From positions 192,001 to 256,000 of the forward strand of contig CAXXXF010000014.1 of NCBI GenBank assembly GCA_963667175.2: DNA of 64,000 nucleotides. Direction: 5' to 3'. Positions 1-64,000 of this stretch are shown here, piece after piece. The translations under genes and the position numbers were made by a program. How positions within the stretch are numbered: position 1 is the stretch's first letter; each line of letters starts with the position of its first letter. The notes under the pieces are model-generated. The model was not told where the DNA came from, searched no databases, and was given only the letters and a program-made list of their open reading frames with translations. This DNA is from Candidatus Latescibacterota bacterium. Its GTDB lineage: Bacteria; Latescibacterota; UBA2968; GCA-2709665.

Positions 1-653
1 GGCGCCGGACCGGACCGACCCCAGTCGCCGAAAGCCTCTTCCAACGCGCTGAACATCTCTTCTGCCTTCAGGCCGCCGGCCACAGAGATCAGAAGACGCT
101 GCGGGCCGCACAGTCGCCGCCAGAATCCTCGGACGTCGGACGGGTCGATAGCGCTAATCGTCGGGGCTTCTCCCAGCGGATTCCGCCCCATCGGATCCCC
201 CAACCCGGCCTGATAGGCCATATACATAACCTGATGCGTCGGATTGTCTTCCAGACGCTTCAGTTCCTCCAGCGCAAGCGCTTTCGTCACCTCAACCTGT
301 TCATCGGGAAACGATGCGCTGCGGAACACTTCGGCGAAAAGCCTGAGCCCTTCGCGAAAATGCCTGGGCAGGAGCTGCGCCTGAAACTCCGTGAATTCAA
401 CGGCCGTCGCGGAGCCGCGTCGTACGCCAAGGGAATCGAAGGCGTCGTAGATCGAGCGCGCGTCGCGCGTCGGCGTGCCCTTCAGAAGCGTTTCTTCGGC
501 GACCCAGGCCAGGCCCAGCCGGTCGGCAGGATCGTCTTTCGCCCCGAAGCCGAAACGGAACGCAACCACAACGGATTGGGCGCCGGGCATGGACTCGGCG
601 ACGACCTCTATTCCATTATTCAACGTAGTTCGCTGCGGTTCAACTGGATGCAT
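1..653 (-). CDS. M16 (pitrilysin/insulinase) family peptidase-like protein, 3' part outside window; probably a non-catalytic subunit
   Basis: Hand translation from ATG 653: MHPVEPQRTTLNNGIEVVAESMPGAQSVVVAFRFGFGAKDDPADRLGLAWVAEETLLKGTPTRDARSIYDAFDSLG. Typical M16 N-terminus; the HxxEH motif reads WVAEE. Not in the ORF track (open at the edge). Confidence 0.8.
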   Translation of the reverse strand, partial: MHPVEPQRTTLNNGIEVVAESMPGAQSVVVAFRFGFGAKDDPADRLGLAWVAEETLLKGTPTRDARSIYDAFDSLGVRRGSATAVEFTEFQAQLLPRHFREGLRLFAEVFRSASFPDEQVEVTKALALEELKRLEDNPTHQVMYMAYQAGLGDPMGRNPLGEAPTISAIDPSDVRGFWRRLCGPQRLLISVAGGLKAEEMFSALEEAFGDWGRSGPA

Positions 654-836
654 AATCTTCCTTCCGTGGGTTGGCCATAGGCCGACGGACCGCTGGAAAC
701 CGAAAGACGGAATATAGGCCAGGGAGCGGACAAAGGAAAGCAAAAACAGGTCGACAGATCGCACATTTCACGGCTTGAAGGGCTTCCCGGTCCTCCTCGA
801 TCACCCGACGTGGGGTTCCGCGTTCCATCTTTCCAC

Positions 837-865
837 TTGACACAGGCCGGGCCATTGGCTAATTT
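837..865 (+). promoter_or_regulatory. sigma70-type promoter of the riboswitch/dapA operon
   Basis: TTGACA (837-842), 17-nt spacer, TAATTT (860-865), ~15 nt upstream of the riboswitch. Confidence 0.65.
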
Positions 866-880
866 GTTGCTTTCCGACAG

Positions 881-1058
881 GCAAGGGTAGAGGCGCAGGT
901 TTTCAAAAGTACCCGGTGATAACGAGGCGTAACCATCGCATCGGCGAAAGGGGAAGCCTGCCGAAGTCCCGAATCTGCTCCGCCGCAGAAAGGGGCTGGT
1001 CCACTTCGGATAAGATCCGATGGACTGTCACGGAAACCTCCGTGGAGTGCTCTCTTGC
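881..1058 (+). promoter_or_regulatory. Lysine riboswitch (L-box)
   Basis: P1 GCAAGGGTAG/CTCTCTTGC; conserved AGAGGCGC...AAGTA, AAAGGGG...GCCGAA, GGGGCTGG...GGACTGTCA...GGAGTGCT elements; directly upstream of dapA. Confidence 0.9.
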
Positions 1059-1081
1059 GCCATCCATGCTGGAACTTGCAC

Positions 1082-1126
1082 GGCCGGCCTTGCCTCCATC
1101 CTCCTCGGGAACCGGCTGTTTTTTTT
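1082..1126 (+). terminator. Probable attenuator terminator (riboswitch expression platform)
   Basis: GCCGG...CCGGC stem followed by a T9 tract between the aptamer and the dapA RBS. Confidence 0.55.
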
Positions 1127-1175
1127 GCCCTGAAGGGTAACCCGGTTTCCCCCAATTCCACATGGAGGTGACCCC

Positions 1176-2213
1176 ATGTTATTCAGCGGATGCTATACGG
1201 CTCTCATCACACCCCTGGACGCCCACAAGGGCGTGGACGAACCGGGGCTGGAAAAGCTGGTCGATTTCCAGATATCACAGGGTGTCAGCGGCGTTCTGGC
1301 GGTGGGTACCACCGGCGAGAGTCCAACCCTCAACAGGGGAGAACACAACAGCGTCACGGATCGGGTCTGCGCGCTGGCCCGGGGGAAGTGCCGCGCCATT
1401 GCCGGCACCGGAGGGAATTCCACGGAGGAAACGCTGCGCGCCACGGAGCACGCCGCGCACGCCGGCGCCGATACCGCGCTGCTGGTAGACCCCTATTACA
1501 ACGGTCCCAGTTCGCTTGAAATCCGCCGGGAATACGTCGCGCCCGTCGCCGAAGCCTTTCCCGAAATCCAGATGGTCTCCTACGTCATTCCGGGCCGCTC
1601 GGGAACGAAGTTGCTCCCGGAAGACCTGGCCATTCTGCACCGCGGCTGCGAAAACGTCAACGCCGTCAAAGAAGCCACGGGCGACCTGGAAAACATGGCC
1701 CGGACCCGTGAAGTCTGCGGAGACGATTTCTACATACTCTCCGGCGACGATGACGTCACCTACGCCATGATGACCGACGCACGAATCCGTGCAGCCGGCG
1801 TCATTTCCGTGATGTCCAACGTGGTCCCCGGACCCATACAGCGCTTGACTCAGGCGATCCTCAACGACGATATGATTGAAGCGGACCGCCTTGCGGATGC
1901 CCTCAAGCCCCTCTTCGGAATGGTCACCATCCTTTCGGAGGAAGCGACGCCCTTCGGAACGACGCAGGTCAAGGCCCGCAACCCGGTGCCCATAAAGACG
2001 TTGATGAATATCCTCGGCATGCCGGCCGGTCCGTGCAGGCGGCCGCTGGGCCGGATGAACCACGGCGGACTGCGGCAGGTGCTTGAAATTGCCCGAACCG
2101 TGCAGGACAACAACCCTGAACTCTTTGCGCCCATCGAACGATTCTTCAACGTGGACATTTCAAACCGCGTCTCGGACGCCTCTGTTCTCGAAGACCTGGC
2201 GTACGCAGACTGA
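1176..2213 (+). CDS. dapA: 4-hydroxy-tetrahydrodipicolinate synthase
   Basis: GTTGES, PYYN, Y-x-IPGRSG, KEATGD, LSGDD, GVISV, NPVPIK motifs; GGAGGT RBS. Confidence 0.93.
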   Translation: MLFSGCYTALITPLDAHKGVDEPGLEKLVDFQISQGVSGVLAVGTTGESPTLNRGEHNSVTDRVCALARGKCRAIAGTGGNSTEETLRATEHAAHAGADTALLVDPYYNGPSSLEIRREYVAPVAEAFPEIQMVSYVIPGRSGTKLLPEDLAILHRGCENVNAVKEATGDLENMARTREVCGDDFYILSGDDDVTYAMMTDARIRAAGVISVMSNVVPGPIQRLTQAILNDDMIEADRLADALKPLFGMVTILSEEATPFGTTQVKARNPVPIKTLMNILGMPAGPCRRPLGRMNHGGLRQVLEIARTVQDNNPELFAPIERFFNVDISNRVSDASVLEDLAYAD

Positions 2214-2237
2214 CCCATGAATCCTGGAAGGAGTAGA

Positions 2238-4031
2238 ATGAGAAACGCACGTACCACGAACCGTAAACTGCTGGACTGGGTAGACGAAGCCGCGAAGCTC
2301 TGCCAACCTGATGACATCCACTGGTGCACCGGATCCCGGGATGAGTACGATCGGCTTGCCGACGTGCTGTGCCGTGCGGGAACCTTTATCCGGCTGAATC
2401 CGGACCGGCGACCCAACAGCTTTCTCGCCCGCTCGGACGCCGGCGACGTCGCGCGAGTGGAAGACCGCACGTATATCTGTACACCGAACGAAGAAGACGT
2501 GGGCCCCACCAACAACTGGCGCGAACCCGTTGGGATGAAACGCACGCTGAAGGGACTGTTCGCCGGTTCCATGCGCGGACGGACGATGTACGTCATCCCG
2601 TTCTCCATGGGGCCGATCGGTTCGCCCACGTCCAAGATCGGCGTTGAAATCTCCGACTCGCCGTACGTCGTGTGCAGCATGTTCATCATGACTCGAACGG
2701 GCGACGCGGTGGTGGATGCGCTCGCCGACGGCGACTTTCTTCCCTGCATGCATTCCGTGGGCGCCCCCCTCGAGCCCGGTCAGGCCGACGTCTCGTGGCC
2801 CTGCGACGCAAATCAGAAATACATCGTCCACTTTCCCGATGAGCCGTCCATCTGGTCCTACGGGTCGGGCTACGGCGGCAATGCGCTGCTCGGCAAGAAA
2901 TGTTTCGCCCTCCGGATCGCTTCAACCATGGCGCGGGACGAGGGCTGGATGGCCGAGCACATGCTCATCCTGGGTCTCACGTCGCCCGCGAACAGCAAAC
3001 ATTACATCGGGGCCGCATTTCCGTCCGCGTGCGGAAAGACGAACCTGGCCATGCTCCAGCCCACGGTCCCGGGCTGGAAGGCCAATTGCGTTGGCGACGA
3101 TATCGCATGGATGCGACAGAGTCCCGATGGCAGGTTGCGGGCGATCAACCCCGAAGCCGGATTCTTCGGCGTCGCCCCCGGCACCAGCCTGCAGTCCAAC
3201 GGGCACGCCATGGCCGCCCTTGAAAAAAACAGCCTCTTCACGAACACGGCGCTCACCCCGGAAGGCGACGTCTGGTGGGAAGAGATGACGGACGACCCAC
3301 CGCCCCAACTGGAAGATTGGCTCGGGCGCGCCTGGACGCCGGAGTCGGAGGACAAAGCCTCGAATCCCAATGCCAGGTACACCGCACCCGCCGCACAGTG
3401 CCCGGTTATCGACCCGGAATGGGAGAATCCGGAGGGCGTCCCCATGTCAGCCTTTGTCTTCGGCGGCAGGCGCTCAACGGTCGTTCCGCTGGTATTCGAA
3501 GCGCTGAACTGGAGGCACGGCGTCTTCCTGGGCTCCATTATGGCGTCCGAAACCACGGCCGCCGCCGCCGGCGCGGTGGGAAAGCTGCGAAGAGATCCCT
3601 TTGCGATGCTTCCATTCTGCGGCTACAATATGGGCGACTACTTCGGTCACTGGTTTAAAATCGGCGCCAGGCTGGGTGACAACGCGCCCAGGATCTTCTA
3701 CGTGAACTGGTTCCGCAAAGACGCCGAGGGTGGCTGGCTGTGGCCCGGATTCGGCGAGAACAGCCGGGTGCTCAAGTGGATCTGCGAGCGGATCGACGGC
3801 GCCGCCGACGCGGTTGAGACCCCGATCGGATATATCCCCACGGCCGACGCCCTGGATCTGGACGGCCTGCACGTCCCGGAAGCCGACGTCGAGGAACTGC
3901 TTTCCGTGAACCCGGAAGACTGGCGCGCCGAACTGCCGGATATCCGCAGGTTCTACGCGGGATTCGGTAATCGACTGCCGTCGGAGCTTCTAACGGAACT
4001 CGATGCTCTCGAGGAACGGCTGAGCACATAG
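2238..4031 (+). CDS. pckG: Phosphoenolpyruvate carboxykinase (GTP)
   Basis: [64 protein letters not shown]; start taken at ATG 2238 after GGAAGGAG. Confidence 0.97.
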
Positions 4032-4213
4032 AAGTCCGTTGAAAAAGTCGCTCTGCAGGCGAGGTCGAGTCATTGTGGCCGAAGACAAGGCGCGCGACCG
4101 ACGCGAATCCCCGGATTCGGGGAGGGAGCGCCTGCCTGCCGCAGGCAGGCAACGCCGTCATTCGGTCACAAGGGCCGGACGCAGACCGGATGGCCTTTGT
4201 CAACGGGCTGTCA
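4029..4213. mobile_element. MITE-like element with imperfect terminal inverted repeats, copy 1
   Basis: Ends AGAAGTCCGTTGAAAAAGTC and GCCTTTGTCAACGGGCTGTCA; the right half recurs inverted at 34093-34210; contains a 19-bp CCTG/CAGG mini-element at 4131-4149. Confidence 0.65.
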
Positions 4214-4252
4214 GGGAGCCGGCAGCGAAGACAACCCACCCGGAGAATCCAA

Positions 4253-5059
4253 ATGACAAACCTGGCTATCTGCGGCATCGCGGGACGCATGTGCGGACGC
4301 ATCGCCCATCTTGCCATGGAATCCGACGACCTCGAGGTCGTCGGCGGGGTGGAGGCGCCCGGTAACCTCGCCATCGGACGAGACATCGGCGAGATTCTGG
4401 GAACCGCGCAAACGGGTCACCACGTTGTCGACAACCCGGAATCCGTCGTTGAAAACGCCGACGTGGTCGTCGCCTTTACCGCGCCCCCCGACGGCACGCT
4501 GGACGCCGCACGGATCGCCGGGAAAGCGGGCAGGCCCATGGTGGTGGGCACCACCGGCATGTCGGCTGAGCAACTTGTCGAATTCGAAACGGCCCTTAAG
4601 GACGTCGCCTGCGTTTTTGCGCCAAGCTTCAGCATTGGCGTGACCGTACTCACGAAGCTCGTCGAAGACGCCGCACGTATGATGGGCCGGGGGTACGACG
4701 TGGAAATCGTCGAGGCGCATCACCATTTCAAGACCGACGCGCCCAGCGGAACCGCCCTCGCGCTGGCGAAGGCAGCGGCAGCGGGCCTGGGTCGAAACCT
4801 GGAGGACGTGGCCCTTTTCGGACGACACGGAGAAGTGGGCGCCCGCACCGGGGATGAAATCGGCATCCATGCCATCCGCGCCGGGGACCTGGCGGGAGAG
4901 CATACCGTCATCTTCGGCGGCACGGGCGAAATCTTCCAGCTGGTTCACCGCGCGCAGAGCCGGGATTCCTATGGCGTGGGCGTCCTCGAGGCCATCCGGT
5001 TTGTCGTGAACGCGCGCCCGGGGATGTTCACCATGCGGGACGTGCTGGGCATCGAGTAA
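4253..5059 (+). CDS. dapB: 4-hydroxy-tetrahydrodipicolinate reductase
   Basis: GIAGRM, VGTTG, PSFSIG, EAHHHFKTDAPSGTA, RAGDLAGEHTVIF; start ATG 4253 after GGAG. Confidence 0.95.
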   Translation: MTNLAICGIAGRMCGRIAHLAMESDDLEVVGGVEAPGNLAIGRDIGEILGTAQTGHHVVDNPESVVENADVVVAFTAPPDGTLDAARIAGKAGRPMVVGTTGMSAEQLVEFETALKDVACVFAPSFSIGVTVLTKLVEDAARMMGRGYDVEIVEAHHHFKTDAPSGTALALAKAAAAGLGRNLEDVALFGRHGEVGARTGDEIGIHAIRAGDLAGEHTVIFGGTGEIFQLVHRAQSRDSYGVGVLEAIRFVVNARPGMFTMRDVLGIE

Positions 5060-5183
5060 GGAATCTCGCGAGGCACGTGCGTACCAGACGGCTCGCCGGC
5101 GTTAACGCCGATGCGCAAGACGACAGACTTGAGACGCAGCGGGAACAGTCGAGCACCTTATGTAACGTGAAGGGAGGCCCAGA

Positions 5184-7124
5184 ATGGCAATCGACGCCTC
5201 AGCTGTGGCGGAAGCCATCGAGAGTGGGCATACACTCGCCGCCGCCGACCAGGTACTCATCGATCCGCAGCGCGGTACGCTGAACGTCCGCGTGGACGAA
5301 CTCCTGTCGGCCATACAGAACAACGATTGCCCGGCCAGCGGGGTGTGCCGAACCTTGATCCGGCTTGGGATGAACTTCGTGGGACGCGACGCCGAGATCG
5401 TGGGGTACGGCGCGGACGAGGCGGACGGGGCCCTCGAGCAGGTCCTATCCGCCATCGACGATCTCGAAGGGGCTGTTATGGCGGACGTCGTGGCTGAATT
5501 TCTCGCCGACATGAAGTCCGTCAATGGGAGCGACAGCCTCTCCGGCCTCCTCGCGGAGCGCATCGAAGCGGACCTGAATCCGGCAAGTCCGGGCGGTTCT
5601 TTTCTGACGCTGCTCAAGCGGCAGATGCGCAGCGGCGTCTACTGGGAAATGATCGGCGAGGACTTCTGCAAATTCGGCAATGATTTTGCGCGAGGTCTGG
5701 AATACCTCCGCCACTACGGATTCTGCCAGGTCTCCACCAACCCCGTATTGGCGGCCAAGGCGTTTGACGAAGACGATTCACTTGCCGATCAGCTCAAAAG
5801 CGAAATCGCGAGGCACGACAACTGGACGCAGGACCCCGAGGCTCACGCCGACGAAATCGCCATGGCGGCCACCCTCATCGCCCTCTGGCCCAACCTGTCC
5901 ATTTTCAGGCCGCTCGCGGTGCATACGGACCTTGAAGACTATATGGTCAGCTTCCAGCTCAATCCCAACATCGCCGATCGGGCCGACGCGAGTATCGAGG
6001 ATGCGCGAAACGCGTACGGGCTGGCCGCCGACTTCCTCGAAGGATACGACCGCCTGCTGGGCCTGGGCGAACGCTCCGGCCGGGTGAACCCGAACATCGT
6101 CTTCAAAGTCGCCGCCAGCCACGAGGCCGCCCGAAAGATAACGACGACGCTCAACGGCAATGCCATCGGTTCCAACAATACCGTGGTCTACACCGTGGCC
6201 CAGGAAGTCCAGTTGATCCTGGATGCGTTCGAGGGCAAGGCCCGGGCCGCAAAGGCGGGTGAACAGGTCGTGCGCACCTACGAAACCAACATGGGCGGCC
6301 GGTTCGTAAGTCACCTTCGGGAGGTCGAAGCCGAGAAGATCTTTCTCGACGCCGCGGCTAGGGCGGGTGAAGGCAGGGCGAGCGAACTCCTCGACGCCCT
6401 GGCCGCCGATCTGGACGCCGGCGATACGCCAGACGGGTCCCTGGCCGAGAGGGCCGGGGCCGTCTGCGCTTACGCGAATCTCAAATCCCTCGACCACCGC
6501 ATCGTCCTGGAAGCCGCCGAAGCCGCCGGCCAGTCCGCGGACGCGATCCTGCTGCTGGAAGAAGATCTGAAGAAAGCGGGCACCCTGGTGGCCCGCCGCG
6601 TCTACTGGGTCTTCTTCAGCCCGGAGAACCGGCCGAAATGGGTCGCCCATCTTCGCAGGACATGCGGCGTCACGGACGACCAGGCAGAGTGGATCGTGGA
6701 TTCCATGGACGTCCTTCCCGCTTCCAAACGCATTCCCGAAGACTCCTTCCACACGCTGGGCGCGTCCAACATGTGCAACACCGAGTTTCCGAACCACGCG
6801 CGTGCCGTCCAGATGGCCTCGGAAGCCGACGGCTTCAGCCTTGAGGACTTCCGTGACGCGGTGCTGGATTCCTACGAACCCGGCGTGGACCAGCGCCTGC
6901 GCGAACTTTCCGATTTCTGCCGCGGATACGACCTGACGCCCTCCCTCAAGGACTTTCTGCAGAACGTCGTCGGCATCGATGTCGCCGGCTGGCAGACCCG
7001 GGGCCTGGAACCCGGCGACTGGCCGGATTTCGGTTCCGTGCAGAAAACCAGCGCCGAGTTCCAGGACGCCTACGACACCTTCGCCGGCAAATGCGTCGCC
7101 ATCGCCCGAGAGGTTGCGGATTAG
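5184..7124 (+). CDS. Large transaldolase-family protein
   Basis: STNPVL, SFQLNP, NIVFKVA (Schiff-base Lys), NNTVVYTVAQ, MGGR, ASKR motifs; 646 aa; GGGAGG RBS. Confidence 0.7.
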   Translation: MAIDASAVAEAIESGHTLAAADQVLIDPQRGTLNVRVDELLSAIQNNDCPASGVCRTLIRLGMNFVGRDAEIVGYGADEADGALEQVLSAIDDLEGAVMADVVAEFLADMKSVNGSDSLSGLLAERIEADLNPASPGGSFLTLLKRQMRSGVYWEMIGEDFCKFGNDFARGLEYLRHYGFCQVSTNPVLAAKAFDEDDSLADQLKSEIARHDNWTQDPEAHADEIAMAATLIALWPNLSIFRPLAVHTDLEDYMVSFQLNPNIADRADASIEDARNAYGLAADFLEGYDRLLGLGERSGRVNPNIVFKVAASHEAARKITTTLNGNAIGSNNTVVYTVAQEVQLILDAFEGKARAAKAGEQVVRTYETNMGGRFVSHLREVEAEKIFLDAAARAGEGRASELLDALAADLDAGDTPDGSLAERAGAVCAYANLKSLDHRIVLEAAEAAGQSADAILLLEEDLKKAGTLVARRVYWVFFSPENRPKWVAHLRRTCGVTDDQAEWIVDSMDVLPASKRIPEDSFHTLGASNMCNTEFPNHARAVQMASEADGFSLEDFRDAVLDSYEPGVDQRLRELSDFCRGYDLTPSLKDFLQNVVGIDVAGWQTRGLEPGDWPDFGSVQKTSAEFQDAYDTFAGKCVAIAREVAD

Positions 7125-7268
7125 GTATCCGATAACGGCGCGCGAGTACAGTCAATTCCCGCATTTCCGGGGAAATCGTAATCGTGGCAGGCGCAGCGCC
7201 TGTCCCTTCGTCGTTTGTTCATCCGCGCAGGACCGCAAGACGACCGCCCGACCAGACCCGCTTTCCTT

Positions 7269-8501
7269 ATGAAAACGACAAATCAGGATTCCTGGATCAC
7301 GCAACTCGACCGTGCCGTCGATGGGTTGGAGGACCGCATGGTGCAGACCAGGCGGCATCTCCATGCCCATCCCGAGGTGAGTGGCGAGGAGACGGAGACC
7401 ACCCGGTACCTGGAAGCGCAGCTGGCGTCCGACGGCTTCCACGTCCGCACGGGTCCCGCCGGCCGCGGGGTGATCGCCGAGTCCTCCGGAAACGGGTCGG
7501 GGCGCAGAATCGCCATGAGGGCCGACCTGGATGCGCTACCCATCCAGGACGCCAAAGCCGTCGACTATCGCAGCAGCGTGCGCGGGGCGATGCACGCCTG
7601 CGGCCACGACGCCCATGCCGCCGCCGTGCTGGGGGCCGCTCTGGCGCTCGACGCCGCCGGAAAATCCGGAAACCTGCCCTGGCCCGTTTCCTGGCGGGCC
7701 ATCTTTCAGCCGGCCGAAGAGATCAACCAGGGCGCCCTGGAGATGATCGAAGCCGGGGCGCTGGAGGGCGTCAAGGCGATGCTGGCGCTCCACGTGGACC
7801 CGTCGCGCCCCGCGGGAACCATCGGGCATCGATCGGGCGTCCTGACCGCGCATTGCGATATATTGCGCGTGCTCGTCCGGGGCAGCGGCGGTCATGCGGC
7901 GCGACCCCATGAGTCAAGGGACCCCATTGCCGCGGCGGCCCAGTTGATCAACGCGCTCTACGCGGCGGTGCCGAGGTCGCTCGATCCGCGGCATACCGTG
8001 GTCCTGACGGTCGGCTCCGTGACAGCCGGAAGACGTTACAATGCGATTCCCGATCGCGCGGTGCTCATGGGCGCCGTACGCAGCCTCGACAAGGGCGCCC
8101 GCCGCCGGGCCCTCGAACGTGTGCGGGAGGTCGGCGAGGGGGTGGCGCGCACGTCCGGCACGGAAATCGACGTCACGTTCAGATCCGGGCCTCCGTCGGT
8201 CCTGAACGATCCGGGCCTGACCAATCTGATCCGGGATTGCGCGGTCGACCTGCTCGGGCCCGACCGGGTCCAGCACATCGAGCAGCCCAGCATGGGAGGC
8301 GATGATTTCGCCCATTATCTCAACCACGTTCCAGGCAGCCTGTTTCGCCTCGGATGCTCGGCTCCGGGGGCGCCGGTGACGAGCCTGCATTCGCCGGATT
8401 TCGACGTCGACGAACGCGCGCTGGGCATCGGCGCGAAGATTCTGGCGCGCGCGGTCGTGTCATGGTCGAAACCGAAAACTCACGACAAAGAGGCAGATTG
8501 A
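7269..8501 (+). CDS. M20D family amidohydrolase
   Basis: RRHLHAHPEVSGEE, RADLDALP, MHACGHDAH, FQPAEE, GGHAARPH, LHSPDF. Confidence 0.92.
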   Translation: MKTTNQDSWITQLDRAVDGLEDRMVQTRRHLHAHPEVSGEETETTRYLEAQLASDGFHVRTGPAGRGVIAESSGNGSGRRIAMRADLDALPIQDAKAVDYRSSVRGAMHACGHDAHAAAVLGAALALDAAGKSGNLPWPVSWRAIFQPAEEINQGALEMIEAGALEGVKAMLALHVDPSRPAGTIGHRSGVLTAHCDILRVLVRGSGGHAARPHESRDPIAAAAQLINALYAAVPRSLDPRHTVVLTVGSVTAGRRYNAIPDRAVLMGAVRSLDKGARRRALERVREVGEGVARTSGTEIDVTFRSGPPSVLNDPGLTNLIRDCAVDLLGPDRVQHIEQPSMGGDDFAHYLNHVPGSLFRLGCSAPGAPVTSLHSPDFDVDERALGIGAKILARAVVSWSKPKTHDKEAD

Positions 8502-9628
8502 TGAGTCGAATGGAGTTCAACCCCAGTCCGGCGCCCACGGTCGGCGTGGAGATCGAGCTTGCGCTCGTGGACTCCGGAACGATGGCCCTGCGCAGCGCCG
8601 GCCAGGGACTCATCGCGCGGGTGCCGCCGCGCCTCGAGGGAACGATCAAGCCGGAATTGATGCAGTGCTACGTGGAAATCAACTCTGACGTCTGCGTGAA
8701 CCTCAAGGAGGTCGAAGCGGATCTCAGGGAGAAGCTGTGCGCGATCGAGGCCGTCGCCGATCAGGAGGGCGTGAGACTCTTCTGGTCCGCGACCCATCCG
8801 TTTTCGACGTGGCGGGACCAGGACATCACGCCCAACAGGCGGTACGCCGGCCTGGTGGACCTGCTGCAGGACACGGCGCGCCAGCTGGTCACGTCCGGGC
8901 TTCACGTGCACGTGGGCGTGGACAGCGGCGACAAGGCGGTCATGATCTGCGAATTCATCCTGCGTTACATTCCGCTCCTGCTGGCGTCGAGCTGCAACAG
9001 TCCCTTCTGGGAGGGCCGGAATACCGGGGTCTGCTCCTGGCGGTCCAAGATCATGGACGGTCTGCCCACCGCCGGGCTGCCGCCGCTGATGCGCAACTGG
9101 AGTGAATACGTCTGGCTGGTGAACCACCTTGTGGAAACCGGCTATATCGAGACCATGCGGGAAATCTGGTGGGACGTCCGACCCCACAACAAATTCGGCA
9201 CGGTCGAGATCCGCATCTGCGACATTCCAGGCGATTTCCACGATACCCTGGGCCTGGTCGCTCTGATCCAGTCCCTCGTAAAATACCTCTCCGACCACAT
9301 CGACCACGGCGCCTATCAGCACGACTGCCACCCGATGCTCATCCGGCAGAACAAGTGGCGCGCCGCCCGCTACGGCCTCGATGCCCAGATCGTCGACTCC
9401 GATACCTACCAGTTGCGGCCGGCGCGGGAAATGGTCAGACGACTCGTCGATCAACTGAAGCCGACCGCCGATGACCTGGATTGCGTTTCCTACCTGGAGA
9501 GGAATCTGGACCTGGCGGCCAGGCCGACCTGGGCCCAGCGGCAGGTGGAAATCCTGGACAGGACCGGCGATGCCCGGTCCGTCGTTCGGGAAATGACGGC
9601 CGCCTCCCGCCTGACGTCCCCGGCCTGA
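8501..9628 (+). CDS. YbdK-family carboxylate-amine ligase (glutamate--cysteine ligase 2)
   Basis: TVGVEIE, LHVHVG, NSPFWEG, IWWDVRP, GTVEIRICD, NKWRAARYG; TGATG coupling to the upstream gene. Confidence 0.92.
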   Translation: MSRMEFNPSPAPTVGVEIELALVDSGTMALRSAGQGLIARVPPRLEGTIKPELMQCYVEINSDVCVNLKEVEADLREKLCAIEAVADQEGVRLFWSATHPFSTWRDQDITPNRRYAGLVDLLQDTARQLVTSGLHVHVGVDSGDKAVMICEFILRYIPLLLASSCNSPFWEGRNTGVCSWRSKIMDGLPTAGLPPLMRNWSEYVWLVNHLVETGYIETMREIWWDVRPHNKFGTVEIRICDIPGDFHDTLGLVALIQSLVKYLSDHIDHGAYQHDCHPMLIRQNKWRAARYGLDAQIVDSDTYQLRPAREMVRRLVDQLKPTADDLDCVSYLERNLDLAARPTWAQRQVEILDRTGDARSVVREMTAASRLTSPA

Positions 9629-9651
9629 CCCCCGCCGTCCCGATCGCTCAC

Positions 9652-9686
9652 GAAAAGAAAAGGCGCATCCCTCACGGCATGCGCCT
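9652..9686 (-). terminator. Intrinsic terminator of pyrH-purD-purE
   Basis: Minus strand AGGCGCAT-N10-ATGCGCCT followed by TTTCTTTT. Confidence 0.7.
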
Positions 9687-9715
9687 CCAATCCGCCAATC
9701 AGTCGATATCCGATG

Positions 9716-10162
9716 CTAACCTTCCGCGAGGCCCTTCTTGTAGGCCTCCAGCTTCTCCTTGACGCCCGCGTCCGTCTGCGCGATGATCTGTGCGGCGAGC
9801 ACGGCGGCGTTTCTCGCGTTGTCGATCCCCACGCAGGCCACGGGCACTCCGGGCGGCATCTGTACGATCGCATACAGCGAATCGATCCCGTTCAGCGCCC
9901 CGGAGGCGACCGGCACCCCGATGACGGGCAACGTGGTATGCGCCGCCATCACGCCGGGCAGCGCCGCCGCAAGGCCCGCGCCGGCGATAATGACTTTCAG
10001 CCCGCGCGATTCTGCCGTGCGCGCAAACTCGCCCGTCCGATCGGGGTTCCGATGCGCGGACGACACGGTCATCTCGTACGGTATGCCGAATTCTTCAAGA
10101 ATGGGTATTGCCTTCTGCATGATCGGTTCGTCGGACTTGCTGCCCATAATTATGCCTACCAC
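9716..10162 (-). CDS. purE: N5-CAIR mutase
   Basis: [39 protein letters not shown]; GTG start after AGGAGGAGG. Confidence 0.96.
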
Positions 10163-10223
10163 AATCCTCCTCCTCTGGTATGTTTGAACGGCTTGATGAC
10201 AGATTCGCCTCACTGGAATCGCC

Positions 10224-11510
10224 TCAGTTTCCCGCGCGTTCGAGCGCTCGGTATCCGATGTCCCTCCGGTAGGTTGCATTATCGAACTGTATCTTCCCGA
10301 CCGCCTCGTACGCGCGACGGACCGAAGCCCGAATGTCCTCCCCGATGGCCGTAACGCCCAGAACCCGACCGCCGCCCGTCACCGTTGCCCCTTCACTCCG
10401 CGCCGTGCCCGCGTGGAACACCATCACGTCGTCCAGTGCTTCCGCCTCGTCCATGCCCGAAATGGCAACTCCCGTTTCAACCGCGCCGGGATACCCTCCG
10501 GAGGCCAGAACGACGCAGGTTGCGGCCCGGCTGTCCAGTTCGATCTCCAGGTCTTTCAGCGTGCCGTCGGACACCGCCACCATAATGTCGACAAGATCGG
10601 TCTTGAGCAGCGGCAGCACCACCTGCGCCTCCGGGTCGCCCAGACGGCAGTTGAATTCAATGACCCGGGGGCCGCGGTCCGTAATGATCAGGCCGCCATA
10701 GAGGATCCCCTTATAGGGCCGCCCCTCCGCGGCCAGCGCCTTCACGGTCGGAATCATCACGCGTTCCAGAATGGATTGCTGCATCTCCCGCGTCACCACG
10801 GGCGCCGGCGCGTACGCGCCCATTCCGCCCGTATTGGGGCCGGTATCGCCCTCGCCGATGGTCTTGTGGTCCTGCGACGGCACGATACACACCACGTGTT
10901 CACCGTCGCTAAACCCCGTAATCGACGCTTCCTCGCCCGCCAGATATTCCATAACGACCAGTTTATCTCCCGCGGCGCCGAATTCCCGGTCCACCATCAC
11001 CCGGTTCACGGCACGCAGCGCCTCGTCAACCGAAGTACACACCAGGGCGCCCTTTCCCGCGGCCAGACCCGATGCTTTCAACACCACCGGCGCCCCCCAA
11101 TCCCGCACGAACCCGCGCGCGGCGTCCGGGTCCGTAAACGTCCGATATTGGCCGGTTGGAACGTTGTATTTGCGCATCAGACGGAGCGCGAAATCCTTAT
11201 CGGCCTCAATTCGGGCGGCTTGCCGCGAGGGGCCGAACACGCGAAGGCCGACCGCTTCGAAACGGTCTACAAGCCCGTCCGCAAGCGGTTCCTCCGGCCC
11301 GACCACGGTCAGATCGATCCGCTCCCGCTGCGCGAATCCCACCAGACCGTCCAGATCGTTTACGCCGACGTCCACGCAGGTGGCATGTCTTGCCATTCCG
11401 GGATTGCCCGGAGCGGCATAGATGCCGGTCACTTTCGGACTCCGGGAGATCTTCCACGCAAACGCGTGCTCGCGGCCTCCCTTTCCCACAATCAGGACTT
11501 TCATTGGCAC
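10224..11510 (-). CDS. purD: Phosphoribosylamine--glycine ligase
   Basis: [54 protein letters not shown]. Confidence 0.97.
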
Positions 11511-11605
11511 GAATCCCCCGAATTCGAATTCATCTCTTCGCGGCGGCCCGGGCGCAACGGGGATGCATCTTCTTCGACGTCGCCCCGCGGGCCGCCCGGC
11601 AGTCG

Positions 11606-12340
11606 TTATGCCAACTCGTCTCCGGATCCATGCGCGATCACCGTTCCCAGGTCTTCGCCGTCCAGAATCCGGCCCATCGTCCCGCGCGTGTCAAAATCGA
11701 AAACATGGATGGGGAGCCGGTTGTCGCGGGCAAGTATCACCGCGGACTGGTCCAGCGCGCCCAGGTTTTCCCGCACGACGGTATCGTAGTCGACGCTGCG
11801 ATACAGGCGCGCCTCGGGACTCCTGTTCGGGTCGTCGGTGTAGACGCCGGCGGTCTTGTGTTTCGCGAAGAGAATGGCGTCGGCCCGAATTTCCAGGGCG
11901 CGCTGCACGCCGGGATAGTCCGTTGTCACGTACGGATTGCCGATGCCCCCGGCGAAGATCACGATATATCCCTTTTCGATATGGTGAATGGCGCGCAGCC
12001 GGATAAAGGGTTCGGCGACCGCGTTAATCGGAATTGCCGTCATCACGCGCACTTCGGCGTCGCTCCTGGCGGTCATCACGCCGCGCAACATCAGGCTGTT
12101 GACGATCGTACCCAGCATACCGATGTTGTGGGCTTCAGACTCTTCAATTCCCCATTGCGCGCCGAGCATCCCCCTGAATATGTTGCCGCCGCCAATGACG
12201 ACACCCACGCCGACGCCCATGCTGTGAACGGCCAGGATCTCATCCGCAATGTATTCCAAAGCGACCGGATCGAATCCGAATTCCCGATCGCCCGCGACGG
12301 CAGCGCCGCTCAATTTAAGCACAATTCGCCTGTATCTCAT
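11606..12340 (-). CDS. pyrH: UMP kinase (probably a paralog)
   Basis: VLKLSG, GGGNIFRG, IGMLGTIVN, GIGNPYVTTD, GVYTDDP. Confidence 0.85.
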   Translation of the reverse strand: MRYRRIVLKLSGAAVAGDREFGFDPVALEYIADEILAVHSMGVGVGVVIGGGNIFRGMLGAQWGIEESEAHNIGMLGTIVNSLMLRGVMTARSDAEVRVMTAIPINAVAEPFIRLRAIHHIEKGYIVIFAGGIGNPYVTTDYPGVQRALEIRADAILFAKHKTAGVYTDDPNRSPEARLYRSVDYDTVVRENLGALDQSAVILARDNRLPIHVFDFDTRGTMGRILDGEDLGTVIAHGSGDELA

Positions 12341-13109
12341 GATTCTGGTATACTCCGGGGCGCCAATGGGAAGAAAATGAGGGATGGTTAGTGGAACAGA
12401 ATGGTTCGGTCCCGGGACAGACGATGGGAACCGGTTATGCCGATATCACGCGGCGGCCCGATGGGGATATCGGGAGCGCCTGACGCGGAACGCCTCGCGG
12501 CGGCGCTGTCCTGGATGCCATACCGATTTAATATAGAACCGTCACGGCGCGTGTCAACGGAATTTAATTCCTCCCCATCGGCAAGTCACCGGCAACAGGC
12601 CTTCAAGGGGAGACGTAAGACGGGAGAGGAGATGAATACCCGTTCGTTCTATTTGACGTAACAACGATGGCTTCCGAGTCGGCACGGGCTACGTGACTCC
12701 CCGCCGTTTGATTGGGACGAAGGGAAATAGCAGGTGATTGGGAGCTTAGGCATTTCTCTTGCAGGTAGGCAATTGTCGAGTGGGTTGTCCGTCTGCAGGC
12801 GACCTGTCCGGCCGCGTTGGATTAACCGCGCCCGGACCAACCGGTTTTCCTTCTTCCTTCTTCCTTCTTCCCGTCTCACCGGTTTTGCGCTCCCCTCATA
12901 AGGCGAGCAGTTGCGTTTTTTCTTTCACGATTCACGCACATTCGTTACCTTGACTCGTGGCCCGACGCCGCACGGTTTGCTCAACGGAATGGGATTCGGA
13001 CGTCCGATTGACGTGTACAAATCGTTGGAATGTATATATTTCCACTGTTTGAACTGACCCTCGACGCGGCAAGACGTTAAAGTCGAACTCATCCGTTCAG
13101 GGAGGTGAC

Positions 13110-13919
13110 ATGCCCCGCCGAAAAGTTCTCGTCACCGGCGTATACGGCCTCATTCCCGGCGCCATTTACGAGCATCTGATCCAGTCGCCCGACGCGTACG
13201 ACGCCTACGCCCTCGCGCGCAGGCGCTATCCTTCCGACCGGGCGCCCGGGGGGCGGGTACTCAGCATCCCGGACGACAGATTTCACCTCGCGGACCTCTC
13301 CGATCCGGAGGCGGTGCAGAACGCCGTCAACGGCATGGACACGGTCGTCCAGATGGCCGCCGATCCCCGGCCCGATGCAAGTTGGGACAACATCCTGAAA
13401 AGCAACGTGATCGGCGCCTACAACGTGTTCGAAGCGTGCCGCGTCGCAGGAGTCCGGCGGATCATCTACGCAAGTTCCATCATGACCAACTGGGGATATC
13501 AGGACGACGAACCCTACAAGGCCATTAGAGAGTGCCGGTTCGACGAGGTTCCCGATCCCATTCCCATCGTTACGCACGAAGACCCCACGCGGCCCACGGA
13601 ACCCTATTCCGCCAGCAAGGTCTGGGGCGAAGCCCTGGCACGATTCTACGCCGACGTCCACGGGCTATCGTGTATATCCCTGCGGATCGGGGCGGTTAAC
13701 GCCGAAGACCGCCCGGCCAGCCCCGAACTTTCCGCGGTCTGGTGCAGCCAGCGCGACGTCGTGAAGATCACCGAGGACTGTATCAACGCGCCGGACGATC
13801 TCCGCTTCGATATCTTCTACAGCATCTCCAACAACAGGTACTGTTGGGTTGACATGGGCCATGTCAGGGACGTTCTGGGCTTTGTTCCTCAGGACAGCGC
13901 TGAAGACTACATCCCGTGA
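13110..13919 (+). CDS. NAD-dependent epimerase/dehydratase (uronate dehydrogenase-like)
   Basis: VLVTG..G.I, NVFEA, YASS, YSASKVWGE, LRIG motifs. Confidence 0.8.
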   Translation: MPRRKVLVTGVYGLIPGAIYEHLIQSPDAYDAYALARRRYPSDRAPGGRVLSIPDDRFHLADLSDPEAVQNAVNGMDTVVQMAADPRPDASWDNILKSNVIGAYNVFEACRVAGVRRIIYASSIMTNWGYQDDEPYKAIRECRFDEVPDPIPIVTHEDPTRPTEPYSASKVWGEALARFYADVHGLSCISLRIGAVNAEDRPASPELSAVWCSQRDVVKITEDCINAPDDLRFDIFYSISNNRYCWVDMGHVRDVLGFVPQDSAEDYIP

Positions 13920-14059
13920 CCGCATCTACGGTGATTCAGCCATTTTTCGCGTACACGGTGGCGGTCCCCCACGGCACAATCATCTACCGTTCGACCCGAT
14001 CTCAGCGTCATCGCGTCGGACCGGACGGTCGCCGCAGATAAATTCGAGGAACCGCTCGC

Positions 14060-15262
14060 ATGTCCACGCTGCGCATGGCCGTTGCCGGTGTCGGCGCCCA
14101 GCCGGGATCGCGCGCCAGGGGTTACCTGGCCACGATCCGCAAGCTGGCGCATCTCTACGACCTTTGCGCCATCTGCGACGCCGGCGAAGACGCCCTGCAC
14201 GCGGCGGGGGAATTGTTCGAAGTTCCGGCGCGCTATACGTGTATCGAAACGCTGCTCGATGAACAGAAACCGGACGTCTTTTTCGTTCTGCTCCCCACCG
14301 ACGGTCAGACGGTGGCGGCCCTCGCGGGCATTGCGCACGGTTGCCATATCGTCACCGAAATCCCCTATGCGCTCACGCTGGACGTGGGAGACGCGATCGA
14401 CCGCGCGGCAGGGGCAAAGGGACTGAAATGGGAAGTCGCTGAAAACGTCTGGCTCTGGCCCAGCGAACGGCTCAAACAGAAAATCGCGCGGGAAGGCGTC
14501 CTGGGCAGGCTCACCCATGCCCGGCTCCGGTATCCCGCGGGCAGTTACCACGGCCTGAACGCCGTTCGCGCGATTCTGGACAGCAGGCCCCGGCGCGCGA
14601 TGGGCTACGCCCAGGCCGTAGAGGTACCGCCCTACAAGAACTACGGCGGGGGTGACGAAACGGCCCGATGGTGGGAATCCGGCGTGATCGAATTCGAAAA
14701 CGACGTGGCGTGCATCTACGAGATGCCCACCGCCCCCGGCGCCGCTTCCGGCATGAACTGGGACATCGAAGGTCTGAACGGCTACCTCTCGGGCGGCGAA
14801 TTGACGCTTTACAACCCCGCCGGGCGCGAGACCTATCCCATTCGCGAAATCTATGAGGAAGTCGATGGAGAACGGGTCCTGGCGAGGGTTCAGGTGGACA
14901 CGGACCCTCCAGTCGCCTGGGACAATCCCTACAAGCCGTACAGGGTCTCCAGCCAGGACGACGTGGCCAAAGCCGCCATCCTCGAGAGTCTTCATACGGC
15001 CGTCACCCGCAATACAAACCCGCAATACGGCGCCGCCGGTGGCCGGCTGGACTACGAAACGTGGGTGGCGCTGCGGGAAAGCGCGGACGTGGGGGGCGGC
15101 TGGGTCGACGTCCCGCTGAATGCAGCCACGGGCCTGGAGGAACGGATCCGTGCCGAATTCATGCGCACCTACGGGGGCGACCCTGTGGCGGATGCCCGGA
15201 GACTCGTCAACGCGCCCTTCGGGCGGCTGAGCGCCATGTGGACCGTCGCGGGATGGCTGTAG
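14060..15262 (+). CDS. Gfo/Idh/MocA family oxidoreductase
   Basis: N-terminal Rossmann fold (VAGVG), TEIP variant of EKP, VAEN. Confidence 0.75.
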   Translation: MSTLRMAVAGVGAQPGSRARGYLATIRKLAHLYDLCAICDAGEDALHAAGELFEVPARYTCIETLLDEQKPDVFFVLLPTDGQTVAALAGIAHGCHIVTEIPYALTLDVGDAIDRAAGAKGLKWEVAENVWLWPSERLKQKIAREGVLGRLTHARLRYPAGSYHGLNAVRAILDSRPRRAMGYAQAVEVPPYKNYGGGDETARWWESGVIEFENDVACIYEMPTAPGAASGMNWDIEGLNGYLSGGELTLYNPAGRETYPIREIYEEVDGERVLARVQVDTDPPVAWDNPYKPYRVSSQDDVAKAAILESLHTAVTRNTNPQYGAAGGRLDYETWVALRESADVGGGWVDVPLNAATGLEERIRAEFMRTYGGDPVADARRLVNAPFGRLSAMWTVAGWL

Positions 15263-15353
15263 TGGACGCGATCACGCGGCGAAAGGGCGGCGGATTCATG
15301 TCGTTTCTCTTCCCGCGTTGCGGGGTCGTCCGTCGATCCGGAGGCGTTCGTCC

Positions 15354-16121
15354 ATGAACAGGTCCGGAAGGCTGGCGCTGGTCACCGGCGCCGCCAGCGG
15401 CATCGGCAGAGCGATTGCGGAAAGGTTCTCAAACGAAGGTGATCGGATTATCGCCCTGGACCGTTCGGAGCGCGCCCTCGAAGAACTGGCCGGGCGGATT
15501 TGCGGAGTCATTCCGTGCGTCTTCGACCTGAACGATCTGGAGTCCATACCGGAACTGGTGGCGGGCGTCGCAAGAGAGAACGGCGCCATTGACGTACTTG
15601 TGAACAATGCCGGGGCCTGGTGCTATGAACCCCTGGTCGACATCGCCCTCGACCGCTGGGAGGAGATCTACCGGATCAATGCGACCGCGCCATTCATCCT
15701 TACGCGGGAGGTCGCACCCGGCATGATCGAACGCGGCGACGGGGTTGTCGTCAATATTGCGTCCCGAAATGCAATGGTATCCAGCAAGGGCTCCGCGGCG
15801 TACGATTCCTCCAAAGCGGCGCTGGTCGCCTTTACCCGGACCGCCGCGGGAGAATTCGCGTCGCACAACGTACGCGTCAACGCGATCTGCCCCGGCGTGA
15901 TCAACACGCCGGCGAACGACGACCTGCTGGACGACAGGGAGACCCTGGACAATTACCTCAAGCTCATTCCTCAGGGCCGCTACGGTGAACCGGAAGAAAT
16001 CGCGGGTATTGCATACTTTCTCACCACTCAAGACGCCCGGTTCATTACCGGACAGACGCTTGTCGCGGACGGTGGACAGATGGCATTCTCGGACTGGAAG
16101 AGGCTCTTCGACAAGCCATGA
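15354..16121 (+). CDS. SDR family oxidoreductase
   Basis: TGAASGIG, NNAG, YDSSK, RVNAICPG. Confidence 0.92.
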   Translation: MNRSGRLALVTGAASGIGRAIAERFSNEGDRIIALDRSERALEELAGRICGVIPCVFDLNDLESIPELVAGVARENGAIDVLVNNAGAWCYEPLVDIALDRWEEIYRINATAPFILTREVAPGMIERGDGVVVNIASRNAMVSSKGSAAYDSSKAALVAFTRTAAGEFASHNVRVNAICPGVINTPANDDLLDDRETLDNYLKLIPQGRYGEPEEIAGIAYFLTTQDARFITGQTLVADGGQMAFSDWKRLFDKP

Positions 16122-16162
16122 TAATGATGCCGAACAGCAACTTGCACTGAGAGAGGACAGAT

Positions 16163-16930
16163 ATGAGTCACCGGCAATTCACCGGCAAAGTCGCGATCGT
16201 AACCGGCGCCAGCAGCGGGATCGGCCGGGCCGTCGCACTCGCCCTGGCGAACGAGGGCGCATCGGTCATGGCCACCTACAACAGCAACAAGGCCGGCGCG
16301 GACGCGCTCAAAGCAGACGCCTCGACGTCGGAGGGCCGCGTCGAGACCGTAAGGACCGACGTCTGCAGCGCCGGAGACGTCCAGCGCCTGGTGGACCACA
16401 CCCTCGAACGCTTTGGCGGGCGACTGGATGTACTGATCAACAACGCCGGTCAGTGGATGGACAAGGTGTCCATTGCGGAGTGCCCGGACGACGTGTGGGA
16501 CCACATCATCAACGTCAACCTGAAGAGTGTTTTCCTTTGCTGTCGCGCGGCCATTCCCGCCTTGCAAGAGCAGGGTGGCGGGACCATCGTCAATATCTCG
16601 TCGGTGGCCGGTCATACCGGAGGGGGAGGAGGCACCCTGCCTTACGGCACGGCGAAGGGCGGCGTCAATACCTTCACACGGGGACTCGCTAAAGAGCTTG
16701 CACCGTTCGACATCCGGGTCAACGCGCTCGCGCCGGGCGTGATCGACACGCCGATGCAGCACCGGCACTCCACAGCGGAGCAACTTGCATCCTTTGGAGA
16801 AGCCACACCGCTGAAACGGGTCGGCCGACCCGAGGAAATGGTCGGCGCCGTGCTGCTCCTCGCATCGGACCAGGGCAGCTTCATCACAGGCGAAATCATC
16901 GACGCCAACGGAGGGATCTACATACGCTGA
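16163..16930 (+). CDS. SDR family oxidoreductase
   Basis: TGASSGIG, NNAG, YGTAK, RVNALAPG. Confidence 0.92.
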   Translation: MSHRQFTGKVAIVTGASSGIGRAVALALANEGASVMATYNSNKAGADALKADASTSEGRVETVRTDVCSAGDVQRLVDHTLERFGGRLDVLINNAGQWMDKVSIAECPDDVWDHIINVNLKSVFLCCRAAIPALQEQGGGTIVNISSVAGHTGGGGGTLPYGTAKGGVNTFTRGLAKELAPFDIRVNALAPGVIDTPMQHRHSTAEQLASFGEATPLKRVGRPEEMVGAVLLLASDQGSFITGEIIDANGGIYIR

Positions 16931-17058
16931 CCACGAACGGCGTCGGCCGCCGGTCCCCGATATCCTGTTGCGGAATTCCGGCTACCACACGACCCGATTC
17001 GATTCCAATTCGCCGGTATCCTGCTACGTAAATACACCCAGCCAGACGGGAGACACCA

Positions 17059-17979
17059 ATGAGAACAGGATGGATATTGCTTGTATCGCTGCTTTTTATC
17101 GCATGCGAAGCAGACAAGAATGAACTGGCAACCGAAAACGAGAGATCCAGCTACAGCCTGGGATTCACGATTGGGAAGGACGTTGTCAGAGGTCTGGAAA
17201 AACTCTCGCTGGTTCTCAATGCGGATTCGTATTGCAAAGGCGTTATGGAAGCGGCGGCGGGCGGGGGAACACTCTATACCCGGGAAGAAATCGAGCAGAC
17301 GCTCCAGGCGTTCCAGAAAGAAAAAGCGGTGTCGGACAATGATAAACTCAACTACTCTCTTGGGTATGCGATGGCCAGGGACGTCGTGGAAGGGCTTCGG
17401 CGAAACGGTGGTCTGGATGTCGATCCCAATGCGTTCTCTCTGGGTGTCCGCGACTGTATCATGAAAACAGAATCCCGGATGACCAGCGAGGAGATCGAAG
17501 CCGCAATGGCTTCATTGAAGCAGAAAACGATCGAAAGGCAACGGGCGCAGATGAAGGCGCGGGGCCCGAGACCCAACATTGGAGAAATGGCAATGAAGAA
17601 CAAAGAGGAGGGCAGGCTGTTCCTGGTGGAAAACAAGTCAAAGGACGGCGTCACTGAACTCCCCAGCGGGCTGCAGTATAAGATGACCAGAGAGGGTACC
17701 GGGAAGTCGCCCTCCGCCACCGACAAGGTGACGGTGCACTACCGGGGCACGCTCCTCGACGGCGCCGAATTCGACAGCTCCATCAAACGCGGAAAACCGG
17801 CCACGTTCCCGCTCAAAGGCGTCATCCGGGGCTGGACGGAGGGACTGCAGCTGATGAAGGAAGGCGCGAAATACGTCTTCTACATTCCTTCCCAACTTGC
17901 CTACGGCGACCGCAGCATTCCCAGAATCCCGCCCGGCTCGACGCTCATCTTCGAGGTTGAGTTACTGAAGGTCAATTGA
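17059..17979 (+). CDS. FKBP-type peptidyl-prolyl isomerase (FkpA/Mip-like lipoprotein) with duplicated N-terminal domain
   Basis: Lipobox FIAC; two SYSLG/NYSLG helices; SGLQY, VHYRG, FDSS, VIRGWTEGLQLM, IPPGSTLIFEVEL. Confidence 0.92.
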   Translation: MRTGWILLVSLLFIACEADKNELATENERSSYSLGFTIGKDVVRGLEKLSLVLNADSYCKGVMEAAAGGGTLYTREEIEQTLQAFQKEKAVSDNDKLNYSLGYAMARDVVEGLRRNGGLDVDPNAFSLGVRDCIMKTESRMTSEEIEAAMASLKQKTIERQRAQMKARGPRPNIGEMAMKNKEEGRLFLVENKSKDGVTELPSGLQYKMTREGTGKSPSATDKVTVHYRGTLLDGAEFDSSIKRGKPATFPLKGVIRGWTEGLQLMKEGAKYVFYIPSQLAYGDRSIPRIPPGSTLIFEVELLKVN

Positions 17980-18186
17980 GAACCGGCGCAGCAGTCCGCA
18001 CAGCGGGAAGTTCCACGATCTGTCGGGAAATAAAGCGGTTACGCCACAAAGGACACGATATGTACTTCAGCAACTTTCAATAAATCTGTTGTGGACAATG
18101 ACGTTTTTTATTACATTTCGCGTTTCGATACCTGATGTAATCTGAAACGTTCGCTCCCGCCCGCGGGGGCGCGAAGGAGGTACGAG

Positions 18187-18438
18187 TTGCCCACGCTTAA
18201 GTCGTCCCACAAGAGGCTCCGGCAGAACCGAAGGGCCCGGCTACGCAATCGAAGCGCGCGTTCCGCTCTGAGAACCGTCTTAAAAAAGGCGGCGAATACC
18301 AGTGACAGAGGGGAAATGGAAGCGTTGATGCCACAGGCGGTATCGGTCATAGACAAAAGCGTAAGGAAGGGTGTCCTGCATCGAAACACCGCTGCCAGGT
18401 ACAAATCCGACCTCGCGCGACGCGCAAATGCCCTGTAG
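18187..18438 (+). CDS. rpsT: 30S ribosomal protein S20
   Basis: MPTLKSSHKRLRQ...DKSVRKGVLHRNTAARYKS; TTG start after AAGGAGGT. Confidence 0.95.
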   Translation: MPTLKSSHKRLRQNRRARLRNRSARSALRTVLKKAANTSDRGEMEALMPQAVSVIDKSVRKGVLHRNTAARYKSDLARRANAL

Positions 18439-18456
18439 ACGACCTTTCCTAAACAG

Positions 18457-18498
18457 AAACGCGCCCGGTGTCTATTGAGACACCGGGCGCGTTTTTTT
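18457..18498. terminator. Bidirectional terminator between rpsT and cysK
   Basis: AAACGCGCCCGGTGTCT-loop-AGACACCGGGCGCGTTT with a T tract. Confidence 0.85.
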
Positions 18499-18507
18499 CG
18501 GACCCGT

Positions 18508-19434
18508 TCACGCAAAGAGATAGGCGTCCATATAACGTTCGCCGGTATCCGGCAGGATCACGACCACACGTTCATCCGGCGACATCGGGCGGGCGATCGC
18601 TGCGGCCGCATGGGCCGCGGCGCCGGAGGAGATGCCGGCCAGGATGCCCTCTTCTCTCGCCAACCTGCGCGACATCCGGCGGGCCTGTATATTGGTAACC
18701 GGCATGACGCGGTCCAGGATATCCACATTGAGAACGTCGGGGACCATCCCGGCGCCAAGCCCGTCGATTTCCGTGGGTCCGGGTTGCCCGCCGGACAGTA
18801 CCGCGGAATCCTGGGGTTCGACGCCGACAACGCAGGTTTCCGGAAATTTCGCTTTCAGGACCTCACCCACGCCGGTGACCGTCCCTCCAGTACCCACGCC
18901 CGCGACGAAGACGTCGGGCGCGCCATCCATCTGCCGCAGGATCTCCCGCGCGGTCGTTCGGCGGTGCACGTCCGGATTGGCCGGATTCTCGAACTGTTGA
19001 GGCAGATAACATTCCGTACCGTCCTCGACCAGCTCCAGCGCTTTCTGGATGGCGCCCTGCATCCCGTCGTAGGCCGACGTCAACACAACCTCGGCGCCCA
19101 GCGCCCTGAGCAGCTTCTGGCGTTCGTCGCTGACGCCCTCCGGCATGGTAATCGTCAGCCGGTACCCCTTCACGGCGGCCACCATCGCCAGCCCGATGCC
19201 CGTGTTCCCGCTGGTCGGCTCAATGATTCTCATTCCGGGCTTCAGATCGCCGCGCGCTTCGGCAGCCTCGATCATGGCCAGCGCCGTCCGGTCTTTTACG
19301 CTGCCCGCCGGATTGAATGCCTCCAGCTTGGCCCACACGTCGGCGCCCTCAGGGCGCGCGACCCGGTTCAGCCGGACCATGGGCGTCGCGCCGATGAGAT
19401 CCAGAATGTTGTCGCCCTTCCTGAGGGAATCCAT
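18508..19434 (-). CDS. cysK: Cysteine synthase A
   Basis: KLEAFNPAGSVKDR, EPTSGNTG, QQFENPAN, GVGTGGT, GISSGA, PDTGERY. Confidence 0.93.
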   Translation of the reverse strand: MDSLRKGDNILDLIGATPMVRLNRVARPEGADVWAKLEAFNPAGSVKDRTALAMIEAAEARGDLKPGMRIIEPTSGNTGIGLAMVAAVKGYRLTITMPEGVSDERQKLLRALGAEVVLTSAYDGMQGAIQKALELVEDGTECYLPQQFENPANPDVHRRTTAREILRQMDGAPDVFVAGVGTGGTVTGVGEVLKAKFPETCVVGVEPQDSAVLSGGQPGPTEIDGLGAGMVPDVLNVDILDRVMPVTNIQARRMSRRLAREEGILAGISSGAAAHAAAAIARPMSPDERVVVILPDTGERYMDAYLFA

Positions 19435-19472
19435 TGGGTGGGTCCTGGAGGCGGGAAGAATCGTCCGGACTG

Positions 19473-19901
19473 CTATATCCGAAAGACAATACGCCCGCTT
19501 TTGGTTCGATATTTCGCGCAGAGGTCGCCGAAGGTGACCGAGTCCAGGACTTCCTCAACGGCTGCCTCCAGACTTTCATAGACTTCCCGCAAAACGTCCT
19601 TCGTCCCGTGCTCGCCTTCCGGCGTTTCTCCGGCAAGCTGGACCGGACCCTCGAGGACCTCCAGGACCGCCCCCACGGTAATGTCTTCGGGCTGACGAAT
19701 CAGTTCGTGGCCGCCCCTTGGACCTCTGACGCTCCGCACCAGCCCGGCATTGCGCAGCAGATTCAGCAGTTGTGCAAGATAGGACTCCGGAATGTCCTGT
19801 CTGGTCGCGATATCCGCACTCTGCACGACCCCCTCGCCGTAATGCAGCGCCAGATCCAGAACGGCCCGCATTCCGTAATTGCCCTTCGAGGAAATTTGCA
19901 T
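19473..19901 (-). CDS. Rrf2 family regulator (CymR-like, no Fe-S Cys triad)
   Basis: SSKGNYG, YLAQLL..LR.AGLVRSVRGPRGG; no Cys in the cluster-binding loop. Confidence 0.9.
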   Translation of the reverse strand: MQISSKGNYGMRAVLDLALHYGEGVVQSADIATRQDIPESYLAQLLNLLRNAGLVRSVRGPRGGHELIRQPEDITVGAVLEVLEGPVQLAGETPEGEHGTKDVLREVYESLEAAVEEVLDSVTFGDLCAKYRTKSGRIVFRI

Positions 19902-19945
19902 CGTCGGCCTCCGAACAGCCTGGCGGAGATGGACCCCGGCGCTAA

Positions 19946-20230
19946 TCAACGTCGCCCTCCGGCGATAGCCGGAACAATGGTTACGCTGTCGCCTTCTTTG
20001 AGCGGCGTCTCCGTACCCTCGAGAAAACGGACGTCCTCGTCGTTGACGTACACGTTCACGAACCGGCGCAGCCCGCCGGTGCCCGCATCGACCAGGTTTT
20101 CCTTGATGCCCGGATGTCTGGCTTCCAGGTCGTCGAGCAATTCGCCCAGTGTCGAGCCGCTGGCTTCAACGTCCGCGCGGTCGCCCGTGAATTTTCGCAA
20201 CGGCGTCGGAATTCGTACGGTCAAGCCCAT
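19946..20230 (-). CDS. Ubiquitin-like sulfur carrier (CysO/MoaD/SAMP family)
   Basis: VRIPTPLR, LRRFVNVYVNDEDVRFL, VPAIAGG followed by RR-stop; AGGAGG RBS. Confidence 0.92.
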   Translation of the reverse strand: MGLTVRIPTPLRKFTGDRADVEASGSTLGELLDDLEARHPGIKENLVDAGTGGLRRFVNVYVNDEDVRFLEGTETPLKEGDSVTIVPAIAGGRR

Positions 20231-20307
20231 CGTCCAAGCCTCCTGATTGTGGTTGATCTGAATAGCCGAAATTAATCTCAATTCGAATAAATACAACCGT
20301 TAAATTG

Positions 20308-20444
20308 GCCACAAAAAACACAAAGAACACATAAGGTACTGGCGCCAAACGGCTTGTGTCGTAACACCGTGACCCTGCAGGGTTTTCCATGTCTTTCGGT
20401 TATACGCCCTGCAACAGAATCGCTGTTTTTGTGCCTCTTGTGGC
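20308..20444. repeat. Short element bounded by inverted 9-mer-type repeats (CCACAAAAAACACAAAGAACACA / TTTTGTGCCTCTTGTGG)
   Basis: Visible imperfect inverted ends in the mec-cysO spacer. Confidence 0.45.
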
Positions 20445-20512
20445 GATTTATCGCACGTTTTTCCGGTGCGCGCCGTTTTTTTGTTCCGCGAGACGCACCC
20501 GCGATCCTGGTC

Positions 20513-20980
20513 CTATCGGATTGCCGGATCGCAGCCCTCCAGCGTCGATTCCGCGAATTCCTTCGACTGCTGGTCCCACGCGAACCCGGCCGCGCCCCGT
20601 ACGGCGCCGTCGAACGTGGAGACCACCAGGTACACCACGTCGGGAAAGGCCGGCTGGTCCATGAACATGGCGGCCTGGCGGTCCTCCTCGGAAAAATACG
20701 CGCCGCAGTCGACGTGGGAATGATAGAACGCGACCACCCGTCCGCCCGCCTTCTCCGTTTCCGCGAAAATCCGGTGGACCTCCAGATCGTCCATCCGGTA
20801 GGCGTTTTTCGAGGTACGGGGATGTTCCTCCGGGTTCCGCGCGTGCAGCCGGTCCTGTATGTTCTCGCAGGGATGGGCCTGATAACCGCCGTCCGCCCCT
20901 TCCACGACAATCCCGCAGCATTCGGCAGGATAATCCCTTTCCGCGTGTTCGTGAATCTCTTTCCAGACCGTCCGATCCAA
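20513..20980 (-). CDS. JAB/MPN+ (M67) metallopeptidase, Mec-like
   Basis: YPAECCG and FYHSHVD...FSEED (JAMM motif). Confidence 0.92.
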   Translation of the reverse strand: MDRTVWKEIHEHAERDYPAECCGIVVEGADGGYQAHPCENIQDRLHARNPEEHPRTSKNAYRMDDLEVHRIFAETEKAGGRVVAFYHSHVDCGAYFSEEDRQAAMFMDQPAFPDVVYLVVSTFDGAVRGAAGFAWDQQSKEFAESTLEGCDPAIR

Positions 20981-20992
20981 ATCCGCTCTCCT

Positions 20993-21952
20993 TCAGTCCA
21001 GACGCCAGAGCGGCGTGCTCATGTATTTCTCGCCGCTGTCCGGGAAAAGCGTAACCACCACCCCTTCGCCCGCCTCCTCGGCCACGCGCAATGCCCCCGC
21101 GAAGGCCGCGCCGCACGACTGCCCGGCAGGCACGCCGAGTTCGCGCGTCAGCCGCCTAGCGGCGGCATAGGCGTCTTCGGTCTCGACGCGGATCTTCTGA
21201 TCCCACACCGAAGGGTCGTAAATGCCCGGCACGATGGACACGTCCATATTCTTGAGCCCTTCGATTCCGTGAAACTCGGGCGGCTCCACGGCGATGATCC
21301 GGATGTCGGGGTTGTATTCCTTCAGGCGTCGGCCGGCGCCTATCAACGTGCCGCTGGTGCCGAGTGTCGCCACGAAATGGGTCACGCGGCCGCGCGTCTG
21401 CCGCCAGATTTCCGGCGCGGTCTGCAGATAGTGCGCCCTGGGATTCGACGGGTTGTTGTACTGATCCGGCTTGTAATACCGCTCGGGATTCGCCGCCAGA
21501 ATCTCCCTGCACTTCAGAATGGCGCCGTCGGAGCCCTCCAGCGGATCGCTCAGAACGAGGCCGGCGCCGTAGGCCTGGATCACGTGTCGGCGCTCCACGC
21601 TCACGCTGCCCGGCATCACCAGTTCCACGCGATATCCCAGCGCCGCGCCGATCATCGCGTACGCGATGCCCGTATTGCCGGACGTGGAGTCGATGATCAC
21701 CTTGTCCGGAGTCAACTCCCCGGACGCGACGGCGTCCCGGATCATCTGCAGCGCCGGCCGGTCCTTCACCGATCCGCCGGGGTTGAACATCTCCATTTTC
21801 GCGTAGATCTCAACGCCGTCCAGATGATCCGCGAACTTCCGGATGCGCAACAGCGGCGTCCTGCCGACGTGCTCGACAATGGTCGGCTGAATCCGGGAAC
21901 TGTTCTCTGTCGTCTGCACCTGATATCCCACAGAAGACCTCTTTGGGATCAT
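20993..21952 (-). CDS. cysM: PLP-dependent cysteine synthase (CysM-like); start uncertain (21919-21973)
   Basis: NPGGSVKDR, DSTSGNTG, DQYNNPSN, GTSGT, HGIEGLK, PDSGEKY; clustered with mec and cysO. Confidence 0.85.
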   Translation of the reverse strand: MIPKRSSVGYQVQTTENSSRIQPTIVEHVGRTPLLRIRKFADHLDGVEIYAKMEMFNPGGSVKDRPALQMIRDAVASGELTPDKVIIDSTSGNTGIAYAMIGAALGYRVELVMPGSVSVERRHVIQAYGAGLVLSDPLEGSDGAILKCREILAANPERYYKPDQYNNPSNPRAHYLQTAPEIWRQTRGRVTHFVATLGTSGTLIGAGRRLKEYNPDIRIIAVEPPEFHGIEGLKNMDVSIVPGIYDPSVWDQKIRVETEDAYAAARRLTRELGVPAGQSCGAAFAGALRVAEEAGEGVVVTLFPDSGEKYMSTPLWRLD

Positions 21953-22085
21953 GTCGGAGCGTGAATCCAACACCCGTTCATCGTTGATACCATTTCAGCG
22001 GGTGTGCTATCCCGTAAACTGGCGGAGACAGCCATTGTTACGGAACTCTGCGGCTCAATCAATCCCCTCCGTGCGAATTGGTCCA

Positions 22086-22379
22086 TTAGGCAACGTGTTC
22101 CTGGCGTGCCCGTGCAAGCACGTAACTCGCCTGCATCCGCATCCAGTGATCGGTGGCGCCCCAGCCGATATCCTCCAGCGCAAGCGCCATCTTCGCGGAC
22201 ACCCCCGCCTTGCCGTTCAACACGCGCGATAGCGTACCTCGCTCGCAGCCGAGGCGTACCGCCGTCTCGGAGACGTTCCAGCCGACGTCATCCATGCTCT
22301 CGCGGATCAGTTCGCCCAGGTGCGGTGGGTTCAGCATAGGGCCGACACGATTGCATGTAACATCGTCCATGGCCAGCAT
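22086..22379 (-). CDS. higA: HigA family antitoxin (orphan)
   Basis: MLNPPHLGELIRE...RGTLSRVLNGKAGVSAKMALALE...WMRMQASY. Confidence 0.88.
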   Translation of the reverse strand: MLAMDDVTCNRVGPMLNPPHLGELIRESMDDVGWNVSETAVRLGCERGTLSRVLNGKAGVSAKMALALEDIGWGATDHWMRMQASYVLARARQEHVA

Positions 22380-22386
22380 TTCCTTC

Positions 22387-22430
22387 CGGCCAGTGATAAT
22401 CGATCAGGTTCACAACCACGCTCCGACCAC
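22387..22430 (-). pseudogene. C-terminal remnant of a HigB-type toxin
   Basis: Minus frame reads ...GRSVVVNLIDYH-W directly upstream of higA; HigB proteins typically end in (V/L)xDYH-stop. Confidence 0.55.
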
Positions 22431-22431
22431 G

Positions 22432-22984
22432 TACAAAAATGGCCCCGTGTAATCAAGGAAAGACACTGGCCACACCCCACTAAGATGCCGTTAAACGAGG
22501 GGTCACGCTCTCCGCGATCTCACGACCCGCCTCGATCTCCGCCCTTCTGAGTTCCCACGTCTTTTGCAGGTTGAGCCATAGCTGCGGCGTCGTGCCGAAG
22601 TAACGCGCCAGTCGCAATGCCGTATCCGCGCTCACCCCTCGCTGGCAGTTCAGTATCATCGCAATTCGGCTCACGGGCACTCCCAGCGCCTTCGACAAGG
22701 CGTTGGCCGACAGCCCGAGCACGTCGAGTTCCTCGCGGAGTATCTCACCCGGATGAACCGGTCTCATTCCATTCTTCGTGCTCATGTCCGCATCATGCGC
22801 GCCGACAGTATCCTCTTTTAGGGCCTCCATAAATCCATCTCGCCCTTCGATCCTAAGCCGTGATTGCGATAGTATCGCCGCCGCCGCGCCCGACATGGCC
22901 CGACGATGAACTACCGCTCAAGCTAACCGCCGTGTACGACGGTTGGTTTTCACCCCTCCATTACCTACAAAAATGGCCCCGTGT
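22432..22984. repeat. 19-bp direct repeat TACAAAAATGGCCCCGTGT (22432-22450 and 22966-22984), each the 3' arm of a minus-strand terminator-like hairpin
   Basis: Exact duplication; each copy is preceded on the minus strand by a complementary arm and followed by T5. Confidence 0.7.
22480..22785 (-). CDS. higA: HigA family antitoxin (orphan)
   Basis: MRPVHPGEILREE...ADTALRLARYFGTTPQLWLNLQ. Confidence 0.92.
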   Translation of the reverse strand: MSTKNGMRPVHPGEILREELDVLGLSANALSKALGVPVSRIAMILNCQRGVSADTALRLARYFGTTPQLWLNLQKTWELRRAEIEAGREIAESVTPRLTAS

Positions 22985-23062
22985 TGCCAGGGACCAAGCA
23001 GCAGAAAACAATATATGGTGACGACCGGCTTTGTCAAGCGCAAACGGCGGAAGGCGGGGAAC

Positions 23063-23150
23063 AGCTATCAGCCGTCAGCATTCAGCCGTCAGCTTGAATC
23101 AAAGACCGTTGACGTCTGCGCCCTGAAACGACAGGCACCGAATGGGCGCG
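23063..23150 (+). repeat. Heptamer (TCAGCCG-type) tandem-repeat element, copy 1
   Basis: AGCTATCAGCCGTCAGCATTCAGCCGTCAGCTTGAATCAAAGA...GTCTGCGCC; homologs at 32566-32740, 45964-46060 and inverted at 60960-61003. Confidence 0.7.
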
Positions 23151-23237
23151 TCGAGGGCAGGACCTGCCTGCCGAGCAGGTCTCGGCCTGTCTGCCGCTCC
23201 AACGGGACAGGCAGGCGCAGGCAGGTGCCCTCGCTCC
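23145..23237 (+). repeat. ~93-bp composite direct repeat (REP-like hairpin carrying nested CCTG/CAGG elements), left copy
   Basis: Identical to 24310-24402 except one mismatch. Confidence 0.9.
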
Positions 23238-23317
23238 CGGGGAAACGAGGAGACGGAAGAGGGACACACAATGGCCCCCGGAAACGATGTGGCATCGAAG
23301 CCACTTGCTGGCATTTC

Positions 23318-23352
23318 AAAAAAAAATAACCGGGCCCTGAGGAGCCCGGTTT
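23318..23352 (-). terminator. Intrinsic terminator of the SLATT/polyproline cassette
   Basis: Minus strand AACCGGGC-TCCTCAGG-GCCCGGTT followed by A and T9. Confidence 0.8.
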
Positions 23353-23357
23353 TGTCG

Positions 23358-23537
23358 TTATTCATTATGTTCCCCTGGTGGAGGCGGCGGTGGAGGTGGT
23401 GGAGGGGGTGGCGGCGGTGGATCCGATTCGCTCGGCCTGTGCGGCCTGATTGATCTCTCCTGTGGCGCCCGTGGACGCGGCGGCTGAGATGGCCGCCCTC
23501 CGGGATCGCGTCTGTTCACTTCCGCTCCCTCGTTCAT
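23358..23537 (-). CDS. Small proline-rich protein (59 aa, 15 consecutive Pro)
   Basis: MNEGAEVNRRDPGGRPSQPPRPRAPQERSIRPHRPSESD-P15-GEHNE; ATGA overlap with the upstream stop; all four Pro codons used; lies just before the terminator; absent from the ORF track. Confidence 0.6.
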   Translation of the reverse strand: MNEGAEVNRRDPGGRPSQPPRPRAPQERSIRPHRPSESDPPPPPPPPPPPPPPPGEHNE

Positions 23538-24037
23538 GCGTATAATCTTGCAATCTCCCGATCGGCGATATCAGTACACTTCTTGTTGATTTTTTCGTTG
23601 TGTCCGATGTCAGCATACCCAATTGCATCTGTAATTCGATACCCTTCATCTGACAACTCCCTGACTGCCTCCAACGCTTCATTATCCTCCAGTGTGCCGG
23701 TCTGAATGTCGGACCAAAGAGTTTCATATTTCGTTTTCAGATAGGAACATTGCATACCTACGTTGTTTAGAAGCGCAACCTTTCTCGGAAGGTCAAAATA
23801 CAATCCCAAAATGGAGATGAACACAATAATCGCATTCAGCCCGATTTTCACAAGTGCCGGGAGATGTTCGCCAAATGCAAGAAGCGCAACACCCACCATG
23901 GCCGCGATACCTAAACCACCCATGACAATTCTGTGCCAAATACGATACCGCGTGGAGAGTTCGTCATAGTATCTTTCTGCTGCCGCCGAGCGCAGAAGCC
24001 CTTCCCACGCAATCGACCTTGTCGTTTCTGAAACCAT
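23534..24037 (-). CDS. Two-TM hypothetical protein, SLATT-like effector
   Basis: Helix (AERYYDELSTRY), two TM segments, then a C-terminal helical region (LKTKYETLW); GGAGGT RBS; clearly AT-richer than the flanks. Confidence 0.6.
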   Translation of the reverse strand: MVSETTRSIAWEGLLRSAAAERYYDELSTRYRIWHRIVMGGLGIAAMVGVALLAFGEHLPALVKIGLNAIIVFISILGLYFDLPRKVALLNNVGMQCSYLKTKYETLWSDIQTGTLEDNEALEAVRELSDEGYRITDAIGYADIGHNEKINKKCTDIADREIARLYA

Positions 24038-24090
24038 TGTTCCACCTCCATTTGAGTCAGACCGTGGCTCATGAAAGTAGAATGCAGTCT

Positions 24091-24120
24091 AAATTACCCA
24101 TATGCTGCGTTCGTTGTCAA
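24091..24120 (-). promoter_or_regulatory. sigma70-type promoter of the SLATT-like cassette
   Basis: TTGACA (24120-24115), 18-nt spacer, TAATTT (24096-24091). Confidence 0.6.
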
Positions 24121-24272
24121 GGGTATTGGAGTGACTTTGACACGAATTCATATCCGGGCGAAACATCCCACGTACGAAAGAACGGGGGAAGGCGGGGAGG
24201 CAGCCGTCAGCCAAAAGCGGTTAACGATATGCCCCCCAGCACGGAGGATTTCTGATATCCGCGCCAACAGAC

Positions 24273-24511
24273 GGGCAACCACAAGGGTTGCCCCTACAAA
24301 AACACAGGTGGCGCGTCGAGGGCAGGACCTGCCTGCCGAGCAGGTCTCGGCCTGTCTGCCGCTCCAACGGGACAGGCGGGCGCAGGCAGGTGCCCTCGCT
24401 CCGGGGAGAGCGGGAGACGCAAGCGTTGCCCCTACAGATTCACGTGCGGCGCGAAATGGCCTGCGGCTTCACGGGATTTGCTACAGCGCACAAACTGACA
24501 GTTTGTGCTAC
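24273..24511 (-). repeat. Cluster of GTAG-type REP palindromes
   Basis: GTAGGGGCAACCCTTGTGGTTGCCC (24273-24297), GTAGGGGCAACGCTTGCGTCTCC (~24414-24436), GTAGCACAAACTGTCAGTTTGTGC (24488-24511). Confidence 0.7.
24310..24402 (+). repeat. ~93-bp composite direct repeat, right copy
   Basis: Matches 23145-23237. Confidence 0.9.
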
Positions 24512-24671
24512 GACAGCGATTTTCGGTCGGACCGACAATATTCATGTCCAGCCCTTGCCGCAATCTAGAATCAACGGGTTTCCCGTACAGAAAAACATCG
24601 GCGGAAGCCATGTTCGCTTCCGCCGATGAAGATTCAGTTCGATTAACGTCCGTCTGTCCGCCCGGTCCCGA

Positions 24672-25421
24672 TTATCCCGCCGCGAGTTGACCCTCCACTT
24701 CCGGTATCTCGACCTCCATCAGCGGCGCGTGCATTCCGCATTCCGTTTTGGACATGCCCGCCCAGCGGCCCGCGCGTTCGTCGGCGCCGGGCGCTGCCGG
24801 CTGCGTGCACGGCCAGCAGCCTATGCTGGAATAACCCTGGTCCGTGAGCGAATTGTACGGCAGACCGTTTTCAACGATGTAGTCCCAGACCTGCTTTCGC
24901 GTCCAGGCCGCAAGCGGATTCACCTTGGCGACGGCCCGTCCCCCGCTGGTCCGGTAGGCTTCCACGACGCGTACGCCCGCGCGGGATCCGGATTGATCTC
25001 TCCTGAGACCTGCGATCCAGCCGTTCAGGCCTGCCAGTTTCCGCTGCAGCGGTTCCACCTTGCGCATCGCGCAACAGCGGTCCGGATCCCTGTTGTAAAG
25101 ATCGGGGCCGCAGGCGCGGTCCTGTTCGGACACGCTCAGGCGGGGGCGCAGCGACTCGATTCGGATATTGTAACGCGCCTCGATGCGCTCTTTCAGCGCC
25201 AGCGTTTCAGCGAACAGATATCCGGTGTCGATGGTAAAAACAGGCAGTTTCGGGACCACCCTTTGCGCCATATCAAGAAGTGCGACCCCACTGGGCCCGA
25301 ATGCCGTGCTCATCGCGACGGCGGGACCCAGGTTCCACCAGGCCCACTCCAGGACTTCCTCCGGTTGCGCGCCCTCCAATGCGTCGGCGAACCTGTCGAC
25401 GTCCTGCTGGTCGATACTCAT
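24672..25421 (-). CDS. cysH: Adenylyl/phosphoadenylyl-sulfate reductase, Fe-S (APS reductase) type
   Basis: IDTGYLF, RCCAMRKVEPL, GLRRDQS, SIGCWPCT, ERAGRW, ECGMH. Confidence 0.93.
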   Translation of the reverse strand: MSIDQQDVDRFADALEGAQPEEVLEWAWWNLGPAVAMSTAFGPSGVALLDMAQRVVPKLPVFTIDTGYLFAETLALKERIEARYNIRIESLRPRLSVSEQDRACGPDLYNRDPDRCCAMRKVEPLQRKLAGLNGWIAGLRRDQSGSRAGVRVVEAYRTSGGRAVAKVNPLAAWTRKQVWDYIVENGLPYNSLTDQGYSSIGCWPCTQPAAPGADERAGRWAGMSKTECGMHAPLMEVEIPEVEGQLAAG

Positions 25422-25688
25422 GCAAGTCCTCTGCTGCAGATCCTCTTCCAGCAATATTTATTACATTGTCAATCAAGTTAGTCAAGAATAATGAAAACAT
25501 CTCGCTCTGTCAAGTCATAAATTCAACGATTCATTCGTCCGGAGCGCCGGATTTCGGGAAGAAGACGGTCCGAACCGGCGCGATCGAAGATTGGAATCGC
25601 CTTGACTTTTGAATTACGATATGATAACTTGTAAGACTGAATATTGCTGGCGTTTCGCGAAATCGTGGAACCTTCCGAAACAGGAAAC

Positions 25689-25720
25689 AAAAAAGCCCGA
25701 TCGGTTGCGATCCGGGCCTT
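25689..25720 (-). terminator. Terminator downstream of tRNA-Lys
   Basis: GGCCCGGATCG-CAAC-CGATCGGGC plus T6 on the minus strand. Confidence 0.7.
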
Positions 25721-25755
25721 TATAATAGCAAGTAGTTTATTTTAAGTTAGTTAAA

Positions 25756-25827
25756 TGAGCCCGGAAGGATTTGAACCTTCGACCAACGGCTTAAAAGGCC
25801 GCTGCTCTACCCCTGAGCTACGGGCCC
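25756..25827 (-). tRNA. tRNA-Lys(UUU), CCA not encoded
   Basis: GGGCCCGTAGCTCAGGGGTAGAGCAGCGGC-CTTTTAA-GCCGTTGGTCGAAGGTTCAAATCCTTCCGGGCTCA cloverleaf. Confidence 0.95.
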
Positions 25828-25927
25828 ATTCCGCATCCGGACCACGCTCCAAAAACCGCCGCGCGATCGGGCAAAGTGATGAATATAGACAAGCCGTTCT
25901 CCCCTGTCAAGAAAAAGGGTTTCGGTA

Positions 25928-27163
25928 ATGATGCGCAGGCGACGCAAGCGCCGCGTGCTGAAGTGGATTCTGTGGATCGTGGGCGTGCTGGCGGCTGTAA
26001 TTCTTACGCTCTCGCTTGTTGAAATAGACGACGTGGTCATGGCCCAGGGCATCGTGGAGCCCGGGAAGAAGATCTATGTGGACTCTCCGCTCAAGCGGGT
26101 CATCGAAGCCATCCATTGCGAGGCCGGATCGCACGTAAAGGCCGGTCAGCCGGTGGTCCAGCTCTACAACGGCGACCTCCTGTCCGCGGTCGAAGCGGCC
26201 GGGAAGGAGGTCCAGCGCAGTGAGGCCAATCTGGAACACGCGCGGGCGAACCTGGCGCTCCTGGAGGAAAAACCGACCGCGGAAGCGCTGAAAATTGCGG
26301 AATCCCGGGTCGAGCAGGCACAGATTGCGCTGAAAGCCAGGAAGCAGGAACTGCAACGCGCCGAACACCTCTACCTGGGCGAGCGCCTCTGGAGCGTCGA
26401 GGAACTCGAACGCGCGAAAACCAACCATCAACTCGCGGAAACCAATCTCAAAGTCGCAACCGAGGTCCTCAGCCTCACCCGGCGCGGCGCGTCGCCTTCC
26501 GAACTGCGACAGGCGGCGGCCGAAGTCCGCCAGGCCGACGCGGCGCTCGCGAAAGCCCGCAGCAGCCTCAATGGCGCCCGCGAGAGCCTCGAGCTGACCA
26601 CCATGAGGTCGCCCGTTGACGGTGTTGTGGCCAGGCGGGACCTGCATCCGGGCATGCTGGCCGAACAGGGGCAGATCGTACTCATCATCGCCGGCGAAGG
26701 CGGGGACGACACGATCGACGCCTGGGTTCCCGAAACCAACGCCTGGAAGATCCGCCTCGGACACCCCGTGGAAATCCTCAGCAATCTCTTCACCGACCGC
26801 GAAGAATTCATCGGCGCCGGCGAAATCTCCAGGTTCTACGGATACGCGGTCCACGGCGGCGGCGTCCGCACGTTCGAGTTGGAAATCCGCATTCTCGAAA
26901 CCCCGCTACCACTCAAATACGGCTCCACGGCGGACCTGCGCATTATTGTGGGCAGGCGAAGCATCCTCAAGACCCTCCTCAATATTGAAGACCGAAACGT
27001 GGTCCGGGCCAGTCGCGAGGAATCCCAGAATCCAGGCGGACGAGGCGAAGCACAACCCGTCTCGCCCCGCCAAACCGCGTCAGACACGGTGATCACGGCG
27101 TCATCCGGAAGCGCCACGACGGCCGATAAGGGCCAGGGAACCGCAACGGGACGGAACCCATGA
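25928..27163 (+). CDS. HlyD family periplasmic adaptor / membrane fusion protein
   Basis: N-terminal TM, GSHVKAGQPV lipoyl half, long coiled coil, RSPVDGVV. Confidence 0.85.
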   Translation: MMRRRRKRRVLKWILWIVGVLAAVILTLSLVEIDDVVMAQGIVEPGKKIYVDSPLKRVIEAIHCEAGSHVKAGQPVVQLYNGDLLSAVEAAGKEVQRSEANLEHARANLALLEEKPTAEALKIAESRVEQAQIALKARKQELQRAEHLYLGERLWSVEELERAKTNHQLAETNLKVATEVLSLTRRGASPSELRQAAAEVRQADAALAKARSSLNGARESLELTTMRSPVDGVVARRDLHPGMLAEQGQIVLIIAGEGGDDTIDAWVPETNAWKIRLGHPVEILSNLFTDREEFIGAGEISRFYGYAVHGGGVRTFELEIRILETPLPLKYGSTADLRIIVGRRSILKTLLNIEDRNVVRASREESQNPGGRGEAQPVSPRQTASDTVITASSGSATTADKGQGTATGRNP

Positions 27164-27184
27164 CATTAAAAGACGAGGGAAATC

Positions 27185-29839
<2,655 letters not shown>

Positions 29840-29868
29840 CCGGGACCGCCGCCCGGGGTTTTGCATCC

Positions 29869-30636
29869 ATGCCAAGAATCATTGCCATTGCCAACCAGAA
29901 AGGCGGCGTCGGAAAGACCACAACCGCGGTCAACCTGTCCGCCTGCCTGGCGGCCGCGGAACAGAAGACGCTGCTCGTCGACCTGGATCCGCAGTCCAAT
30001 GCCACCAGCAGCTTTGGCGTGTCCGTGGCGAGTGAGGAACCCTGCATCTACGAGGTACTCGTCCAGGAGGTTCCGCTTTCCGACGTCACCCGGGAAACCG
30101 AGATTCCCTTCCTGAACGTGGCCCCGTCGCATGTGCGTCTCACCGGCGCCGAAGTCGAAATGGTCAACCTCGGCGCCCGGGAACACCGTCTCAGGGTCGC
30201 GCTGGAAGGCGCCGGCGAAAACTACGATTTCCTGTTGATCGACTGTCCGCCCTCCCTGGGCCTGCTGACCCTCAATGCGCTCACCGCTGCCGGCTCCGTC
30301 CTCATTCCCATTCAGTGCGAATACTATGCGCTGGAGGGCGTCGGCAAGCTGTTGAATACGCTGCAGCTGGTCCAGCGCCAACTGAATCCGCCGCTCAGTA
30401 TCGAGGGCGTGCTGCTCACGATGTTCGATACGCGGCTGAATCTCTCCCGGCAGGTTGTGGACGAGGCCCGCCACCACTTCGGAACGCGGGTCTATAACAC
30501 GATCATCGGCAGAAACGTCAAACTCGGCGAGGCGCCGAGTTTCGGCAAGCCCATCATCCTTTACGATATTATGTCTCAAGGGGCGCGGAATTACATGAGC
30601 CTGGCCGGGGAGGTCATCAGTCATGGCAAAGCGTAA
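29869..30636 (+). CDS. parA: Chromosome partitioning ATPase ParA/Soj
   Basis: NQKGGVGKTT, DLDPQSN, IDCPPSLG, QCEYYALEG, EAPSFGKP. Confidence 0.95.
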   Translation: MPRIIAIANQKGGVGKTTTAVNLSACLAAAEQKTLLVDLDPQSNATSSFGVSVASEEPCIYEVLVQEVPLSDVTRETEIPFLNVAPSHVRLTGAEVEMVNLGAREHRLRVALEGAGENYDFLLIDCPPSLGLLTLNALTAAGSVLIPIQCEYYALEGVGKLLNTLQLVQRQLNPPLSIEGVLLTMFDTRLNLSRQVVDEARHHFGTRVYNTIIGRNVKLGEAPSFGKPIILYDIMSQGARNYMSLAGEVISHGKA

Positions 30637-31528
30637 CGCCCTGGGCAGAGGCCTGGGCGCGCTGATCCCCGGCGCCGATGAACCCGCGCCGGAACAGACA
30701 GCCGGTTCATCGGATACGGGCGACCTCCATCCGGGCGCGCGGGTGCTTGAGATCGATCTCGGAGATCTCGAGCCGAACACGCACCAGCCCCGGACCGAAT
30801 TCGATCCGGATGCCGTACAGGAACTGGCCGATTCGATCCGGGAAAAAGGGGTCATCCAGCCCGTCGTCGCCCGGCGCTGCGGGTCGAGATACCAGCTCAT
30901 CGCGGGCGAGCGTCGGCTCCGCGCCGCGAAGAAGGCCGGCCTGGCGACCGTCCCCGCCATCCTGCTGGAGGTGGGGTCCGATCAGGAAATGATGGAAATC
31001 TCCCTGATTGAGAACGTGCAGCGGGAGGACCTGAATCCGATAGAAGAAGCCAGAGCTTTCAGGGCGCTGATGGAGACCTGTTTCCTGACTCAGGAAGAGG
31101 TGGCGCGGAAAGTCGGCAAGAACCGATCCACGGTGACCAATACGCTGCGCCTTCTCCACCTGTCCGAGGAAGTCAGAAACGCCCTGAAGGACAATCAGAT
31201 TTCCATGGGCCACGCCCGTGCGCTCCTGGGCCTGGCCGACGATCGTCTCCAGGTGAATCTCTGCAGGAAAATCGTCGCCGACGGCCTTTCCGTAAGGCAG
31301 GTTGAAACCCTTGTCAAAGCCGGAAGAACAGGTCGCCGGAAACCGCCCGGGGCCGGTCCCGCGAGGAAGGACCCCCAGACGCTTTCGCTGGAAGAAGACC
31401 TTCAGCGTCGTTTCGGTACGGGGGTGAACATCAACCGCCGGGGAAAGAAGGGAAGAATCGAAATCGAGTTCTACACCGACGACGATCTGGAACGCATCCT
31501 GGACCTCCTCCGGGAAACTTCCTACTGA
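30623..31528 (+). CDS. parB: Chromosome partitioning protein ParB/Spo0J
   Basis: LGRGLGAL, QPR, IAGERRLRA, ENVQREDLNPIEEA, GHARALL. Confidence 0.95.
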   Translation: MAKRNALGRGLGALIPGADEPAPEQTAGSSDTGDLHPGARVLEIDLGDLEPNTHQPRTEFDPDAVQELADSIREKGVIQPVVARRCGSRYQLIAGERRLRAAKKAGLATVPAILLEVGSDQEMMEISLIENVQREDLNPIEEARAFRALMETCFLTQEEVARKVGKNRSTVTNTLRLLHLSEEVRNALKDNQISMGHARALLGLADDRLQVNLCRKIVADGLSVRQVETLVKAGRTGRRKPPGAGPARKDPQTLSLEEDLQRRFGTGVNINRRGKKGRIEIEFYTDDDLERILDLLRETSY

Positions 31529-31629
31529 CGGACGAACCCCACCGGAGAATTGGCCCCGGGGGCACGGCGCGCCGTGCCCCTGTCTGATTATCCCGTTTCC
31601 ATGGTCAACACGAGGAGCTCGCGGCAACA

Positions 31630-32562
31630 ATGCTCGGAAATTTCCTGGAAAAATTCAAACAGGGTCTCTCGAAGACCCGGGAAGGGCTGTCAGGGAAAAT
31701 CACCGAGGTTCTGCGCCGTAGCCCGACACTGGACGAAGAAACCCTTGAGGAGATCGAAGAAATCCTCATCCGGTCAGACGTGGGTGTGAACGCCACGCTG
31801 CGGATCATCGACCGTCTTCGCGAGCGCCTGCGGGAGGGACCGGCGCCGGAAGGGACGGAAGACTGGGTCCGTGACCGGCTCGAAGCCGAACTGTTGGAAA
31901 TCCTCCGGAACGCGCAACCCCCTTCCCCGGCGCTCACCCGGGCCAGGCCGCACGTCATCCTGGTGGCCGGCGTCAACGGATCGGGAAAGACGACCACGAT
32001 CGGAAAGCTGGCCTGCCGGTACCGCGCGAGGGGCCAGCGGGTGCTTCTGGCCGCATGCGATACGTTTCGGGCCGCCGCAATCGACCAGCTTGCAATCTGG
32101 GCCCAACGTTCCGGCGCCGACGTCGTTCGCCATCGGCCGGGCGCGGACGCCGCCTCCGTGGCGTTCGATGCCCTTTCCGCCGCCCGGTCCCGCGATATGG
32201 ACGTCGTCATCATCGACACCGCGGGGCGCCTCCACACCAGCGTCAATCTGATGGAGGAACTCAAGAAAATCCGCCGCGTCCTGGGCAAATGCGTCCCCGG
32301 CGCCCCGCACGAGACCCTGCTGGTTCTGGACGCGACCACCGGGCAGAATGCCGTGGCCCAGGCCAGGCAGTTCCACTCGGACGTCGGCGTTACCGGCCTG
32401 GTTCTGGCCAAATTGGACGGAACGGCCAAAGGCGGCGTTGTCATTGCGATTGCCGACGAACTCGGTCTCCCGGTCCGCATGGTCGGCCTGGGCGAGGGTC
32501 AGGACGATCTGAGCGACTTCGAACCGGAAGCATTTGTTACAGCGCTTTTTGAAGGGGACTAA
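31630..32562 (+). CDS. ftsY: SRP receptor FtsY
   Basis: GVNGSGKTTTIGKLA, DTFRAAA, DTAGRLH, DATTGQN, KLDGTAKGG. Confidence 0.96.
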   Translation: MLGNFLEKFKQGLSKTREGLSGKITEVLRRSPTLDEETLEEIEEILIRSDVGVNATLRIIDRLRERLREGPAPEGTEDWVRDRLEAELLEILRNAQPPSPALTRARPHVILVAGVNGSGKTTTIGKLACRYRARGQRVLLAACDTFRAAAIDQLAIWAQRSGADVVRHRPGADAASVAFDALSAARSRDMDVVIIDTAGRLHTSVNLMEELKKIRRVLGKCVPGAPHETLLVLDATTGQNAVAQARQFHSDVGVTGLVLAKLDGTAKGGVVIAIADELGLPVRMVGLGEGQDDLSDFEPEAFVTALFEGD

Positions 32563-32565
32563 AAG

Positions 32566-32776
32566 TAGCTGATAGCTTTCGGCTCTCAGCCGTCAGCTCG
32601 AAGCGAAAATCAGCTCACACGGAGACACAAAGGGAAAGAACAGCTATCAGCAGTCGGCTATCAGCCGTCAGCTTGAGTCAAAAACATAATCCATTAACGT
32701 CGGCGCCGTGATGATGAAGCACCGGAAGGGACGCAGACCTCTCTCCCCGGCCCCTCTCCTAAAGGAAAAGGGGAGT
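32566..32776 (+). repeat. Heptamer tandem-repeat composite element, copy 2, ending in a CCCCTCTCC...GGGGAG hairpin (empty site for the 33-bp mini-element)
   Basis: CAGCTATCAGCAGTCGGCTATCAGCCGTCAGCTTGAGTCAAAA...CGGCGCCGTGA...CGCAGACCTCTCTCCCCGG|CCCCTCTCC. Confidence 0.7.
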
Positions 32777-32915
32777 AAAACCAGCATAACCGGGCTCACG
32801 CTACCATTCGCAATCCAACAATTGTCTAATTCAACAGAAGTCCGTTTGCGGACGTCTCATTCGTGAAAGTTGCCAACGCTTACGTCTACCATCTTACCTC
32901 TACCCGATTCTTTGT

Positions 32916-34094
32916 ATGACTCACATTTATCTCGACAATCAGGCCACGACGCAGGTGGATCCGCGAGTACTGGACGCGATGATGCCCTATTTCAAGGCGG
33001 AATTCGGGAACGCGGCCAGCCGTACCCACAGCTTCGGTTGGGCTGCTGAAGCCGCGGTGGACCGGGCCCGGGAGCAGATTGCGGAACTGATCCGCGCCGA
33101 CGCGAGGGATATCGTCTTCACCAGCGGCGCGACGGAATCCGACAACCTGGCCATCAAGGGCGTGGCTGCCGTGCGACGCGAGAAGGGTGGACACATCATC
33201 ACCCAGACCACCGAACATCACGCCGTCCTGGATTCGTGCAAAGCGCTGGAACGGCGCGGTTTCGACGTTAGCGTCCTGCCGGTAGACCGTTACGGACGCG
33301 TCGAACCGGAAACCGTCTCGGACGAGATCGGCGACAACACCGTGCTCGTCTCCGTTATGGCGGCCAACAACGAGATCGGCACCGTGCAGCCCCTGGACGA
33401 GATCGGCGCCATCTGCAGGGAACGGAACGTCCTCTTCCATTGCGACGCCGCTCAGGCCGTGGGCAAGCTGCCCATCGACGTGCAGGCCCTCGGCATCGAC
33501 CTGCTCTCGATATCCGCCCACAAGCTGTACGGCCCCAAGGGCGTCGGCGCCCTCTACGTTCGCAGCCGGCCTCGTGTGCGTCTCGTGGCGGAAATCGACG
33601 GCGGCGGCCACGAACGGGGCATGCGCTCCGGCACGCTGAACGTGCCGGGTATCGTCGGCCTCGGGGCGGCCTGCGAACTTGCGGGCGCGGAAATGTCCGC
33701 TGAAGGCGTCCGGCTCAGGAGATTGCGCGAGCGACTGAAAACCCGTCTGTTCGACGGACTCGACGACGTCTTCTTCAATGGACATCCGGAGCAGCGACTG
33801 GATGGAAATCTGAACGTCAGCTTCGAAGGCGTGGATGGCGAGAGTCTCATGGTGGGCCTGAGTGAGATCGCGCTCTCTTCCGGCTCCGCCTGCACCTCGG
33901 CGGCGCTGGAACCCTCATACGTGCTGCGGGCGCTGGGGGTTCCGAACCGCCTGGCCGAAAGCAGCATCCGATTCGGCATTGGAAGATTCAACACCGAAAC
34001 CGAAATTGACCACGTGGCTGGGCGAGTCATCGGCGAAGTCGGTCGGTTGCGGGAGATCTCACCCTACGGCAGCACGAGTCAGCCCCGCATGTAG
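32916..34094 (+). CDS. iscS: Cysteine desulfurase, IscS subfamily
   Basis: [46 protein letters not shown]. Confidence 0.95.
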
Positions 34095-34210
34095 CAGCCC
34101 GTTGATAAAGTCCATCCGGGCTGCCTGCCTGTGCGTTCGCACGCAGACAGGCGTCCGGCCCTTGTGGCCGAAATACGGCGTTGCCTGCCTGCAGCAGGCA
34201 GGCGCTCCCG
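34093..34210. mobile_element. Partial inverted copy of the 4029-4213 MITE, carrying two CCTG/CAGG mini-elements
   Basis: Reverse complement aligns to ~4124-4213 with an extra 28-bp insert at 34124-34151. Confidence 0.75.
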
Positions 34211-34256
34211 GGCGCACAATCCCAAGTCCACTGAACACACGACAAGGAACGAACCC

Positions 34257-35075
34257 ATGCAAATGCCACCCGGCATGCCGAAACCGCGCCCCATTCCCGA
34301 CGTCGAGCATATCCTGGCCGTTTCCAGCGGCAAGGGAGGCGTGGGCAAGACCACCGTGAGCGTGAACCTGTCGGTCGCCCTGGCGCGCAATGGGCAGACC
34401 GTCGGCCTGCTCGACGCCGACGTCTACGGGCCCAATGTCCCGATGATGCTGGGCGCTACCGAACAGCCGCGGGCAGTGGACGGCAAGATTATCCCTCTCG
34501 AAAAACACGGGGTCAAACTGATGTCTCTCGGACTCATCGCGGGCGAGGACACTCCCGTGATCTGGCGAGGCCCCATCGTGGGTAAGATGATCCAGCAGTT
34601 CATGTCCGACGTCGCATGGGGCGCGCTGGACTTCCTCGTTGTCGATCTTCCGCCCGGGACCGGCGACGCCCAGCTCACCCTCGCCCAGACCGTTCCGCTC
34701 AGCGGTGCGGTGATCGTTACTACGCCGCAGGACGTTGCGCTGGAAGACGTGACGCGAAGCGTGGAGATGTTCCGCAAAGTGGACGTGCCCGTTCTTGGCG
34801 CCGTGGAAAACATGAGCGCCTTCGCGTGTCCCTGCTGCGGCGAAACCGCGGCCATCTTCGGCACGGGCGGCGGAGATCGAATCGCCCAGGCCTTCAATAT
34901 CCCGCTGCTCGGTCAACTGCCCATCCTTCCGGCCATTCGAGAAGGCGGCGACGCCGGCGACCCGATCGCGGCGGGGAAAACCGACGTGGCACGGACCTTC
35001 CTCGAGATCGCGCGGAAGATCGTGGACCCGATCGACGCCTTCGAGCAGCCGGGACCTCAAATCACGATATCGTGA
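34257..35075 (+). CDS. mrp: Mrp/NBP35 (ApbC) Fe-S carrier ATPase
   Basis: SGKGGVGKTT, DADVYGPN, IWRGP, DLPPGTGD, TTPQ, ENMS..CPCC. Confidence 0.93.
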   Translation: MQMPPGMPKPRPIPDVEHILAVSSGKGGVGKTTVSVNLSVALARNGQTVGLLDADVYGPNVPMMLGATEQPRAVDGKIIPLEKHGVKLMSLGLIAGEDTPVIWRGPIVGKMIQQFMSDVAWGALDFLVVDLPPGTGDAQLTLAQTVPLSGAVIVTTPQDVALEDVTRSVEMFRKVDVPVLGAVENMSAFACPCCGETAAIFGTGGGDRIAQAFNIPLLGQLPILPAIREGGDAGDPIAAGKTDVARTFLEIARKIVDPIDAFEQPGPQITIS

Positions 35076-35273
35076 AACGCGCGGATCCGAGTCTACAATA
35101 TTCCAATCCATACGTTCACGTTCCGGGTCTACCGGCAGTCAGGACGGACCCTGACGTCTGGCGATTGTCAGGTGATGTAATTCCTGAACACGGCCAATAA
35201 CCTTTGCCTTCAGGGCCGGAATTGGATACATTACACGCACGTGCTGACAACCTCTTTGCGCCAGGGGGAACTT

Positions 35274-36452
35274 ATGATTACGGCATTTGAATCGCTCATG
35301 GAAAACGTCAGGAGCGAGGTCCGGGGCATTTCACCCGAAGAGGCCCGCGAGCGGATTGACGACCTGCTGCTTCTGGACGTCCGGGAACGGGAGGACTACG
35401 CCGAGGGTTATATCCACGGCGCGGAAAACCTCTCCAGAGGGTTTCTCGAACTGCGCATCGAAACCATGGCGAACGACCGGTCCGGCGCCATTCTGGTCTA
35501 CGGAGACGAGAACCAGGGCGCACTGGCGGCAAGAGATCTGCAGAATATGGGATACGAAAACGTCGTCTACCTCAAGGGAGGTTACGACGCCTGGGTGGAG
35601 GCGGGCCTGCCGGTTCAGCGCGACAGAGCGCTCAGCAAAGCCGAGGTCCAGCGTTACTCAAGGCATCTCCTGGTCCCCGAAGTGGGCGAAAAGGGTCAGG
35701 GCAAGCTGCTGGACGCGAAGGTGCTGATGGTCGGCGCCGGTGGACTGGGCTGTCCGGCAGCCTACTATCTTGCCGCGGCCGGCGTTGGCGCCCTGGGGAT
35801 CGTGGACGCGGACGTGGTGGACGTGACCAATCTACAGCGCCAGATCCTGCACGGCACTTCCGACGTGGGCAGGCCGAAAGCCATCTCCGCGCGCGAGACC
35901 CTGCAAGACCTGAATCCCGGCTGCAAGGTGGTGCCCTACGTCGAGTTTCTCAATTCCGATAACGTGATGGACATAATCGCGGACTACGACCTCGTCGTGA
36001 ACGGCTGCGACAATTTTCCCACGCGTTATATGGTGAACGACGCCTGCGTTTTCGCGCGCAAACCCATCGTAGACGGGAGCATCTTCCGTTTCGAGGGCCA
36101 GGTGACCATCTATCCCTGCGACCTGGAGGGGCCCTGCTACCGGTGCCTCTACCCCGAACCGCCGCCCGCCGAACTGGCGCCGTCGTGCGCCGACGCGGGG
36201 GTTCTGGGCGTACTGCCGGGAACCGTGGGCCTGATTCAGGCCACCGAAGTGGTCAAGCTGATTCTCGGCCAGGGCGAACCCCTGATCGGCAGACTGCTCA
36301 TGTACGACGCGCTGGCCATGAGTTTCCGCACGTTCAAGATCCGGCGCGATCCCGGTTGCCCGGTCTGCGGGGACAATCCGGAGATTACCGAACTGATTGA
36401 CTACGTCGCATTCTGCAGCGGCGTTACGGAGCCCGCCGCAGCGGACGATTGA
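35274..36452 (+). CDS. moeB: Rhodanese-MoeB fusion (MoeZ-like) sulfur-carrier adenylyltransferase
   Basis: N-terminal rhodanese (LDVRE, GYIHGA, LKGGY); RYSRH, GAGGLG, NLQRQILH, DNFPTRY, CYRCLYP, CPVC. Confidence 0.92.
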   Translation: MITAFESLMENVRSEVRGISPEEARERIDDLLLLDVREREDYAEGYIHGAENLSRGFLELRIETMANDRSGAILVYGDENQGALAARDLQNMGYENVVYLKGGYDAWVEAGLPVQRDRALSKAEVQRYSRHLLVPEVGEKGQGKLLDAKVLMVGAGGLGCPAAYYLAAAGVGALGIVDADVVDVTNLQRQILHGTSDVGRPKAISARETLQDLNPGCKVVPYVEFLNSDNVMDIIADYDLVVNGCDNFPTRYMVNDACVFARKPIVDGSIFRFEGQVTIYPCDLEGPCYRCLYPEPPPAELAPSCADAGVLGVLPGTVGLIQATEVVKLILGQGEPLIGRLLMYDALAMSFRTFKIRRDPGCPVCGDNPEITELIDYVAFCSGVTEPAAADD

Positions 36453-36477
36453 AACGCCGCCGGGTCTGCGCAAAAAA

Positions 36478-36520
36478 AAGAAACGCGCCCCAAACGTTCA
36501 GGGCGCGTTTCTTTTTTCTT
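36478..36520. terminator. Bidirectional terminator between moeB and groL
   Basis: AAGAAACGCGCCC-loop-GGGCGCGTTTCTT flanked by A and T tracts. Confidence 0.85.
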
Positions 36521-36559
36521 TCTCCTCGTTCCCTCTCAGGGAGTGGAGACCGCGCGTTG

Positions 36560-38514
<1,955 letters not shown>

Positions 38515-38592
38515 GTCTCTTACCTCCTTGAAGAAATGAGACGGGATCGGCGTTAAATTTATTCGATCTTTTTAAATCGCTTAACGTCGTTG

Positions 38593-38619
38593 TTAGCACT
38601 CTGAATCGTTGAGTGCTAA
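38593..38619. promoter_or_regulatory. CIRCE element (HrcA operator)
   Basis: Perfect TTAGCACTC-N9-GAGTGCTAA upstream of groES. Confidence 0.95.
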
Positions 38620-38761
38620 CGATCGACAAATATATCATACCGGCGCATCGTTGGCAAGGAAAATCTCGTGTTCCAATACAACAAAAGACGCCGGGATTCT
38701 TCTCGGAAGACCCGGTGTTATTGTTCCTGCGGCTCGCATGATCAGGATGGCCCGCGGCCGG

Positions 38762-39223
38762 CTATTTCTTATTGTAGAGCGCCTCGAACGCCCGCAACAG
38801 TTCCCGCGATTTCTTCACGTGGGCAACGTCGGTGGTCTGCTTGCATTTCATCGCGGAGACGACCATCTGATGGAGCAACGCCAGTTTCTCGGAATAGGTC
38901 TTGTGCGCAGCCGGATCGTCGCCCTCGGGCGCCTTGATGCGCTGCGCCAGGAAGTACTGCGCCACAATCTCGCGAATGCGGTCCGCATGAGCTTCCTTGT
39001 TGTTCACCCACCGCGCCAGTTGGTTCGCGTTCTTGCCCGGTTCGGCTGAGAGCTGGACGATTAGATTCATCGACTTCTCGATCGTCGTCAGATTCTCCGC
39101 GATGGCGGCGAACCTGGCGGCGTCGCCGTAGATCCCGCAGGGGATCTCACAGTGCGAAACCGCAGACCCGTGAAACGTCAGAAGAAAAAGCGGAAAAAGA
39201 ACTGCCGAAACCAGACGCCTCAT
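38762..39223 (-). CDS. sodN: Nickel superoxide dismutase precursor with signal peptide
   Basis: Ni-hook HCEIPCGIY after a hydrophobic leader ending AVS; RWVNNKEAHA, AMKCKQ. Confidence 0.93.
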   Translation of the reverse strand: MRRLVSAVLFPLFLLTFHGSAVSHCEIPCGIYGDAARFAAIAENLTTIEKSMNLIVQLSAEPGKNANQLARWVNNKEAHADRIREIVAQYFLAQRIKAPEGDDPAAHKTYSEKLALLHQMVVSAMKCKQTTDVAHVKKSRELLRAFEALYNKK

Positions 39224-39470
39224 AACGAGATACTCCTTTGAAAGAGGGTAAGCGGATTGTCGAACCGACACGCGCCGCGGGCACGCTTCGATAATCCGTT
39301 GCCGGGACAGAACAACGTTTGATTTTCCCCGCGCCAACCTATATATTCAATGCGAACTCGAACGGTCGTCCACAAGGTAAGGATTTCGCCCCCGTGCATC
39401 AAGAGAATAGCGGTGGCGCCCGCCCTTCGGAATGGTTTCAGGATCTGCGTGACCGGGACGGAAACTCGCG

Positions 39471-41633
39471 ATGCCCATAACCCGCAACCGGGTTCTGAAT
39501 TTCATCTGTAAAGAAGCGGGCCGCCCGCTCAAACCTCGCGAACTGAGCCGGGCGTTGCAAGTGCCCGAACGCGACTACCGGCGACTTCGGCGCCTGCTCA
39601 TCCAACTCGAACGGGAAGGCGCCGTCGTCAGGCTGCGCAACAACCGCTTCGGTCCTCCCGGCCGCCTCAAACTCGCCACGGGTGTGCTGAGCGTCCATCC
39701 CGACGGATTCGGTTTCGTCCGTCGCGACGGCGGAACCCCGGATATATTCGTGGGGCCCGGGGGCCTGCGCGGCGCTTTGCACGGTGACCGTGTCGCGGCC
39801 CGCGTTTCCCGCAGGCGCGGCGGCAAGCCCGAAGGCGAAATCGCCCGCGTACTGGAACGCGGCGCGAGATGCATCATTGGAGTCTATCGCGCCGGTGCGC
39901 GCGTCGGATTTGTGGAACCTGACGATCCCCGATTTCCCAGGGACGTCTACGTCTCCCCGGAAGACGCCGGAGGGTCCCGGGACGGTCAGCTGGTTGTTGT
40001 CCGTCTCAGATCCTGGCGCCCGGAAATTCCCGATCCCGAAGGCGAGATCGTCGAAATCCTGGGATCCCCCGACGACCCCGGCATCGACGTCCTTTCCATC
40101 GCGAAAGAGTACGACCTGCCCATCGAGTTCCCCCCGAACGTACTCGAGGCCGCGGAGGAATTTTCAGACCGGATTCCCGCGGCGGAAATCCGCAACCGGC
40201 GGGACCTCCGCCATCTCGTTTGCATTACCATCGATCCGGAAGACGCCCGCGACCACGACGATGCCGTCTCTCTCGAAGACCTGCCCGGAGGCGGATACCG
40301 TCTGGGCGTGCACGTTGCCGACGTCGGCCACTACGTCAAAGAAGGCGGCCCGCTGGACCAGGAAGCACTGACGAGAGGGACCAGCGTCTACCTCCCCGGC
40401 CGGGCGATTCCCATGCTGCCGGATCGGCTGTCCGGAAACCTGTGCTCGCTCCTGCCGGACAAGGACCGGCTTTCAATCAGCGTCCTCATCGATCTCGACG
40501 GAAACGGGAGATCGGTGAAAGCGGAGATCGTCCCGTCCGTGGTCCGAAGCCGGGCAAAGCTGTCCTACCTGCAGGCCCAGAAGTGTCTCAATGACGGCGG
40601 ACAGACCGGGTCAACGCCCCACGGCGGCCTGATGCGGAAGATGGACGGCCTTCGGAGGCGCATCACCCGCCGGCGGTTGAAGCGAGGCGCGATCGATTTC
40701 AACATTGCCGAACCCCGTCTTGACGTGGACCGGGAGGGCAACGTCACGTCGATTCGCAGGAGCGAACGTCTCGACAGCCACCGGATGATCGAAGAGTTCA
40801 TGCTGCTGGCCAACGAAACCGTGGCCTGCCATCTGCGCGACCGGAATCTGCCCGGCCTTTACCGGGTTCACGAAAGGCCGGATGCGAGCAAACTCTCAGA
40901 ATTCGCGGACACCGCGGCCGCCTTCGGATTCGGGTTTCCACGCCGGGACCGGATACCTTCGGCCGACATTCAGAAGTTTCTTGCGGACGTCGAGGGAAAG
41001 CCCGTCGGCCCGGTTCTGAATGCACGGTTGTTGCAGTCCATGAAGAAAGCCGTCTACTCTCCGGACAACGTCGGCCACTTCGGCCTTGCCTGCGAAAACT
41101 ACACCCACTTCACCTCCCCCATTCGTCGATACCCGGACCTGACGGTCCATCGTCTGCTGAGAGAAGCCGGCGGATTGACCGAAGAACGAATGAACGGGCT
41201 CCGCGAAAGACTGCCTGCTCTGGGCAGGATCACGACCGGCCGTGAAACCGTGGCTCAGGAGGCGGAGAGAGCGTCCATCAAGGTCAAACAGATCCGCTAT
41301 CTGGAAGATCGCGTCGGCGACGTCTTCAACGCCGTGATCGTTGGCGTCCGGTCCATGGGATTCTTCGCACAGCTCGAAGAATTCCTGATCGACGGACTCG
41401 TCAGGGTCAGTACGCTGGCAGACGATACCTACGTGTATCACGAAAGCGAAGGCGCCCTGATTGGAGAACGCCGCGGCAGGCGTTTCAGGCTGGGCGACCC
41501 GGTGGTGGTTCAGGTTGTACGCGCCGACCGGAGATTCCGACGGCTCGATCTCTTCCTTAAAGAAGGTGGGTCCACGGCCGAACGCGGCCGCCGCAGAGCG
41601 AAAGCGGGCATGCGGCGACGACGCCGGCGTTGA
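39471..41633 (+). CDS. rnr: Ribonuclease R
   Basis: HPDGFGF, TIDPEDARDHDDA, RGTSVY, IEEFMLLAN, HFTSPIRRYPDL, S1 domain. Confidence 0.95.
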   Translation: MPITRNRVLNFICKEAGRPLKPRELSRALQVPERDYRRLRRLLIQLEREGAVVRLRNNRFGPPGRLKLATGVLSVHPDGFGFVRRDGGTPDIFVGPGGLRGALHGDRVAARVSRRRGGKPEGEIARVLERGARCIIGVYRAGARVGFVEPDDPRFPRDVYVSPEDAGGSRDGQLVVVRLRSWRPEIPDPEGEIVEILGSPDDPGIDVLSIAKEYDLPIEFPPNVLEAAEEFSDRIPAAEIRNRRDLRHLVCITIDPEDARDHDDAVSLEDLPGGGYRLGVHVADVGHYVKEGGPLDQEALTRGTSVYLPGRAIPMLPDRLSGNLCSLLPDKDRLSISVLIDLDGNGRSVKAEIVPSVVRSRAKLSYLQAQKCLNDGGQTGSTPHGGLMRKMDGLRRRITRRRLKRGAIDFNIAEPRLDVDREGNVTSIRRSERLDSHRMIEEFMLLANETVACHLRDRNLPGLYRVHERPDASKLSEFADTAAAFGFGFPRRDRIPSADIQKFLADVEGKPVGPVLNARLLQSMKKAVYSPDNVGHFGLACENYTHFTSPIRRYPDLTVHRLLREAGGLTEERMNGLRERLPALGRITTGRETVAQEAERASIKVKQIRYLEDRVGDVFNAVIVGVRSMGFFAQLEEFLIDGLVRVSTLADDTYVYHESEGALIGERRGRRFRLGDPVVVQVVRADRRFRRLDLFLKEGGSTAERGRRRAKAGMRRRRRR

Positions 41634-41714
41634 CGTTTACGGACCCTGCGAGCACTTTGACCCATTCGCGAGTTTCCTGCACAACAGTCCTGCATACCGC
41701 CGACAGGAGGGTCG

Positions 41715-43127
41715 ATGGACAACAGTGTCAAACACTTTTGCGGCATCTTCGGCATCTACGGGAATGGCGATGCGGCGAAGCTCACCACGCTGGGTCTGCA
41801 CGCGCTGCAGCACCGGGGCGAGGAGAGCAGCGGCATCGTTTCCGGAAACGGCGAGTACCTGTTTCGCCACACCGAAATGGGACAGGTGGCCGATGTATTC
41901 GCGGAAGCCGGCGTATTGGAGCGGCTTCCCGGCCACCTGGCCATCGGACACAATCGGTATTCGACCACCGGGTCGGACACCCTTTCCAACGCCCAGCCTT
42001 TTCTGGCGGAGTGCCGGGACGCCTTCGTGGCCGTCGCGCACAACGGCAACCTCACCAATACAGCCGAACTCCGCAACGGGATGCAGGACGACGGCGCCAT
42101 CTTTCAGACCACAACCGACAGCGAACTGATCCTCCATCTCGTCGCCAGGTCCCGGGAAGAGAAGATGGTCGATCGCATCATAGGCGCACTGAGGCAGATC
42201 GACGGCGCGTATTCTCTGGTCCTGGCCACGGAAAACCAGCTGTTCGCGGCCCGCGATCCCTTCGGTTTCCGTCCGTTGTGTCTGGGTCAGCTCGGCGATG
42301 CCTGGATCGTTGCGTCCGAGTCATGCGCGCTCGACATCATTTCGGCGCGTTACATTCGCGACGTCGAACCCGGCGAACTCGTGATGATAGACACGCACGG
42401 TCTCCGCGCCTTCACGACCGAGGAGGCCGACCGGCACGCGTTCTGCATTTTCGAATACATCTACTTCTCGAGGCCCGACAGCATCATCTTCGGCGACAAC
42501 GTGGACAAGACCCGGCGCCGGCTGGGCAGACAACTGGCCATCGAGCAGCCTGCCGCCGCGGACATCGCGATCTCCGTGCCGGACTCCAGCAATACCGCGG
42601 CGCTGGGTTACGCCAACCAATCCGGCATCAAACACGAAATCGGTCTGATTCGGAACCACTACGTGGGACGCACGTTTATTACGCCTGGTCAGGACAGCCG
42701 ATCGTCCAAGGTCCGCCTCAAATACAACCCCGTCAGGGGGGTTCTGAATGGAAAGCGCGTGGTTGTCGTGGAAGATTCAATTGTCCGGGGCACGACGCTC
42801 AAACACCTGATTCGAATGTTGCGCGAAGCCGGCGCCCGCCAGGTACACGTCCGCGTGAGCTGCCCTCCAATCGTGGGGCCATGTTTTTACGGCATCGACT
42901 TTCAGACCGAGAAGGAACTGATCGCCAGCGCCAAGACCGTGGAACAGATCCGCGAACACCTTGGCGTGGACAGCCTGGGGTATCTCTCCCTGGACGGCAT
43001 GCTCGGCGTTGCCCCCAATTCTTCTCTTCAGTATTGCACGGCCTGCTTTACGCAGGACTATCCGATCCCCATCGAGAACGAGGCCGGCAAGCTGCTCCTT
43101 GAAAAACGAGCGGGCAACCTTTTTTGA
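41715..43127 (+). CDS. purF: Amidophosphoribosyltransferase
   Basis: Propeptide then CGIFG; LQHRGEES, GHNRYST, CIFEYIYF, VEDSIVRGTT, CFYGID, CTACF. Confidence 0.97.
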   Translation: MDNSVKHFCGIFGIYGNGDAAKLTTLGLHALQHRGEESSGIVSGNGEYLFRHTEMGQVADVFAEAGVLERLPGHLAIGHNRYSTTGSDTLSNAQPFLAECRDAFVAVAHNGNLTNTAELRNGMQDDGAIFQTTTDSELILHLVARSREEKMVDRIIGALRQIDGAYSLVLATENQLFAARDPFGFRPLCLGQLGDAWIVASESCALDIISARYIRDVEPGELVMIDTHGLRAFTTEEADRHAFCIFEYIYFSRPDSIIFGDNVDKTRRRLGRQLAIEQPAAADIAISVPDSSNTAALGYANQSGIKHEIGLIRNHYVGRTFITPGQDSRSSKVRLKYNPVRGVLNGKRVVVVEDSIVRGTTLKHLIRMLREAGARQVHVRVSCPPIVGPCFYGIDFQTEKELIASAKTVEQIREHLGVDSLGYLSLDGMLGVAPNSSLQYCTACFTQDYPIPIENEAGKLLLEKRAGNLF

Positions 43128-43201
43128 TCCAGAACGTAGAAAAAACGGAACGTCAGTGCCTGGTTCGTAACCCATTCTTGCGAATTCTTCAGCGCCTGTT
43201 C

Positions 43202-45112
43202 ATGGATGCACGCAAAATCATCTCGCTCGTCCTTCTGACGGGCATCGCGGGCTGCGCCGCACCCCGGCAGGCTATCGACCCGCCGCAGCCGAAACCCCGC
43301 GGCGCCGACCCGCAGGCGTTGGGTTACTTCATCGACGCCAAACGGTTCGAACTTGCGGGGCAACTCGAAGACGCCGTGGAGGCGCTGAGAGCGGCCATTG
43401 CCATCGACTCCACGGCGGCCACCTTGCACAGTTCGCTGGCCCGCAATCTGATTTCGTTGAACCGGATCGCCGAAGCCGGCGACGTCGCGCGCAAGGCCGT
43501 GCGGCTGGAGCCCCGGGCGCCGGCCCATCGCTGGCTGCTCTATGACGCTCTGGTCAAGGGGCAGCGGGACACGCTGCTGGCCACGGCCCAGCTCGAGGCG
43601 GTCACCCGCCTGAATCCCGCCGATTTCCGGGCCTATGCCCAGTTGCTCCAGATTTACACCGCCAGACGGCAACGCCAGGAAGTCCTCCGTGTACTGGATC
43701 GGGCCGCGTCTGTGCCGGCGCCGAACATCCGGTACGATCTGTTGATCGCCGACGGTTATCAGCGCCTGAATCTGCCTCGCAAGGCAGCCGGCATCTACCG
43801 CCGCATCCTCCATCGCGATCCGGAGCAGGCGCAGATCTGGAATCGCCTTGGCGACCTGACAATCGCCGGAGGCGACACCCTGGGCGCCGCGGCCATCTAT
43901 CGAACGGGGCTCGCACACTTCCGACACCGCCTGAACAAGACGACCCAGGCGTTCTGGCAGAAGCTCATCGCCATCTACGACCGAGAAGACCATCTGGACG
44001 CGCTTGTTTCGGAAACCCCGCCGGACACGCTTTTCCTGGACCGATTGTCCGCCCACCTTCCGCGCAGCATTCCGACGTCGGGCGCCGATAGCATCCTGGT
44101 GAGGCGTCGCTATCGACATACGGAGGTCCTGCTGGACCGCCTTATCCGCGAACTGCCCGAACGACACGATCTGCTTGGCCGGAAGGCATCGCTGCTCCGT
44201 GCGAGTGGCCGGCCGGAAGAAGCCAGACGCGCCTTTCGCAAGGCGATCTCGCTTGACCCGGATCCCTGGTACCGTCTGGGCGTTGCGCGCACCTATCTGA
44301 GCGAACGGGATCTGGACTCCGCGATCGAGATTCTCGATGGACTCTTCGGCGAGACACTCGCGGATTCCGAAATCTATCCCCGGATCGTGTCCGCGCTCGG
44401 ATGGGCGTACGTCGTGAGCAACCGCCCGGCACAGGCGAGGAGGGTCTACAGCCAGGCGGTTGACGCCCGGCCGGGCGAGCTTCGATATCAACTTGAGGTC
44501 GGACGTACTTATCTGGCCGAGAAGAACTGGGAGGCGGCGATTCCCGCCCTGGAGAGCCTGAAGAATCGCCTTCAAGACGACAGGGAACTCTTGGAGGACG
44601 TGCTTTTCGACCTGGGCCACAGTTACGAGCGCGCAGGTCGCTTCGACAGCGCGGTCGCCGTATTTCAGCACCTTCTCGCCCGGGCCCCGGACAACCACAA
44701 GGCGTTGAACTATCTGGGGTACATGTTCGCGGAAAAAGGCATCCGCCTGGGCGAAGCGGAAGACTATATCACACGCGCGCTGAAGGGCGACCCGAAAAAC
44801 GGCGCGTACCTGGACAGCATGGGATGGGTCTACTTCCAGCAACGGCGATACGACGAAGCGATGGAGTACCTCAAGCTCGCGCTCAGGGTCGAAGAACGCA
44901 GGTTCAACGAAATCGAGGCGGCGTTACGCACAGCCGGCCAGCGAGAGAATCTGTCGATCATCCTGGATCACGTGGGCGATGCGGCCCGGGCCCTGGGCAA
45001 CGTCGAGGAAGCCGTCGAACACTGGCAGCGCGCGGCCGATCTGAATCCCGGGAACGAGTCCATACGACGCAAACTGCAATCATTCGGCCCCGATAGCGCA
45101 AGCGGACCCTGA
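43202..45112 (+). CDS. TPR-repeat lipoprotein
   Basis: Lipobox IAGC; multiple TPRs; ALNYLGY...AYLDSMGW. Confidence 0.88.
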   Translation: MDARKIISLVLLTGIAGCAAPRQAIDPPQPKPRGADPQALGYFIDAKRFELAGQLEDAVEALRAAIAIDSTAATLHSSLARNLISLNRIAEAGDVARKAVRLEPRAPAHRWLLYDALVKGQRDTLLATAQLEAVTRLNPADFRAYAQLLQIYTARRQRQEVLRVLDRAASVPAPNIRYDLLIADGYQRLNLPRKAAGIYRRILHRDPEQAQIWNRLGDLTIAGGDTLGAAAIYRTGLAHFRHRLNKTTQAFWQKLIAIYDREDHLDALVSETPPDTLFLDRLSAHLPRSIPTSGADSILVRRRYRHTEVLLDRLIRELPERHDLLGRKASLLRASGRPEEARRAFRKAISLDPDPWYRLGVARTYLSERDLDSAIEILDGLFGETLADSEIYPRIVSALGWAYVVSNRPAQARRVYSQAVDARPGELRYQLEVGRTYLAEKNWEAAIPALESLKNRLQDDRELLEDVLFDLGHSYERAGRFDSAVAVFQHLLARAPDNHKALNYLGYMFAEKGIRLGEAEDYITRALKGDPKNGAYLDSMGWVYFQQRRYDEAMEYLKLALRVEERRFNEIEAALRTAGQRENLSIILDHVGDAARALGNVEEAVEHWQRAADLNPGNESIRRKLQSFGPDSASGP

Positions 45113-45113
45113 C

Positions 45114-45917
45114 ATGGCAACCCGCCAGCGGTCCGGAACGCGATCCCTCACGTCAACGCCGCTCCTTTATCTGTTTCTCCTGGCGCTTCCCGGCTGCGCC
45201 GCGTCTCTTTCCCGCCTCCCTGAAGTGGCGCCGGTCTCAACCCCCGCCGACCTGCTGCGCATTGTCACCGCGCGGGCTGACAGCCTCAAGGATCTCGAGG
45301 TCCGCGCCGGCGTCAACATGCGCGTCGACGGCGTCAAGCAAAAGGGGGTTGTCGTACTCTTCTACCGGGCGCCGGGCGCTCTGAAAATCGAGATGAAGGA
45401 CGCGCTGCTCGGCCTTGGCGTCCTCTCGGCCCTGGCTCGCGGCGACTCTCTCTCCATATACCTGCCAAGAACCAACCACTTTCTCGAGGGGCTTTCAGAG
45501 GACGTGCTCCGAACCGTCACCGGCGTGGATCTCACGCCTTACGGGGCCACGCATGCCCTGCTGGGCCTCGTCAACATGTCTCCGCTGAATCTGCCGCGCA
45601 TCGGCGAATTCCAGGCCGACCGGGACAGTCTCAATCTGGAAATCATCGAACCGCTGTGGACGCGCCGCCTGCGTTTCGATCCCCGCACCGCCGTCCTGCT
45701 CGAAGAACGCGTTTATTCGCCACGGGGTCTGTTGATATCCAGCCGAAATCTCTCCGAATACCAGCTGCAGAATGGAATCCCGCTTCCCCGCCGGATGGAG
45801 ATTGTCCAGGGCAGCGACCGGATCCGGATTCAGGTCATCCGCCGGAAGGTCAATTCCGGCGTGCCGGAACACCGGTTTCGGCTGAACGTGCCCCGCGACG
45901 TCATTCATCTCGAATAA
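45114..45917 (+). CDS. Lipoprotein, DUF4292/LolB-like
   Basis: Lipobox LPGC; beta-rich; directly downstream of the TPR protein. Confidence 0.6.
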   Translation: MATRQRSGTRSLTSTPLLYLFLLALPGCAASLSRLPEVAPVSTPADLLRIVTARADSLKDLEVRAGVNMRVDGVKQKGVVVLFYRAPGALKIEMKDALLGLGVLSALARGDSLSIYLPRTNHFLEGLSEDVLRTVTGVDLTPYGATHALLGLVNMSPLNLPRIGEFQADRDSLNLEIIEPLWTRRLRFDPRTAVLLEERVYSPRGLLISSRNLSEYQLQNGIPLPRRMEIVQGSDRIRIQVIRRKVNSGVPEHRFRLNVPRDVIHLE

Positions 45918-45963
45918 CGCGGCATCGCGACTTCTATCAACGAATCTGGCGCCCTCTCGGACA

Positions 45964-46132
45964 GAGCGATCAGCCATTAGCTTTCAGCCGTCGGCTTGAA
46001 TCAAGAGCAACTGAATTTAAGTCTGCGCCGTGAGGAAACAGGGTCGTAACGGGCGCAGACCTCACCCCCCGGCCTGCCTGCGCCGAGACCTGCTCGGCAG
46101 GCAGGCCCCCTCTCCCGGGGGGAGAGGGGGAG
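45964..46132 (+). repeat. Heptamer tandem-repeat composite element, copy 3 (filled with a 33-bp mini-element at 46073-46105)
   Basis: ATCAGCCATTAGCTTTCAGCCGTCGGCTTGAATCAAGA...GTCTGCGCCGTGA...CGCAGACCTCACCCCCCGG[insert]CCCCCTCTCCC. Confidence 0.75.
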
Positions 46133-46579
46133 CAAAGCTGGGCGCCCTGACCGGGTCACAGCGCGCAGTCGCCACCACTGGCAGAACGCAGGCGCGATCC
46201 ATCGGATTGCTTCTGTCTGTATTCCGGCAGAAGGTCCACTAAATGGGGCCTATACACCTGTTTTTCCAACTCATCTGTCCACGAGGTATGGGCAGTTCAG
46301 GGGGATCGAGTAGATATAGAGGCCCTTTGACCTTAATTCGTAGAAAACAGCAACGCGGAGCCGCGACGAAGCCTTTCGAAACGGGCCGAAATGAGCGTCC
46401 GAAGGGACATCCTTTCCGTTCACGTCCGGGGACCTGAAGGTTCCTGGAAATCCGAAGTCAGATCGCCTTTATTTACTTGCGTATATTCGAATTAACGTTC
46501 CCGAAACATTTCAAATCGAGGTTAATGCTTGACATTTGTAATGCAATCGTTATTTTTTTTGTGAGAAAGGATCTAATTT

Positions 46580-47029
46580 ATGTCTGCAGCAATTGCGCAG
46601 GCAGTGGCTTTTCAAGAAGCATTCAGTAAGATCGAAGCGCCCTGCCAGCGAATAAAACACACGCTTTCCAATAATCTTGAGACTGAGTTCAAGAACGACA
46701 TTGTCCAGCGGACAAAATGGCTCAGTGATTGGATGAGTGTTTTTGAAATTATGATTAAGGAAGATAGCTGGAATGCACTGGAAGACGGCCTGTTGGAATC
46801 GGTTGAGGAGTGTGAAGAATTAACCAAGCTCGCAGAACGATTGTTTTTGTCTATTCTGAAACAACACGACACCACTGCCAATGAACTTTTGAATATGCTC
46901 AGGGCGTTTATTGGACTCTTGCAGGAACTTAGATGGGAAATACTGATTCAGCAGGGGCAAGAAGACAAACCTGTGTCTGATAGAGTTCATGCAACCGCGG
47001 ATTCCTTTATGGAGTCCTTGAGGATATAG
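46580..47029 (+). CDS. Low-GC acidic helical hypothetical protein (possible antitoxin)
   Basis: 149-aa ORF, AAAGGA RBS, TTGACA promoter-like element at ~46530; followed by a toxin-like remnant. Confidence 0.6.
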   Translation: MSAAIAQAVAFQEAFSKIEAPCQRIKHTLSNNLETEFKNDIVQRTKWLSDWMSVFEIMIKEDSWNALEDGLLESVEECEELTKLAERLFLSILKQHDTTANELLNMLRAFIGLLQELRWEILIQQGQEDKPVSDRVHATADSFMESLRI

Positions 47030-47190
47030 AGACGATCAATCTCTATCAATTTACGGATCTGGTATTCGAGAACCATAGCAATTCATTCAAAAAACAATTC
47101 GTCAAGTTACCCCAGCGTAGGCAAGATGCTCTTGAAACTACGCTGGGGTAACTTTTGAATGGTACGCTTTCCGGCGGAAATGATCTTGAA
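47030..47190 (+). pseudogene. Possible RelE/ParE-like toxin remnant with in-frame stop
   Basis: Frame reads ...LVFENHSNSFKKQFVKLPQRRQDALETTLG*LLNGTLSGGNDLE and then loses similarity. Confidence 0.4.
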
Positions 47191-47375
47191 ACCCGAATTA
47201 TTCATGAAAGCTGGTGGGTTTGTTATATAATCGGTTGATTTTCAATAACATGAGTGGGGAATATAACGAAAACCCTGATTCGTCCGAAATCCAGTTGACC
47301 GGCGTCATGGCGGGGTGTCAGGCTGACGTGCAATATCGTTTATTTACGCCTCGTTTGGCAACTAACTTCAGACAC

Positions 47376-47605
47376 GGCTTTTTTCGTTTTTATCGTGTGT
47401 TTCGTAATTTCTGATGTTGGTTCTCTCGTGCCTTTGTCGCGCTTTTTGGTTTTCATCGTGTCGATCCTGTCCATCCATGTAAGTTCTGTTTTTGTGGATG
47501 ATTCAGAGTTGTAGCCTTTTTCGTGTATTTCGCGTGTTTCGTAGTTTCTGAAGTTCGTTTTCTTTCGCTTTTGGTTTCTATCCTGTCCATCCTGTCCATC
47601 CATGT
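47376..47605 (-). repeat. Tandem pair of composite 9-mer-repeat units
   Basis: Two copies of ACATGGATGGACAGGAT...AAACCAAAA...TCAGAAA(C/T)TACGAAACAC...ACGAAAAA on the minus strand. Confidence 0.7.
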
Positions 47606-47678
47606 TTGTTCCGTTTCATGAATTAATAGGAATAGACAATATGTACAGGAAGTATCGAATGAACCCGCTACACTGACC

Positions 47679-49100
47679 ATGTCCGATACCCCGAATCGCA
47701 ACCATTCCCATTTCCATTTCGGCTTTGTGCTCGCCTCGCTCTTCATTGCGCTGACGGTCGGGTTCGGGTACGCGGCTGTCCTCGCTGTACTGATCGGCTT
47801 CCAGATTTCGATGGGCGCCTGGTGGGTCGCCATGCTCCAGGCCCATGGACACGCGCAGCTTCTGGGCTGGATCGGCCTTTTCATCATCGGCGTCAGCCTC
47901 TACTTCCTGCCTCGTCTGGCCGGTACCCCGCTCCGCTATCCCCGGTTTCCGGCGTGGATTCTGCGCTTCCTCGTAACCGGCATCCTGCTCCGCGCCGTTT
48001 CGCAGCCGCTGCTCGCCGCGGGCGCCGAAGGTTCGATCCGCGTCTGCCTTCAATGGGCGCTCGGGTTCTCCGCGCTGCTGGAAACCACGGGCGTGTTCTG
48101 TTACATCGCGCTGCTGGTCGTTACGTTACGCCGCGCCGCGCCGAATCGCCCCGCCCTCCACGCGGTGCGCGTCTTCCTGGCTATTGCGATTGCGGGATGG
48201 GGACTGTATTCGCTGCTCGCCGGCGCCCTCGCGGTTCACGCGAGCCTTGGCGACAGCCCGCTTCTGCACATCGCGTGGAACAGATTCGGCATTGAACTAT
48301 TCATTGGCTTCGTCATCCTTCCGATGGCGATGGCGCTTTCCGTCCGTACGTTTCCGCTCTACCTGCGCCTGCCTGCCGTCCGCTGGCCCGTCGCCCGGTA
48401 CGGTCAGGTCTATCTGCTCGCGCTCATCCTGATCCATGCGCCTGTTCTGGCGCAGCTGTCCGAGACGTCCTTCGCGCCGGAACTAGCCCATCTCTCGCCC
48501 ATCGGAAAGGTCCTGAGAGGCGGAATCCTGCTTCTCTTCATCTGGAAACTGGACATTCTGCTTCGGTGGTATCCTCCATGGACCGTCAATCGCATCGGCG
48601 AACCCGGTCCCGACAGGCGCCCCACGCGTCCGGGCCTGCCGGACTACGGGGAGTTCGGCCGGTTCGATCGCCTTCTCTACGCCGCCTTCGTCTTCCTGGC
48701 CCTCGCCTCTGCGGCCGAACTGCTGGATGGCGCGCTCGCTCTGTTTCGACTCCCCTCTCCCTTCGATCCCGATGCATTGCGCCACACCCATCTCGCGGGG
48801 TTCATCACCCTCCTTCTCCTTGGGATGGCGCCTCGAATGGTACCCGGCTTCCTCCACAAACGCGGCGTGGCCGTTCCGGGCCTGGTGGCTGTCACGTTCT
48901 ATCTCGCGACCGCCGCCGCGGTCTGCCGCATCGCGCCTTTGCTCCTCGCGGAGATTCTGGATCGCGTTCCCTACGGGTTGCCGGTCTCGATGACCGCATT
49001 CGGCCTTTCCGGCCTGCTCGGATGGGCGGCGGCGGCAGTTCTGGCCTGCAATCTCTGGCTGACGTGGCGCAACGCCGACGTCAATGCCGATACGCCCTGA
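47679..49100 (+). CDS. NnrS-like multi-pass membrane protein
   Basis: QAHGHAQLLGW, DALRHTHLAGF, GMAPRMVPGF; many TM segments. Confidence 0.7.
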   Translation: MSDTPNRNHSHFHFGFVLASLFIALTVGFGYAAVLAVLIGFQISMGAWWVAMLQAHGHAQLLGWIGLFIIGVSLYFLPRLAGTPLRYPRFPAWILRFLVTGILLRAVSQPLLAAGAEGSIRVCLQWALGFSALLETTGVFCYIALLVVTLRRAAPNRPALHAVRVFLAIAIAGWGLYSLLAGALAVHASLGDSPLLHIAWNRFGIELFIGFVILPMAMALSVRTFPLYLRLPAVRWPVARYGQVYLLALILIHAPVLAQLSETSFAPELAHLSPIGKVLRGGILLLFIWKLDILLRWYPPWTVNRIGEPGPDRRPTRPGLPDYGEFGRFDRLLYAAFVFLALASAAELLDGALALFRLPSPFDPDALRHTHLAGFITLLLLGMAPRMVPGFLHKRGVAVPGLVAVTFYLATAAAVCRIAPLLLAEILDRVPYGLPVSMTAFGLSGLLGWAAAAVLACNLWLTWRNADVNADTP

Positions 49101-49161
49101 CCGGCCAAAAAGAAAACGCTCCCGTCGACTGCCGGAAGCGTTTCGATCGTAACGCAGGCGC

Positions 49162-49473
49162 TCAGTCCCGCGCCGGGGCAGGCGCCCGCGGCCTGCGTTG
49201 TCTCTCCTTGACGCGCTTGAGCTGACGGACCATCTTGTCGATCGCGCCGCCAAGCGCGGGGTGAATGACATCCTGTTCGTCGGTGGCCTTCAATATATGG
49301 TTATGGACGTGCACCACAATCTCAACCCGGAACATCCGGTTTTCCCGCTCCAGGGTGATCCGCGTGTCCAGAATCGGTTCATAGAACTGTCTCAGTTTTT
49401 CTGTTTCCTTTTCGATGTACTCCCGCAAGCGGCCGGACACCTCCAGGTTCTTCCCCGTAATTTCCGTTTTCAT
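49162..49473 (-). CDS. hpf: Ribosome hibernation promoting factor (short HPF/RaiA)
   Basis: EITGKNLEVS..LREYIE...AIDKMVRQLKR; AAGGAGGT RBS. Confidence 0.9.
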   Translation of the reverse strand: MKTEITGKNLEVSGRLREYIEKETEKLRQFYEPILDTRITLERENRMFRVEIVVHVHNHILKATDEQDVIHPALGGAIDKMVRQLKRVKERQRRPRAPAPARD

Positions 49474-49501
49474 CGCCACCTCCTTGCGCATGGTTGCACG
49501 A

Positions 49502-50362
49502 TCAACCGCCGACTTCTCCACGGGTTCCACCTGCCGTTGAAACGGCGCCTCGCCCTTTGAACCAGATTTCCGCCGCGTTCGCAAACGGCCCCACAATGAA
49601 TAACGCATAGAACGGGGCATAGACCTGTTCATGCAAACGCAATACCGCTTCGACCGCCGCCACGAAAAACGCAACCCAGCACTGGCCCCGCCTGGACTTC
49701 ACCGTTGTCTTCGGATCGGTAATCATAAAGAAGATAAACAGCTGGTACATCGGCCCCGTTATTGGCGCGATGCCGGCCAGATACGCCTGCTCCGACATGT
49801 GACTTCGAACAAATCCCAGCACTAGGAACGAAACCACGTACGTCAGGCAGATGTGCAAGCGCTTTACCCGCCACACGGCCATCCAGCCAAAGATCCAGAT
49901 CACCAGCATGACCCAGACGGCGTTGCCCCACTGAACGCTCAGCCCGGCGGCCATCTCCGGCGCCAGGAAGAACACCGCGCACACGCCGAGATTGGAAGGA
50001 TTCCAGAGATGCCGCCCGCGCCAGCGGATCACGTACTTGGAAAGAATCGACACGGCGCTGCAAAGCGCATAGGGCCAGAGCCAGAGCGAGCGGATCAGAA
50101 TCCCCACACTGATTCCGGTAATGTAACCGCTCACGAAATTTGCTTTGCGGCTTCCGTGCAGCCAACCGAGCACGGCCTCCGCGCCAATGGCAACCGCAAT
50201 CGCCAACGCCGTTTTCGACAGACCCTCGAGAATGCCGAACGTAATCTGACTGCCGACGAGAATGAAGGTGATGAGCGCCGGCGGCAGGAAGCGATGACCG
50301 TCGTTCGACCACCATGCCCGCAATGAAGAGCGGGGCGCAGCCAGGTCCGTGTCCGTAGTCAA
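49502..50362 (-). CDS. RnfD/NqrB-like membrane protein (stand-alone)
   Basis: SKYVIRWRGRHLWNPSNLG, LFIFFMITDPKT; TTG start after GGAGGT. Confidence 0.7.
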   Translation of the reverse strand: MTTDTDLAAPRSSLRAWWSNDGHRFLPPALITFILVGSQITFGILEGLSKTALAIAVAIGAEAVLGWLHGSRKANFVSGYITGISVGILIRSLWLWPYALCSAVSILSKYVIRWRGRHLWNPSNLGVCAVFFLAPEMAAGLSVQWGNAVWVMLVIWIFGWMAVWRVKRLHICLTYVVSFLVLGFVRSHMSEQAYLAGIAPITGPMYQLFIFFMITDPKTTVKSRRGQCWVAFFVAAVEAVLRLHEQVYAPFYALFIVGPFANAAEIWFKGRGAVSTAGGTRGEVGG

Positions 50363-50886
50363 CGTATCACCTCCGTTCGAAGGGCCGCGCGCGAAGGCTC
50401 GTGATTCCAAATAAGGACAAAAGTCCGCATCCGGCAACCCAAAAAGCGAGGCGGGCGCCCCGGGCTGCCTAGTGTCCTGTCCCGGAAATAAGTTGCCTGA
50501 ATTCGGCCGTCGAGTCGCCCGGCTCGCAAGGCGCCAGAGCGCAGGCGACCTGGCCAGGTCGACGAGCGAAGGCAACGCTGCGAGACGGGATGAATCGGCG
50601 GAAGAATGGTGAGGTATTATCGGGACAGGACATTAGGTCTTTCGCGGGAATTTCGATTCGCCTATCTTTCGGCCGCCGACGGAAGCCACAGGGCGCCGAA
50701 CGGAGATCGAATCGACGGAAACGACTCCTGTACGTGTATACGCCCGGGGGAACGATCCGGTTGCCTGGCGATATCAATCCGAGGATGCCGGATATCTTCA
50801 TGGGCGACCCGCCGGTCGCCCATGCTACACGTCGGGGTCATTATCCATTCCAGTAACCACAAACCCTGACGTGAAAGGATCCACGA

Positions 50887-52005
50887 ATGCCAAAGGTCCT
50901 CCTTCTGGGCGGCTTCCTGCCCGGCCAGTCCCTCTGGAGCATTCAGCAGGGGTTCAAGCGCATCGGCTACGACGTCCTCTATCAACCCACGCGAGGGTGT
51001 ATCGAGGCCCATCTTGAGGCCGATATCGCGCTGGCGAAGGAGGAGGCCGACGTCATCCCCCCACACGAAACGTGGGACCTGAAATACAGGGATATCGAAG
51101 CGTTCCAGGAAGGTCTGTTCAAGACGATTATCGAACACGAACCGGTACTGCTCATCTGGTGGTTCAGCAAAGACGACCGCCCGCCCGGGCTCATCGCGGA
51201 ACTTCGGGAAAGATTCCCCTGGTGCAAGACCGTCACCCATACGCAGGACGACCCCTGGGACCTGCTGCGGAGCCCTCATTTCACGGCGGAGTTCGAATTC
51301 GCGGCCACGTGTTGCAGAGAAAGCGTGGACGTCTACGCCAGTCGCGGGATACGGGCCATCGTCCTCTACCCGCCGCCGGCGATGGAACTGCATCGGCTCT
51401 CGAGACCGGCGCGACACGAGGAATGTGACTTCTCCGTCACCATCATGTCGCTCTACACAAAAGAAGGCGGCAGCCCGGAGGAGTACCTGGAATCCGAAGA
51501 CCTGGTCAAACGGATCACCCACACCATTCCCTTCCCGCGGCAGCGGGCGCTGCGGCAAGACATGGTCGCCGCGCTGACAGACCTGGGACGGGTGCACGTC
51601 TACGGCGGCCTGGGATTCGGCACGTTCGAAAACCTGCCCCGGTATTCCTATCGCGGCTTCCGGAGCTACATGGAACTTCCGGGCGTGTACAGGGCCTCGA
51701 AGATCAACGTCAACCAGCACAACTCACCCGAAGCGTACGGGTACCTGAATCAACGGGACACCGCAATTACCGGCAGCGGCGGATTCATGTTGACCGATTA
51801 CGTTGCGGGCATCGAGGAAATCTTCGACGTCGGCACGGAGATAGATACGTGGTCCGACCTGGAGGAACTCCGGCAAAAAGCGCGATGGTGGCTCGAACAC
51901 GAAACCCAGCGGAAAAACGCCGCGGCGCGCGCGCAGGACCGAATCCTCAAAGAGTATGGCAACGCGGCCTATGCCAGGAAATTGACTGAATTCGTGAAAG
52001 GATAG
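50887..52005 (+). CDS. CgeB-like glycosyltransferase (GT-B)
   Basis: QDDP, VYRASKINVN, LNQRD..ITGSGGFMLTD, SDLEELRQK. Confidence 0.78.
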   Translation: MPKVLLLGGFLPGQSLWSIQQGFKRIGYDVLYQPTRGCIEAHLEADIALAKEEADVIPPHETWDLKYRDIEAFQEGLFKTIIEHEPVLLIWWFSKDDRPPGLIAELRERFPWCKTVTHTQDDPWDLLRSPHFTAEFEFAATCCRESVDVYASRGIRAIVLYPPPAMELHRLSRPARHEECDFSVTIMSLYTKEGGSPEEYLESEDLVKRITHTIPFPRQRALRQDMVAALTDLGRVHVYGGLGFGTFENLPRYSYRGFRSYMELPGVYRASKINVNQHNSPEAYGYLNQRDTAITGSGGFMLTDYVAGIEEIFDVGTEIDTWSDLEELRQKARWWLEHETQRKNAAARAQDRILKEYGNAAYARKLTEFVKG

Positions 52006-52043
52006 CGAATCCCGGACCGCGACTGACAGGATTCCAGAATGTG

Positions 52044-52077
52044 AAACGCCTCCGGAGGTGACCGGCCGGAGGCGTTT
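52044..52077. terminator. Hairpin terminator between convergent genes, 7 nt from the intron 3' end
   Basis: AAACGCCTCCGG-loop-CCGGAGGCGTTT. Confidence 0.7.
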
Positions 52078-52084
52078 GTGCGTA

Positions 52085-52842
<758 letters not shown>

Positions 52843-52856
52843 CATGGACGTTTCGC

Positions 52857-53726
52857 CTACCCCGGTTCGGATTCGCCGAGGATACGCAGCGCGTTCCGAT
52901 ACGTCATCTTGTCGTACGCGTCCCGTGGCAACGAAAGGCCCTGGAAGAAATCCATCAGCGCCGTGTCGAAATAGTCCCGACCCCACAGCAGTTTGTCCTG
53001 AAACTCGAGGAGGAATCTCTTTCCGACCGCGGGGTCGCGCTTAAGCGCATTCAGGGCCGAACCCGCCGAGAGGTCCGCCCACAGATTGTCGTACTGGCGC
53101 ATCAGTTCCCACAGTCTTCCTCCCGGAAGTACCGGCGCCCGCGGGTACGACTCTTTGTCATAGAGATCGTCTCCCGAGATGTGCGCCCAGAACCCCGGCG
53201 CGTGACCGATAAACGTGGTTTCCGGGCAGGCCGCGACCGCCCGCTCGAATGCCTCGATACTCCCCCCATACCAGTAGTTCGGTCTGGGATAGTTCCCCCG
53301 GCCATGATTGATGGGATAGTCGAGGTGGATCGTTATGGGCAGTTTCATTTCGGCGCAGGCGTTATAGAGCTGAATCGCGTCCGGATCGTCGAACAGGACC
53401 CGCACCTTCATCTCGCTGGCAACCTGAATGCCGTGTATCTCATGCGCCGCCCGCAGGCGGTCCGCCGCGTCGGGCCGTTTCGGATGCGGGAAATAGCCCA
53501 GCACGAAGCGGTCGCGCGCCTCCCTTCCCACCTGCAGCACGTCTTCCAGCGGAATGCCCACCCCGCCCGGAGGCAGGGCTTTGTGATAGGACGGATCGTA
53601 TTCGTCTTCCGGCGCCTCCCAGGTAAACAGCCACATCCTGTCGATGCCCTGTTCATCCATATTGTTCAAAATCCTCTTTGCATCGTAACCGTGCCAGTTC
53701 GGATGGTTGTGGGCGTCAATCAGCAT
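52857..53726 (-). CDS. Amidohydrolase family protein
   Basis: IDAHNH, PITIH, FIGHAPGFW, ADLSAGS, LLWGRD. Confidence 0.88.
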   Translation of the reverse strand: MLIDAHNHPNWHGYDAKRILNNMDEQGIDRMWLFTWEAPEDEYDPSYHKALPPGGVGIPLEDVLQVGREARDRFVLGYFPHPKRPDAADRLRAAHEIHGIQVASEMKVRVLFDDPDAIQLYNACAEMKLPITIHLDYPINHGRGNYPRPNYWYGGSIEAFERAVAACPETTFIGHAPGFWAHISGDDLYDKESYPRAPVLPGGRLWELMRQYDNLWADLSAGSALNALKRDPAVGKRFLLEFQDKLLWGRDYFDTALMDFFQGLSLPRDAYDKMTYRNALRILGESEPG

Positions 53727-53910
53727 CTTGTCTTACCTCCCTGTAGAAATCTCCCACGTTTTATCCCGGTCTGCCGGGCCTCCGTTCGGCGCGAACAAAC
53801 GACTTGACAAATCACCCGAACCCGATAATATGGGACGCGCAATCCGGAGACAGGCCCGCCTGCGCGGACGGCCGCCACGTTGTATCGCGTTCATGACGGA
53901 AAGGAATCGA

Positions 53911-55125
53911 ATGGCCGGACAATCCAACGGAAGACGGGTGAACCTCGCCATGGTGGGCTGCGGCGGCATCGCCGGCGCGCACCTCAGGGGATACGCCGAA
54001 CTCCTCGAGAAAAACGAAACGCGTTTTCGCATTGTCGCTGCCGTGGACGACGTCCCGGAACGCGCCAGGGAAATGGCAGACCGAATTGAGAGTCACACCG
54101 GCGAGCCGGTAAACGCCTACAGGACCGTGGAAGAACTGCTCAACGGCGAGAAACATCTGGACGGCGCCGATATCTGCGGCCCTCACGGTCTGCATCACGT
54201 CCTGGCCTGCGAGCTTCTTGCCGGCGGCGTGCATATTCTCTGCGAAAAACCCATCGGCATCACGGTGAAAGCCACGAAAAAGATAATCGCCGCGGCAAAG
54301 AAACACAAACGCATTGCCGCAACGGCCGAACAGTGCCGCCGCAGCGTCGGACAGCGCGCCATCCATTGGGCCTTCAACGCGGGCGGGCTGCTGGGAGAAC
54401 CCCGCTTCTGGCTGGCTGCCAGCGCCACCTGGCAGGACCCGCAGAAGTTTCCGGACTGGCACTGGCGCGTGGACCGTCGGCTGGGCGGGTGCGGCATGGT
54501 GATGGACAGCGGCGCCCACTGGGTGGATACAATGCGCTACTGGTTCGGCGAAATAGACAGCGTCTACGCCCGCGTGGAGCAAATTGAAAAACGCCCGCAC
54601 CGGAAGGGACGACGAATCATCAACGACACGCGAGAAGACTTCTGGACCAGCATCTTCAATTTCAAGAGCGGCGTTATCGGCACCTGGTCCTGGACCAACA
54701 GCGCCCCCGGCAAGGGATTCCTGCAACTCAATCTGACGGGCAGCAAGGGAACCCTTGTGGAGTACGATATCTTCCATCCGGCGGCAAGCACGCTTCGCGG
54801 CGAGTGTCAGTTGCAGGATGGCGTTTCGTACAGCATGGAACGCGTTGTGGGTATGTATCGGAGGAGCTTGAGCAAAGAAGAGAACCAACGCCTGTTTCCC
54901 CATGGCATCACCGGCGGCATGCCCCTGGAACTCAGGGACTTTATTGACGCGATCAGCACCGGGCGCAACGTGGAAATCGATGCGGAGGAAGGTCTGCGCA
55001 GCAAGGCAGTGAGTGAAGCGCTGTACGAATCGGGCAAATCCCGCGAAGTCGTCAAGGTAAATGACGTGCTCAGCGGAAAGGTCAACGCCTACCAGCGCGA
55101 CATCGACGAATACTGGCAGTTGTAA
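53911..55125 (+). CDS. Gfo/Idh/MocA family oxidoreductase
   Basis: VGCGGIA, PHGLH, LCEKP, DSGAHWVD. Confidence 0.9.
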   Translation: MAGQSNGRRVNLAMVGCGGIAGAHLRGYAELLEKNETRFRIVAAVDDVPERAREMADRIESHTGEPVNAYRTVEELLNGEKHLDGADICGPHGLHHVLACELLAGGVHILCEKPIGITVKATKKIIAAAKKHKRIAATAEQCRRSVGQRAIHWAFNAGGLLGEPRFWLAASATWQDPQKFPDWHWRVDRRLGGCGMVMDSGAHWVDTMRYWFGEIDSVYARVEQIEKRPHRKGRRIINDTREDFWTSIFNFKSGVIGTWSWTNSAPGKGFLQLNLTGSKGTLVEYDIFHPAASTLRGECQLQDGVSYSMERVVGMYRRSLSKEENQRLFPHGITGGMPLELRDFIDAISTGRNVEIDAEEGLRSKAVSEALYESGKSREVVKVNDVLSGKVNAYQRDIDEYWQL

Positions 55126-55241
55126 TGCGCCCGAGCGGAGGCGACCCGTGCGAGGTCGACCCGGGGTTTCGAGACCTGTCTGCCGCGCGATGCTTGGCGC
55201 AGGCAGGCGGGAGAACGTCTACCTGTCTGGGGGAAAGTACA

Positions 55242-57089
55242 TCAGGACTGTTGCAGAGCGGCGCGCTCGGCCGCGAAAGTCTGCAGGAGCTGTTCCGTAT
55301 CCTGCTGGAATCGTTCCACCGGCTCGTGAATCTGGTGCCGGAACTCCTCGCAGGTTGCCTGGTAGTACTCCTGAGCCGCCCCGCGGAACACGGCGGCGTG
55401 CTGTTGAAGCGTCCGGTGGTCGTCCTGAAAATGCTCGAGGCGGTCGTGAAGCGTCCGCATCAGACGGCTGGCGTACGCCCCCATGTTTTTTCGGTAGGCC
55501 GCGCGATAACCATTGCGGAAGTGTTCCAGGTGCTCGATCGCCTCGTCCAGAAACGTCTTCACTTCGTCGACCTGCAACGCGCGCTGTGTCGTCAGAATCA
55601 GGTGATGGCCCTGGACGGCCAGCCGCACCGCGTCGGACAGACTGGCGGGATGTTTGACGAGCACCTGCAAGAGGAATTTCCAGTATTCCGACCGGTAATT
55701 CCTGTTCCAGACGCCCTGCCGCCAGATTGAACGGAAGAACGCCCTGACTTCCTGCATCCGGATCGGCATGCTGCCGACGGGCTGGCGTTTCCGGTGACTG
55801 AAGAACGTCAGGCACCGCTCGAAGAAAACCTGCGGACTGTTCAAAATTTCGACCGTCTTCCGGTGCCGGTCAAGCAGCGCGTCCGGGTCGATCACGGGGA
55901 CGTAGCTCAATTCACGACTGAAAATGCCGGAATCTCCTGTGTACTTCGCGCCTTCCACCAGCCGCCCCTGCCGGCTGAATCTTTTATAATCCGGAGTATC
56001 CCGCAATACGCCGAGGATGCCCACCATAGCTACCGGAATGCCCGCCTCACGGATGAAGGCGATGGTCCGTTCCGCGATATCGTCCGGATCAGTATCCAGC
56101 CCGATAATGAAGCCCGCCTGCACCTCGAATCCGGTCTCCTGGAGAATCTTCACCTTGTCCATGAGCGGCGTCTCGCCCTGCAGGTTTTTCTGTGCGCCCA
56201 TGAATTTCAGGCTTTCCTCTACCGGAGACTCGATTCCGGCGAATACCTTGTCGAACCCCGCGCTGTACATGGCCTCGAGCAGTTCAGGATCGTCGCTGAC
56301 GCGAATGCTGGCCTGGGTGTGGAACTGAAAAGGATAGCCGCGCTCCTGCTGCCAAGGCACGACCTCATCCGTAAGCGCGTGGCGGATGGCCTCCCGATTC
56401 CCTACGAAGTTATCGTCGACCGCCATCACGGCGCCGCGCCATCCCGCGTTGTAGAGCGCATCGAGTTCCTGAATCATCCTGCTCTTGCTCTTCAGTCGTG
56501 TCGTCTTCCCATAGAGCGACGGAATATTGCAGAAGGTACAGCTTTCCGGACACCCGCGCGTGACCTGGATCACCATATTGCTGTAGTCGTCAAAGTCGAT
56601 GAGGGACCAGCGGGGCAGCGGCGTTACGGCCAGATCCTGAAAACTCCCGCGACGGTCCACGTATTCCCGGATGACCTCTCCCGAAGCGTTGGCGAGCCGG
56701 TCGACGATATCCATAAAGCCGTTCTCGGCCTCACCCAGGTAGAATACTCCGTTACCCTCGATTTCTTCGTAATATTGGGTCGGCAGCGGGCCGCCGTTCA
56801 GGACGGGAACCCCTATTCGGTTGCAGCGCGCAATCACGTCTTCCAACGAGTGCCAGTGAATGATCATTGACGACGTGATCACGATATCCGCCCATTCGAG
56901 ATCCTCGTCGATCAGCGGGTGGGTGTTCATATCGACCATGCGCAGGTTATAGGAATCGGGCATCATACCGGCAATGGTAAGGAGCCCCAGCGGCGGGAAT
57001 GCGACCTTCTTGTCGATCATTTTCAGGGCTTCGTCAAAACTCCAGAACGTCACGGGATTCTGGGGACTGATCAGCAACGCATTCGGCAT
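55242..57089 (-). CDS. B12-binding radical SAM protein (HpnP/DUF4070-like)
   Basis: FPPLGLLT, GGP, RGCPESCTFC, VDDNF, GIESP, GFIIGLD. Confidence 0.9.
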   Translation of the reverse strand: MPNALLISPQNPVTFWSFDEALKMIDKKVAFPPLGLLTIAGMMPDSYNLRMVDMNTHPLIDEDLEWADIVITSSMIIHWHSLEDVIARCNRIGVPVLNGGPLPTQYYEEIEGNGVFYLGEAENGFMDIVDRLANASGEVIREYVDRRGSFQDLAVTPLPRWSLIDFDDYSNMVIQVTRGCPESCTFCNIPSLYGKTTRLKSKSRMIQELDALYNAGWRGAVMAVDDNFVGNREAIRHALTDEVVPWQQERGYPFQFHTQASIRVSDDPELLEAMYSAGFDKVFAGIESPVEESLKFMGAQKNLQGETPLMDKVKILQETGFEVQAGFIIGLDTDPDDIAERTIAFIREAGIPVAMVGILGVLRDTPDYKRFSRQGRLVEGAKYTGDSGIFSRELSYVPVIDPDALLDRHRKTVEILNSPQVFFERCLTFFSHRKRQPVGSMPIRMQEVRAFFRSIWRQGVWNRNYRSEYWKFLLQVLVKHPASLSDAVRLAVQGHHLILTTQRALQVDEVKTFLDEAIEHLEHFRNGYRAAYRKNMGAYASRLMRTLHDRLEHFQDDHRTLQQHAAVFRGAAQEYYQATCEEFRHQIHEPVERFQQDTEQLLQTFAAERAALQQS

Positions 57090-57446
57090 GTACCAACCCT
57101 TTCAACGAACACACAAAGAGACCGCCCTTACGGAAACGGCCGGACAATCGCAGCAGGTCGTCTGTCCGCGCCGGCGGTTTGAATCATCGACCCGCCCGAT
57201 CCGCGCGGACATCAGGCGCTTTCAGACTATAATATAACGGTTTTTGGGATTCGCGCCACCGTAAAAGTGACCGGCTTCGAGGCCCCGATGCCGGGAACGT
57301 CGCGCCGCCAGGCCGATGTTCCCTTGGCTCCGGAACGGACAGGAGATTACCCTTGACAGGGCGTCCGGAACCGCCGTAACATATTGAAGAAACGCCATGT
57401 CCGGGCGTCACCGGATTTGTTCGTCCACTATTCACGGGGAAATGCC

Positions 57447-58184
57447 TTGGCCCTGACCGAAGAGGATCTGTGGTATTTCAACCACACCGGCATCTACAGG
57501 GTTCCGGAAACCCTGCCGGACGATCTCGTCGGACGCCTGAACGCCGTGACCGACGAACAGATCCGGGGGATGATCGAACCGGTTGTCTGGGAGAAATCCG
57601 GCTCTCGCGGACCCGGCGACGTGCGCCGGCTCTCGAAGATCCTCTCCCGTGACCGTACTTATCTCCACGCGGCCACTCATCCTCGTGTTCTGGATCCACT
57701 CACATCCATTCTCGGCCCGAATATCGAATTGCTCACGAACAAACACAATCACATCATGGTCCGCCCGCCTGGATCAGAAACCGTCTACTGGCACAGCGGA
57801 GAAGAACCCTACCAGCCCGCACTGGTTACGGCCCTCATCTACCTCGAGGAGTCCACTCTGGACAATGGCTGCGTCCGCATCGTGCCGGGAAGCCATCGGC
57901 GTCCGTTCAGGCGTCCGCGACGTCCGGACGGGGAGTTCGAGACCTCCGACCTATTCACCAAATCTCTCCCCGTGCCGATGCCGCGCGGGGGTGTCCTGCT
58001 GTTCAACGACGCATGCTTCCACGGTTCCGGCGCCAACAATTCGACCGTTTCCCGAAGGAGCATGACACTGGGTTACCAGACGCACGCCGCCCACGACGTC
58101 ATCAAAGAGGACCCTGAAAAAATCCTCGTCGCGGGCGAACGAATCTATATCGGTCATCCGCACCCTTTCCCCCGGGTCGAGTAA
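57447..58184 (+). CDS. Phytanoyl-CoA dioxygenase (PhyH) family protein
   Basis: YLEESTLDNGCVRIVPGSH, FHGSGANNS..SRR; TTG start after GGGGA. Confidence 0.85.
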   Translation: MALTEEDLWYFNHTGIYRVPETLPDDLVGRLNAVTDEQIRGMIEPVVWEKSGSRGPGDVRRLSKILSRDRTYLHAATHPRVLDPLTSILGPNIELLTNKHNHIMVRPPGSETVYWHSGEEPYQPALVTALIYLEESTLDNGCVRIVPGSHRRPFRRPRRPDGEFETSDLFTKSLPVPMPRGGVLLFNDACFHGSGANNSTVSRRSMTLGYQTHAAHDVIKEDPEKILVAGERIYIGHPHPFPRVE

Positions 58185-58196
58185 GAGGAGACGCCG

Positions 58197-58868
58197 ATGG
58201 ACGGCATACACGATATGGGCGGGATGCACGGATTCGGCCCGGTCGTACGCGAAGAAGACGAACCCCTGTTCCATCATGAGTGGGAAAGGCGCGTGCTGGG
58301 CATCGCCGTTGCCACACCCGTGCCCGTGCCCGGCGGTTCGCGCAACAACATCGAAAACATGGACCCTGCCCACTATCTGTCGTCCACCTACTACGAAAAG
58401 TGGCTACACTCCAGGGTCAAGGGCCTGATCGATGCCGGCGCCCTTACAGCGAACGAGCTGGAGACGAGAATGGCGCTGCTCCGGAAGAGGCCGGACGCCG
58501 AAACACCGGTCCACCCCGACCCGGACGGCGTCCGCGCTGACCTCGCGAGCCGAGGAACGGCTCCATCCACACCATCGCAAGCGGACGTGCGGCCGCAATA
58601 TCAAGAAGGCGACCCGGTACTGGCGCTGAACCTCCACCCTGAAGGGCACACCCGGCTTCCGCGGTACGTCCGGGGAAAAACGGGCACGATCGCGCGCTTT
58701 TACGGTATCCACGACCTTCAGGACGCCGAATTGCCCCGCGGGTGCGTGCGCCGCGAACAACCGCTGTATGCCGTGCGCTTCGCATCCCGCGAACTGTGGG
58801 GGGAGTGTGCCGAAGCCGGTAGCGCAGTCTATCTGGATATGTGGGAAGGCTATCTGGAACCCGTGTAA
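58197..58868 (+). CDS. nthB: Nitrile hydratase beta subunit
   Basis: MDGIHDMGGMHGFG, WERR, YYEKW, HTRLPRYVRGK, YAVRF. Confidence 0.95.
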   Translation: MDGIHDMGGMHGFGPVVREEDEPLFHHEWERRVLGIAVATPVPVPGGSRNNIENMDPAHYLSSTYYEKWLHSRVKGLIDAGALTANELETRMALLRKRPDAETPVHPDPDGVRADLASRGTAPSTPSQADVRPQYQEGDPVLALNLHPEGHTRLPRYVRGKTGTIARFYGIHDLQDAELPRGCVRREQPLYAVRFASRELWGECAEAGSAVYLDMWEGYLEPV

Positions 58869-58898
58869 TCACAACTGGAACAGAGAGGGCCCGTTGCC

Positions 58899-59507
58899 AT
58901 GAGCAGACATGAAGACACGGTACCGAGCGGGCCCGACGCGGCGCTACGCACACGAGCGCTGGAGTCGCTCCTGGTTGAGAAGGGTCTGGTCACGACCGAA
59001 CGCATAGACGAAGTCGTGAACATGTACGAGAACGACGTCGGCCCGCTCAACGGCGCCAGAGTGGTGGCCCGCGCCTGGACGGACCCCGACTACAGGCGGA
59101 GACTGCTGGAAGACGGCAGAGCGGCGATTGCGGAACTGGGCTTCAGCGGCAGGGAGGGCGCTGAGATCGTCGTTCTGGAAAACACGCCGGAAGTCCACAA
59201 CGTTGTGGTTTGCACCCTGTGCTCCTGTTATCCCTGGCAGGTGCTCGGCCTGCCGCCCGGATGGTACAAGTCCTACGCCTACCGCTCCCGACTCGTCCGG
59301 GAACCGAGAGCCGTACTGAAGGAGTTCGACCTTCATCTGCCCGATTCGGTGGAGGTCCGTGTCTGGGACAGCAACTCGGATCTCCGCTATATGGTACTCC
59401 CGGAACGTCCCGGCGGCACGGAAGGCTTTACCGAGGAGGCGCTTGTCCCGCTCGTCACGCGCGACGCGATGATCGGCGTTGCCAGGCTCGATTCCCCATC
59501 GACGTGA
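58899..59507 (+). CDS. nthA: Nitrile hydratase alpha subunit, cobalt type
   Basis: [10 protein letters not shown] (Thr/Tyr = Co-type signature), [17 protein letters not shown]. Confidence 0.96.
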
Positions 59508-59573
59508 GACGAGCATGATCCGTGGAATCGACAGGAAGATTGCGGACGCGGAAACGACCTTGCGATCCGTCAA

Positions 59574-60557
59574 TCAGGCGCCCACGTTAACCGGCCGGCC
59601 CTCCCGCGCCGACCTGTAGACGGCCTCCAGCAACGCCACTGTCCGGCGGCCTTCCCGCCCGTGGACCCGGAGCGGCGTCCTTCTCTCCACGGCGCTGACC
59701 ACGTCCTCCACGATATTCTGAAGTGGATTCTCCACCGTCGCCAGCCGTTCCTGCAGACCCTCGCCGAATACCTTCATGCCGCCGGTCAGCACGTCTTCGA
59801 TCAGCACCCCGCCGTCCGATCCGTGAACTTCCGCGCTGAAATACGCACTCGACGGAAACGTGGTGGTTCCGACAATCGTGCCTTTCGCGCCGCTCTCGAA
59901 ATTCACGATCGCCAGCCCGATATCCTCAGTCTCGATCTCGTGATTCATGACGGCCATTTCACCATAGACCGAAACCGCGTCGCCCATAAACCAGCACAGC
60001 ACGTCCAGGAGGTGCGCCCCCTGGTTGGCGAGCGATCCGCCCCCGTCCATCTTCCACGTCCCACGCCAGCCGCCGCTCGCCTCGAAATAGGACGCCGCCC
60101 GGAACCACTTGAAACGCACCTCGCCGAGAATGGGCTTGCCGAGCCAGCCCCGCCTCAGCGCTTCGGCCACGCGCCAGTTGTTGTCGACGTACCGGCTCTG
60201 GTAGTCCACGCCGCAGAGCACGCCGGCCTCGTCGCAGGCCGCGATCAACCGGTCGCACGCGTCGGTCGACACGTCCATGGGCTTGGTCGTGATCACGTGT
60301 TTGGCCGCGCGGGCTGCCCGGATGCCCAGGTCGGCGTGGGTCCCGCTGGGGGTCATCACCATCACCACGTCCACGTCCGCCCGATCAAGCGCCGCGTTCA
60401 GGTCCGTCGTGCCCTCCACGTCCAGTTCGGAACTCACCTTTTCCAGGCGCGTTCGGTCCAGGTCCACCACGACCTTCAACTCCGCGCCGTCCGTGGCGTG
60501 GATCAGTCTGGACCGGTTGTGTCCCATTCCCAGGCCGACAACCGCGAATCCGACCAT
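59574..60557 (-). CDS. Gfo/Idh/MocA family oxidoreductase
   Basis: VGLGMG, TPSGTH, TKPM, WRGTWKMDGGGSLANQGAH. Confidence 0.92.
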   Translation of the reverse strand: MVGFAVVGLGMGHNRSRLIHATDGAELKVVVDLDRTRLEKVSSELDVEGTTDLNAALDRADVDVVMVMTPSGTHADLGIRAARAAKHVITTKPMDVSTDACDRLIAACDEAGVLCGVDYQSRYVDNNWRVAEALRRGWLGKPILGEVRFKWFRAASYFEASGGWRGTWKMDGGGSLANQGAHLLDVLCWFMGDAVSVYGEMAVMNHEIETEDIGLAIVNFESGAKGTIVGTTTFPSSAYFSAEVHGSDGGVLIEDVLTGGMKVFGEGLQERLATVENPLQNIVEDVVSAVERRTPLRVHGREGRRTVALLEAVYRSAREGRPVNVGA

Positions 60558-60664
60558 GTCTGATAGCCTCCCCTGTTGATCTGTCCCAAAAAGACGTCAC
60601 CATTTCCCACAGTTCTCTTTTTGCCTTGGATTCTTCCCCACCCCTTAACTTCCCCTATTCCCTT

Positions 60665-60900
60665 GCCCTTTTTCTTGCTTCGCCCAAGAAAAAGGGCGAA
60701 AAAGAAGGGCGCCTGCCTGCGCAACGTACTGCGCTGCAGGCAGGCCGCTCAAACGCTGCGGGGCTGCTTTTCCGCGAACCGCCTCTGTGAAGAAACATTG
60801 CGCCGTTGCCCTGTAACCCTCGCAGGCGTTCCTGGACGCTCGTGCTGGACGGACTAGCGAGGAAAAGCCCCTACCCGACGACCGGGCGGGCGAAGGGGAT
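60665..60900. repeat. MITE-like intergenic element (TTTTTCTTGCTTCGCCCAAGAAAAAG end) carrying a 33-bp mini-element at 60712-60744
   Basis: Terminal hairpin CTTTTTCTTG-N7-CAAGAAAAAG; right boundary uncertain. Confidence 0.45.
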
Positions 60901-60959
60901 TCCAGGCAGGTCTGTCTCACGGAGTCCCAGTCGTTCCGCCGTCTTCCTTTCGCTGTTTG

Positions 60960-61003
60960 TCTTTGATTTTGGCAGACGGCTGAATGCTGACAGCTGAAAG
61001 CTG
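60960..61003 (-). repeat. Heptamer tandem-repeat element, copy 4 (inverted)
   Basis: Minus strand CAGCTTTCAGCTGTCAGCATTCAGCCGTCTGCCAAAATCAAAGA. Confidence 0.65.
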
Positions 61004-61029
61004 CCTTTTGCTGCTTCTCGTCCCGCGAA

Positions 61030-61983
61030 TCAGCCGAACAGTTCCCGTACCCGACTCACGGCGTGGGCCGACAATGTCTTCCCGGCGGCGTTGACGATGT
61101 CATCCAGTTGTGCCGGCGTCTTCGCCCCGGGGATGACCGTGGAAACCGCGGGATTCGAAAGGACGAACCGCAACGCCGCGTCGACCATGGAATCCGCCTC
61201 CTCCAGCAGAAAATCCAGCTTTCCGACCTGCGCCGCCGTCTCTCTCACCCTCTCTGACGTGTACCTGATACTCCGCAGGTCGTCCGCGGGAAATTCGGTA
61301 CGTTCATTGTACTTTCCCGTCAGCCAGCCGGAAGCCAGGGGCACCCGCGCGATCATGCCCACGCCCTTTTCCAGCGCCGCGGGAAACAGGGCGTCGCCTT
61401 CCTTCTGCTGAAGGATGTTGTACACCAGCTGAATCGCCTCGGCGCCGCCCTCCATCGCGCGCAGTCCTTCCTCCACAACCACGTCGGAGGTTTCGACCGG
61501 ACTGATCGAAACGCCCCACGCACAAATCTTGCCCGACCCCTTCAGGTCTCTCATCAACCCGAACAGGGCGTCGGTCATGCCCTCCAGCGGCGGGCCGTGC
61601 AACAGATACAGATCCACGGTATCTCGCTCCAGGCGCGTAAGACTCGCGTCCAGCGCGCCAAGGATATACGGTTCGGAGAAATCCTGCCCCGGCGCCGCGA
61701 GACTCATCCCAACCTTGGTGCAGATCACGGCATCGTTCTTGTTTTCGTACAAACCCAGACCCACCAGCACCTCGCTCTTGCCGCGGCCGTACGCATCCGC
61801 TGTATCATAGAATGTCACACCGCGCGCCCAGGAACGGCGGACGGTGTCAATCGACCCCATGACGTCCACACCGGACCAGCCGGTGGGGCTGCCTCCCCGG
61901 AATGACGCGCCGCCGATCGGCCAGCAACCCAACCCCACTTCCGAGATCCGTATTCCCGTTCGTCCAAGTTCCCGAGACCTCAT
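61030..61983 (-). CDS. Aldo/keto reductase
   Basis: GLGCW, YDTADAYG, TKVG, SLTRL..DLYLLH, PLASGWLTGK, VIPG. Confidence 0.93.
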   Translation of the reverse strand: MRSRELGRTGIRISEVGLGCWPIGGASFRGGSPTGWSGVDVMGSIDTVRRSWARGVTFYDTADAYGRGKSEVLVGLGLYENKNDAVICTKVGMSLAAPGQDFSEPYILGALDASLTRLERDTVDLYLLHGPPLEGMTDALFGLMRDLKGSGKICAWGVSISPVETSDVVVEEGLRAMEGGAEAIQLVYNILQQKEGDALFPAALEKGVGMIARVPLASGWLTGKYNERTEFPADDLRSIRYTSERVRETAAQVGKLDFLLEEADSMVDAALRFVLSNPAVSTVIPGAKTPAQLDDIVNAAGKTLSAHAVSRVRELFG

Positions 61984-62024
61984 CCTGCCCTCCCTCTTTC
62001 ATCAGTACGATGCCTGCGCGGGGG

Positions 62025-63209
62025 TCAATCCGCCAATGCAAACGCCTCGCGTTCCCGACGGAGCAACCCCTCCGGATCCACCCACTGACTCACCACCAGT
62101 GAAATCAACGCCAGGACCGCGCCGCTGAAAAAGATCACCTGGTAGCCGAAGTAACGCCACACCAGCCCGCCGATCAGCGGCGCAGCCACGGCTGCGAAAT
62201 GGTTCATTGTCACACCCATGGACAGCGTGGGTTTCAGGTCCTCCTGCGGCGCGATCTTGTGCAGGTACGTGGTCAGCGCGATGCCCCCGAAGAAGATAAG
62301 GTTGTCCAGGCAATATAGCACGTACAGCGTCGGACGGTGCTGAATTGCGCCATATCCGAAGAAAACGAAGGCCAGCCCGATATAGCTCCAGCTGAGCACC
62401 GCCCGCTCTCCATACATGTCCACCATCCGGCCCATCAACGGGGCCGTTAACGTAATCAGCGTCTGATTGATGAGCACGAGCGCCATCGTCGTCTCCACGG
62501 GCATCCCATGGACTTTCACCAGCGCGAAGATGGCAAACGTAATAAACATCTGCTTTCGGCAACCCTGAAGAAAATTCAGCGCGTAATACAGGCCGTAGCG
62601 GCGTCGGAACACGAAACTCTTCTCCCGAACGTCCGGGCGCCTTCTGCTGGCGAAGAAGATCGTCAGTCCGCCCAGCGCGGTGATCGCTCCCGCGCCCACG
62701 AACAGCCAGTCGTAGCGGATCAGATGGAAAACGAGATTGCAGACCCCGATGGTCAGCAGCCACGCCAGGGCATGAACGCTCCGCAACTGACCCAGCCATT
62801 TTCCTTTCTTTCCCTCGGGCGAAAACCGCAACGCCATGGACTGTTCCATGGGGATCCAGCAATGGAACCCGATGCCCCACAGCGCCGAATATACCGCGAG
62901 GGAAAACACGGTATACACGTCGGCGTACGCGGCAAGCCCGGCGCCCATCACCAGCAGGGAAACACCCGCGACGACAGGTGGCGCCACGCGCATCATGAGC
63001 GCGATGAAGAACGCATTCAGGAATCCCGACGTCTCCCGCAGGGCTTCCACGTACCCGAGTTCGTGCGGCTCGATGCCCAGGCGATCCACGGCGAAGTTGT
63101 TGTACAACGTGAGTTGCACGCCAAAGAACACGCCGACGGAAAACGCCGCCGCGGCCAGCAGTTTGAAATCCCGGTTCCATTCGGAAAACGGATTGCCGAT
63201 CCGGATCAA
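62025..63209 (-). CDS. MFS transporter
   Basis: ~12 TM; GRMVDMYGER loop motif; TTG start after GGAG (start uncertain). Confidence 0.85.
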   Translation of the reverse strand: MIRIGNPFSEWNRDFKLLAAAAFSVGVFFGVQLTLYNNFAVDRLGIEPHELGYVEALRETSGFLNAFFIALMMRVAPPVVAGVSLLVMGAGLAAYADVYTVFSLAVYSALWGIGFHCWIPMEQSMALRFSPEGKKGKWLGQLRSVHALAWLLTIGVCNLVFHLIRYDWLFVGAGAITALGGLTIFFASRRRPDVREKSFVFRRRYGLYYALNFLQGCRKQMFITFAIFALVKVHGMPVETTMALVLINQTLITLTAPLMGRMVDMYGERAVLSWSYIGLAFVFFGYGAIQHRPTLYVLYCLDNLIFFGGIALTTYLHKIAPQEDLKPTLSMGVTMNHFAAVAAPLIGGLVWRYFGYQVIFFSGAVLALISLVVSQWVDPEGLLRREREAFALAD

Positions 63210-63280
63210 TTGTGGCTCCGATCGGGGGAAGGACGTTCGGGTGTCCTGCCTTGCACATTTGACCGGACGAGAACAGAGGG

Positions 63281-63646
63281 CTAGTCCACGTCCACAACCA
63301 CGCGCACGCCGACAACGCGGACCGGGTAGACCCGCACGCGGAACCGATCGGGCTCGATCAGGGCGCGGCCGGTGGCCAGGTCGAATTGCCAGCCGTGCCA
63401 GGGGCAGGTCAGGATTTCGCCCACGCGGCCGTAGGTGATTTCCTCGCCGGGACGGCACGGCAGGGCGGTACCGCCCACGTTTCCGGCGGACAGCGGGGCG
63501 CCCTGATGGGGACAGATATCGCGCAACGCGAAAAACCGGCGGCCGCGTCGGACCACCGTCAACGCCCTCCCTCCCGCTGCCACCCGACGTGGCCGGCCGG
63601 GCCCGAAGTCCTCAACTGACCCGATATCGATTGTCTTCAAGGCCAT
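63281..63646 (-). CDS. Rieske (2Fe-2S) ferredoxin
   Basis: CPHQGAPL and CPWHGWQF. Confidence 0.92.
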
Positions 63647-64000
63647 AGAAAGCCGCCGCGTTTTCGGACAGAATGCGTTGTCTGAGGGCGCCTTTGATGA
63701 CCCGCGGCAGGGCCCGGTCCGGGGCGTCGAAGTCCCAGTGGGGGTAATCGGTGGCAAACATCAGGAAGTCGTCACGCCCGATCATATCCAGAATGGACAG
63801 CAGGTGCCGCGTATCGGCGGGTTCCTCCATGGGCTGCGTCGTGGCGCGGAAGTGATCCAGGATGTATTCGCTTGGCAGCCTCCGGAGCCAGGGCACTTCG
63901 CCGCGCAGCCCCCGGTAGTTCTTGTCCAGCCGCCACATGAGCGCCGGAAGCCAGGCAAATCCTCCCTCGATGAGGGCCGCCCGGGCGAACGGCAATTCCT
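63612..64000 (-). CDS. Amidohydrolase_2 family protein, 5' part outside window
   Basis: [32 protein letters not shown]. Confidence 0.85.

Follow-up and report, generated by a model that had tools for sequence, protein, structure and literature searches.

The window, the whole 64,000-nt stretch analysed here, holds ten short palindromic units at eight loci, each locus lying between long open reading frames (ORFs) and none within one (8/8). The window also holds a group II intron. The units and two matching empty sites are as follows (positions are those of the window; ^ marks the junction between the bases flanking a unit).

4131–4149, unstranded: 19-bp unit with 8-bp arms and a CCG centre, within a composite repeat of ~180 bp; G^C
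4181–4182, unstranded: empty site in a composite repeat as at 4131; the inverted copy at 34124 holds a 28-mer; site class with 27 filled copies
23163–23225, plus strand: nested pair, in which an inner 30-mer (23186–23215) interrupts an outer 33-mer (23163–23185 and 23216–23225) at G^CG
24328–24390, plus strand: second copy of the nested pair, outer 33-mer at 24328–24350 and 24381–24390, inner 30-mer at 24351–24380 with one base changed in the right arm
32750–32751, unstranded: empty site ccccgg^cccctctcc in a host repeat that is filled at 46073; site class with 19 filled copies holding 20-, 33- or 63-bp members
34124–34151, plus strand: 28-bp unit of the composite repeat; its right arm reads CAGACAGG; G^C
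34184–34202, unstranded: 19-bp unit with a CAG centre, in the composite repeat; G^C
46073–46105, minus strand: 33-bp unit, exact reverse complement of the outer unit at 23163 without its insert; G^C
55175–55207, plus strand: 33-bp unit that separates two convergent ORFs, in unique DNA; A^C
60712–60744, unstranded: 33-bp unit at the end of a dispersed repeat of ~82 bp; G^C; orthologous site in the relative G009 exactly empty

A sequence-only reading of this DNA had placed all ten units correctly, and its three filled/empty pairs were confirmed: the insert-free counterpart of the 23163 outer unit at 46073, the empty composite-repeat site between 4181 and 4182 (the 28-mer fills the inverted copy, with flanks one base apart) and the empty host repeat between 32750 and 32751, whose homologue is filled by the 33-mer at 46073. 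Seven units match the strict search pattern, against 0.00 expected from 100 dinucleotide-preserving shuffles. The remaining three comprise both split outer 33-mers and the second inner 30-mer, which the regular expression missed because of the changed base in its right arm (CAGGCGGG). All ten junctions are purine^pyrimidine: A^T for the outer units at 23163 and 24328, A^C for the unit at 55175 and G^C for the other seven. The unit at 4131 has 13 identical copies genome-wide at the equivalent position of the host repeat. The nested pair at 23163 sits whole, at an A^T junction, in the loop of a REP hairpin (cgagggca..tgccctcg) whose other copies carry a 20-mer or a different 33-mer.

Unit structure and insertion

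Genome-wide, we found 311 units in discrete sizes of 19, 20, 28, 30, 33 and 36 bp, together with nested forms of 63, 69 and 99 bp. Single units are hairpin-forming, 19–36 bases long and have fixed ends (CCTGCCTG...CAGGCAGG); the 8-bp arms, CCTG(C/T)CTG on the left and CAG(G/A)CAGG on the right, are present in 311/311 units by definition of the search. Between the arms, (CCTG)2 and (CAGG)2, lies a variable inner stem-loop of 0–20 bases. A reversed-pattern control gave 0–2 matches per genome, compared with 265 for the forward pattern in the genome of the window (G000). Gaps between neighbouring loci exceed 3 kb in 177 of 259 cases, and the loci are mostly extragenic (52/277 inside open frames of at least 400 codons versus 169/277 random sites). 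The earlier description of all copies as intergenic holds for the eight window loci but not as an absolute rule, since a few copies elsewhere in the genome lie in frame within genes. None of the Rfam families covers the units, and none of the papers searched contains the 19-, 20- or 21-mer strings, the 8-mer alone matching primers only. From the literature on palindromic nested mobile elements, a paper on Thiomargarita was set aside as unrelated.

The inner stems covary, which indicates that the folded single strand matters. Among 28 distinct 33-mers, the 5-bp inner stem is paired at 86% compared with 67% in shuffles, and 0/1,000 shuffles reach the observed value; compensatory types include CCGAG/CTCGG, CAGCG/CGCTG, CCGTG/CACGG and TGCGT/ACGCA. 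Some stems keep their pairing only through G-T (G-U) on one strand, as might be expected if a transcribed hairpin were reverse-transcribed into a nick, and a group II intron of the same genome lies in the window. However, the wobble-tolerant strand changes between subfamilies, both ends are exact with no poly-A or priming feature, and no reverse transcriptase (RVT_1) was found in the genome G015, which has 225 copies; we consider this RNA route highly improbable.

An exact, ungapped empty paralogous site spanning the junction was found for 213 of the 311 units, in a query that covered units at least 40 bases from a contig end. The units insert whole and blunt between a purine and a pyrimidine, without target duplication: where the junction is A^C or A^T, the insert starts with CCTG and ends with CAGG as elsewhere, so no flanking base has been duplicated. 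The filled sites fall into 107 classes; G occupies position −1 in 80 of them and C position +1 in 72, and 58 classes have a G^C junction. Flanking positions −2 to −4 are a mixture of C, G and T, so that only −1 is strongly biased on that side and there is no fixed tetra- or pentanucleotide; past position 1, the flanks have neither complementarity nor common sequence. The purine^pyrimidine preference noticed in the window is strong across the whole genome.

The same junction may be empty or hold another member of the family, and one host site may carry 19-, 30-, 33- or 63-bp members. Units enter unique DNA, other repeats, coding DNA (in frame) and members of their own family, with nesting in both directions (33 in 30, 30 in 33 and 36 in 33); one triple nest measures 99 bp. 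Most copies in G000 are hitch-hikers, amplified together with the host repeat that carries them, and the number of independent insertion events is at most about 107 site classes, far below the copy number. Much of the apparent preference for other repeats noted in the sequence-only reading reflects this process, one insertion being copied when its host repeat amplifies. A proposed preference for hairpin-rich targets is weak at best: the junction falls in a predicted hairpin loop in 16/107 site classes versus 57/600 random G^C sites, and in other phyla in 17/113 cases versus 28/226 shifted controls, and we rejected hairpin-loop targeting on these figures.

The arms are tetranucleotide repeats, some of them three repeat units long, and the forms met most often across phyla are 19/20-mers, palindromic without or almost without mismatch, around a variable centre of 3–4 bases. 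Such forms could be scars of double-strand break repair, in which both broken ends receive the same CCTG-repeat tail or adaptor-like hairpin before they are joined; equal tails on both ends would automatically give a palindrome with a variable centre. The blunt insertion without duplication would fit, as would the loss of 13 bases along with the insertion at 55175. We nevertheless regard scars as very unlikely: the cores of the longer members are asymmetric and specific to a family, a CG bulge lying on one side, and these cores and their covarying stems recur across many copies and genomes, as in replicating lineages and not as in de novo synthesis. Nor was a reverse transcriptase found in G015 or in the relatives G012 and G008.

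Turnover among relatives and distribution across phyla

The pattern matched in 25 of 31 relatives, with counts from 0 to 265; copy numbers are 265 in G000, 216 in G009, 22 in G012 and 225 in G015. We compared three syntenic 400-kb blocks of G000, G009 and G012, which are ~92% identical and contain 25, 25 and 2 outer loci, respectively. Units were found only in G000 at C14:322172, 247175 and 261101 and only in G009 at G9:70558, and units common to G000 and G009 at C14:328758 and G9:230063 face an exactly empty site in G012. One MITE site holds a 19-mer in one genome and a 33-mer in another, a nested 21-mer is confined to one of the three genomes, and a 21-bp unit lies in frame within an hsdR gene whose counterparts in two relatives lack the interruption. 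G012 keeps one unit with a decayed arm. The junctions of these orthologous differences are exact. Presence/absence polymorphism beyond the window, the check proposed with the sequence-only reading, is therefore abundant, and its view of the units as mobile DNA far shorter than MITEs is borne out by whole gains and losses at exact junctions.

At 55175, four relatives (G009, G012, G008 and G006), including genomes more distant than the trio, are empty, with 13 other bases at the site. Contigs of the public runs X1 and X2 span the unit. This unit is a gain in the G000 lineage, and the empty alleles are not explained by deletion alone. A 4.4-kb tree joined the trio with a bootstrap of 56, too low to polarise units common to two of the three genomes. 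In Logan contigs of public runs, the search for ongoing excision returned nothing beyond one weak joint in a repeat, which skips exactly 60711–60743 in X1 (two contigs) and X3 (one contig) and may stem from an empty paralogue, as its sides are 27–30 letters long and it lies in a dispersed repeat of raised depth.

The units could instead be immobile, their sites ancestrally filled or carried by host repeats, with the empty sites arising as precise deletions stimulated by the hairpin. Palindromes are known to be deletion-prone, and the decayed-arm unit of G012 would suit this reading, but it is already contradicted by the observed gains and has a probability close to negligible. Unique DNA holds both G000-only and G009-only units, a combination for which single losses fit no three-taxon tree; the 55175 site is empty in four relatives, and the in-frame hsdR unit is missing from the intact gene of two.

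Beyond the relatives, a scan of genomes from all species returned many phyla among the matches listed, with at least 41 matches being an identical 22-mer and with identical 19/20-mers occurring in many phyla, the 20-mer in unrelated contexts. G041 carries 30-mers with a core type found in G000. The gammaproteobacterial genome G031 has 676 copies, whereas its 20 relatives have 0–11 and 15 of them none. Neither the shared 20-mer nor this contrast is expected of immobile units. The distribution of the units is horizontal and patchy.

Junctions in G031 are purine^pyrimidine in 55 of 77 units and mostly A^T. Six copies of one insertion sequence (IS) in this genome show exact presence/absence of 19-mers at four of seven sites, and sites 1697 and 1889 show a distribution that calls for one or more losses, a recurrent gain or a conversion, a point on the side of deletion. 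Each compared copy of this still multi-copy IS has three to seven frame-breaking 19-mers within its transposase gene. A bolder corollary of the new-class reading given below is that the units may be reversible ‘DNA introns’ or a tool by which the host silences transposases.

Candidate enzymes and routes of movement

The sequence-only reading had invoked a trans-acting enzyme. We tested seven families, Y1_Tnp (PF01797), Y2_Tnp (PF04986), TnpB (PF07282), IS110 (PF01548), RVT_1 (PF00078), PDDEXK_2 (PF12784) and Transposase_31 (PF04754), leaving out serine and tyrosine recombinases as too common to discriminate. All seven were rejected as drivers on their phyletic pattern. Y1_Tnp had no match in G031, with its 676 copies; Y2_Tnp had nine matches in G031 and was not found in G009, G012 or G008; TnpB gave nothing over the cut-off in 5/5 genomes searched; IS110 was not found in G015; RVT_1 was not found in G015, G012 or G008; and the occurrence of PDDEXK_2 and Transposase_31 does not track the units, neither being found in G015. 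The putative enzyme is none of the known hairpin-handling transposases that could be tested. G000 is a draft of 95% completeness, and the search would miss an enzyme encoded by a plasmid or phage that did not assemble.

We also looked for an autonomous relative. Orphan ends 160–6,000 bp apart form 134 pairs, compared with ~107 expected from their density, and no long ORF-bearing member with matching ends, as the sequence-only reading had suggested seeking, emerged. Four long-range pairs, the best ones, have at least 12/14 matching extended ends; three of them were discarded as single-copy, full of long open frames and without any sign of mobility, and the fourth shares its left end with one of these three. 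ORFs between neighbouring units are either ordinary genes (an S1 domain protein, a PhyH-like protein) or other mobile genes (RAYT-like, DDE_Tnp_1 and, in 16 copies, HTH_Tnp_1). Units do not specifically bound any of these ORFs, which were likewise rejected as mobilisers.

RAYT-like Y1 proteins are encoded by G000 (G000:C3:192505–193110 and two copies on C7), and the units, being small, palindromic, present in many copies and mostly extragenic, would fit ordinary REPs of a RAYT, cut and rejoined as in REP/REPIN systems. In genus g1, PF01797 matches occur in 5/6 genomes with at least 63 copies versus 3/9 with 22 or fewer. However, the G000 RAYT-like genes are flanked by other REP families and not by CCTG units; one C7 copy has a CCTG-bearing host repeat on each side, an arrangement that the other C7 copy lacks. 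Of 12 Y1 loci in relatives, not one has units on both sides, and a lone unit is present at one locus (L011). A search with the G000 protein gave a homologue in G012 (E = 2e-17), a low-copy genome, and none in G031. Added to this, the units are single, not REPIN doublets, and have no GTAG or CGTC tag, and we judge this explanation quite improbable.

We consider it moderately probable that the units are non-autonomous, single-hairpin mobile DNA moved in trans by a structure-specific strand-transfer activity. The moving form would be a folded single strand, that is, the hairpin, which would be cut out or copied and then joined into the target by the activity supplied in trans. If just some lineages carry such an activity, as we suppose, bursts (265, 216 and 676 copies) beside relatives with 0–22 would be accounted for.

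Movement might instead require no enzyme of its own, with host replication or repair copying the units or universal single-strand nicking and rejoining moving the hairpin. In the copying route, a nascent strand or flap would switch template to an existing unit or snap back and then return through one base of homology per side, making the element a selfish replicator that needs only to invade. The failure of all seven families to track the units would agree with this, as would G015, which reaches 225 copies although searches of it for IS110, RVT_1, TnpB, PDDEXK_2 and Transposase_31 found nothing. At G^C sites each flanking base matches the end of the unit, giving one base of microhomology on each side, and flank preference differs between genomes with identical ends (G^C in G000, mostly A^T in G031), which fits flanks travelling with a donor copy. 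Nor did a clear strand bias of the kind known from single-strand transposons emerge, a point that also weighs against the trans-acting reading: orientation against local GC skew was 14:4 versus 7:9 for singletons in the draft genome, and CAG versus CTG centres were 31:26 over 400 kb of G031, where skew is weak. On the other hand, the tenfold difference between G009 (216 copies) and G012 (22) at 92% identity, with both carrying some, points to a lineage-specific factor; the A^C and A^T insertions in G000 lack microhomology on one side; and the flanks have nothing in common past position 1. We therefore rate enzyme-free movement as rather unlikely.

A bolder form of the trans-acting reading, possible but doubtful in our view, is that the units are a new minimal class of mobile DNA moved by an activity outside the tested families. 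Its smallest replicator would be the 19-base hairpin, an 8-bp stem with a 3-base loop, cut and joined exactly at purine^pyrimidine steps by an activity unrelated to Y1/Y2 HUH, TnpB, IS110, reverse transcriptase or Rpn, with passage between phyla and bursts in single lineages.

Comparison with known systems

The spread of REP-like and still smaller repeats is an old problem, and the only well-studied case known to us is that of REPINs, which is explained by a linked RAYT gene. The units described here are smaller (19–36 bp), enter unique sites, genes and each other exactly, and are common to several phyla without the usual enzymes. Natural contrasts make the question testable: G009 has 216 copies and G012 22, and G031 has 676 and its relatives 0–11. 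A hairpin-specific activity that places a defined piece of 19–33 bases without duplication or scars would interest genome engineers. Recognizing the units is also useful for annotation, as they interrupt genes and IS elements and raise the apparent number of repeats.

MITEs are likewise non-autonomous, with terminal inverted repeats and filled/empty sites, but they are about 70–300 bp long; the units are 19–36 bp, lack target-site duplication, and no parent IS with matching ends was found. IS200/IS605 elements, with a pair of subterminal hairpins, need TnpA and show a lagging-strand bias; they insert on the 3′ side of a fixed tetranucleotide. Their ‘peel and paste’ movement and their ORF-less derivatives resemble the units in hairpin dependence, exact excision and insertion, and the absence of duplication; the units differ in having one hairpin, a bias only at −1 and +1, no clear strand bias in the draft G000 or in the weakly skewed G031 stretch and, in G031, no TnpA found. 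IS91/Helitron-like (Y2 HUH) movement requires a Y2 transposase, and PF04986 was not found in G009, G012 or G008. Yeast mitochondrial GC clusters and ‘byp’ insertions are short GC-rich palindromes that also occur inside protein-coding genes. Rickettsia palindromic elements, mentioned in PMC3733652, are likewise short GC-rich palindromic insertions also found within protein-coding genes. Both differ from the units in compartment, sequence and junctions.

The closest known kinds are REP/REPIN sequences and the small dispersed repeats (SDRs) of cyanobacteria. REPs, as described in the relevant passages of PMC3733652 and PMC3116915, are imperfect palindromes of 20–40 bp with hundreds of copies, mostly extragenic, forming sequence populations within genomes and at times lying inside other palindromes or in frame in genes. 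The units are like them in size, imperfect palindromy, copy number and mostly extragenic position. REP/REPIN sequences have a conserved GTAG or CGTC tetranucleotide at one end, whereas the CCTG units show only G at −1 and C at +1; the doublet and linked RAYT of that system are replaced here by a single hairpin in unique sites, self-insertion and no flanking RAYT gene.

SDR4–6 of heterocyst-forming cyanobacteria, reportedly treated by Elhai et al. in 2008 (Genome Res 18:1484), are said to be 21–27 nt in size. PMC4390886 places the precise insertion point of SDR5 after base three of the HIP1 octamer, before base four. Compared by such descriptions, SDR4–6 are likewise very small, precisely inserted, nested in other repeats and of unknown mechanism; they belong to heterocystous cyanobacteria, whereas units with CCTG arms occur in Latescibacterota-labelled metagenome-assembled genomes and many phyla, with up to 676 copies.

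Units in the window and across the host genome

The host assembly (G000) is a 5.52-Mb draft MAG of 18 contigs with ~60% G+C, 95% completeness and 4.75% contamination. All eight loci and ten units (members of a family of 19–36-bp hairpin repeats) of the sequence-only reading were borne out on reading the window sequence. The pattern CCTGYCTG-N(3,20)-CAGRCAGG matched seven times, compared with 0.00 in 100 dinucleotide-preserving shuffles, and yields only seven because the second inner 30-mer carries one changed base. Each of the two nested 63-bp structures is a 33-mer split at G^CG by a 30-mer, 46073–46105 is the exact reverse complement of the uninterrupted outer unit, and empty host-repeat sites are present at 4181/4182 and 32750/32751. 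Junctions are purine^pyrimidine (R^Y) in 10/10 units, and 8/8 loci lie between long ORFs. Other features of the window are:

880–1060 (+), lysine riboswitch, upstream of ORF 1176–2213
25756–25827 (-), tRNA gene
52085–52816 (-), group II intron RNA domains (Rfam RF02003, RF00029); the adjoining long ORF (ORFs ~50660–52000) may be a candidate intron-encoded protein
53000–62500, covered by contigs from public runs X2–X4 (sponge metagenome label, one study) and X1 (another study)

The run data were contigs, and because long contig pieces show few differences, the G000 organism or a close relative is present in these samples.

Extending the pattern search to the whole genome, as had been proposed, we identified 311 units in discrete size classes, merging into 277 outer loci (a unit with anything nested in it) on all contigs; the reversed pattern, as a control, gave 0–2 matches per genome. 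A composite repeat of ~180 bp, itself amplified, includes most 19-mers and 28-mers as fixed parts, so the 311 units reduce to 107 site classes (groups sharing one host site, an upper bound on independent insertions), of which 80 are singletons, some possibly old or chance matches. Insertion events are far fewer than the copy number suggests.

Main unit size classes in G000
Single units: 19 bp, n = 51; 20 bp, n = 16; 28 bp, n = 32; 30 bp, n = 36; 33 bp, n = 81; 36 bp, n = 15
Nested forms: 63 bp, n = 18; 69 bp, n = 7; 99 bp, n = 1

When each unit was deleted in silico and the joined flanks searched against G000, an ungapped match across the junction (an empty paralogous site) was found for 213 of the 311. 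A single host site can be empty or hold differing members: class 0 bears 19-, 30-, 33- and 63-bp forms, and the REP loop holding window unit 23163 has a 20-mer or another 33-mer in other copies. Nesting occurs in both directions, up to three levels deep. Over the 107 site classes, the preceding base is G in 80 and the following base C in 72 (G^C in 58). A 2-bp GC duplication was ruled out because inserts at the exceptional A^C and A^T sites still begin with CCTG and terminate in CAGG; insertion is blunt and free of duplication, in agreement with the earlier claim of no separate target duplication. That the units are scars of break repair is a less likely account than mobile DNA.

Gain, loss and replacement

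G000 shares synteny with two relatives, G009 and G012, at ~92% identity; the trio is roughly equidistant, and a 4.4-kb tree did not resolve its branching (bootstrap 56). Genome-wide totals are 265 units in G000, 216 in G009 and 22 in G012, and matching 400-kb blocks hold 25, 25 and 2 outer loci, respectively. Presence/absence at orthologous loci, a check suggested by the sequence-only reading, revealed exact polymorphism in unique DNA.

Differences in alignments of G000, G009 and G012
G000 only: C14:322172; window 55175; composite C14:261101
G009 only: G9:70558
Filled in G009, empty in G000: G9:122510; G9:275976/314899
Common to G000 and G009, exactly empty in G012: C14:328758; G9:230063
Replacement: same MITE site with a 19-mer in one genome and a 33-mer in the other, twice
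Nested polymorphism: 21-mer inside a 33-mer, G000 only
Decay: G012 unit with a decayed arm

Pure deletion from filled sites is the less likely explanation: single losses cannot account for both G000-only and G009-only units under any three-taxon tree. At window 55175, the unit is absent from G009, G012 and two further relatives (G008 and G006), with 13 other bases there instead. As four relatives are empty here and no single-loss tree fits, units are gained.

Further polymorphism was found in G031, a complete 3.66-Mb gammaproteobacterial MAG with 676 units. Its first 400 kb hold 77, including 74 19-mers, with R^Y junctions in 55/77 (A^T 24, G^C 15, G^T 9, A^C 7). Up to seven 19-mers, each frame-breaking, interrupt the gene for an IS481-like rve transposase (G031:C1:376900-378200, L227; five further copies, L228–L232). 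The stretches between the 19-mers translate into successive pieces that come into one frame when 19 bases are skipped, and one unit splits the apparent ATG start codon. Of the unit sites in the six copies compared, three are always occupied, and at four others presence varies, with exact junctions. Every copy has at least three frame-breaking units, though the copies are 95–100% identical. Fill combinations at two of the four polymorphic sites require loss, repeated gain or conversion, and on this basis exact losses or conversions probably also occur.

Few units lie deep inside G000 genes, two of these in frame in restriction-modification genes; a third setting is an IS:

G000:C14:322172-322192 (L261:1173-1193), 21-mer lengthening the linker of a type I HsdR by seven residues; absent in G009 and G012
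G000:C17:85170-85202 (L264:1371-1403), 33-mer in frame in an N6_Mtase and Methylase_S fusion
G000:C6:661899-662372 (L013) and 15 other places (92–97% identity), 157-aa ORF with a weak HTH_Tnp_1 match; 10 copies have a 33-mer a few bases 3' of the stop codon, where others show the exact empty site

Hairpin structure and distribution

Units follow a single plan, in which an outer stem of 8 bp encloses an inner stem and loop, usually with an unpaired CG beside one arm. In 28 distinct 33-mers, the five inner-stem pairs are 86% paired, a value reached by 0/1,000 column shuffles (mean 67%, maximum 76%), with 28–51% in slid registers and several compensatory stem types. This conserved structure argues that a folded single strand takes part in the life cycle. 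Orthologous units of G000 and G009 differ by just 1–2 bases, so the loops owe their diversity to a population that is old and diversified, not to in-place hypermutation. G-T pairs fall on different strands in different subfamilies, so either strand may be the one that folds. Movement by an RNA route is considered less likely.

Among comparison genomes (one per species), matches were found in 25 of 31 relatives (0–265 units), patchily within one genus; dominant cores vary by genome and the arms are identical. With each prokaryotic species represented by one genome, a broad scan for a stricter pattern with G...C flanks returned at least 117 stretches. Among the matches listed, record titles named Omnitrophota, Patescibacteria groups, Bacteroidota, Planctomycetota, Nitrospirae, Acidobacteria, Gammaproteobacteria and Latescibacterota, and the several-hit or long-core records were Latescibacterota MAGs. 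One identical 22-mer accounts for at least 41 matches (<0.1 expected by chance, by arithmetic estimate). Five scanned genomes hold 676 (G031), 45, 14, 6 and 1 units; 20 relatives of G031 have 0–11 each, with zero in 15, and its relative G041 carries 30-mers of a core type found in G000. Units also occur in 28 stretches of viral contigs. Identical tiny sequences in unrelated hosts, together with single-lineage bursts, indicate that units spread horizontally and then proliferate locally. No clear bias of orientation relative to replication was seen in G000 or G031.

Among the matches listed, 21/22-mers in other phyla (L080–L196, for example L099, L120, L127 and L188) are frequently embedded in hairpin repeats of other widespread types (gtcattcc...ggaatgac or gtcattgcgag...cgaagcaatc), so several small hairpin repeat families seem to co-occur across environmental bacteria.

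Candidate drivers and known systems

The sequence-only reading had proposed a trans-acting enzyme favouring hairpin-rich DNA. Its mobility component held, hairpin-loop targeting proved weak, and no driver emerged among the families searched; nor did long members with the same ends enclosing an ORF occur beyond chance. Y1_Tnp (PF01797) was not found in G031, Y2_Tnp (PF04986) was not found in G009, and across five genomes TnpB (PF07282) gave nothing above cut-off and PDDEXK_2 (PF12784) was not found. IS110 (PF01548) and RVT_1 (PF00078) are present in G009 and G031 and were not found in G015 (225 copies), and Transposase_31 (PF04754) occurs only in low-copy G012. RAYT-like genes in G000 are flanked by REP families other than CCTG units, and a G000 RAYT-like protein query found homologues in low-copy G012 and none in G031; units as RAYT-driven REPs are thus less likely. 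RAYT-related observations are:

G000:C3:192200-194000 (L018), 201-aa RAYT-like ORF (weak Y1_Tnp match) amid numerous copies of another REP, cgagggca-loop-tgccctcg, whose loop is a recurrent landing site for CCTG units (compare window 23140–23240)
G000:C7:59500-63600 (L016), second RAYT-like ORF (199 aa, ~five copies) accompanied by palindromes with a GTAG tag, GTAGGGGCAGG...CCTGCCCCTAC, one of them within the ORF region
Window ~24272–24296, palindrome related to the GTAG-tagged ones at C7
G007, G009, G011, G016 and G034, very long open frames (1196–1570 aa) with a partial Y1_Tnp-like stretch (profile positions ~40–121); none for G000 among the matches listed

We interpret the units as non-autonomous, single-hairpin mobile DNA. 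They are mobile; covariation suggests a single-strand hairpin intermediate, which would be moved in trans by a putative structure-specific strand-transfer activity carried by some lineages only. In the main rival account, universal host machinery copies the units; the negative enzyme-family searches and the genome-specific flank preference speak for it, and a tenfold copy-number gap between 92%-identical genomes speaks against it.

Among the papers searched, none contained the 19-, 20- or 21-mer strings, and subscription journals or supplements may still describe the units. They lack the defining features examined for REP-RAYT systems (tag, flanking RAYT, doublet unit and Y1 co-occurrence) and of MITEs (duplication and parent IS), while in behaviour they resemble REP/REPIN elements and cyanobacterial small dispersed repeats.
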